64,000 nt of DNA from an uncultured Gammaproteobacteria bacterium (GTDB taxonomy: Bacteria; Pseudomonadota; Gammaproteobacteria; CAISUE01): positions 75 through 64,074 of the forward strand of contig CAYYFQ010000006.1 in assembly GCA_964471475.1 (NCBI GenBank), written 5' to 3'. The notes under the pieces were generated by a model. The model was given only the letters and a program-made list of their open reading frames with translations, was not told where the DNA came from and did no database searches. Made by a program: the position numbers and the translations under genes. Of the stretch, positions 1-64,000 are shown in pieces (position 1 is the first letter of the stretch; each line of letters opens with the position of its first letter).

Positions 1-104
1 TGTGATACTGGGTAAAGATGAACGGGTTTCTGAGGCATGGAGGCCGAAGTAAAGCCTACAAGGATGTACTTGTAGCGTCCCGTGAAGCTTTACCCAGTGT
101 CACA
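1..104. repeat. Palindromic element (17-bp perfect terminal inverted repeats tgtgatactgggtaaag / ctttacccagtgtcaca) with a nested hairpin; truncated by the window edge
   Basis: Positions 1-17 are the exact reverse complement of 88-104. The inner stem ctacaag/cttgtag is visible. The element may extend upstream of the window. Confidence 0.5.
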
Positions 105-139
105 TGGCTATCCCTCCCTCGAAAAAGTCATTTCCTTGC

Positions 140-160
140 AAAAAATGCTTTGTTATAATT
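140..160 (+). promoter_or_regulatory. Candidate extended -10 promoter (TGtTATAAT) upstream of the UDG-like gene
   Basis: tgttataat at 151-159 sits about 37 nt upstream of the ATG at 196. I found no good -35 element. Confidence 0.3.
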
Positions 161-195
161 CTCGCATCTTCAGGTGTAATGGGTATATCAGCGTG

Positions 196-987
196 ATGAA
201 AACTATATCTCCTTCTTGGTTGATGCCTGCGATTGAACAGCAAGCGCATCTTTCATGGCATGAGATTTTATTTGGTGCTGCAGCTGACTTAGATGCTTCT
301 TATCTTCATTATTTATCTTCTCATTCATGGCTGCCAGGCTCAGATAAAATTTTTTCCGCTTTTTCTATTCCTAAAGACGAAGTGAAATTTATTTTATATG
401 GAGAGTCTCCTTACCCACGTGCGCAGTCGGCGATTGGGTATGCATTTTGGGATGGAGCGGTTAGTGATATTTGGTCAGCAGAAGGATTAAGTAAGGCAGT
501 AAATCGAGCGACATCGTTGCGAAATTTTTTAAAGATGTTGGTCATGGCAGAGACGGGAGTAAAAAAAATCGTCGGCGTGAAAGAGGCACTAGAGTATGGG
601 TGGGTGAGGACCTTAGATGAGTTATTTGCTAATTTTTTAAGGCACGGATTTTTATTGTTGAATTTTAATTTAAGCTTGAGTCAGTTGAGTAAAAAAGAAG
701 AAGCGCGGTATTGGCGTCCGTTTCATGTGAAGCTGCTGGAAGCGGTTGCGAAAGAGTACACCTCTCCCGTTGAACTCATTTTATTTGGAAAAATCGCAGA
801 AAATGTCTTATCCATTCCTGCGGTGAACCATCTTAAAATCTTTCGTGCAGAACATCCTTATAATTTGAGTTTTATTGAAAATACAAAAGTGTTAGATTTT
901 TTTTCCCCATTGCACTTGTTGTCTAATAGGCATGTACACATCAAACCTCGAGTCTTTACCTTTAAGGCTATAAGAGGGAGCGAGTGA
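196..987 (+). CDS. Uracil-DNA glycosylase superfamily protein, divergent UNG-like (GESPYP replaces the GQDPYH motif; HPYNLS replaces HPSPLS)
   Basis: The ORF is collinear with family-1 UNG blocks: SWHEIL, KIFSAFSI..VKFILYGESPYP, AIGYAFW, GFLLLN, ELILFG, HPYNLS. The start was moved to the ATG at 196, which avoids overlap with the palindromic element. Confidence 0.5.
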   Translation: MKTISPSWLMPAIEQQAHLSWHEILFGAAADLDASYLHYLSSHSWLPGSDKIFSAFSIPKDEVKFILYGESPYPRAQSAIGYAFWDGAVSDIWSAEGLSKAVNRATSLRNFLKMLVMAETGVKKIVGVKEALEYGWVRTLDELFANFLRHGFLLLNFNLSLSQLSKKEEARYWRPFHVKLLEAVAKEYTSPVELILFGKIAENVLSIPAVNHLKIFRAEHPYNLSFIENTKVLDFFSPLHLLSNRHVHIKPRVFTFKAIRGSE

Positions 988-1677
988 GGCTAGATAAGGG
1001 GCATGAATAGCCCGCTTTATGACGACGCGTTGTGTGGCTTTTTGCAAAGCCACTACTAATAAATTTTCAGCATTAGTCGTATTAGGATCACATAGCGCTT
1101 GCAAAAGCTGAAGATTTTTTTTCACTTTCGCACGTTTCTCAACTCCTTCAAACATGGGATCTAAATAAATGACTTCTGGCATGAAATTAATTTCAGATAA
1201 AAATTTTACGCTGTTTTGTTTTATCAGAAAAAGACGTTGTTTAATAGTGTGATCTTGGATCTGTGCGAAACCGTCTTCTAATAAATTTGCTACGATGGGG
1301 TTTTGTTCAAGCACATAAACTTTGTGAAATGCGCTCGCTAATAAAAAAGCATCGCGCCCAAAACCCCCAGTGGCATCTACTATCGAAAACTCATGCAAGA
1401 ATTTATTTTTGATGCCGCAAGCACGAATTAAAAGTTCTTTGTGCCAATGGATGAGGCGTTTTTGCATTTCCCGGGTGTTAAAATTTACTTGATAGGGGAG
1501 AGTTGCAATGGAAGGAATCCATAATTTTACATTTTCTTGATCCACCACAAGATAAATTTCATAGTTTTTATCTATGATGTCAACCACCGGCAATTGGAGC
1601 TCATTGGCTAAAGCGTGCGCTTTTTGAATTTTGGGAGGAAAATTGTTAGAATCGTTAATTAAAATCGCACATTTCAT
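892..1677 (-). CDS. rsmJ: 16S rRNA (guanine1516-N2)-methyltransferase RsmJ-like
   Basis: 261-aa ORF. The VDATGGFGRDAFLLA motif is characteristic of the RsmJ/YhiQ methyltransferase family. Its 3' end overlaps the convergent UDG-like ORF by ~95 nt. Confidence 0.7.
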   Translation of the reverse strand: MKCAILINDSNNFPPKIQKAHALANELQLPVVDIIDKNYEIYLVVDQENVKLWIPSIATLPYQVNFNTREMQKRLIHWHKELLIRACGIKNKFLHEFSIVDATGGFGRDAFLLASAFHKVYVLEQNPIVANLLEDGFAQIQDHTIKQRLFLIKQNSVKFLSEINFMPEVIYLDPMFEGVEKRAKVKKNLQLLQALCDPNTTNAENLLVVALQKATQRVVIKRAIHAPYLASLAPSYSLKGKDSRFDVYMPIRQQVQWGKKI

Positions 1678-1688
1678 AAGAGGCTAAC

Positions 1689-2138
1689 ATGAAGTTCATC
1701 GTTCAGTGGGTGTGGATAATGATAGTTGTTTTGGGGTTGGTCTCTTGCAGCAATTCACCAACCTCTGAGGCTCATTATACGCTTGTTAAAGTGGGGAATA
1801 CAGTCGTGCATGCCATCGTTAGTGATACGTCCGAAAAACAAGTGCGAGGTTTATCTTTTACGCCAAAAATGTCGGAAAATGTGGGTATGCTATTTACTTA
1901 TCCTCCTCGTGAAACTGTATTAAAGCACTGGATGAAAGATATGCAATTTCCCTTAGATATTATTTGGATTAATGCCCACCGTGAAATTATTGGCATGCAT
2001 GAAGATGCTCAGCCTTGCAAAGCTATTCCTTGTGCGGTGTATTCTTCCGATAAACCTGCACAATACGTTTTAGAAGTTAATGCCGGTTTTGCAGCCAAGC
2101 ATCACATTAAGCCTGGGATGATTGTTTCATTTGTATGA
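1689..2138 (+). CDS. DUF192 (COG1430) family secreted protein
   Basis: 149-aa protein with an N-terminal signal/lipobox-like segment (LVSCS). DUF192 conserved core: FPLDIIWI..VLEVNAGF. Confidence 0.65.
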   Translation: MKFIVQWVWIMIVVLGLVSCSNSPTSEAHYTLVKVGNTVVHAIVSDTSEKQVRGLSFTPKMSENVGMLFTYPPRETVLKHWMKDMQFPLDIIWINAHREIIGMHEDAQPCKAIPCAVYSSDKPAQYVLEVNAGFAAKHHIKPGMIVSFV

Positions 2139-2797
2139 AAATGGGTAAAAGCACAAAAGACCAAGCAGTAGGAATGACACTAGTTGAAATACTTTTAGCC
2201 CTTGCTTTGATTAGTATGATTGTAGTGGCAGCGCTGCAGGCAACCAATTTATTAAAATATAAACGCCAAGTGGCGCAGTTAGCACAAGCCGTGGATTACA
2301 CGTTGATTCTTATGAATGAATTTTATTACAGTGATACTTTCAACCCCAATCAAACCCCTCCTCAATATAATTGTCGAGATGCCGTTTTAGCAGATGAAAC
2401 AAAAACGACGTTAGCTACTGTCTTGGCGGCTAATGCAAAATATCATTTTTCATCGTTGAATGCGAATCAACTGGCGTTAATAGGATCATTAGGTTTGGCA
2501 ATTAAATATCAAGCCTTGAAGTCTGCGAATGCAGTCGCTCCGACGCCCTATAGTTTTCAAGTGAGTGTGTCGTTGCCCCAATATTCTTTAACGCAAGTTC
2601 AAAATATTCAGGCGCAATTAAATGCTGATCCTACCAGTGTGAATCCTGCAACGATTACTTGGACTCGCTTGCCTAATAATGGAATTAGCAATACCGTTGA
2701 TAATAGTTTATGGGTGGCTTTTATCGCACATCAGCTTGAAATGGATTGGCGTGCAGATCCTACAGGAACCAACACCCCAACTTATTGTCCTATTTAG
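2135..2797 (+). CDS. Type IV pilin-like / pseudopilin protein with a prepilin N-terminal methylation motif
   Basis: The N-terminus KDQAVG|MTLVEILLALALISMIVVA matches the class III leader: G-1, E+5, hydrophobic helix. The start ATGA overlaps the upstream stop. Confidence 0.6.
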   Translation: MKMGKSTKDQAVGMTLVEILLALALISMIVVAALQATNLLKYKRQVAQLAQAVDYTLILMNEFYYSDTFNPNQTPPQYNCRDAVLADETKTTLATVLAANAKYHFSSLNANQLALIGSLGLAIKYQALKSANAVAPTPYSFQVSVSLPQYSLTQVQNIQAQLNADPTSVNPATITWTRLPNNGISNTVDNSLWVAFIAHQLEMDWRADPTGTNTPTYCPI

Positions 2798-2810
2798 TGA
2801 GAGTAGCTTT

Positions 2811-3584
2811 ATGCAAAATTTACAGCAGTTGCAAATGGATTTTCAAAATTTTTTAGAAGGAAAAAATACAATAAATATTGAGCGATGGATTGTCGCCAAA
2901 ACCCCTAAAGAATTAGATAAAAGGCTCGGTATTTATCGTGAAGCTTACCAACTTCGATTGCTTGAAAATTTGCGTAAGCAATTTCCTGTGTTGTTGAATG
3001 CCTTGGGGAAGGCTGCGTTTGAAGTGCTGGGGAAGCAATATATTCAGGCTTATCCTCCCGATCATTTTGCAATTCGTCTTTTTGGGCAATATTTCCCAAT
3101 GTTTTTGAAAGATTGTGGAGAATACCCTGAGTATTTGAGCGAACTCGCTACTTTAGAATGGGCTATGGATGAGGCTTTAGACAATAGCGCTGAACAATCT
3201 ATTTTTACGTTGGAGGATTTACAAGAGATCGGGGAAGAAAAGTTGTTGACTACGCAGTTTTATTTTCAAGATTCATTAAAAGTTTTGTCGCTTGCTTATG
3301 ATATCCCTGCTTTATGGCAAGCAGTTCGTACTTATCATAAATTGCCAAAAAATATTGAGGCAGTTCCTACTTATGTGGCTGTTTGGCGGTATCAATGGCA
3401 ACCTTATTTTTTTGGGATTAGCGAAATGAATTGGAACCTTATTAAATCTGCTCAAAGCGGTAAAAATTTTACTGAACTTTGCACATTAGCTCATCAAAAT
3501 AATGATGAAGCAGAGGCAGCCGCCAAGACAGCAGAAATTGTGATGGGTTGGATTAATAATCATTGGTTAACAAAGCATCCATGA
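2811..3584 (+). CDS. DUF2063 family putative DNA-binding protein (BufC-like)
   Basis: N-terminal blocks MQNLQQLQMDFQNFL, RLGIYREAYQLRLLENLRKQFP and LGKAAFEVL are typical of DUF2063. The ORF-track start at 2679 overlaps the previous gene. The ATG at 2811 is preceded by a gagag RBS. Confidence 0.6.
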   Translation: MQNLQQLQMDFQNFLEGKNTINIERWIVAKTPKELDKRLGIYREAYQLRLLENLRKQFPVLLNALGKAAFEVLGKQYIQAYPPDHFAIRLFGQYFPMFLKDCGEYPEYLSELATLEWAMDEALDNSAEQSIFTLEDLQEIGEEKLLTTQFYFQDSLKVLSLAYDIPALWQAVRTYHKLPKNIEAVPTYVAVWRYQWQPYFFGISEMNWNLIKSAQSGKNFTELCTLAHQNNDEAEAAAKTAEIVMGWINNHWLTKHP

Positions 3585-4759
3585 ATAAAACTTTTCAAAC
3601 TAAACTTATTGCAAAATATGCTCCTAATGCAGCACGCGCAATGCAAGTGAGTACTTCGCATGGGGATTTTACGACACCCGCTTTTATGCCTGTTGGTACA
3701 CGAGCTTTTGTGAATCAGTTAACACCAGACCAACTGAAAGCGATAGGCAGTCAAATTATTTTGGGTGGCAATACGTATCATATGCTCTGTGCCCCGGGGT
3801 TAGAGGTTATTGAAAAAGCGGGGGGTATGCATCACTTTATGGCTTGGCACGGGCCTATGTTGACCGATAGTGGAGGTTTTCAAGTTTTAAGTTTATCGCG
3901 CAATAAAAAAATTTGTAAAATTGATGAAGAAGGCGCGCATTTTAAACATCCGACCACAGGTAAGTTGATTCATTTGAACACAGCTACTTCAATTAATGCG
4001 CAAAAAATTATTGGAGCAGATATCATCATGGCGTTTGATCAATGCACCCCCGAAGCAGGAGGGCGTGAGGCAGCTGTGCAAGCAATGGTACGTACGCATC
4101 GTTGGTTACTTGATGCCAAAGCGATGCATGATAAAAATCCTTTGTCGGCGTACGGGTATTATCAAGCGCTTTTTGGCATCATTCAAGGGGGAAGTTTTGA
4201 AGATCTGCGCGACGAAAGCGCTCAGTTTATTTTAAATTTAGAGTTAGATGGAATTGCCTTAGGTGGGGAAGCGATCGGTTACGATATGCCAAAAACAATG
4301 GAGATCTTAACTTGGTTAAATGATACCTTACCTCAGCACAAAATTCGCTATACCATGGGAGTGGGAATGTGTCCTCAAGATTTACTAGACGTGGTGGCTA
4401 AAGGAGCAGATATTTTTGATTGCGTTGCACCTACACGTAATGCACGGCATGGTGCATTATATTGTGGTCAATTTGTAGAGACCGAAGATCAATGGTTAAA
4501 ATTTGTCAGCGACGAAGCTCGAGGACGCCTTTTGATTAAAAATGCGCGTTATGCAAAAGACGATAACCCGATTATGCCAAATTGTGCTTGCTATACTTGT
4601 CAGAATTTTTCGCGCGCCTATTTACACTTTCTTTTTAAACAAAATTTGCCTTTTTACCCAAATTTAGCCGTCATTCATAATGTGCATGTGATGCAAGAGG
4701 CTTGTCGATTGATGCGAGAAAAAATAGTGGGCAGCGAAAAAGCTGCTGCAAAATGTTAA
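3581..4759 (+). CDS. tgt: Queuine tRNA-ribosyltransferase
   Basis: Strong Tgt motifs: FMPVGT, ILGGNTYH, TDSGGFQ, and a C-terminal Zn-binding CxCxxC...H region. The start ATGA overlaps the upstream stop. Confidence 0.9.
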   Translation: MNKTFQTKLIAKYAPNAARAMQVSTSHGDFTTPAFMPVGTRAFVNQLTPDQLKAIGSQIILGGNTYHMLCAPGLEVIEKAGGMHHFMAWHGPMLTDSGGFQVLSLSRNKKICKIDEEGAHFKHPTTGKLIHLNTATSINAQKIIGADIIMAFDQCTPEAGGREAAVQAMVRTHRWLLDAKAMHDKNPLSAYGYYQALFGIIQGGSFEDLRDESAQFILNLELDGIALGGEAIGYDMPKTMEILTWLNDTLPQHKIRYTMGVGMCPQDLLDVVAKGADIFDCVAPTRNARHGALYCGQFVETEDQWLKFVSDEARGRLLIKNARYAKDDNPIMPNCACYTCQNFSRAYLHFLFKQNLPFYPNLAVIHNVHVMQEACRLMREKIVGSEKAAAKC

Positions 4760-4819
4760 AATATATAATATAATAAGACCAGAGAGTAATTGAACTAGCA
4801 CTGGTTCCAGGATGGTAAT

Positions 4820-6139
4820 ATGCACCCAAGAATAGCCGCCTTATCTGCACGCCTTACCAAATTAAACAATGAAGAAAGTCTTTATGTCGATAATTTTTTG
4901 GAGCTTCTGCAAAAGCTTAAAGAAGAGCATACTCAAACCTTGTTGACCAGCATAGAAAATTTTATTGATGGTTTAAAAAAACTCACTGTAGAATATGCAC
5001 GATTCCAACTGACACAGGAATTAGAAATACTGCTTCGTGAGATGCGTCCTCGCCCTAAGGATGGTATTGTGCTGATGGAAAGGGGAGAAGGGCCAAATTC
5101 TAGCAAATTTTCTATTAGTCTCGACGAAGCTGGTTCTATCCTTCAAGTATCCACTTTACCTGTGATGGTTCGTAATTATCTTCTTGCTCAGCCGGAGTAT
5201 CAGGCTTATTCCGTGACTCATCGAGAGAATAAAAAACTCCGTGATCCTCAAGCACATGACGATTTTTATCTTCAAAGATACATTAATGTTAATTTAAAAG
5301 GAGACCAAGCGGTTGATGCGTGTCTTTTAGAAGCACTTAGGTTAGCTACCACAATACAAATGAATGACAACGTAGCGAAACGTATTGATGAGATCAATCA
5401 AAATCGCTACACGATTCGAAATGCATTGCCAATTGCTGAAAATCTTCAAAAACTATTAGCTTTGTTGCCTTCTGTTTTTAGAGAAGCATTCTTTAAACGC
5501 TTTCCATTGGAAAATGTGATCCTTAATAAAGATAAGAAAGGAGAAAAAATCATAGCAATAGGGAAAATAGTAGAGCGAGGATTGCTTGTTTCCCACTCTT
5601 CTTACCAGATCCATTCCCTACCTTGGGAGCATCTTATTCATGCAGGGAGTACGTTAATAGAAAAGTTTACTGCTTTCAATCGGGTATTAGATAGCTTAAG
5701 ACCCGCGCTCCTTGAGAAAATTCGGCGTTTAATTACCAATATATGGATTAATTATCCAAGAAAATTTCTTATGGAACGGCTACAAAATAAAGAAATTCGC
5801 TCTTATATTATGGGCGAAGTAAGAAATTTAGGAGTTGAGGAAGCACGTGACAACATAGTACAAATATTGTGTGATCCAGCGATGGAAGTGAAGAAAGCGA
5901 TCTTATTATCGTCAACTAATTCTGTAGGCAGTAGTTTAAGTAGTAGTCCTACCGGTAGTCTTCACTCCGTGGTAATGAGGGAGTTGGCTACACCCCAGGT
6001 TCCAAACGAATCTTCTTCAGTACACGTTACTTATCGCAAAGGGTTATACAAATCTCCGAGTGGCGAGGGAAGCGGGGAATCCACACCTCTTCCCCCTACA
6101 AAATTGCCTAAAAAGAAATCACCACGTCCTAGTGTTTGA
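4820..6139 (+). CDS. Hypothetical 439-aa protein with a Ser/Pro-rich basic C-terminal tail; candidate secreted effector
   Basis: Long ORF with no recognisable domain and a low-complexity C-terminus (SSLSSSPTGS...PLPPTKLPKKKSPRPSV). Confidence 0.5.
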   Translation: MHPRIAALSARLTKLNNEESLYVDNFLELLQKLKEEHTQTLLTSIENFIDGLKKLTVEYARFQLTQELEILLREMRPRPKDGIVLMERGEGPNSSKFSISLDEAGSILQVSTLPVMVRNYLLAQPEYQAYSVTHRENKKLRDPQAHDDFYLQRYINVNLKGDQAVDACLLEALRLATTIQMNDNVAKRIDEINQNRYTIRNALPIAENLQKLLALLPSVFREAFFKRFPLENVILNKDKKGEKIIAIGKIVERGLLVSHSSYQIHSLPWEHLIHAGSTLIEKFTAFNRVLDSLRPALLEKIRRLITNIWINYPRKFLMERLQNKEIRSYIMGEVRNLGVEEARDNIVQILCDPAMEVKKAILLSSTNSVGSSLSSSPTGSLHSVVMRELATPQVPNESSSVHVTYRKGLYKSPSGEGSGESTPLPPTKLPKKKSPRPSV

Positions 6140-6169
6140 TAACCAAACACGCCCTAGTTACCTAGTTAC

Positions 6170-7402
6170 CTAGTTTATTCGTTCATAATGATCGGCAATA
6201 TAGTCTACCACCAATGTTTGAAACTCTTCGGCAATATGCTCGCCGCGTAAAGTGGCGGCTTTTTTGCCGTCGATAAATACAGGAGCAATGGGTGCTTCTC
6301 CGCTGCCTGGGAGGCTGATGCCGATGTTGGCCAATTTACTTTCACCAGGCCCATTAACCACGCATCCCATCACGGCGACATGCAAGCTTTCTACTCCTTT
6401 ATATTCTTTATTCCACTCCGGCATTTGCGCATGTAAAAAAGTTTGAATTTTTGAAGCGAGCTCTTGATAATAACTGCTGGTAGTTCTGCCACAACCGGGG
6501 CACGCGCTCACACTTGGCATGAAGCTACGAAATCCAAGGGCTTGTAAAAGTTCTTGGCACAAACGTACTTCGATGGTTCGTTCGCCATTAGGCTCTGGGG
6601 TAAGTGATGCACGGATGGTATCGCCAATCCCTTGATGTAAGAGAATAGCGAGAGCGGCGCTTGTCGCCGTAATGCCTTTTAAACCCATTCCCGCTTCAGT
6701 TAACCCTAAATGTAAAGCATACCGACAACGATTCGCTAGCGCTTGATAAACCAGGATAAGTTCAGGTACTTGGCTCACTTTGCAAGATAACACAATTTTA
6801 TTACTGCTTAACCCCAGGGCTTCTGCGCGTTGTGCGCTTTGTAAAGCGGAGGTGATTAACGCTTCTCGCATAACGGCTGCGGTGGGTAAAGGAGTTTTTA
6901 AAGCAGCGTTTTCATTCATCATGGTAGTGGTTAAATTTTCGTCTACACTTCCCCAATTGACGCCGATACGGACAGGCTTATTAAATCGTAAAGCAGTCTC
7001 AATCATGAGGCTGAATTGACTATCCTTTTTATTGCCAAAACCTACATTTCCTGGGTTAATCCGATATTTGGCAAGTGCTTCAGCACATGCAGGATAAGCG
7101 GTGAGTAAATGATGCCCATTATAATGAAAATCACCTACAATCGGCACATCACAATTATTTTTTAATAACAGGTCACGAATATAAGGAACTTGTTCGGCGG
7201 CTTTTTCAGTATTGACAGTAATGCGTACGATTTCTGAACCGGCGCGCCACAGCGCTTCAATTTGTCGAGCTGTAGCTTTGGCGTCTTCCGTATCGGTATT
7301 GGTCATGGATTGCACCACAATGGGTGCATCTCCACCAATCACAACATGGCCTACGGTCACAGGAATACTTTGACGGCGTAAGGGATTTGCTTCTATACTC
7401 AT
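6170..7402 (-). CDS. ispG: 4-hydroxy-3-methylbut-2-en-1-yl diphosphate synthase (flavodoxin)
   Basis: [15 protein letters not shown], the VRITVN block and C-terminal CPGCGRT cluster-binding cysteines. The start was set at the MSIEANPL methionine by alignment to IspG N-termini. Confidence 0.9.
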
Positions 7403-7432
7403 AGCTTTTAAACGGATTAAAAGAACCATTAT

Positions 7433-8512
7433 ATGACGTTTCAAGAGTTAAAGGCAAAGCGCATTTTATTTACAGGTGGTGGCTCCGCAGGCCATGTGAC
7501 CCCAAATATTGCAGTGATCAAAGCAGCAGAGCAAAAAGGGTGGCACGTTGCCTATGTGGGCACGGCAGATGGAATCGAGCGTCAGTTAATTGAGCCTCTT
7601 CACATTCCTTTTTATGTGATTTCTAGTGGAAAATTGCAGCGTCAGCTCACATTAAAAAATTTGTGGATGCCGTGGCGAGTATTAGCGGGTGTCTATCAAG
7701 CCTATCGGATATGTCGTAAATTTAAGCCCGATGTTGTTTTTTCAAAAGGAGGCTTTGTGGCCGTTCCTTTAGTGATAGCAGCATGGTTAAATGGAGTGCC
7801 TGTGATTGCGCATGAATCAGATTTAACACCAGGGTTAGCCAATAAAATTAGTTACCCTTTTGTTAAAAAAATAGCAGTGAGTTTTCCTGAGAGTATTCAG
7901 CATTTTGCCAAACGTTCAAAAGTGGTATACACAGGGACTCCTGTTCGCCCTGAAGTTTTGCAAAGCAACCCTGAGCGTGGACGTCAGTTTTTGAATTTTG
8001 CCGATGCTACCAAACCTATCATATTCATATATGGGGGAGGACTGGGTTCAGTGGTGATCAATCAAGCGGTGCGGAGAATTTTGCCTGAACTTTTACAAAT
8101 ATGTAATATCGTACATTGTTGTGGACAAGCAAAAACCGATGTGAGCTTTGATAATCTTGCGGGCTATCGTCAATTTGATTATTTAAATAAAGAACTTCCG
8201 GATATATTAGCGGCCGCGGATATGGTTATCTCACGGGCTGGCGCTAATTCGCTTTATGAACTTTTAAGTCTTGCCAAACCGAATCTGTTAATTCCTTTAT
8301 CTAAAAAAGCTTCTCGTGGAGATCAAATTGATAACGCCAAATATTTTCACCGTGAGGGTTTTAGCGAAGTGTTATTTGAAGAGAATTTAACTTCCTCTCA
8401 TTTGCTTGCCGCAATTAAAAGGTTGTGGCAAAACAAAGATCAATATAAAACACGCATGCAGGCGGTTAAATTACCGGATGCGGTGGGGAATTTATTGAAT
8501 TTATTAAATTAA
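7433..8512 (+). CDS. MurG-like UDP-N-acetylglucosamine transferase (glycosyltransferase family 28)
   Basis: 359-aa protein. [15 protein letters not shown]-loop, [15 protein letters not shown], and C-terminal GT-B domain blocks similar to MurG. It is not inside a dcw cluster, so it may be a MurG paralog rather than murG itself. Confidence 0.6.
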
Positions 8513-8528
8513 GGGCATATATGCCCTT
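8511..8528. terminator. Perfect 18-bp palindrome (aagggcatatatgccctt) between convergent genes; candidate bidirectional terminator hairpin
   Basis: Seen directly in the sequence. It lies between the stop at 8512 (+ gene) and the stop at 8527 (- gene). Confidence 0.4.
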
Positions 8529-9666
8529 AACTATTCATCAACTGCTGTGCTTGATTCAATGTGACGCGTGATGTGTAATTTTGGCTCAACAAATTGACGG
8601 CAAGCAATAATTGGTTTTGCTCTTCCGATTCATGAATTTGTTGCAATTCATAAAGCATCTCCGCTTCTAAATAGAGTTGCTCGCGTTGCAATTCGGTAGG
8701 GGACGCGGCTTGTAAATGTTGATACCAACCACTGGCAGGATCCAAGCGGCGTGTAGCCATGAATTTTTCAAGTTCACGGGCATTGGTGGGTGCCGCTTTT
8801 GAAGCATCTGGGAAGTTACTGTTAATTTGTTTTAATATATTCGCATCAAAATGATTTAAAGGCTGCGTACGTGCGAAAATATTTTGAAGCGCATAAACGC
8901 CCGCCGTTTGGTTTGCAATGAGCCTGCGTAAGCGCATCATGAAATCACTGGTAGGATTATCAGGAAAAGCTACGGGCGTAAGAGCGCCACTGACTAAAGC
9001 CATGTAAACTTCTGCTGGGTTTTTCGCGTAAGCGCTGAGCACGTTGCTTTTGGATCCGCTTGAATCAGTTTTGCTTGCAGGCACATATTGAAATAAAGAG
9101 GCTGCATTATAGGGGGCGGCAAATTGGTCACTGATCATATAATCAAAAGTAGTGCCATGAGGAGTATTGCCAATAGAGTTGTTGTTAAAGCTTGTCCCGC
9201 TGGTTAAAGGCGCCGGTTGAAAAGCACTGTCGGCTTGCGTTAAATAGGCTGTGATTTGATTATTTGTCAGGTTAAACATCATGCTTCCAATCAAAATTTC
9301 AGTGGGAGTGCGCCCAAAAGCATTCGGTTTCGCTTGAGTAGAGGGCGTCGTCAGAGAATTAGTGATGTAAGGCGTGTCATAGTTTTTTAAATAATCCCCC
9401 GGATTATTAGGGTCGAAGCCCGGTGTTTGCGGCATTTGCATTAAGCCATATCCGGTGACTAAAGGGTAAACGTCGTGGGCACTGATAATACCGTAAGGTG
9501 TCACATCATTCGCTTGCAGATAATTTTGACTATACCCAGCATAAGTATTGCCTCCTCCTTGCGTGCTGGGAGGGGTAGGCGTAGGCGCGACTTGTCCATA
9601 AGCAAGAGGAGATAAACCGATGAGGGTTAATAAACTGCTGATGACGAGAGGATAAAATTTTTTCAT
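8527..9666 (-). CDS. icmX: Secreted protein in the IcmX (DotZ?) position of an icmW-icmX-like operon; IcmX-like
   Basis: Signal peptide MKKFYPLVISSLLTLIGLSPLAYGQ. GGAG RBS 7 nt upstream of the ATG at 9666. It is the last gene of a co-directional IcmW-led operon. The assignment comes from operon position, signal peptide and size, not from sequence alignment. Confidence 0.45.
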   Translation of the reverse strand: MKKFYPLVISSLLTLIGLSPLAYGQVAPTPTPPSTQGGGNTYAGYSQNYLQANDVTPYGIISAHDVYPLVTGYGLMQMPQTPGFDPNNPGDYLKNYDTPYITNSLTTPSTQAKPNAFGRTPTEILIGSMMFNLTNNQITAYLTQADSAFQPAPLTSGTSFNNNSIGNTPHGTTFDYMISDQFAAPYNAASLFQYVPASKTDSSGSKSNVLSAYAKNPAEVYMALVSGALTPVAFPDNPTSDFMMRLRRLIANQTAGVYALQNIFARTQPLNHFDANILKQINSNFPDASKAAPTNARELEKFMATRRLDPASGWYQHLQAASPTELQREQLYLEAEMLYELQQIHESEEQNQLLLAVNLLSQNYTSRVTLNQAQQLMNS

Positions 9667-9678
9667 AAGGGACTCCAC

Positions 9679-18920: not shown

Positions 18921-20208
18921 ACAACAACAACTCGCGAATATCATTCAAATGCCCGCTAATCCGTACACAAAAGCGCGCTGCTTCAGCACCATCGATGACA
19001 CGGTGATCATAAGAAAGGGACAAAGGTAGCATCAACCGCGGTAAAAATTGGTTGCCATCATAAACTGGTGCAATACGGGCTTTAGAAATGCCTAAGATAG
19101 CGACATTAGGTAAATTAATAATAGGCGTAAACGCGGTTCCTCCAATCCCTCCTAAGCTTGAAATGGTAAAACTGCTTCCTTGCATATCTTGAGTGGTTAA
19201 TTTTTTATCTCGAGCTTTTTGTGAAACCGCAGCTAATTCTTTAGCCAACTGCCCTAATGATTTTTTATCTACATCGCGAATGACAGGGACGACTAAGCCT
19301 TCATTGGTATCCACTGCAATTCCCAAGTGAAAATACTTTTTAGTGATTAAATTTTCGCCGCTTGCATCTAAAGAGGCATTGAATTGTGGGAACTCTGCTA
19401 ACGCATGTGTCACTGCCTTCATAATAAAAACTAGAGGCGTGAGTTTAACTCCTTCTTTTTCAAAACGAGGCGCCATTTTTTTGCGAAAATCTTCCATTTC
19501 AGTGATATCTGCAGAGTCAAATTGTGTCACGTGAGGAGCTAAGAGCCAGTTACGAGAAAGATTTTGCGCCGTAAGTTTTTTGATACGGCTTAAAGGAGTG
19601 GTTTCTATTTCACCAAAAGCGCCAAAATCAATAACGGGCATTTGAGGAAGAAGGGTGCTACCGCTACCCCCATTGGCTAAACGCTGTTTGACATAGCCTT
19701 CTACATCTTCTTGAGTAATGCGTCCTTTCTCACCGGTACCCCGCCATCCTTTTAAATCGATATCTAAAACGCGTGCTAAACGGCGCGCTCCTGGACCTGC
19801 GTAAATATCGCTCACGGTATCAGGCTCTTCAACCATAGCACGAGTGGACGCAGGAGTAGTGGTAGCAGAGGCTTCGACAGTCGCTTTGTTCATTTCGGAT
19901 TTGGGAGTTTCTTTCACTGCGGGGGTGGAGTCCGATTTGATTTCACTATTTTCTTGAGATAACTCCAAAATCACATCGCCTGTTTTGATCTTATCGCCTA
20001 CTTTTACTTTCAGAGACTTTACCACGCCTTCAGTGGGAGCAGGAACATCAATGGTGGCTTTATCGCTTTCCAAGGTGATAAGGGTTTGTCCTTTACTGAG
20101 GTTATCTCCCACTTTAACGAGGACATCAATAATTTCAACAGGATTAGTATTACCGGTATCGGGAAGTGTAATGGTTTTCATGAAGATTTCTCCTGAAGCG
20201 CGGCTCAA
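18919..20208 (-). CDS. Dihydrolipoamide acetyltransferase (PDH E2-like), single lipoyl domain; orphan (no E1/E3 adjacent)
   Basis: Lipoyl domain with the ESDKAT motif. E3-binding domain GPGARRLAR. The catalytic domain (LTPLVFIMKAV, HLGIAVDT, FTISSLGGIGGT, SLSYDHRVIDGA) closely resembles AceF. Confidence 0.75.
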   Translation of the reverse strand: MSRASGEIFMKTITLPDTGNTNPVEIIDVLVKVGDNLSKGQTLITLESDKATIDVPAPTEGVVKSLKVKVGDKIKTGDVILELSQENSEIKSDSTPAVKETPKSEMNKATVEASATTTPASTRAMVEEPDTVSDIYAGPGARRLARVLDIDLKGWRGTGEKGRITQEDVEGYVKQRLANGGSGSTLLPQMPVIDFGAFGEIETTPLSRIKKLTAQNLSRNWLLAPHVTQFDSADITEMEDFRKKMAPRFEKEGVKLTPLVFIMKAVTHALAEFPQFNASLDASGENLITKKYFHLGIAVDTNEGLVVPVIRDVDKKSLGQLAKELAAVSQKARDKKLTTQDMQGSSFTISSLGGIGGTAFTPIINLPNVAILGISKARIAPVYDGNQFLPRLMLPLSLSYDHRVIDGAEAARFCVRISGHLNDIRELLL

Positions 20209-21176
20209 TTTAAATGCATTGTTTTCAATTCAGTTGAAAAATGATGCCAAAAGGTAGTGCCAAATTGGTCAAACATTAGCTGAATATAATTTTTATGCAT
20301 AGTGTAATCAACCAAGTTTTCATTATGATAATGATCACGTGCGACATCTAAGGGGCTGCCTAGCCCATCAATTAAGCCTAAAGCTAATGCTTGTTGGCCA
20401 CTCCAAAATAAGCCGGTAAAAAGATCAGGATTATCTTTTAAGCGTGAACCACGCCCTTGTTTCACATCATTGATGAAAGTTTGGTGTACTTGGGCGAGCA
20501 TATTATTCATATATTGCACTTCAGCAGGTTTTTCCGCGGTAAAAGGATCAAGAAAATCTTTATATTTACCCGCGGTGTAAACACGTCGTGAGGCACCCAC
20601 TTTATTCATGGTATCGACAAAACCAAAGCCATCCATGATAACGCCAATGGAGCCCACGATACTGGTGGGATCTGCATAAATATTATTGCTGGCACTGGCT
20701 ACATAATAAGCCCCGGAGGCGCATACATCTTCACACACTGCATCGATAGGCAAATTTTTATGAGTTTTTTGTAAGTGACGGATTTCATGATAGATATAAG
20801 AAGATTGTACAGGGCTACCACCTGGACTATTAATATCCAAAATAATGGCTTGCGTATTTTTATCTTTGGCCGCTGCTTCAAGCGCATCGATGGTATCTTG
20901 CGCGTTCACTCCACGCTCGGCATTGAGCTCCCCGTTAATAGAGACAATGCCGATATGTTTTTTGTGGATGCCATCCACATTGCCTGCGCCAAAGATTGAA
21001 TTCCATGGGAAGAATCCCCACATAAGTAGAGAAACAATAGCAGCAAAAAATAACTTAAAGAAAATCCCCCAGCGGCGCTTACGGCGCTGTTCGACAAGAG
21101 CTTCTAAGACAAATTTTTCTAAAATTTGTTCTGCATTGATGGAGGGACTTGCTTTTGTTGGATCATTATTGTACAT
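20205..21176 (-). CDS. sppA: Signal peptide peptidase SppA (36K type, S49 family)
   Basis: N-terminal TM segment. ILDINSPGGS and the GASGAYY Ser/Lys dyad region. Confidence 0.8.
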   Translation of the reverse strand: MYNNDPTKASPSINAEQILEKFVLEALVEQRRKRRWGIFFKLFFAAIVSLLMWGFFPWNSIFGAGNVDGIHKKHIGIVSINGELNAERGVNAQDTIDALEAAAKDKNTQAIILDINSPGGSPVQSSYIYHEIRHLQKTHKNLPIDAVCEDVCASGAYYVASASNNIYADPTSIVGSIGVIMDGFGFVDTMNKVGASRRVYTAGKYKDFLDPFTAEKPAEVQYMNNMLAQVHQTFINDVKQGRGSRLKDNPDLFTGLFWSGQQALALGLIDGLGSPLDVARDHYHNENLVDYTMHKNYIQLMFDQFGTTFWHHFSTELKTMHLN

Positions 21177-21238
21177 AGTTACTTTGCTCTAGTAAGTTGA
21201 AGGCGAGAGTCTGTTTATAATTCTAACTATGTCGGCCA

Positions 21239-21319
21239 TAACGACTTGATTTTCTCTGGTCCGTTGCTCACATACCAAACAACGTATGCTGGGCTGCAGT
21301 CCTCTAAAATCAAGTCGTT
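21239..21319. promoter_or_regulatory. Inverted repeat (aacgacttgatttt ... aaaatcaagtcgtt) ~70 nt upstream of clpB; candidate regulatory stem-loop or operator
   Basis: 14-bp perfect arms separated by ~50 nt, seen directly. This is not a CIRCE sequence. Confidence 0.3.
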
Positions 21320-21390
21320 CTGTCTCCACTTAGCGAATTGTAAACAGGCCCTAAAAAGATCCTATTATAAACGAGAAAGGAGAACTTAGC

Positions 21391-23970
21391 ATGCGGATGG
21401 ACAAATTCACTACCAAATTTCAAATGGCAATTGCCGATGCGCAATCGCTTGCCGTTGGGCATGATAATCAATTTATTGAACCCATTCATGTGATGCAAGC
21501 ATTGCTCGAGCAAGACAATGGGAGCACAGAGCCGTTGCTCATGAAAGCAGGTATTAAAGTCGCTAAATTAAGAGATGAACTTAATAAAGCGATTGATAAC
21601 TTACCGCAAGTTGAGGGCACCCAAGGAGAGGTGCATCTTTCAAACGATTTAGGTAAGTTGTTAAATCTTACAGATAAACTCGCCCAACAACGCAAAGACC
21701 AATTCATTTCCAGCGAATTATTTATTTTAGCGGCAGTGGATGAAAGTGGAGCTTTAGGTAAACTACTGAAGGCTTGTGGGGCTCATAAAGAAACTTTAGT
21801 GAAAGCCATTAATGAAATGCGAGGAGGAGAAAACGTGAAAAATGCGGAAGATGAAGATACTCGCAATGCTTTATCTAAATATTGTATTGACCTAACAGAA
21901 CGCGCAGAGCAAGGGAAATTAGATCCTGTTATCGGTCGCGATGATGAAATTCGCCGTACTATTCAAGTATTACAGCGCCGTACCAAAAATAATCCTGTCC
22001 TCATTGGTGAGCCAGGTGTTGGTAAAACAGCTATTGTAGAAGGTTTAGCACAACGGATTGTGAATCATGAAGTTCCAGAAACTTTAAAACACAAACGTTT
22101 GTTAGTATTGGATATGGGCTCATTAATTGCTGGTGCTAAATTTCGTGGAGAATTTGAAGAGCGCTTAAAAGCTGTTTTGAAAGATGTGGCTAAACAAGAG
22201 GGAAAAATTATTTTATTTATTGATGAAATTCACACCATGGTAGGCGCTGGCAAAGCTGATGGTGCTATGGATGCTGGCAATATGTTAAAACCTGCGTTGG
22301 CACGCGGTGAGTTGCATTGCGTAGGCGCTACTACTTTAGATGAGTATCGCAAATATATTGAAAAAGATCCCGCGCTTGAAAGACGTTTTCAAAAAGTTTT
22401 TGTTAATGAGCCGAGTGTGGAAGATACCATTGCTATTTTGCGGGGCTTAAAGCGGCGTTATGAATTGCATCATGGAGTCGATATTACGGATCCGGCGGTG
22501 GTTTCTGCAGCGACCTTATCTCAGCGTTATATTACCGATCGCAACCTACCTGACAAAGCCATCGATCTTATTGATGAAGCAGCAAGCCGTATTCGCATTG
22601 AGATTGATTCCAAGCCTGAAGTGATGGATAAGCTTGAGCGGCGCATTATTCAATTAAAAATCGAACGTGAAGCTGTCAAAAAAGAAAAAGACGAAGCTTC
22701 TAAAAAACGCTTAGAAAATATTGAACAAGAAATTAAAAAATTAGAAAAAGAATATTCCGATTTAGAAGAAATTTGGAAAGCAGAAAAAGCTTCTACTCAA
22801 GGTGAGCAACAAGTGAAAGAAAAGCTTGAGCAAGCACGTTTTGAAATGGAAACCGCAAGACGCGCGGGGGATTTGGCAAAAATGTCAGAGATTCAATATG
22901 GACGTATTCCTGAGCTTGAAAAACAATTAGCGGCATCCATGAAAGCGGAAAAAAAAGAAACCATGCAACTCGTACGTAATCGCGTGACGGAAGAAGAGAT
23001 TGCAGAAATCATTTCCAAATGGACGGGAATTCCTGTATCAAAAATGCTCGAAGGTGAGCGTGAAAAACTATTGCGAATGGAAGAGTTTCTGCACAAAAAA
23101 GTTATTGGTCAAGATGAAGCAGTTCGAGTGGTTTCCAATGCCATTCGGCGCTCCCGAGCAGGTTTGTCGGATCCTAATCGCCCGATCGGTTCTTTCATGT
23201 TTCTTGGGCCAACAGGCGTAGGTAAAACAGAGTTATGTAAAGCATTAGCAACATTTTTATTTGATACCGAAGAAGCGATGATTCGGATTGATATGTCAGA
23301 ATTTATGGAAAAACATTCTGTTTCGCGTCTTATAGGTGCGCCTCCTGGATATGTCGGTTACGAAGAGGGGGGCGTTTTAACTGAAGCGGTCCGCAGACGT
23401 CCTTACTCATTAATCCTTTTTGATGAAATCGAAAAAGCACATGCGGATGTCTTTAATATTTTGCTGCAAGTGCTGGATGATGGTCGCTTAACAGATGGCC
23501 AAGGTCGCACAGTAGATTTCAAAAATACCGTGATCGTGATGACTTCCAATTTGGGTTCGCATCTTATTCAAGAGATGGCGGGTAAAGAAAGTTATGAGTC
23601 GATGAAAAATGCAGTGATGGAGATTGTGAGTAAACACTTTCGTCCCGAATTTATTAACCGTTTGGATGACCCTGTTGTCTTTCATCCTTTATCTCGAGAT
23701 CAATTGGGCGCCATTGCAGATATTCAAATCGAACGCTTACGTCATCGCTTAGCGGCTCGTGATTTGAAACTTCATGTTAGCAAAGCCGTGTTGGAATATT
23801 TAATTACCGAAGGGTATGATGTGGTGTATGGCGCAAGACCTTTAAAACGTGCGGTGCAGCAGTACCTGGAAAACCCTCTCGCGAAAGATATCCTTGAAGG
23901 TCGCTTTATGCCAGGCAATACGATCGATGTGGTCATAAAAGACGACGGGTTGGAGTTTAAGAAAAAATAA
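21391..23970 (+). CDS. clpB: ATP-dependent chaperone ClpB
   Basis: 859-aa protein with two AAA+ modules ([16 protein letters not shown]), a middle coiled-coil domain and ClpB-specific length. Confidence 0.95.
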
Positions 23971-24036
23971 CGAAGAGGCGGCGGGCAGTGTCGCCAATCT
24001 TGCGAATTGACGACACGCTTTCTTCTAGTGCAAAGA

Positions 24037-24543
24037 TCAACCACCCACAGGCTGAAAGCCACACCAGTTACAATTGTCAACGAAAACTGTTACCTCGCTA
24101 GCTACAAAGGGAGTAACAGGCGTATGAGCGTCTAAAGCAGTAATGGTGAAAGTCAATTGATGGCTTTGTGGGTTATAGTGAGGTTCGTCGAGAATCACTA
24201 AATCTTGATGGTACTGTTTACCATTCATGCCCACCGCAACAATGGCCGCATTGGGATGATCAAGCGTAAAATTATTTTTGCCACTGGCGGCGCTCCAAAG
24301 CGCAAGGAAATTTTTTATAGTAAGTGAACCGGCAGCACGATTAGGGCGATCTGAAAAATAAACCACCTGTTCATGCATGGGAGTAAGCTGTAATACATAG
24401 TGATGATTTGCGGTTTCTTCTAACTTGCCATGATTCGCATGCAACACATAAAGCAAGCTGAGCGGCGCCGACGAATTGGCAAAAGCAGTCGAGATACAGA
24501 AATTGAAACAAAGAATGGCAAAGAAGTAGATAATTTTTTTCAT
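24037..24543 (-). CDS. Hypothetical secreted protein (168 aa)
   Basis: Signal peptide MKKIIYFFAILCFNFCISTAFA. The longer ORF-track version (to 24717) runs into the palindromic element and was trimmed to the MKK start. Confidence 0.45.
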   Translation of the reverse strand: MKKIIYFFAILCFNFCISTAFANSSAPLSLLYVLHANHGKLEETANHHYVLQLTPMHEQVVYFSDRPNRAAGSLTIKNFLALWSAASGKNNFTLDHPNAAIVAVGMNGKQYHQDLVILDEPHYNPQSHQLTFTITALDAHTPVTPFVASEVTVFVDNCNWCGFQPVGG

Positions 24544-24666
24544 GTGAGATACTCGTTTTTTAATAGGGTTAGGGTGATTAAAATAATCAGCTGAAAAAAC
24601 ATAGCTTAACATATTTTGTATCAAGATTGGCACTTCTGTTACAACTTCCGTTACAAACGCTCTGTG

Positions 24667-24831
24667 TATACCCATCGTACTTGAAGATGCTGGGTTATAA
24701 CAAGGTATTTTTTGCAAGATAAAATCTTTCTTGAACGCGGAATAGCCAGTCCTATTCTAAGTGAAAGAAAGTTTTAGCTTGCGGAAAAGACAACGTTAGA
24801 ATCCAGTATCTTCAAGTACGATGGGTATATA
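24667..24831. repeat. ~165-bp palindromic element, copy B (inverted relative to the copy at 13527)
   Basis: Reverse complement is ~95% identical to copy A. Same 27-bp terminal inverted repeats. Confidence 0.85.
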
Positions 24832-24952
24832 CGACAAAAATAAGAATCGAGGTTAAACGGGCCCGGTCGCTGCAGCATCCCATCGATGCGAACCCTGCTT
24901 TCGCGTCACCCGTTTTCCAATTATCTGGCTTTGTCGTGTACGAAGACAAATG

Positions 24953-26374
24953 CTATATACTTAGCCCAGCAGCAGGCCCAGCTTCCTGAGTGGCAGCAGG
25001 ATCAGCAGCGCTGTCGTCGGCAGGAGTGGTGTCTGCGCTTTGTTTGTCAGCTCTTTGGGCTTCCGTTTTTTCTAATGTGGCAACCAATTGTCTTGTGTGT
25101 TCTCCAGCGTTTGCTACCGTCATTTCTTCTAATAGGTGTTGTTCAAGGTCTTCTAGCCTTAGTTTTTTGGTCATCTCCGTTTCTAGTACGTTTAGGAAAT
25201 GTTCAATACCTACTATCAAACCTCCTAATGCACTTACCGTGACTCCCCCAGGTGTTGTACTTGCACCTCCTATACAAAAGTCCTCAACTGTCATAATACC
25301 TAGGGCGATGAGTGAGCCGCGAGTGGCTGCTCGCACGAAAGAAATGGCTTGTGCCCCGATGAAAAGAAGACGATCTTTCATTGTTGCCACTCGTTCAGTA
25401 AGACATTCTGTCAATGATCGAAAGAGTGCGATGGTTCCTCCTACGCCAGCGCCGGTGCCTACCATGGCTCGTCCCAACGTATCAAAGTTATCAGGGTTAA
25501 TTCCCCCGCTCTTTAAAACTAAATACCCAATAAATAAAAATAGGGCGGCGCCATCAAAACAAGATTCTAACAATCTCATCACAGGTTTTGACTTAAGAAT
25601 AAATTGATCAATCCATTTTAATGTTGTTCGTAAAAAACTTGTGGTTTCAAGATAAAGGTTTTGAAGAAGGTTTAATACAATGAATGCCGCCATTAAGTAC
25701 TGCGATACATTTCCGGCGCCATCATTACCTGAAGAGCTTTCATACCAAAAACCTGCTACACACACATGCACAGCAGTTTGTTGCGCAATCAATGTGAATT
25801 CATTAAAAAGAAAACAAAATGAATCCCAGGTAGTGTGGCGTTCTCTTGAGAAGTTTTTAGCGATCACTTGTGCTTCTTGAATGGTCAAATTTACTGCAAA
25901 AGTAGTCGCCATGGCCACTAATATTTTGGCTGTTACATCTTCTGTAACAGTAAGTGCTTCATAATTTTGTAATGCATCAATAATAGGACCTATAATGCCA
26001 GTTAGGGCAGTCGCACGAGGGATTGCCCACAGAAATTCTTTCCAAAGATTCATTTGCTTAGAAGTTGTTTGGAGAAGTGATTGCTGATTTATTTTCTTCG
26101 TTAGCTCGGGATTGCCATAGATACCCATTTTGGAGCTAGTTGTTATTATGCATTGTCGGGCGGTATTAGATCTTCGTCTCCTTCTGCGGACGCCTGATAC
26201 TGATGGTCGGGTGATAACAATTGGAGACTGGCCAGCCCTCGCCCCATCACGAATCCGCTGACTTCGCGGTTGATTTACATCGTGCCTTTGCGCAGCCGAA
26301 AAGATGCTTTCACCACGATAGGGGCTTGACAGAGAACTAGGGGCAGAATGTAGGGGTGGTTGTGAATGGCGCAT
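24953..26374 (-). CDS. Hypothetical protein (473 aa; Arg-rich N-terminus, Gly-rich hydrophobic core, acidic C-terminus); candidate effector or membrane protein
   Basis: Long ORF with no recognisable domain. The true start may be the internal MGIYGNPE methionine. Confidence 0.45.
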   Translation of the reverse strand: MRHSQPPLHSAPSSLSSPYRGESIFSAAQRHDVNQPRSQRIRDGARAGQSPIVITRPSVSGVRRRRRRSNTARQCIITTSSKMGIYGNPELTKKINQQSLLQTTSKQMNLWKEFLWAIPRATALTGIIGPIIDALQNYEALTVTEDVTAKILVAMATTFAVNLTIQEAQVIAKNFSRERHTTWDSFCFLFNEFTLIAQQTAVHVCVAGFWYESSSGNDGAGNVSQYLMAAFIVLNLLQNLYLETTSFLRTTLKWIDQFILKSKPVMRLLESCFDGAALFLFIGYLVLKSGGINPDNFDTLGRAMVGTGAGVGGTIALFRSLTECLTERVATMKDRLLFIGAQAISFVRAATRGSLIALGIMTVEDFCIGGASTTPGGVTVSALGGLIVGIEHFLNVLETEMTKKLRLEDLEQHLLEEMTVANAGEHTRQLVATLEKTEAQRADKQSADTTPADDSAADPAATQEAGPAAGLSI

Positions 26375-26520
26375 AGAATTATTCTCACTTTTTAATATTA
26401 TAATAATACGGTAGTACCGTGGATTGAAACTGATTATAGCTGAATTAGTTGTTTTTATCTATGTGAAAAAGGGACATATGAAAAAAAGGACATCGCAGTT
26501 TTATTCATCAGAAAGCGACT

Positions 26521-28002
26521 TCAAACGACATAGGAAATTTCCTCTTTGCTCTGGGGTGTCGCTGCGGTTGTCGTGACGACAGCAGTTTCGGCGCGCTCTA
26601 TAACCTGGGGGGGATTATAAATACTACTGTTTATTGCTGCTTTCATATCGCTGACAGTCCGTTGAGTTTCTCGTCTCAGTAGGAGGAAGGTATGTTCTAA
26701 CATAACCGCTCTCAGCAGCGATATGGGTAAAGGTTCAGCTTGATCAGAAGCAACCTCAGGGCTAGTTAATAAGAGCTCTGTAGTCTGGTGGATAAGTTCT
26801 GCTTCCTTTTTCAACTGCTGAGCGGTGGGTTGCATCTCAAGTGCTGCTATGAATATTTCATCAAGGCGGGCTTCGAGCTTTTTGGTATTGCTCCCAGGAC
26901 TAATCGCCTCAAAGAAGATGCGATAATAACGTAAGAATGTCTCATGAAGAGAGGTTTCTTGTGTTTGTTCATCTGATATGCAAAGAGCGCCCATTTTCAT
27001 GGCAAAAACCACATTCAGAAGCAGTGCTTTTTGTTTCATACCGAATGCTTCCCAATCCTCATCAGAATAGAGGGCTATTTTTTCTAATAGATATACAGGC
27101 TGAGCCATTTCAGCTTCATCGTAATAAAGAGAAGGCTTATTATTAAAAGCATGATCAAGTCCATCTAGGTAGGAATGTATATATCCGGCCCCTCCCAATG
27201 CCGCAATGAAAATATGGGGACAGTCAGGGTCAGGAGAGAAAGTGGGACGGCCAGGAGTGAAATAGGGATGGTGACTACTAAATCTCGTTGCTTCAGAAGC
27301 AATCACCCCAAAAAAGACTAATAGGTCTTGCAAAGGAATATGCATGGTAAAAAAATATTTCAGGGAGTGGGCGAGGTTGCTGAGTTCGGGGAGTACAAAG
27401 CAGTCTCTGCCACAAGCGACGCGAATGATAGATAAAAGCGCCCAACCATGACAGGTCCTATCATCTTTGAGTATTTTTTTGAGACCGTCTAAGCTTAAGC
27501 TAATAGGAGTTTCAGAACTTTCAAAAGTATTGCTTAAGCGAACTAAAAATTGTATTCTCAAAATTCTCGCATCAGAAGAAGAAAGCTCAGGATCTTCACC
27601 CAATGCTTTAGGAGCCTCTATTTCATCGGTTTCATCTGTTTCAGAAGAGCTTCCAGAGTCTACTTTTCCCCTCCGACAATCCACTTTAATCATTTTCAAG
27701 AAATAGGTAATACTGTCTGCAGAATCCCACGTAAACTTTAAGAGATACATAAAATGTTCATCAATACTAGCAGCTGTCTCCTCATCTATTAAGCGCATTG
27801 TCTGCAATTCTCCCAAATGATCCCACAACATATCATTATTAAGATAGCCGAGTTCATCTAAACGCATAATAAGATCACAATAATAGGTAGGAAAGGCCTC
27901 TGGAGGCGTAAAAGAATTAAAAAATGCTGCAACGCGTGGATTTTGAGATAAAATTTGAGCTAGTCTGCGAGCAGGGGGGAAGATATATGGCATAGTAAGC
28001 AT
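26521..28002 (-). CDS. Hypothetical protein (493 aa); candidate effector
   Basis: Long ORF with an acidic Ser/Glu/Asp-rich linker (SGSSSETDETDEIE) and no recognisable domain. Confidence 0.5.
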   Translation of the reverse strand: MLTMPYIFPPARRLAQILSQNPRVAAFFNSFTPPEAFPTYYCDLIMRLDELGYLNNDMLWDHLGELQTMRLIDEETAASIDEHFMYLLKFTWDSADSITYFLKMIKVDCRRGKVDSGSSSETDETDEIEAPKALGEDPELSSSDARILRIQFLVRLSNTFESSETPISLSLDGLKKILKDDRTCHGWALLSIIRVACGRDCFVLPELSNLAHSLKYFFTMHIPLQDLLVFFGVIASEATRFSSHHPYFTPGRPTFSPDPDCPHIFIAALGGAGYIHSYLDGLDHAFNNKPSLYYDEAEMAQPVYLLEKIALYSDEDWEAFGMKQKALLLNVVFAMKMGALCISDEQTQETSLHETFLRYYRIFFEAISPGSNTKKLEARLDEIFIAALEMQPTAQQLKKEAELIHQTTELLLTSPEVASDQAEPLPISLLRAVMLEHTFLLLRRETQRTVSDMKAAINSSIYNPPQVIERAETAVVTTTAATPQSKEEISYVV

Positions 28003-28113
28003 AATGTCGTTTCCTCACTTATTTATTTTTATTGTTTTCCACTATAGCATATACGAGTATTTTTTGCATAAGTCGTTTTTATTATGAAAAAAAGACAGGT
28101 GAAAAAGGGATTT

Positions 28114-38510: not shown

Positions 38511-38576
38511 GTTCATTTTTATGGTACGAAAGTATACAATGAGCATTAATTCATAAATGCTTACGTAGCCTCAACG

Positions 38577-39194
38577 ATGCCATCAATAAAAAATATCGTT
38601 TTTGATTTTGGAAATGTTTTAGTGGAATGGGCGCCACAAAAAGTGGTGACCGAGCTATTGCCAGACCATAACAATTCTATTCAATTAACACAAGATTTAT
38701 TTCGATCCCCTACATGGATCGCCTTGAATGCAGGAAAAATCACAGAAAAAGAAGCAATTCATCATTATCATCAGCATTTAGAGATAGAGCTTCCCTCACT
38801 GAATCGATTATTTGCAGGCATTAAACAGGCACAGCATCCTATTCCCGGCAGTCATGAATTGCTTCAGAAACTACATCAAAGTAAACAATATGCCTTATAT
38901 GGATTGACCGACAACGTACATGAAATTATCGCTTATCTCAAAAAACGATATACTTTTTTTGATTGCTTGGATGGGGTGGTAGTTTCTGCTGAAGTTGGTT
39001 ACTTAAAACCTTCTCGCGAAATATATAAATATTTATTGGACACCCATCAACTGAAACCGGAAGAAACGGTATTTATTGATGATGTGGCGGCTAATATTAC
39101 CGGCGCTCGTGAAGTGGGCATCCATGGCATTCAATTTGAAAATGCAGCACAATGTATGGCTGCATTGGGCACATTAGGCATTGATACGGAGTAA
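38577..39194 (+). CDS. HAD superfamily hydrolase (subfamily IA)
   Basis: Motif I IVFDFGNVL. Later motifs FIDD. Confidence 0.7.
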   Translation: MPSIKNIVFDFGNVLVEWAPQKVVTELLPDHNNSIQLTQDLFRSPTWIALNAGKITEKEAIHHYHQHLEIELPSLNRLFAGIKQAQHPIPGSHELLQKLHQSKQYALYGLTDNVHEIIAYLKKRYTFFDCLDGVVVSAEVGYLKPSREIYKYLLDTHQLKPEETVFIDDVAANITGAREVGIHGIQFENAAQCMAALGTLGIDTE

Positions 39195-39196
39195 AA

Positions 39197-39973
39197 ATGA
39201 CGCATCTTTCATCTCATATTACGGCTCAACCATCTCATTATGATAAAGAAGCCAAACATTACGATACCTTTAATGAAAAAAGTTCAGAATCGACGAATCG
39301 TTTTATTGAAAGTATGTTGCAAAAATATCAGGTGAAGTCCGTGCTTGATTTAACCTGCGGAACAGGTTCGCAAGTTTTTTGGTTATCCAAGCGGGGCTAT
39401 GATGTCGTCGGCGTGGATATTAACGCCAAAATGCTTTCTCAAGCTAAACGCAAAGCCAAAAAAGAAAAGCGTTCGATTCCATTTTTGCAAGGCGATATGC
39501 GAACTGTGAAAGCGGGTGAATTCGATGCGGCCATTACGATTTTTAATGCCATTGGCCATCTCACCAAAAAAGACTTTGAAAAAGCGATTCGCAATATTCA
39601 TCGTAATTTGAAAAAAGGCGGCATATATATTTTTGATATTTTTAATTTGAATTACTTATTGGCCGGCGATAATATCACGAAGCTAACCATTGATTGGCAA
39701 AAACAAGAAGGTGATACCACCGTTCGTGAAATTCAATTTAGCACAATTACGCAAGATGGCGTCCTCGCTTCCTATACAACCTCTTGCGCGCAACAAAAAA
39801 ATAAAAAGTTAAAAGTTACTGAAAGCGCTCAAACGTTGCAGGTATACTCAGCTAAGCAATTAAAAGCGATGTTAGAAAAATGTGGCTTTAGGGTTTTGCG
39901 TCAATGTGGGATTGATGGTACGCGATTGAATGATAAGCAAACGGAGCGTATAGTGACTATCGCAAGAAAATAA
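39197..39973 (+). CDS. Class I SAM-dependent methyltransferase
   Basis: VLDLTCGTGSQ glycine-rich motif I. The 3' end is duplicated as a remnant at 50098-50220. Confidence 0.75.
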   Translation: MTHLSSHITAQPSHYDKEAKHYDTFNEKSSESTNRFIESMLQKYQVKSVLDLTCGTGSQVFWLSKRGYDVVGVDINAKMLSQAKRKAKKEKRSIPFLQGDMRTVKAGEFDAAITIFNAIGHLTKKDFEKAIRNIHRNLKKGGIYIFDIFNLNYLLAGDNITKLTIDWQKQEGDTTVREIQFSTITQDGVLASYTTSCAQQKNKKLKVTESAQTLQVYSAKQLKAMLEKCGFRVLRQCGIDGTRLNDKQTERIVTIARK

Positions 39974-39989
39974 TTCAAAGGATATCCGT

Positions 39990-40604
39990 ATGTTTTATTC
40001 TGCTAGTGAACTACCGCGAGGACTTTTTAAATCGTGCATTGTGCCAAGGCCTATTGCTTGGGTGAGTAGTGTCAGTAAAAAAGGCATTTTAAATTTAGCG
40101 CCGTTTAGTTATTTTAATGCTGTATCGGATGAGCCTCCCATGATCATGTTTTCGACAACAGGTGCGCATACGGAAGGTGATGCCAAAGATTCCTTAAAAA
40201 ATATTGAAGAAACCGGTGAGTTTGTGGTGAATATTGTGAGTTATAACATGCGAGAAGCGATGAATTTATCGTCGGCAGATTTGCCGCGTGATCACAATGA
40301 GTTTGAGCTTTCGGGTGTCACACCAGAATCTTCTGCGCTTATTAAAGTCCCTCGTGTCAAAGAATCGCTGATTCATCTCGAGTGTGCTTATTATTCTTCC
40401 GTACAACTCCCGACTCCTTCGCGGGAGGTTATTAACCGAATGGTGATTGGGAAGGTGTTAGGAATCCATGTTAATCCAAGCGTCATAACAGAAGGACGCA
40501 TTGATATGACTAAGCTTCAACCGATTGCGCGTTTGGGATATAACGATTATGTGAAAGTTGAAAAAGATATTTTTGAAATAATTCGGCCTAAAGCTGTAAG
40601 TTGA
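39990..40604 (+). CDS. Flavin reductase-like FMN-binding domain protein, copy 1
   Basis: The PIAWVSS..NLAPFSYFN flavin-reductase-like fold signature. ~90% nt identity to the copy at 53095-53703. Confidence 0.8.
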   Translation: MFYSASELPRGLFKSCIVPRPIAWVSSVSKKGILNLAPFSYFNAVSDEPPMIMFSTTGAHTEGDAKDSLKNIEETGEFVVNIVSYNMREAMNLSSADLPRDHNEFELSGVTPESSALIKVPRVKESLIHLECAYYSSVQLPTPSREVINRMVIGKVLGIHVNPSVITEGRIDMTKLQPIARLGYNDYVKVEKDIFEIIRPKAVS

Positions 40605-40652
40605 TTATTCCTTAATCAGCAATATCGTCTTTAAATTTGGAAAATAAATGAT

Positions 40653-41696
40653 ATGGTAGACAAAATAAAGTTAGGAAAAGATGGCCCCTGGGTTTCTAAA
40701 ATAGGCTTTGGTTGTATGGGATTATCTGGGCATTATGAAGAGGCGCGCGATGAAGAATCTATGGCAACGCTGCAAGAAGCCTATCAATTAGGAGTCAATT
40801 TTTTTGATACTGCTGATGTTTATGGAAATGGTCATAACGAACGTTTGCTGGGCCAAGCATTGCGAGAAGTGCTGAATAATCATCGAGAAGAGCTTGTTAT
40901 CGCAACAAAATGCGGATTTGCTGCACGAGCTGATGGCACTGCATATATGGATTTTTCTTTTGAATATATTAAACAAGCCTGTGAACGTTCATTAGAACGC
41001 TTGAGAGTTAATTATATCGATGTTTATTATTTACATAGGCAGCCTCCGGAAAAAGATTTTGAAAATAGTATACGTGCCCTTGTTGATTTATTAAAAGAAG
41101 AAAAAATCCATCACGTGGGTTTGTCTGAATTTGATGTGCCCAGTATCGAAAGAGCAAATGATTTACTTACTGAAGCGGGTTACCCTCATGCATTAGTGGC
41201 AGTGCAATCAGAGCTTAGTTTATTATCTCCTGATGTATTACACAATGAAGTGATGGATATCTGTAATAAAAATAATATTAGTTTTGTAGCATTTAGCCCT
41301 TTGTCACGCGCACTATTAGCTGCTCCTGAAAAAATTCATAGAGACGTGCAATTTGCACCAGGAGATTTTCGACGCGTATTACCGCGCTTTCAGGAACAGA
41401 ATTTTGAATACAATTTATGTATGCGAGATCAATTATTGTCGTTAGCAAAAGAACAAGACTGCTCACTACCACAACTTGCGCTGGCATGGGTTATTGCACA
41501 AGGCTCTTGTGTTGTTCCAATTCCTGGCACGCGAACTATCAAGCATTTGAGAGAAAATCTAGGCGCTTTGAATATTCGATTATCTACAGCTGACATAGAA
41601 ACTATGAATAGAGTAGTGGTAGAAGGTGCAAGTGGTGAGCGATACACTGAAGCTATGTTTCAAGAGCAAGGGATCACGCGTGTCCCTGTTGCATAA
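40653..41696 (+). CDS. Aldo/keto reductase family oxidoreductase
   Basis: AKR blocks FFDTADVYGNGHNE, IATKCG, VYYLHR and C-terminal IPGTRTIKHLREN. Confidence 0.85.
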   Translation: MVDKIKLGKDGPWVSKIGFGCMGLSGHYEEARDEESMATLQEAYQLGVNFFDTADVYGNGHNERLLGQALREVLNNHREELVIATKCGFAARADGTAYMDFSFEYIKQACERSLERLRVNYIDVYYLHRQPPEKDFENSIRALVDLLKEEKIHHVGLSEFDVPSIERANDLLTEAGYPHALVAVQSELSLLSPDVLHNEVMDICNKNNISFVAFSPLSRALLAAPEKIHRDVQFAPGDFRRVLPRFQEQNFEYNLCMRDQLLSLAKEQDCSLPQLALAWVIAQGSCVVPIPGTRTIKHLRENLGALNIRLSTADIETMNRVVVEGASGERYTEAMFQEQGITRVPVA

Positions 41697-41707
41697 ATAT
41701 GATTTGG

Positions 41708-41775
41708 CGTAGCCCTTAGTGATAACGCGTAAATCCTAAGTGATTTCCCGACGGATCTTCGCACTCAACAGCGAT
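41708..41775 (-). pseudogene. Remnant of the 3' end of a VOC/glyoxalase-family gene
   Basis: Translates to NLGIAVECEDPSGNHLGFTRYH*, paralogous to the C-terminus of the intact gene at 56031-56381 (INLGIAVECEDPAGNRLGFTSYQ*). Confidence 0.5.
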
Positions 41776-41794
41776 GCCAAGATTTTATTGGCCA

Positions 41795-42109
41795 TTACAT
41801 GATACTTTTTAAAATACTGAGCATGTGATTTTTAATTAACGAATGATGCCTTTCTTTTTCCACTAAATGCAGTTGTGCAGAAGGAATATGCTGAGCATAA
41901 ATTTTGGCATGTTCCATAGGCACTTGAGTATCGGTTACTGGGAGTCCCGCATCCATGGCATCTAATGCTCGATCAAATTTCATAAAAATAGGTTCAGCGC
42001 TTTCACTGTAAACGAACTGCCAGGTATCTTTATCATTACCCCTTAAAGTCACTATTTTTTCTGTTGGCATCTTATCTCTCTTTATATTTTTATCATTTAT
42101 CAATGTCAT
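41795..42109 (-). pseudogene. C-terminal fragment of an alpha/beta hydrolase (paralogous to the C-terminus of the gene at 54599-55882)
   Basis: QVPMEHAKIYAQHIPSAQLHLVEKERHHSL parallels EVPFEDALRLRNSCTAAGTQLASFNHYPQLGH of the intact hydrolase, with the same hydrolase-then-glyoxalase order. Confidence 0.35.
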
Positions 42110-42210
42110 TCAGTTCTGCCTCAATTTCTTCTCGCGTTTGTAGAAGATCCCGATGGATATAAAGTTGAGCTCCTGGAAGAAAAATAAAATTCCATCACAA
42201 TTCGAATTTT

Positions 42211-42696
42211 CTACAGTTTCACTTCCCTTTTCATCGCAATATGTGGAATGCCGTCTTCTTCATAAACTTCGCCATAGGCTTGAAAACCCAAACCTTCGTA
42301 AAATTTTTTTAAATAAAATTGGGCAGAACCCTGTAGAGAAACTCCTGGAAAATGCATATTGCAATATTGCAACAATTCTTGTATCAGTTTTTTTCCATAT
42401 CCATGAGCACGTGCAGATTGGGCGGTCACTACTCTGCCAAAAACAAGGTCAGATTGCGTTTCAGTGGGGGGAAATAAACGTGCGTATGCGACCAGAGAAC
42501 CATTTTCCAAGCCAAGTAGATGAAGCGCAAAAGGATCTTGCCCATCTGGATCAAGATAAGGACATTTTTGTTCTACAACAAAGACATCCGCTCGCAGGGA
42601 TAAAATGGCATACAGTTGCGAAACGCTTAAGGCTGAAAATGAGTAAAAACTGAAATGAATGCCATTGTCTTGCTTCAACATGTAAAAATCCGCCAT
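42211..42696 (-). CDS. GNAT family N-acetyltransferase, ElaA-like
   Basis: 161 aa. Motif A FGRVVTAQSARAHGYGKKL. Overall ElaA-like length and pattern. Confidence 0.7.
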   Translation of the reverse strand: MADFYMLKQDNGIHFSFYSFSALSVSQLYAILSLRADVFVVEQKCPYLDPDGQDPFALHLLGLENGSLVAYARLFPPTETQSDLVFGRVVTAQSARAHGYGKKLIQELLQYCNMHFPGVSLQGSAQFYLKKFYEGLGFQAYGEVYEEDGIPHIAMKREVKL

Positions 42697-43064
42697 TAAA
42701 TAATTATCAATTGCATTGGTTATTCTAACTCAAAATATTAATCTTTAGACAAACTCTATTATCACGCTTCGTAGAAATAATGTCGCATGAAAATAGCAGA
42801 TTCTATCTGATCGCTATTACTCCCCTTCTTTCAAAATTCATTTCTGGAACACCACCTATGGCACCTGTCACTGATTTGTGCGTTGCCCGCGGTTATCAAA
42901 AACGCCCTAGCATTGCCGATTATTTACCTTGGAAAGACTATTCCGAACAACACCGATGCTTTTTATTGGAAGATGGCATGAGCTTAGCCATGGCGTTTTC
43001 TATTAAACTCATTGCCTGCGAAGCGCGGCCCAAAGAAATGTGTTAAATCATGCACACGAGAGGG

Positions 43065-44189
43065 TTATGTTTTTGGAAGACTAGTTGTAAAAATTCCCTC
43101 GGAACTGTCTTCAAAAACGGCTATAAAAGCTATGGTGCGATTTGATAAAGCATTTTCTCCTAGGCGAACGTAACGAATCTTCTTCCCATCAAGCCAATCG
43201 GATTCGGCAATAATTTTTTGAATCTTTCCTTTTTCCCATAAATAAATGCCACTCTTTCTTTTAGCGTCAGTCCCTCTAAATACGGTAAGCATATGATCAT
43301 AAGTTGGGTTAAATAAACCTGTAAAATAATTTTGTGTATGGGGAATGTGTGTTTTGTTATCTGCCAGAGTTTCTACATGATGATTTTGTGCGGTATAAAT
43401 ACCAAAAATATTTTTACCAAAACCCCGAAAAACAACGGTATCACCTTGTAATGAAGGCCCACCAAAGCTGATAAAAAATGTTTTGGTTTTAGGGATATAA
43501 GTATTATGATCAACGAGCATAGTTAATTGTCCATGAAAGTTAGCATAAATGCCATCTTGCCCTTTGTTGTTTTTTCCATTAAATGCCACGACGCTATCAC
43601 TAAGATCAGGATTCCATAGCCGCATAAAAGTTTCTTGTAACTGTGGAAGATGTGTGCTGGCATCAAACAATTTTTTTAATTGTTCTTGATCATATAAATA
43701 GATGTCATTTTGATTGGCTTGAAATAAGATCTGGCCCTTATTAATAAGAGGGTGTGATAAGTTTTTAAATGAGGCTGATTGTTGCACGATGGTATGCAGT
43801 TCTTTTTTATCATAACGATAAATTCCTGCTTGATGTTTTTTATCGATTGCTAAGAAAGCAATTTGATTTTGATCTAATGCAGGTGAACTCAATGTAATAT
43901 ATTGATATGTGTTTTGACTTGTGATGGTATTGCCAAAACTAATGAAAGTTTGGTGGCTCTGAGGGGCAAGAGTGTTTGTATCAACAATGCACTGTAAATT
44001 GCCCCATAAATTGGTATAAATCCCTAATATACCTTGATCATTTACAGCCGTAAAAATCACTTTGTCATAGGCAATATTAGGCGCGGTAAACTGGTGCAAA
44101 TGATTTTTACTATCGACCACTTTAATAAAATTCAATGCATGGATTGACAGAGTAAAGAATAAACTCAACAAAAAAATAATTAAACGCAT
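43065..44189 (-). CDS. Secreted repeat protein (beta-propeller-like; 5-6 repeats of a GIY..G.L..IVD..T.IP motif)
   Basis: Signal peptide MRLIIFLLSLFFTLSIHA. Internal repeats: GIYTNLWGNLQCIVDTNT, GIYRYDKKELHTIV, GIYANFHGQLTMLVDHNTYIP, GIYTAQNHHVETLADNKTHIP, GIYLWEKGKIQKII. Confidence 0.5.
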   Translation of the reverse strand: MRLIIFLLSLFFTLSIHALNFIKVVDSKNHLHQFTAPNIAYDKVIFTAVNDQGILGIYTNLWGNLQCIVDTNTLAPQSHQTFISFGNTITSQNTYQYITLSSPALDQNQIAFLAIDKKHQAGIYRYDKKELHTIVQQSASFKNLSHPLINKGQILFQANQNDIYLYDQEQLKKLFDASTHLPQLQETFMRLWNPDLSDSVVAFNGKNNKGQDGIYANFHGQLTMLVDHNTYIPKTKTFFISFGGPSLQGDTVVFRGFGKNIFGIYTAQNHHVETLADNKTHIPHTQNYFTGLFNPTYDHMLTVFRGTDAKRKSGIYLWEKGKIQKIIAESDWLDGKKIRYVRLGENALSNRTIAFIAVFEDSSEGIFTTSLPKT

Positions 44190-44431
44190 CTTTTTTGATC
44201 CTCACAGATCGCCATATTGAATATGTTACGCTATTAAGCTTCTCTCTCGCAAGCAACGCTTCGCGTTGTCCAAATGGGCAATCCTACCCATTTGTTGCTA
44301 ATGCTTACCCGAATGATGATGAGTTACCAGTTCCTGGGATACGACAGCGTTTAATGCATATGAAAAAGATCATTATGAATTACCAGCCGATATGAGATAA
44401 TACGATAATCTTTTTTTTTTGGAATCCCGTT

Positions 44432-44629
44432 ATGCGTATTCTCCATACAATGTTAAGAGTGCGAAACCTCGAACGAAGCCTTCGATTTTATACCGAAGTA
44501 TTAGGAATGAAATTGCTACGCCAAAAAGACTACCCTGACGAAAAATTTACACTGGCTTTCGTCGGTTTTGGACCTGAAAGCGAACAAGCCGTGATTGAAC
44601 TCACCTACAATTGGGGAGTTGATTTTTAG
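44432..44629 (+). pseudogene. gloA: Lactoylglutathione lyase (glyoxalase I) N-terminal fragment
   Basis: [64 protein letters not shown] is near-identical in pattern to residues 1-65 of GloA. It then ends abruptly. Confidence 0.75.
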
Positions 44630-44633
44630 TGAC

Positions 44634-44942
44634 GCGATGGGTGTCGCACGCGCTATTTTAAAAAATGCACCTATCTCAGTTTTAGATGAGGCGACTTCAG
44701 CCCTTGATTCTGTGACTGAAAAGTTGATTCAGCAAAGTTTACAAAAACTAATGATGGGGCGCACGATGATTGTTATTGCGCATCGACTCTCTACGTTAGC
44801 CAATATGGATGAAATTTTGGTTTTTGATCAGGGTAAAATTGTTGAGTCAGGAACACAAACCGCTTTGTTGAATAACGAAAAACATTTTGCGCGCTTATGG
44901 AAAATGCAAGCAGATGGCTTTTTGCCAGAAGAAGTGCTATAG
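44634..44942 (+). pseudogene. C-terminal fragment of an ABC exporter ATP-binding domain (MsbA-like), joined to the gloA fragment
   Basis: ILKNAPISVLDEATSALDSVTE (Walker B / D-loop), IAHRLSTL (H-loop) and the C-terminal helix. There are no N-terminal TMD, Walker A or signature motif. Confidence 0.65.
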
Positions 44943-45010
44943 GGTTATTTTGTTTTTCAATTTAATTCTATAGATTAATTAAGCGAATGGTTTAATAAAA
45001 GCTAAAGGTT

Positions 45011-46930
45011 GTGTCTGATAGAATAAGCGCACTTTTTCTAATAAACAGGATACAATCCATCATGCCTAGCTCGCAATCGAATGCCTTGCACTTTTTTGTC
45101 ACAACCATTAACGAAAATTTAGCTAAAGAAAATAATCTCCCCGGTGCGATTAATGCCCTTTTACAGTTTGGTCATTATTTAACGACGCATTTTCCTGAAG
45201 AATGTCGGGGAGGATATGAAGCTATACAAGATAAACTCCAGCGAGACTTTTCTGAAGATTTTGCTGAGATCTCTATTTCAAACAGTTTAATATTAAATGC
45301 TATTGCCAGTGCACGAACTCGCATGTCTTCGACAGCGCCAGAATCTTTATCGGAAGAAGAAAAATTAAGATGGGATGTGGACGCGCAACCGTATCATTGG
45401 AAAGAGCAGCTTAATCATCTAGGGCTTGCTTGTCATTGTTTTCTGCCGCTTTTAAATAATCGCGGCAATAATCATGAGGAACGTAACAAAACTCCTCAAT
45501 ACCGTCAAATTACAGCAGATTCTGTTAAAGTTCTTGAAGAACAAGCGATATGTTCCGCTAATAATCCTATTGCATTGTTAGATGTCGACGAAACCGCCGC
45601 TCTTTCAGGCCAAGCTGTCAATAGACCCGAAAGTTATTTTTGGAATAAAGCGCTATTTCAAGCCTTATATGAAAGTGGCGTTCGCGATGTCTATTTTTTA
45701 ACAAATTATACAGTGGATGCGACCCATGGTGTGGCTGATCGAGACTATCCAACACCATCACGATATTTATTGATCCAAGAATTATCAGCCATGGGATTTC
45801 GTATTCATGGGGTACTAACGCATCATGATGCAGAATATCGAAAGCTTCCTGGAGATTATTACCTTGAGCAAATTTTTCCTGTTGAATATAGAATCGCGGG
45901 TTCTGAAGAGTACAAGCCTGCTGATGACGCTCATTTTCAGGCAGCTAGAACGCAGGAAACGGAGTGGTCTAGAGTCAGAGACCCCAATGCTTCGCAATCT
46001 ACACCAAAAGCGGATGGTTATCGAAGATTATTATTATCCTTACCTCCTGAGCGTATTGCTCAGGGATTTATTTTTGTGGATGATAACAAGGGTTATTTGC
46101 GCGAAGTGGTATTCGCTGATGGTCTTCCAGAAACTTCACTCATTACCATTCACTGTGAAGCAGAAGCGGCTATTGCAGACTCAGCGGTAGAAGATTATAA
46201 ATATCAAATCGCTCAATTAAGTGCTCAAGCAAAAGAGGCGTATCAACGTGCCTGGGATGGTGTTGCGCCATCCGCATCGATTCGCGGACCACTTTCGAAT
46301 AACGCAGGTCATATCAATAGCTGCGTTGACTTTTTTACTCAACGCACAAAAACTCATGGAAAAACATTATTGATGTTAGCAAATGCTTTTTCTACAAGCA
46401 TTCCAAATGTCTGCGCTCAAGATCTGAATGCGGCTCAAAATTTATATCAATTGGCCATTATCTATTTAGAAGATGATCGTTTGCGAAAATTAGCTTGTGA
46501 AAATCTTCTTAAAACAATCATCGCAAAAGCTGAAAATCTCGATGCGACTTTTGATGCTGATGATAAAGTTCATGCGGCTAATGTATTTGATGAATTGCGT
46601 CAAACAGCGCTGACTCAGAAAGATGCGATTTTTCAATATCGCTTAGCGCTGGGTTACAAACAAATCGCCTCTGGTTATGCGCAAAAATTGACTGAATATG
46701 CAGAAGCAGGCGGCAGTGCCAATGATGACATTCCAACACGATTAAATCATAATAAGGAAACATACGAACGACTTGTATCTGAAACATTTGATCAAGCCGC
46801 TTTGTTTGCAACAACTTATCGTAAAACTGGATGGGATGCTAATCAAACAACTACATTTGTGACTACTTGCGAACAAGAGAAAGAAAAACCTTTGGTTCAA
46901 GCGTCTAATAAACGTTGTTCTATTATGTAA
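45011..46930 (+). CDS. Hypothetical 639-aa protein with possible HAD-like motifs (LLDVDET ... FIFVDDN); candidate effector
   Basis: Long ORF. A DxDxT-like motif I and a DD motif ~160 aa downstream. Glu/Lys-rich segment near the C-terminus (CEQEKEKPLVQ). Confidence 0.45.
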   Translation: MSDRISALFLINRIQSIMPSSQSNALHFFVTTINENLAKENNLPGAINALLQFGHYLTTHFPEECRGGYEAIQDKLQRDFSEDFAEISISNSLILNAIASARTRMSSTAPESLSEEEKLRWDVDAQPYHWKEQLNHLGLACHCFLPLLNNRGNNHEERNKTPQYRQITADSVKVLEEQAICSANNPIALLDVDETAALSGQAVNRPESYFWNKALFQALYESGVRDVYFLTNYTVDATHGVADRDYPTPSRYLLIQELSAMGFRIHGVLTHHDAEYRKLPGDYYLEQIFPVEYRIAGSEEYKPADDAHFQAARTQETEWSRVRDPNASQSTPKADGYRRLLLSLPPERIAQGFIFVDDNKGYLREVVFADGLPETSLITIHCEAEAAIADSAVEDYKYQIAQLSAQAKEAYQRAWDGVAPSASIRGPLSNNAGHINSCVDFFTQRTKTHGKTLLMLANAFSTSIPNVCAQDLNAAQNLYQLAIIYLEDDRLRKLACENLLKTIIAKAENLDATFDADDKVHAANVFDELRQTALTQKDAIFQYRLALGYKQIASGYAQKLTEYAEAGGSANDDIPTRLNHNKETYERLVSETFDQAALFATTYRKTGWDANQTTTFVTTCEQEKEKPLVQASNKRCSIM

Positions 46931-47385
46931 TCGCTATGTTATGTGTTTAGAAGCTAAATACGAGTGAAGCAAATTAAAAAGGCAAAACGAGCAATCCACG
47001 TGTGGGTTTATAGCACGTAGATTGCGCCGATTTGCTTGTAGTTTCATTATAATATAGTTTTTCAAATTATTATCGCTGCCATTCACTATAAGCATTAGCG
47101 AAATTTTAGCGGCAGAAATGGTGGTAAATGAAATGATGAAAATTAAAGTGCCAGAGTTGAATGATTAGCGTGAGTTATCAAATGAAAATTACTTGCATTC
47201 CCTCCTTATTTGTTGGATTGTTACCGTTGCATGGGCTGGGGCATTTCCTATTGAGGGATCAACGAATGCGAGTAATGATGCAAAAGCCGCGGCGGTGATT
47301 GCTCAGCGCGCTGTAAATTTATAGGCCATACTTAAATTTTTTTGTACCTGCTTTTTTATTGAGTTTAATGCGTGGATGTCTCATC

Positions 47386-48486
47386 TTAGGATGGTTTTTG
47401 TATTTTTTGTAAAAGGGTATTTGTAAAAACTTGCCCAGGCATGAGTAAAGCAAAATTGTTTCCTCCCCACCCATTAATTTGTGCAGTAAGAATTATTTTT
47501 CTACCAGGAATCCACATAAAGAGACTGCTATATCCATCGACAACACCGGTATACCACCATGTTAAACCATAGCCGGGGATTTCTAATGAAAATATACCTA
47601 ATCCATAACGGGAACCGGCGGGTCTAGGGGGAGTGCGTGGAACAGGAACCGTTGTCATCAGTTGATTAATGGACGCTTGCGATAATATTTTTCCAGGTGT
47701 AAATAAAGCTTGGGTCCAAATGACAAGATCAGTAGTGTTCATGAGCATACTCCCTGCCGGGCCATAATAAGATGGATTTACATCGTTCATATCTTGGTTG
47801 TTAAAGTAAGGGTGTGCTTTTTGATTTTGTACTTTGGTCGAATAGTTGCTGGCTGAATAATAACTGTGATTGAGATGCAGTGGTTTGAAAAAACGTTGAT
47901 TAAATTCTTCCGCAAGGGTGTGATGCGTTACTTTTTCAATTAAGATTCCTAATAAATAATAATTGGTATTGGAATAAGACCAGGCTTTTCCCGGGGTAAA
48001 CTCATCTTTTTCTTCATAAGCCATATCTACAAAAAAAGTAGGAGAATGATAAGCCGTGGGTTGAGATTGTATGAGTTTTTTAAAGCGTATGGTTTGTGTG
48101 AAATTAGGAATGCCGCTCGTCATATTTAACAGTTGACGGACTGTTACGGATCCCCATCGAGGATATTCAGGAAAATATTAATTCATCGAGTCATCAAGGG
48201 CGAGTTGATGTGACCGCTGTAATTGCAAAATAGTGGCGGTAATAAATGTTTTGGTAATACTACCTACGCCAAAGATATTAGCTGCGGTGATTTTTGTGTT
48301 TCCTTCTTGAGTGGTTGTTCCACTGAAAAAATATTGAGTAGATTGATGTGGTTTTTGAACAGCTACTGCAACGGCAGGGATTTTATTCTCCGAACGCCAT
48401 GTGTCAATAAAACTTTGAATACTATCTGTTGAATCGCGATTTAGATTCAAATTCTGCAGCACCGAATAATTCCAGCAACACAACAT
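47386..48486 (-). pseudogene. Serine hydrolase / beta-lactamase-family (class C-like) gene disrupted by an in-frame stop or frameshift near 48123-48178 and lacking a proper start
   Basis: The upstream piece has the GVGSITKTF SxxK motif. The downstream piece begins MTSGIPNF (class C LLxHTSG-like) and carries a later WYTG-like block. The two ORFs are co-linear but separated by stop codons. Confidence 0.55.
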
Positions 48487-48833
48487 TAGTGAAATTTTTC
48501 CCGAACTCTCAAGCAGCGCAGTAGTCGATTACCAGTGTGGTGGGTGATCAGAATATTACGACCTGTATAACCGATATCAACTGTCAAAAATCGCAACGCG
48601 GGGTAGCAGGTCGAGGCTTATTACCATGAATTACCAGCTGCTCTTCTGCGATGCCCACGCTTTGTGCAGAAAATATTCGCGATAATCTGACAAAATTAGT
48701 TTCGAATCAAACTTTCATGACGAATGAAAACTAGGAATGGCTTGATAATAAGTAGATTTCCAAATAGGGGAAGAAATCTCAATGCATAAACCTACGGTAG
48801 GCAATACTAAGGATAGCAAAAAGACAATTGTTT

Positions 48834-49190
48834 TTAAGCCGTATAAGACAACGGTGCAGGAGCGCTTGTATTACCAAGATTTAGATCTCTGTTCGGCTGT
48901 GGAGCGCTCAATGAAAAACCTCTCAATGCGGATAATCTTTGCGTCATTCTCTCCGCTTTATCAAGCTTGCCCAGTAAACGATAGCTTACCTCGGCTTGAT
49001 GCAAATAAACTTGCGCTTCTCCATGTTGTCCAACTTTTAATAGCGCTTTGCCTAATTGCCAAGCAGAATCTGCCAATCGAAAGAAAGCCGCTACACGCCC
49101 CAAAAATAAATCAGGGAGATTTTCAGGGTGAAAATTTCCAGCGACAACGCGTGCCCAATGAGACGCCAAAAAATTAGCGGTGACCGCCAT
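48834..49190 (-). pseudogene. Truncated paralog of the N-terminal module of the PDF-GNAT fusion protein
   Basis: MAVTANFLASHWARVVAGNFHPENLPDLFLGRVAAFFRLAD is ~80% identical to residues 1-41 of the 34888-36879 protein. It then diverges and terminates after 118 aa with no downstream domains. Confidence 0.5.
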
Positions 49191-50097
49191 AATAGTTATT
49201 CCCCAGATGAAAAAAGAGTATTGCTGATTTTAACATATTTGTTCCGATTACTTGATTGGGAGTTATAACTTTTTGAATACACGGGCTCATAGCTTTAGCG
49301 TTATAATGATGATCGCAAAAACTAGCGCGCACTAAAAATTTTTGTTCAGTGCAGAGACATGTTATTCTGTCTATAAAAAAACTAAGAAAAATATCATTTA
49401 AGAAAAAGATGCCTAAAAATGTCATTATCAAAATTTAGGCTAGCTAATAAAATATATAATAATTGGAATAAATACTCATGGTTACTCTTTATTATTTACT
49501 TGATAAAACGACTAACAAATGGTATCAATTAGTCCAAATGGAAAATAGATCCTGCTTTTTGGTCGATTACTTTGACCTCAGTAAGGTTTATTGGGCTATA
49601 CCTACAGCTCAATTAGATGCTACCCTTCTACAGAAGAAAATATACGTCCTTCTGCGTCTGAAAGAAAATTAAAACAAGGCCAACTGTTTAAAAGAAACGT
49701 AGAAGATCAGAAAACCACTTGCTATCTCGCTCGGAATCGTACACTGCGTTCGCTTTTACATCAGTTTGCTTTAAAAATGGTTGATGGAAATCCCGATGCA
49801 CGCCCTAATATCAATCAAGTGCTTGAAGAGCTAGCAGAAATGCATATGGGTTATATTAAAAATAAAAACGTACCAAAAATATTAGTTGAAGAGGATGGGG
49901 TTGTTTCTCGCCTCCGTCGCTAGGGCTCCAGTCAGAATGCAATTAAAGTAAGAGATACTCAAAAAAAGAAAATGAAGAAAATTAACAAGAAATATTAGCT
50001 GAGTACTTAAAATGATAAATACTTTTTCCGAAAGACGAAAAATTATTAGTCCTGTATTAATGAAATGCCAGATACAATACGGAGTTTAAACCCTGTT

Positions 50098-50220
50098 AGA
50101 GAAATGTGAATTTAAAGTGCTACGTCAATGTGGGATTAATGGTGCTCGATTGAATGATAAACAAATAGAGCGTATAGTGACGGTGACAAAAAAAATATCG
50201 TCGGGAAGAAAATTTCGCTA
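50098..50220 (+). pseudogene. Remnant of the 3' end of a second copy of the class I methyltransferase gene
   Basis: Translates to EKCEFKVLRQCGINGARLNDKQIERIVTVTKK..., versus EKCGFRVLRQCGIDGTRLNDKQTERIVTIARK at the end of the 39197-39973 gene. It ends in the recurrent motif AAAATTTCGCTAA. Confidence 0.5.
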
Positions 50221-50346
50221 ATGCTTCATGGAAATTGTCTTTCTATTTCAAACCACGTATGATTTTGATATTAGGTTATTGAGGAAGGTGCTCTAGTACT
50301 TCTTTTCAATATCGCCCCGCAATAGTTCAGCATAAGGAGATGTACT

Positions 50347-51906
50347 ATGAAAGTTACTATTCGACAATCTTTATTAAAACTCACCGCCGTATTTATTTTT
50401 TTAGGGTTATCTCAATTGAGTGTGGCATTGCCTCAAGTTCAAGCCGTTAATGGCGTTGGTTTTGTTTTGAAGAACGATGGGCGAACTATTATTTTTCATG
50501 GGGTGAATGAAATGAATAAATCCCCGCCTTCTTATGAGCCTTCAAAGATTGGATTTAATCAAACGCAGGCTCAGTTTATACAACAACATGGTTTTAATTT
50601 GGTAAGGCTAGGCGTTTTTTGGGCAGCGATACAACCTACAGCAGCAAAGACAGGCCAAGCCCCTGCGTATGATGATAACTATTTAAACAATATTAAACAA
50701 ACGATAATCACATTAGCTAATCAAGGCATTTATACTTTTATTGACTTCCATCAGGATGCTTATAGTAATCAGCTTGATAGCACAGGCCGCACAGTCGGTT
50801 TGGGCGAGCCTACATGGACAAACACGGCGCCAAGCGGATATAAAAATGTGGGTTTTCCGTATAATCTTTGGGGCGGAGCCTATTTCCTCGATAGAGCTAA
50901 TCCGATTTCTACAAATCTTGATCAAAACTATACCGGTTTTTGGTCAAGCAGTACGTTGTTAAGTAATTATACGGCCATGGTTCAGCACACTGTCCAAGTA
51001 TTAAAAGGGACGCCAGGTCTGATAGGTTATGAAATCATGAATGAGCCCTTTCCAGGGATGAATTGGCGTAACTGTGCGAGTGCGTTTGATAGTCTTGGAA
51101 TTCCCACTGCTTTCGCGAATGGTTGTGCTGTTTTTGAGCAATCGGGGCAACCCTTGGCAACACTGTATCAACAAGTCATTCCTGTGATTAATCGAACAGA
51201 TCCGGATGCATTAGTTCTTTTTGAGCCAGTGGTTTTTGTGGATTATGGTTCACCCATTAAACTGCCAACTTTTACAGGAAGTAATTTGGTGCTTAGTTAC
51301 CATAATTACGACACCAATGACACAACAGCTCCCTTTAGTAGTGCCGCTACTTATGCCGCCGCTGCCGGTGGATTGCCGCAAATAATGTCTGAATTTGGTG
51401 GGGTGAATGGGCCGATTACCGTGAGTGATATTGCTGAACAAGCAGATACGACGGCACAGTCTTGGACCTATTGGGCATACTCTAACAATCCTATTTACAA
51501 ATTTGTGCCAGGAGCGCCAGACCCTACCAAGCAGGGAATTGTTATGAATATGAATGAGCCCCTTGATACACCAGGAAATGTCAATACAGATCGTTTGAAT
51601 ATCTTAACGCGACCTTATCCACAAATCATTTCAGGTCATAGTTTTACATTTGCGTATGATCGCCTTACGCATGCATTTACGATGAGCTACACGACTGGAA
51701 TGAATGATCTGCAAAGAAGCACGCAGATTTTTCTGCCTCAAGCCATTTATGGGACAAACTATAAGGTGGAATATATTCAAGGTCGCACGTTGGTTGTTCC
51801 ATTGCCCGCGGGCCCTCAAATATTGCTATTGAAAAATATTCAGCCCGGCCAGGTGAGTATTAAGGTCACGCCGAATACTCAAGCGATTCATAAAAAGCAT
51901 AAATGA
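50347..51906 (+). CDS. Secreted glycoside hydrolase family 5 protein (endoglycoceramidase/cellulase-like)
   Basis: Signal peptide (LSVALPQVQA). GH5 blocks GFNLVRLGVFW and catalytic EIMNEPF. 519 aa. Confidence 0.7.
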   Translation: MKVTIRQSLLKLTAVFIFLGLSQLSVALPQVQAVNGVGFVLKNDGRTIIFHGVNEMNKSPPSYEPSKIGFNQTQAQFIQQHGFNLVRLGVFWAAIQPTAAKTGQAPAYDDNYLNNIKQTIITLANQGIYTFIDFHQDAYSNQLDSTGRTVGLGEPTWTNTAPSGYKNVGFPYNLWGGAYFLDRANPISTNLDQNYTGFWSSSTLLSNYTAMVQHTVQVLKGTPGLIGYEIMNEPFPGMNWRNCASAFDSLGIPTAFANGCAVFEQSGQPLATLYQQVIPVINRTDPDALVLFEPVVFVDYGSPIKLPTFTGSNLVLSYHNYDTNDTTAPFSSAATYAAAAGGLPQIMSEFGGVNGPITVSDIAEQADTTAQSWTYWAYSNNPIYKFVPGAPDPTKQGIVMNMNEPLDTPGNVNTDRLNILTRPYPQIISGHSFTFAYDRLTHAFTMSYTTGMNDLQRSTQIFLPQAIYGTNYKVEYIQGRTLVVPLPAGPQILLLKNIQPGQVSIKVTPNTQAIHKKHK

Positions 51907-51911
51907 ATCTA

Positions 51912-52241
51912 CTATCTAGCGTGAATCGTGATGGCTGATTCCTTGGAGGAGACGGGATTTCCGTCTTTCGTTAGTTCACTAGCGGCATCGTGGGAAATAG
52001 TGCCATTGTTATCTGTGGTACTTGCCATGCTTGTATAGGTGCCTCCATTGTTGCCAGTGGCCTCTACTTGACGAGAGAGAGAAACTGAGTCTGGAGACTC
52101 TTTGTTGGCAGAGACAGTGATGGTTGCTGAGCCCTCCGAGGTGTTTTTTGTCTTCTGCACTGTGAATTCGTCGGCAAAGGCAGCGTGGAAGGTAATCAAT
52201 AATAGCGCTAAAACAGATGAGAGTGAAATAATTTTTCGCAT
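51912..52241 (-). CDS. Small Ser/Thr-rich secreted protein (109 aa)
   Basis: Signal peptide MRKIISLSSVLALLLITFHAAFA. Low-complexity T/S/N-rich body. Confidence 0.4.
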   Translation of the reverse strand: MRKIISLSSVLALLLITFHAAFADEFTVQKTKNTSEGSATITVSANKESPDSVSLSRQVEATGNNGGTYTSMASTTDNNGTISHDAASELTKDGNPVSSKESAITIHAR

Positions 52242-52400
52242 GATATTTTCCTGTATCCACTATTGTGTTGGAAAGCAAGCCTATAGTTCGAACAGACTTT
52301 TTGTATTGTAGCACTTATCTCAAGATTTAAAGATTTATGACTTCTTACTCTTTTAACTGACATGGTTTTGAATATAGTTAACAAACAATGGTTTTTATAA

Positions 52401-53069
52401 ATGAAAAACATATTATGTTATGGAGATTCTAATAGCTGGGGATTAATTCCGGGGAAATTTAATGAAACCTATAAGCTTCAGACAAGATTACCACCTGCAT
52501 TAAGATGGCCGCGTATTTTACAAAAGCTTCTTGGCAGTGATTATTATGTCATTGAAGAAAATCTTAATGGGCGAAATACTTCTTTTGACGAGAAACCTAA
52601 GACACGTCCTTCACGTAATGGTTTAGCTACGCTTCCGGGTATTTTAGAAATGCATTATCCACTCGATCTTGTGATTTTTATGCTAGGAACCAATGATACA
52701 CGCATTGATTTTAACTTTAATGCTTCGGTAGAAGATATTGTACAAGGCATGCAATCCTTGGTTCACTATGTGAAAGAAAGTCATTTAGGTAAAAATTTTC
52801 AAGCGCCAAAAGTGCTTCTTATAGCCCCCGCACCACTGATTCCAGAAGCAGCTGGTTATTCTGGTAATTGCTTTGATGCAAGCTCTATTCAAAAGTCAAA
52901 AGAAATCCCGGCTGCGTATCAGCAATTAGCGGAAAAAGAGCAGTGTGCATTTATTGATGCGGGCACTTTAGTTGAGGTTGACCCCGCGGATGGTGTACAT
53001 ATTAAAGGAGAAAGTTTATCGGCATTAGCAAAAGCGGTGACCGACAAAATTTTAACGATGAAATGGTGA
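52401..53069 (+). CDS. SGNH/GDSL family hydrolase
   Basis: Block I CYGDSNSWG, block III GTND and a C-terminal DGVH catalytic dyad. Confidence 0.8.
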   Translation: MKNILCYGDSNSWGLIPGKFNETYKLQTRLPPALRWPRILQKLLGSDYYVIEENLNGRNTSFDEKPKTRPSRNGLATLPGILEMHYPLDLVIFMLGTNDTRIDFNFNASVEDIVQGMQSLVHYVKESHLGKNFQAPKVLLIAPAPLIPEAAGYSGNCFDASSIQKSKEIPAAYQQLAEKEQCAFIDAGTLVEVDPADGVHIKGESLSALAKAVTDKILTMKW

Positions 53070-53094
53070 TCTTAAATTTTTTAAAGGATAGTTT

Positions 53095-53703
53095 ATGTTT
53101 TATTCTGCTTTAGAACTGCCGCGAGGCCTTTTTAAATCGTGCATTGTGCCTAGACCCATTGCTTGGGTGAGTAGCATTAGTAAAGAAGGCGTTTTAAATT
53201 TAGCACCGTTTAGTTATTTTAATGCGGTATCGGATGAGCCTCCCATGATCATGTTTTCGACGACAGGTGCGCATAGCGAAGGTGATGCCAAAGATTCCTT
53301 AAAAAATATTGAAGAAACGGGTGAGTTTGTGGTGAATATCGTGAGCTATCATATGCGAGAAGCAATGAACGTGTCGTCTGCGGATTTACCCCGCGATCAA
53401 AATGAGTTTGAATTTTCAGGCGTTACGCCAGAATCTTCGGCGCTTATCAAAGTCCCTCGTGTTAAAGAATCTCTGCTGCATCTCGAGTGTAGTTATTATT
53501 CATCCGTACAACTTCCTACCCATTCAAAAGATATTATTAACCGAATGGTGATTGGAAAAGTGTTAGGCATTCATGTTGATCCAAGCGTCATGACAGAAGG
53601 ACGTATTGATATAGCTAAGCTTCAACCGATTGCGCGTTTAGGATATAACGATTATGTGAAAGTTGAAAAAGATGTTTTTGAGATGATTCGGCCTAACGTT
53701 TAG
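53095..53703 (+). CDS. Flavin reductase-like FMN-binding domain protein, copy 2
   Basis: ~90% nt identity over the full length with 39990-40604. Confidence 0.8.
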   Translation: MFYSALELPRGLFKSCIVPRPIAWVSSISKEGVLNLAPFSYFNAVSDEPPMIMFSTTGAHSEGDAKDSLKNIEETGEFVVNIVSYHMREAMNVSSADLPRDQNEFEFSGVTPESSALIKVPRVKESLLHLECSYYSSVQLPTHSKDIINRMVIGKVLGIHVDPSVMTEGRIDIAKLQPIARLGYNDYVKVEKDVFEMIRPNV

Positions 53704-54454
53704 ATTGTGTGCTTAAATCTTCGAAGTGTGTTATCACTTGATTAAAAAAGGCATCCGTTTTTTTATCTGCTTCCAAAGAGGCTTCTTTGCAAAATTGTTG
53801 ATCTGCTAACTTTTCCATTGTTGAACAACGAAAGCCATGAGTTGCAGGGTAGGTATGGATTTCCACAAAGGGATTTCTGGCCGCTATAGATTGAATAGCA
53901 TCAAGAGGAAGTAAATCATCTTTTTCCGCACAATGAAGAATAATGGGGCAACGAGGTTGCTCCTCACTCAACAAATGAATATGCGTTCCATAATAGGCAG
54001 ATATGGCCGCTATCCCATTTAATCGGGCCGCCGCAAGCCATCCTAAAGTTCCACCAAAACTTAATCCCAGAATCATTACAGGAAAATGGTATCTATTTTG
54101 TAAATAGTTTTTTGTGGCATCTATGTCTAACAGTGGTAAATAGAGTTCACTATCCCCATTAGTTTTTTCTAAGAGCTTCTCTTTTGTGGCAAGTGCTTTT
54201 CCATAGTCTTTGTCGCTATAGGAAAAGACAATATTCTCTCCAAGCCGGTCATAAAGCGATGGTGCAAGCGTATGATAACCTTGCGCTGCCCAATATTCAC
54301 AAAGAGAACGAATAAAAGGTGTTAATCCAAAAATTTCATGGAGAATAATGAGGGACGCTTTTGCTGTTTTTTCATGTGCTTCGCAAAAATAAGTTTGAAA
54401 AGTGTGATTATCTTGAGAGGTTAGTTTGATTGTTGTTGACATAAAAAATCTCAT
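53693..54454 (-). CDS. Dienelactone hydrolase family protein
   Basis: LIILHEIFGL, nucleophile elbow GLSFGG, and a C-terminal His region typical of DLH-fold hydrolases. Confidence 0.65.
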   Translation of the reverse strand: MRFFMSTTIKLTSQDNHTFQTYFCEAHEKTAKASLIILHEIFGLTPFIRSLCEYWAAQGYHTLAPSLYDRLGENIVFSYSDKDYGKALATKEKLLEKTNGDSELYLPLLDIDATKNYLQNRYHFPVMILGLSFGGTLGWLAAARLNGIAAISAYYGTHIHLLSEEQPRCPIILHCAEKDDLLPLDAIQSIAARNPFVEIHTYPATHGFRCSTMEKLADQQFCKEASLEADKKTDAFFNQVITHFEDLSTQSKR

Positions 54455-54464
54455 TTATAGATTG

Positions 54465-54530
54465 TAACCTTCAAACGATTTCCCGATGAATCTTCGCATT
54501 CCACAGCCATACTTAAGATTGATAACAAAA
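54465..54530 (-). pseudogene. Degenerate remnant of a VOC/glyoxalase gene 3' end (third copy)
   Basis: The reverse complement aligns with the 3' end of 56031-56381 (atcaatctt..tggctgtggaatgcgaagat.tcatcgggaaatcg) with a 1-nt deletion. Confidence 0.35.
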
Positions 54531-54598
54531 GATAATGGAAGAAGTTTAATACTAAACTATACTCTTGGTCTAGATGAGGCTAGCAACCCCGATAATTT

Positions 54599-55882
54599 TT
54601 ATGCGGCCTGATCTAGTTGGGAATTTCCTCCAGATTTCGAAAGTAATAAATTAGAACTTTTGAGAGTTTTAGTCACGCTATTGATGATATCATGAGTAAC
54701 AGTAAGCTCCATGGGTCCCATAGTATAATGCCATTTTTTGTAACCAGTATACGGCGAAAAGAAATGGCCTAATTGTGGATAGTGATTAAAAGAAGCAAGC
54801 TGCGTACCCGCTGCTGTACAACTATTACGTAACCTTAAAGCATCTTCAAAGGGTACTTCTGGGTCAAGTTCACCTTGAAAAACATAGGTTAACTTACAAA
54901 ATTTAACTTGTCGTGCTAGATAATCGGATTCAGAAAAATATTCTTTAAACCAAATCCTTGGAGGATAATGGGGTGGAGGATTCCATGGCTTGTTTTTATC
55001 TCCAACATCAGCTTGAAATTTCAACCATACTTGCTCATTGATGTAGGTGTATTCTGCTTTAATAATTTTTCCTGGCTGGTGTAATTGAGTGTACTTTTGA
55101 TAAAACTGATTCCAATCTCGATTTTCCACTAAAAATCGTTTACCTGCTTTTTTAGCAAACGACTGATATTGAAATGCAGTCAATGTGTCATCTTGTGCAG
55201 TATTTAATAAATTAAATAACCTTAATCGTTGATAAATCATTTGCATTGACATAATCTCTTTTAAGGAATGATTAAAAACACTTAATAAAAATAGTGCTTT
55301 TACTTGCGGACGTTGCTCGATGATTTTTAGAGCTAAAATGGTTCCCTCACTATGGCCTAATAAAGCAATTTGTGTAGAGTTAATTTGAGGAAGTTTACTC
55401 GCAAAATCAAATGCAGCGATTGCATCAGCGGCAAGGTTTTTTGCACCCGCTGTTTCGTAATCAGGAGTAGTCTTACTTTCTTTAAAGTTATTATCGGTAA
55501 CTACTATGCCTCGTTTATCATACATAAAAACTGCAATGCCCTGTTGTACTAATCCCCGCTCAATATTTTTAAAAAATAAAGTAGTTTTTCCATCCATAGT
55601 TAACGATCCAGGAATATTCTCGTAGCGATCAACATTACCACTACCAGTCAACATGATGACTAAAGGAAAAGGTCTATTTTTACCAACGGGAATGGCTAAA
55701 TGACCGTGTAAAATTAAACCATCATGAGTTTTAAATTGTTCATTAAGATAAGTGATTGTTCGTGTCGAAGAGGGTACGGGGTAAGCACTTGCTGTATTTA
55801 TAGCGCTACAAAATAATATTAATAAGACAATCTTTCTTTTAAAGAAAATGGTTGACACTTTTGCTCTTGTGAATTGGGCCAT
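54599..55882 (-). CDS. Secreted alpha/beta hydrolase
   Basis: Signal peptide from the M at 55882 (MAQFTRAKVSTIFFKRKIVLLILFCSAINTASA). Nucleophile elbow GHSEG. The ORF-track extension to 56002 would overlap the upstream gene. Confidence 0.65.
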   Translation of the reverse strand: MAQFTRAKVSTIFFKRKIVLLILFCSAINTASAYPVPSSTRTITYLNEQFKTHDGLILHGHLAIPVGKNRPFPLVIMLTGSGNVDRYENIPGSLTMDGKTTLFFKNIERGLVQQGIAVFMYDKRGIVVTDNNFKESKTTPDYETAGAKNLAADAIAAFDFASKLPQINSTQIALLGHSEGTILALKIIEQRPQVKALFLLSVFNHSLKEIMSMQMIYQRLRLFNLLNTAQDDTLTAFQYQSFAKKAGKRFLVENRDWNQFYQKYTQLHQPGKIIKAEYTYINEQVWLKFQADVGDKNKPWNPPPHYPPRIWFKEYFSESDYLARQVKFCKLTYVFQGELDPEVPFEDALRLRNSCTAAGTQLASFNHYPQLGHFFSPYTGYKKWHYTMGPMELTVTHDIINSVTKTLKSSNLLLSKSGGNSQLDQAA

Positions 55883-56030
55883 TATCCAAAATAATCGGGA
55901 ATTCCTTTGTCGGATAGGTTTTGCATAACTGCTTTTTAATTGTAATATTTTATCGCATGCTTTATGTGTATCTAGCATTGGATTATTTGTCATAAGTCTC
56001 ATCGATTAAAAAATTTTGCTAATGCTTTTT

Positions 56031-56381
56031 TTATTGATAGCTCGTAAATCCCAAGCGGTTTCCCGCAGGGTCTTCGCATTCGACAGCTATGCCAAGATTA
56101 ATAGCAAAAGGTGGTGAGAGAAATTTAACACCTTTGGCGCTTAATTCTTCATACATTTTTTGTACGTCATCAATAACAAACCAGATAGTTGGCTTAGCCT
56201 GAGGAAATTTTTTCTGATCTTTAAGAATTAACGCGGGCTCTTCATTACCAATCTTTAACCCAGTAATTCCTCGTTCAGAAAAATCAAATTTTGTTTTTAA
56301 TCCTAAAATATTTTCATAAAAAGCTTTAGATGCTTTCAAATCATGGGCTGGTAAAAAGAAGTTATCAATGGATTTAATCAT
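56031..56381 (-). CDS. VOC (glyoxalase/bleomycin resistance/dioxygenase) family protein
   Basis: MIKSIDNFFLPAHDLKASKAFYENILGLK beta-alpha-beta-beta-beta module. GGAG RBS before the ATG at 56381. The recurrent 16-mer lies 6 nt past the stop. Confidence 0.7.
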   Translation of the reverse strand: MIKSIDNFFLPAHDLKASKAFYENILGLKTKFDFSERGITGLKIGNEEPALILKDQKKFPQAKPTIWFVIDDVQKMYEELSAKGVKFLSPPFAINLGIAVECEDPAGNRLGFTSYQ

Positions 56382-56398
56382 AAAATTTCTCCAAGTTT

Positions 56399-57451
56399 TC
56401 AAGAAAAAACCAGCGCATGAAATTGCGCTAATGAACACGAATAATCACCGCAAAAAGAAATATTCACGGGTTGATCGTTGTAAGAAACTCTCACTTCGTA
56501 TTGAGCATTTTTTTCAAACAAAGCAAAGTTAAGATCAGATGCATAAGGCGGAAACTCTTTTAACGGCGCTCCCAGCGTTGTCATGACCGCTCGAATAGAA
56601 GCATCATGCCCTGAGAATAAAACATATTTTAATGGGGATTTTTTAGCAACAACGTCTTCCATGTTATTTACAATGAATTTGAGAAATCGATGCCCAACAG
56701 GAGAGGAGACGCCAGGTTGATTAAATCGATGAACATAGTACTCATCATCTAAAGCCATCATGTCAGCGAAATCCTGTTGTGTTATACCTTTGGGAAAAGG
56801 AAGATGATGCAGATGGCGTATATATAAATCATCCGAAAGCGCATCTAATTGCAGTACATTGTGGATAGGAAACCCGCTAAGAACGCTCCACCTTTCTATT
56901 TTTGTTTTTAATAATTGACTTTTTTCATGCCACCACAGATAAGATGCTATAAAATTTTTGGCTAAAAAATAGACATTTTTACTAGGCTTAACAATGAGCA
57001 AGTCATCATCTTCAATAGGAATGGCATTGATAGGAATGGGTTGATAAGCCATGGGTAACGCAGGTGTTTGATCTTGTTGGAGGAATGGACCAGTTCCTAA
57101 AGGATATAAACCCAACAAAAATGATTCTGCGCTCATCAAACTACGATTCGTCTGCGTCGAACGAACATATATGGTTTTAGCGTCATAATTCTCATCTAAG
57201 AGATGATAGCCATACACATATTTTTGGCGTAACTTTTTCCCCAACAAAAATTCTTGCTGCATGCCTTCTGGCGTAAGTTCGCCAGGTGCTTCTTTCCAAG
57301 CAACAGGATCACAGGGTAAAGTGGTGAGTGGCGCACGATCGCCATGACGAATCAAATCCACCGCAAAAAGCATTTTTTCTTCAGCGAAGGATGGTAATGT
57401 TGATAGAATCAGTATTAAAAATAAACCAGACAAAAATAATTTTTTAAACAT
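56399..57451 (-). CDS. Secreted histidine acid phosphatase
   Basis: Signal peptide MFKKLFLSGLFLILILSTLPSFA. RHGDRAP catalytic motif (LIRHGDRAP). C-terminal HD region (SGHDASI). Confidence 0.8.
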   Translation of the reverse strand: MFKKLFLSGLFLILILSTLPSFAEEKMLFAVDLIRHGDRAPLTTLPCDPVAWKEAPGELTPEGMQQEFLLGKKLRQKYVYGYHLLDENYDAKTIYVRSTQTNRSLMSAESFLLGLYPLGTGPFLQQDQTPALPMAYQPIPINAIPIEDDDLLIVKPSKNVYFLAKNFIASYLWWHEKSQLLKTKIERWSVLSGFPIHNVLQLDALSDDLYIRHLHHLPFPKGITQQDFADMMALDDEYYVHRFNQPGVSSPVGHRFLKFIVNNMEDVVAKKSPLKYVLFSGHDASIRAVMTTLGAPLKEFPPYASDLNFALFEKNAQYEVRVSYNDQPVNISFCGDYSCSLAQFHALVFS

Positions 57452-57454
57452 AAC

Positions 57455-57925
57455 TTACTCAATAATAAAACGATAATGATCGTAGATTTCATCACGCTGG
57501 AATCCATATTTTTCGTATAGCGCCTTTGCTGTGTGATTGTCGTGTTCTGTTTTAAGATCAATACGTTTAGCGCCTTCTTTTTTGGCAAACGCTACTGCCG
57601 CATTGATCAAAGCTTTTCCAATTCTATGGCCTCGATAATTTGATTCAACAAATAAATCATTTAAGATCCAAATTTTGCTTAATCCTAACGTGGAGAAACA
57701 AGGGTAAAGTTGCGCAATACCCACGGCTTTATTTTCAAGGAAGGCTAATAAAATAGCCGATTCTTTGTGTTGTAATCGTGTTTCAATAAACGTTTTCAGT
57801 GCTTCTTCGGATCCATTTTGGCAGCAGTAAAAATTGCGGTAATGCGCGAGTAGCGAAACAATCGCTTCAAGATCATGGATATTAGCTAGTCGAATGCTGG
57901 GTGAAGAATGTGGCATAAGAATCAA
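57455..57925 (-). CDS. GNAT family N-acetyltransferase
   Basis: Motif A VESNYRGHRIGKALINAAV. 156 aa. Confidence 0.75.
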   Translation of the reverse strand: MILMPHSSPSIRLANIHDLEAIVSLLAHYRNFYCCQNGSEEALKTFIETRLQHKESAILLAFLENKAVGIAQLYPCFSTLGLSKIWILNDLFVESNYRGHRIGKALINAAVAFAKKEGAKRIDLKTEHDNHTAKALYEKYGFQRDEIYDHYRFIIE

Positions 57926-58020
57926 GTGTTATTGAAGACCAAAGTATCATATCACGATAATGTTAAAATCATTTTATGAAGTTGCTGTTACGCAACGCAA
58001 GGATTGGGCTGTTGATAATG

Positions 58021-59400
58021 CTATAGTCTGCATCGAAGCTGACTCACTTCAAGAGGTTTTTGCTCGAGACTTTTTGCTGCTACTGAATTGACTAATGGGA
58101 AGAGGGCGGCTATTGAGTCAGAGTCCTTAGGTTCTTTTTCCGCTTTAAAATTACAGTAGGTGGCCAACCAACGGAAAACAAATGTCATGTCTCCGACAAC
58201 CGGATTGACTAACTGTTGGAACACATTTGGGCCATTGACAGAGTTAATGAAACAAGCGACTGAATCACCGGTTCTCATGTTAATAGCACAAAAAGCATCG
58301 GCGCCAGCATTGCTTTCCATTTCTTTATTATTTCCCCAATGAAAAGCAATTGTTCTTTCTGCATCCGCAAAAATACCCATACCCAATCCCCATTTAATTT
58401 GATTTTCAGCAAAAGGAGCATAGGGGAAATCTTCTATGGCTGTTAACAATGTTGACTTAAGATAATCGTTATTCAAGCAATATTGTAGAAAAATCATATA
58501 ATCGTTTGCGGTCGTCAATAAAGAGCCTGCTGGCACTTCAGGTGAATCCATAGGCTCTGCTGCTTGAATGGGAGAGGCTCCTTCTGCGTTATGTGGGGGT
58601 GCAACCTCCCTTGCTCCAGCTAAATGACTCGCTGGTAATGGTTTAAAAGTGGAATTTTGCATGCCTACTTTAGCAAAGAAATTTTGTGCTAGGGCTTCCC
58701 AGCGTTCTCCTAAAGTTTTTTCAATGACTTCCTTTAAAAAAGCAAATGCAATGCCGGAATATTTAAATTCACTTCCAGGCTCAGCGATAAATTTTTCTTC
58801 AGCGTTGAAGTAAAACCAATTAGGCAATCCAGAGCACTGCCCAAGCACCATGCGTGTGGTCAGTTTTTGATAATGAGGATCCCGTTTAAGCTCGGGAGGA
58901 CCATAATCAGCAATCTCAGCAAGTGGAGTATCCAAATCCCATTTTCTTTGTTCAATCAAATCTAATACGATAGCCGCAGAGACGGGTTTGCTTAAAGAAG
59001 CGACTGGAAAAAGCGTTTCAGTGTTAACTAATTTTGGGCTCAATTTGTCAGTGGTTCCCGCTGCAAATGTCTTAGTAGCACTCGTGGCTGATGTGTGCCA
59101 TGATACCGATAAAGCTGGGATATTTGCATCATTAAGTATTTTCGCAATGAACTGCCGTACATGCGCAACATCCTCATCTGCAAAATTTTGCTCAGCTAAT
59201 TGTTCGCAAAATATGGCTGACATTTCTTCTTTTTGAGCAGGTGTTTCTAAAGAGTGATAATAGGCAACATATAAGTCCAAAGCGTCTTGAAAGGTGTCTG
59301 TTTCCGCAAGGAGTAGCTCCCACGGTTTGGTAAGGGATGTCTTGCTTTCCTCAATAGCTTTTATTAATCCGCATCGGAAGGCTTCACTGATAAGCGACAT
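58021..59400 (-). CDS. Serine hydrolase / beta-lactamase-family protein with an extra ~110-aa N-terminal helical domain
   Basis: SxxK motif ASLSKPV, downstream YSGIAF, and C-terminal class-C-like blocks. It has no signal peptide and so is probably cytoplasmic. Confidence 0.65.
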   Translation of the reverse strand: MSLISEAFRCGLIKAIEESKTSLTKPWELLLAETDTFQDALDLYVAYYHSLETPAQKEEMSAIFCEQLAEQNFADEDVAHVRQFIAKILNDANIPALSVSWHTSATSATKTFAAGTTDKLSPKLVNTETLFPVASLSKPVSAAIVLDLIEQRKWDLDTPLAEIADYGPPELKRDPHYQKLTTRMVLGQCSGLPNWFYFNAEEKFIAEPGSEFKYSGIAFAFLKEVIEKTLGERWEALAQNFFAKVGMQNSTFKPLPASHLAGAREVAPPHNAEGASPIQAAEPMDSPEVPAGSLLTTANDYMIFLQYCLNNDYLKSTLLTAIEDFPYAPFAENQIKWGLGMGIFADAERTIAFHWGNNKEMESNAGADAFCAINMRTGDSVACFINSVNGPNVFQQLVNPVVGDMTFVFRWLATYCNFKAEKEPKDSDSIAALFPLVNSVAAKSLEQKPLEVSQLRCRL

Positions 59401-59601
59401 ATTAACCTCCTCTTTATGAAACTGTTCTAGATGTTCATTAAATGTAATTGATATGTAATTGCCCGAAAACAGGTATTTTCACCGAATAGCCTTAGTTTAA
59501 AAAATATAATTGAATGGTTGTTCAAGGTTATTGGTATTTTAAACATCACCACGTTGGATGGGTCGATGGATTGAAACAGGTATTGTCAGAAGCCTTACCA
59601 G

Positions 59602-64000: not shown

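Follow-up and report, generated by a model that had tools for sequence, protein, structure and literature searches.

Two segments of related gene content, termed here copy X and copy Y, lie in the same orientation within the window (the whole 64,000-nucleotide stretch of contig CAYYFQ010000006.1, from an uncultured gammaproteobacterium, that was analysed), and each harbors an intact flavin reductase (FR) gene on the forward strand: FR_X (39990-40604; 204 aa) and FR_Y (53095-53703; 202 aa). Both products are predicted from their sequences to belong, along their full length, to Pfam family PF01613 (E 2.8e-25 and 1.8e-26, respectively; 89.7 and 93.5 bits, the Pfam gathering score being 27), for which the nearest solved structure (PDB 3bpk, matched by both copies at E 8e-37) is named ‘nitrilotriacetate monooxygenase component B’. 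In contrast to that component, neither copy has an adjacent partner monooxygenase; the closest relatives are flanked by TauD-like, MFS and ATP-grasp genes instead of such a partner, with the nearest (75% and 66%) found in TauD-FR-MFS-ATP-grasp clusters. The ‘NtaB/DIM6/RutF-type’ label that may be attached to these proteins derives from the JGI source names of homologues.

The two FR genes are 87.5% identical in nucleotide sequence and 89.5% identical in amino acid sequence; an earlier note on this DNA had correctly recognised a close and intact pair, at a somewhat higher nucleotide identity of about 90%. Each is the other's closest relative, with no more than 75% identity to any other of 5.8 billion clustered proteins, and they are equally near to an outgroup protein (P0003; 74.6% and 73.5% for FR_X and FR_Y). 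Their divergence (dS 0.45, dN 0.056, omega 0.12) indicates that both copies are under purifying selection; no conversion tract is visible within the gene, and GC and GC3 are identical between the copies (0.41 and 0.35). The shared stretch, as found by self-BLASTN of the whole window, covers 624 bp (39968-40591 in X, 53074-53696 in Y; E=0), and takes in the 21-bp spacer that separates FR_X from the methyltransferase (MT) gene upstream.

That MT gene is intact in X (39197-39973, forward strand; 258 aa; class I SAM methyltransferase, Pfam Methyltransf_25 E 1.8e-23), and Y shares no more of it than the final 101 bp (39870-39970), found there at 50094-50194 on the forward strand (81.2% identity, E~1e-20) as a relic of the last 33 codons, with the stop codon lost, inside a short ORF (50090-50218). 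The MT 3' remnant that had been proposed for Y is thus present and, among the 120 best MT homologues, the X gene is its nearest relative (73.5%, versus at most 65.7% for the other 119). In X the junction is continuous from 39870 to 40591, while in Y 2,879 bp interrupt the same sequence at the MT stop codon; alignment of the junctions demonstrates that both the MT end and the MT-FR spacer are homologous between the copies. No MT adjoining an FR was found among the few FR and MT relatives examined, the nearest MT relatives lacking an FR, and the junction is for that reason taken as a derived feature common to both copies.

The intervening Y-specific block (50195-53073, as delimited by the junction alignments) encodes a GH5 glycosidase (50347-51906, forward), a small secreted protein (51912-52241, reverse) and an SGNH hydrolase (52401-53069, forward; Pfam GDSL/SGNH). 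Its GC content is 0.41-0.45, versus 0.35 in the left flank, and no significant terminal inverted or direct repeats were found at 50195 or 53073. It is plausible that this block was inserted into Y; alternatively, it may have been deleted from X.

Downstream of the FR genes, both copies contain sequences of the VOC (glyoxalase) family, of which the window holds at least six pieces. The intact gene lies in Y on the reverse strand (56031-56438; Pfam Glyoxalase E 8e-13), and its real start, as read by eye, is probably the ATG at 56381. Copy X retains the last 22 codons and stop of such a gene (41716-41784, reverse), which match the 3' end of the intact one (56031-56099) with 82.6% identity over 69 bp (E~1e-12); this relic translates as NLGIAVECEDPSGNHLGFTRYH followed by a stop, has in-frame stops just upstream, and differs from the intact gene by 2/1/9 changes at the first, second and third codon positions. 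A further relic in copy Y (‘Y1’; 54451-54552, reverse; about 33 codons plus stop, ending in SMAVECEDSSGNRLKVTIYK and a stop, and accounting for the short ORF 54454-54579) matches the intact gene less closely (54453-54552 versus 56033-56131; 73% over 100 bp, E~9e-8), and shares with the X relic a core of 34 bp (85%, E 6e-5). The earlier description of three ends that are 75-80% identical therefore gives way to a graded series: 82.6% for X and the intact gene, 73% gapped or 68% ungapped for Y1 and the intact gene, and 64% for X and Y1. Judged from its sequence, the Y1 relic is related to the other two VOC ends as an older paralogue.

The left side of each copy carries an additional anchor that is new relative to the earlier note and lies beyond the region described there. 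In X, an intact Pep_deformylase-like/GNAT (‘PDF-like’) gene is encoded on the reverse strand (34888-36879; 663 aa; labelled from Pfam), and its first 41 codons (to 36879) together with upstream DNA (36753-36929) match 49064-49243 in Y, on the same strand, with 73% identity over 180 bp (E 4e-28). In Y these 41 codons open a 118-aa ORF (48834-49190), the remainder of which is unrelated. The N-terminus is conserved across the PDF-like family, and the differences between the two copies are distributed 4/3/23 by codon position over 40 codons.

Between FR and VOC, the gene content of the copies differs. X contains an aldo/keto reductase (AKR; 40653-41696, forward; Pfam Aldo_ket_red E 6e-70), situated between FR_X and the VOC relic and with no counterpart in Y by X/Y matching. 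Y contains a dienelactone hydrolase (DLH; 53693-54454, reverse; Pfam DLH E 3e-24), the ATG of which overlaps the TGA of the Y1 relic (ATGA), and a Peptidase_S9/Hydrolase_4-like alpha/beta hydrolase with a signal-like N-terminus (54599-56002, reverse). A C-terminal fragment of this last hydrolase had been thought to reside in X, but the two are not detectably related (BLASTP E=3.0): the 104-aa ORF in question (41795-42109, reverse) is a chimera, in which a TPR N-terminus (residues 14-74, 80% identical to the N-terminus of TPR protein P0242) is fused in frame to the end of an Abhydrolase_1 protein (residues 59-103, the last 45 or so, 48-61% identical to the C-termini of proteins P0245-P0249). 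A full-length member of the latter family (P0246) also fails to match the Y hydrolase (E=2.9), and the alpha/beta hydrolase was accordingly rejected as a shared gene. The gene labels themselves (methyltransferase, two Flavin_Reduct genes, Aldo_ket_red, GH5, GDSL/SGNH, DLH, Peptidase_S9-like hydrolase and Glyoxalase) are all borne out by Pfam.

When the anchors are considered together, every match between X and Y is found on the same strand and in the same order, with five such matches rising above chance (E 6e-5 to E 0), as is expected of a segmental duplication; reversed Y sequence, used as a control, gave no match above 25 bits. The copies lie about 10-13 kb apart on one contig, with unique DNA between and flanking them. 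FR is not the sole part that they share, since the MT, VOC and PDF-like matches are significant, and the proposal of two collinear copies with reciprocal gene loss is upheld in the form of co-oriented paralogous segments that have each lost different genes. The repeat is real, yet it is smaller and messier than the module first described, which included the alpha/beta hydrolase and stopped short of the PDF-like anchor: only about 1.1 kb of alignable sequence remains in total, and all anchors apart from FR are short (69-180 bp). The term ‘detoxification-type’ given to the module in the earlier note serves as a label for it. The relics nonetheless account, as had been suggested, for several puzzling short ORFs (50090-50218, 54454-54579 and 48834-49190).

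Divergence at third codon positions is 26% for FR, 30% for MT and 41% for the X and intact VOC ends (n=22), values that are statistically compatible, and rises to 57% for the PDF-like 5' end, significantly above that of FR (Fisher p=0.0003). As the anchors have diverged unevenly, they do not prove that one event produced them all. Most differences in the relics affect third positions, both in the PDF-like sequence (23/30; P=1.5e-6 versus 1/3, P=0.003 versus 1/2) and in the VOC relic (9/12; P=0.004 versus 1/3), which argues that truncation came late relative to divergence. No outgroup genome with synteny was found.

The 7-8 kb of DNA between the last anchor of X (41784) and the first of Y (49064) is unrelated and full of gene fragments, and the arrangement is therefore not a simple tandem array. 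The ‘tandem amplification’ once proposed is not borne out: there are two copies only, and the spacer DNA has no repeat to the right of Y. The genes found there were rejected as copies of spacer genes (a GNAT pair is 26% identical, E 0.007, and a beta-lactamase pair 24%). Among the spacer fragments are an N-terminal piece of TraC of the F-type conjugation system (42780-43046) and pieces of gloA, as a rule a housekeeping gene of the chromosome; Pfam searches found no replication, partition, integrase or relaxase gene in the spacer, and no integrase or transposase in 32-64 kb. The locus resembles the product of gene-cassette or mobile-element insertion in two respects, namely the precise placement of a discrete three-gene block in an intergenic junction and the recurrence of short conserved VOC 3' ends at gene boundaries. 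It differs in that integrase, transposase, terminal repeats and attC-like folds (z between -1.1 and -2.3 at the VOC ends) are all lacking, and in that the recurring sequences, read in frame, encode VOC C-termini. A mobile element or integron cassette was rejected on this basis, there being no recombinase, repeat, attC-like structure or Rfam match.

On balance we lean, with some reserve, towards an old duplication in direct orientation within the same region, the copies of which were later eroded in complementary ways. An ancestral segment containing at least MT and FR and, convergent with them, VOC would have been copied, probably together with the PDF-like gene that is transcribed divergently on its left. 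Both copies would have remained functional for a long period (FR dS about 0.45) before local deletions and insertions set in. In Y, MT would have been reduced to its last 33 codons and the PDF-like gene to its first 41, and the 2.9-kb block encoding the GH5 glycosidase, small secreted protein and SGNH hydrolase would have been gained exactly where the MT stop meets the FR ribosome-binding site (or else lost from X); in X, VOC would have been reduced to its last 22 codons, with AKR occupying the place where Y has DLH, the older VOC relic and the hydrolase. Selection maintains both FR genes. The unrelated DNA at 41.8-49.0 kb, itself rich in fragments, would have come in or been reshuffled later. 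From the homologies and their arrangement we infer a single event, its extent, the gain or loss of the 2.9-kb block and the order of the losses; in a megabase genome, it seems improbable that an independent paralogue would settle so near the other FR (within 1-2.5 kb) and with both side and strand correct. Several observations run against this history: the greater divergence of the PDF-like anchor, the complete difference in what separates FR from VOC (AKR in X and DLH in Y), the shortness of the anchors apart from FR, the lack of a syntenic outgroup among the genomes found and the apparently metagenome-type assembly from which the sequence comes.

A possible but unlikely alternative is that the second copy is a homeologous module from a related organism, delivered by a plasmid or conjugative element, integrated beside the resident one (recombination inside the shared module being one possible route) and then decayed to leave the fragment-rich spacer. 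The TraC fragment and the many truncated genes of the spacer fit such an origin, as does the location of the closest PDF-like (58%) and MT (70%) homologues on Rep3/ParA/ParB plasmids of uncultured relatives (L017, L020) and the occurrence of integrase or rve genes beside the closest FR relatives. That both copies diverged under purifying selection is what would be expected of working genes in separate genomes, and direct orientation agrees with Campbell-type integration. However, the spacer's lack of replication, partition, integrase and relaxase genes, its gloA pieces, the identical base composition of the FR copies and the absence of any DNA match among 72,556 plasmids all weigh against import, and an identity of 87% would be low for homologous integration. 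The mutual closeness of the FR copies is neutral between import and duplication within the genome. It is also conceivable, but distinctly improbable, that only a piece of about 0.7 kb was copied, consisting of FR and the final 101 bp of MT, such that the MT ‘relic’ is merely the edge of the copy, and that the VOC and PDF-like matches are older, separate paralogies that are collinear by coincidence. The abrupt edges of the MT-FR homology (39870 and 40591 in X) would be so explained, as would the higher frequency of first- and second-position changes in the MT relic than in FR (9/66 versus 19/400, p=0.01), as if it had never been selected; the clearly older PDF-like anchor and the window's wealth of VOC-family pieces point the same way. 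Three independent coincidences would nevertheless be needed, which is unlikely: the X VOC relic matches, at an identity near those of FR and MT, only the intact VOC adjacent to FR_Y, on the same side and strand, and the PDF-like relic is likewise correctly placed in side and strand, no more than 0.9 kb from the MT relic.

That the contig is a chimera of two strains or species sharing the module is scarcely credible. The source, an 84-kb NCBI contig, looks metagenome-type, the contig index contains no Y-copy proteins (and yielded no independent contig to confirm the Y junctions), and two Logan contigs (L010, L011) break inside FR, as happens at repeats in short-read assemblies. Those same contigs, from two separate run assemblies, are 100% identical to the window across HAD-MT-FR and thus contain the X junction, and a divergence of 12.5% makes collapse or mis-joining difficult; furthermore, the copies are 10-13 kb apart in one contig with unique DNA between them and on both sides, and the different relics of each copy are not expected from a chimera. 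It is, finally, very doubtful that the rearrangement was non-random, with a genome-specific 17-mer (AAATTTCGCTAATGCTT) marking block boundaries and driving the insertion and replacement of gene blocks, in the manner of an uptake signal or of a site associated with recombination. This motif occurs 8 times versus 0.09 expected, with 7/8 occurrences in the 34-60 kb accessory region; one site follows the MT relic after 16 bp, on the left edge of the GH5 block, and one follows the VOC stop after 4 bp. If it were so, what is read here as duplication and reciprocal loss would be the outward trace of a mechanism for targeted gene exchange.

That segmental duplications specific to one lineage are followed by differential (reciprocal) gene loss, with pseudogene relics left behind, is a familiar pattern in the evolution of bacterial genomes. 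The duplication favoured here resembles it in its collinear, co-oriented anchors, in the retention of two FR genes under purifying selection, in the complementary truncation of neighbouring genes and in short ORFs that prove to be gene ends. It departs from that pattern in that only about 1.1 kb is still alignable, in anchors of differing age, and in the 7-8 kb of unrelated, fragment-rich DNA that takes the place of a head-to-tail array. The phenomenon is ordinary genome history, and not a new kind of system.

The value of the locus lies mainly in annotation and genome history. ORFs 41795-42109, 48834-49190, 50090-50218 and 54454-54579 represent gene relics or fusions and do not merit annotation as genes; the stretch from 41.7 to 50.2 kb has locally undergone deletion and rearrangement in a chromosome that is otherwise ordinary. 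The locus also provides a small worked example of how the codon positions of the remaining differences can place truncations in time relative to a duplication. The two flavin reductases represent lineage-specific paralogues, both of which have been retained by selection.

Self-BLASTN of the window, together with a more sensitive search of X against Y (the two paralogous segments, at ~36753-41784 and ~49064-56438), yielded five significant matches, with order and strand identical throughout. These comprise the 5' end of a Pep_deformylase-like ('PDF-like') gene with its upstream DNA (X 36753-36929 versus Y 49064-49243; 73% over 180 bp); the 3' end of the methyltransferase gene, MT (39870-39970 versus 50094-50194; 81%, 101 bp); the MT-FR spacer and FR, the flavin reductase gene (39968-40591 versus 53074-53696; 87.5%, 624 bp); the 3' end of VOC, a glyoxalase-family gene (41716-41784 versus 56031-56099; 82.6%, 69 bp); and the core of a VOC relic (41742-41775 versus 54477-54510; 85%, 34 bp). 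Within Y itself, 54453-54552 matches 56033-56131 at 73%. The reversed Y sequence, used as a control, gave no match above 25 bits, and six-frame comparisons of X with Y revealed no further common pieces; relics of xylulokinase, HAD, AKR or DLH were sought in the opposite copy by tblastx and sensitive blastn, and none was found. Pfam confirmed the gene labels of the earlier note, and because several significant anchors (the MT, VOC and PDF-like ends) lie beyond the flavin reductase, the similarity is not confined to that one gene, the outcome which the note had set against its own proposal.

The PDF-like anchor, missed in the earlier note, consists of the first 41 codons and upstream DNA of a 663-aa Pep_deformylase-like/GNAT gene; its counterpart in Y is the start of a 118-aa ORF (48834-49190) that keeps just these 41 residues, an N-terminus conserved across a family of deformylase-like proteins ~400 aa long, and then runs into unrelated sequence. 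The 663-aa product (34888-36879, minus strand) joins an atypical peptide-deformylase-like part of ~400 aa to a GNAT domain and ends in a tail rich in proline. Among the homologues found, the two parts belong to separate proteins (PDF alone in P0251-P0258, GNAT in P0253, P0254, P0259 and P0260), and the closest homologue of the PDF-like part is found on a Rep3/ParAB plasmid.

X is unbroken from 39870, inside MT, through the MT stop codon and a 16-bp spacer to 40591, near the end of FR, whereas in Y the same sequence is in two parts, 2,879 bp apart (50195-53073), with the break falling precisely at the MT stop codon. The intervening block encodes GH5, an SGNH hydrolase and, between them, a small secreted protein. 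The stop codon of the Y MT relic is gone, and its reading frame runs eight codons further; around the block, a search for terminal repeats or a target duplication returned only chance-level matches of 12-30 nt. In both copies the homology stops a few codons short of the FR stop, 3' of which lie AKR on the plus strand in X and a convergent DLH in Y. The TGA of the first VOC relic in Y ('Y1', 54451-54552) overlaps the DLH ATG (ATGA), as is typical of a VOC-DLH gene pair that would once have been coupled. The X VOC relic is reduced to 22 codons and a stop, preceded by in-frame stops, and is 82.6% identical to the corresponding end of the intact Y gene (56031-56438); the Y1 end, at 68% to the intact gene and 64% to X, is more distant from both and so, judged by these distances, is an older paralogue. 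The three VOC ends have no common fold, attC-like or other (z between -1.1 and -2.3), and an Rfam search gave no match. Since no recombinase gene, terminal repeats, attC-like fold or Rfam match was found, the X/Y structure is not a mobile element or integron. Promoter and terminator scans gave matches at shuffle expectation. A sigma-70-like match (TTGAAT-17-TATAGT) occurs inside the MT 3' end of both copies (39926-39954 and 50150-50178, plus strand), ~36 nt upstream of the FR start in X and directed at the GH5 block in Y; it could be the reason for retention of the MT relic, but promoter-like matches overall stand at chance, and the evidence is weak.

The two flavin reductases, FR_X and FR_Y, are 89.5% identical, while the closest other match in 5.8 billion protein clusters reaches 75% and is about equally far from both (74.6% and 73.5%). 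The 33-residue Y MT relic has the X MT as its nearest relative (73.5%, versus at most 65.7% for the others among the 120 best MT homologues). FR homologues with organism names come from Legionella and unclassified Gammaproteobacteria (54-59% identity), a weak hint that the source may be a Legionellales-like bacterium. The nearest FR relatives sit in TauD-FR-small ORF-MFS-ATP-grasp clusters, and the nearest MT relatives adjoin other genes, one of them on a Rep3/ParAB plasmid; because MT adjoins FR in none of the relatives examined, the MT-FR junction is a derived feature common to X and Y, tying both to one ancestral arrangement. The comparison with related genomes proposed in the earlier note could be made for the gene neighbourhoods of the nearest homologues of FR, MT and the PDF-like gene, which have no neighbours in common with the window, but it produced no syntenic locus to show the ancestral order: a scan of genome contigs for synteny recovered only FR relatives of 41-46%, a metagenome scan with VOC gave nothing useful, and no syntenic outgroup emerged from the scans run.

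The FR pair has a dS of 0.45, a dN of 0.056 and an omega of 0.12, with 14, 5 and 52 differences at the first, second and third positions of 200 codons; recent gene conversion within FR was considered and rejected (longest identical run 41 nt, versus 37.6 expected). The corresponding differences are 4, 3 and 23 over the 40 codons of the PDF-like relic (P=1.5e-6 versus equal thirds; P=0.003 versus one half), 2, 1 and 9 between the X and intact VOC (P=0.004 versus equal thirds) and 5, 4 and 10 for the MT relic, in which changes at the first two codon positions are commoner than in FR (p=0.01). In our reading of these counts, most of the divergence would have arisen with both genes of each pair still functional, so that the truncations of VOC in X and of the PDF-like gene in Y would be late; for MT in Y an earlier inactivation is probable, or else a copy that was incomplete from the start.

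The tandem amplification put forward in the earlier note is contradicted by ~7-8 kb of unrelated DNA between the last anchor of X and the first of Y, and the genes that follow Y on its right do not repeat those of this spacer, which is a patchwork of gene fragments. An alpha/beta-hydrolase had also been counted among the genes of both copies; a hydrolase C-terminus is present beside X, but it belongs to another gene family than the Y hydrolase and lends no support to duplication. According to an exhaustive HMMER search, the 104-aa ORF in question (41795-42109) is a fusion, with residues 14-74 matching the N-terminus of P0242, a 272-aa TPR protein, at 80%, and residues 59-103 matching the final ~45 residues of Abhydrolase_1 proteins (48-61%). 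BLASTP ruled it out as a copy of the Y hydrolase, which is Peptidase_S9/Hydrolase_4-like (E 3.0), P0246, a full-length member of the ORF's hydrolase family, has no similarity to the Y protein (E 2.9), and on these comparisons the hydrolase was rejected as a common module gene.

Further along the spacer, glyoxalase I (gloA) is broken and its order permuted: the C-terminal piece (residues 109-127, LAFVEDPDGYKVELLEEK and stop; 42128-42184, plus strand; PDB 1f9z, E 6.6e-6) lies 2.2 kb upstream, on the same strand, of the N-terminal piece (residues 1-64; 44432-44629, plus strand; PDB 1f9z, E 2.5e-27), which continues into a C-terminal fragment of an ABC ATPase (44595-44942). The permuted order could have arisen by tandem duplication and two later deletions, or from circular DNA opened inside gloA. 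Between the two pieces are a GNAT gene, a DUF7453 gene and a TraC N-terminal fragment (42780-43046, plus strand; an ORF of 88 aa that matches PF11130 over residues 45-82, E 2.3e-7); TraC being a protein of F-type conjugation, the fragment may be the relic of a conjugative element. A beta-lactamase-family (PF00144) gene in two ORFs (47386-48123 and 48178-48486, minus strand), which shares just 24% identity with the family's intact gene at 58021-59400, is probably, from its split frame, a pseudogene. ORF 49585-49920, taken by eye for a kinase C-terminus, found no support in Pfam or PDB.

We favour, with somewhat better than even confidence, a duplication in direct orientation that took place long ago and covered MT, FR and VOC at the least, the PDF-like gene probably included. 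Both copies would have been retained for long and then eroded in complementary ways, with a block inserted in Y and other DNA arriving between X and Y. It is less likely that the second copy was brought from a relative on a plasmid or conjugative element: the TraC relic in the spacer speaks for such a transfer, as does the finding that MT and the PDF-like gene have their closest homologues on plasmids, but there is no backbone gene and no plasmid DNA similarity, and the GC3 of the two FR copies is identical.

Third-position divergence amounts to 26% for FR, 30% for MT, 41% for VOC (n=22) and 57% for the PDF-like anchor; the first three values would be compatible with a single event, whereas for the PDF-like anchor, with a divergence that differs from that of FR (p=0.0003), a share in that event is less certain. 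That only a 0.7-kb piece (the MT end and FR) was copied, the other anchors being coincidental older paralogies, is rated as improbable. An assembly chimera is given very little credence; the HAD-MT-FR stretch of X is reproduced at 100% identity in two Logan run assemblies, but no independent contig carrying the Y copy is on record.

The G+C of the window is 40%. Its left part holds housekeeping genes (NrdA, ClpB, PDH E2, YifB), and accessory enzymes take over from ~32 kb on, among them TipAS, APH, several methyltransferases, GNATs, VOC proteins, beta-lactamase-family proteins and an acid phosphatase. A palindromic element of ~165 bp, present at 13527-13691 and as an inverted copy at 24667-24831 (96% identity), with a partial copy at 105-187, ends in the inverted repeats TATATACCCATCGTACYTGAAGAT...ATCTTCAAGKACGATGGGTATA; it has no Rfam match and resembles an intergenic repeat of the MITE or REP-like kind. 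The xylulokinase (FGGY) gene (37002-38510, plus strand) has a G+C of 0.44-0.49, versus ~0.39 in its surroundings, which suggests a foreign origin; despite this shift, it contains two copies of the genome-specific 17-mer AAATTTCGCTAATGCTT.

This over-represented 17-mer is the most unusual thing seen, although a side observation to the duplication. It has eight sites in the window with at most two mismatches, versus 0.09 expected: 23240(-), 34821(+), 37607(+), 38408(+), 47090(-), 50210(+), 56011(+) and 59641(+). All but one fall within the 34-60 kb accessory region, in coding DNA (the two xylulokinase sites included) and at gene junctions, and those at 50210 and 56011 abut junctions of the Y copy. 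Its core, GCTAATGCTT, the most over-represented 12-mer family of the window, occurs nine times versus 0.47 expected, on the plus strand in seven cases, and stands without the full 17-mer at 20383(+) and 44297(+). The flanks of the sites have no similarity to each other, the 17-mer is absent from 19 retrieved comparison loci, and literature matches to it were unrelated primers only; it might be a candidate for an uptake-signal-like, polar or protein-binding motif.

The X/Y locus reads as an ordinary example of lineage-specific segmental duplication, in which differential loss of genes has left relics as pseudogenes. No new mechanism is revealed; the locus is useful for annotation and documents how this part of the genome has decayed.
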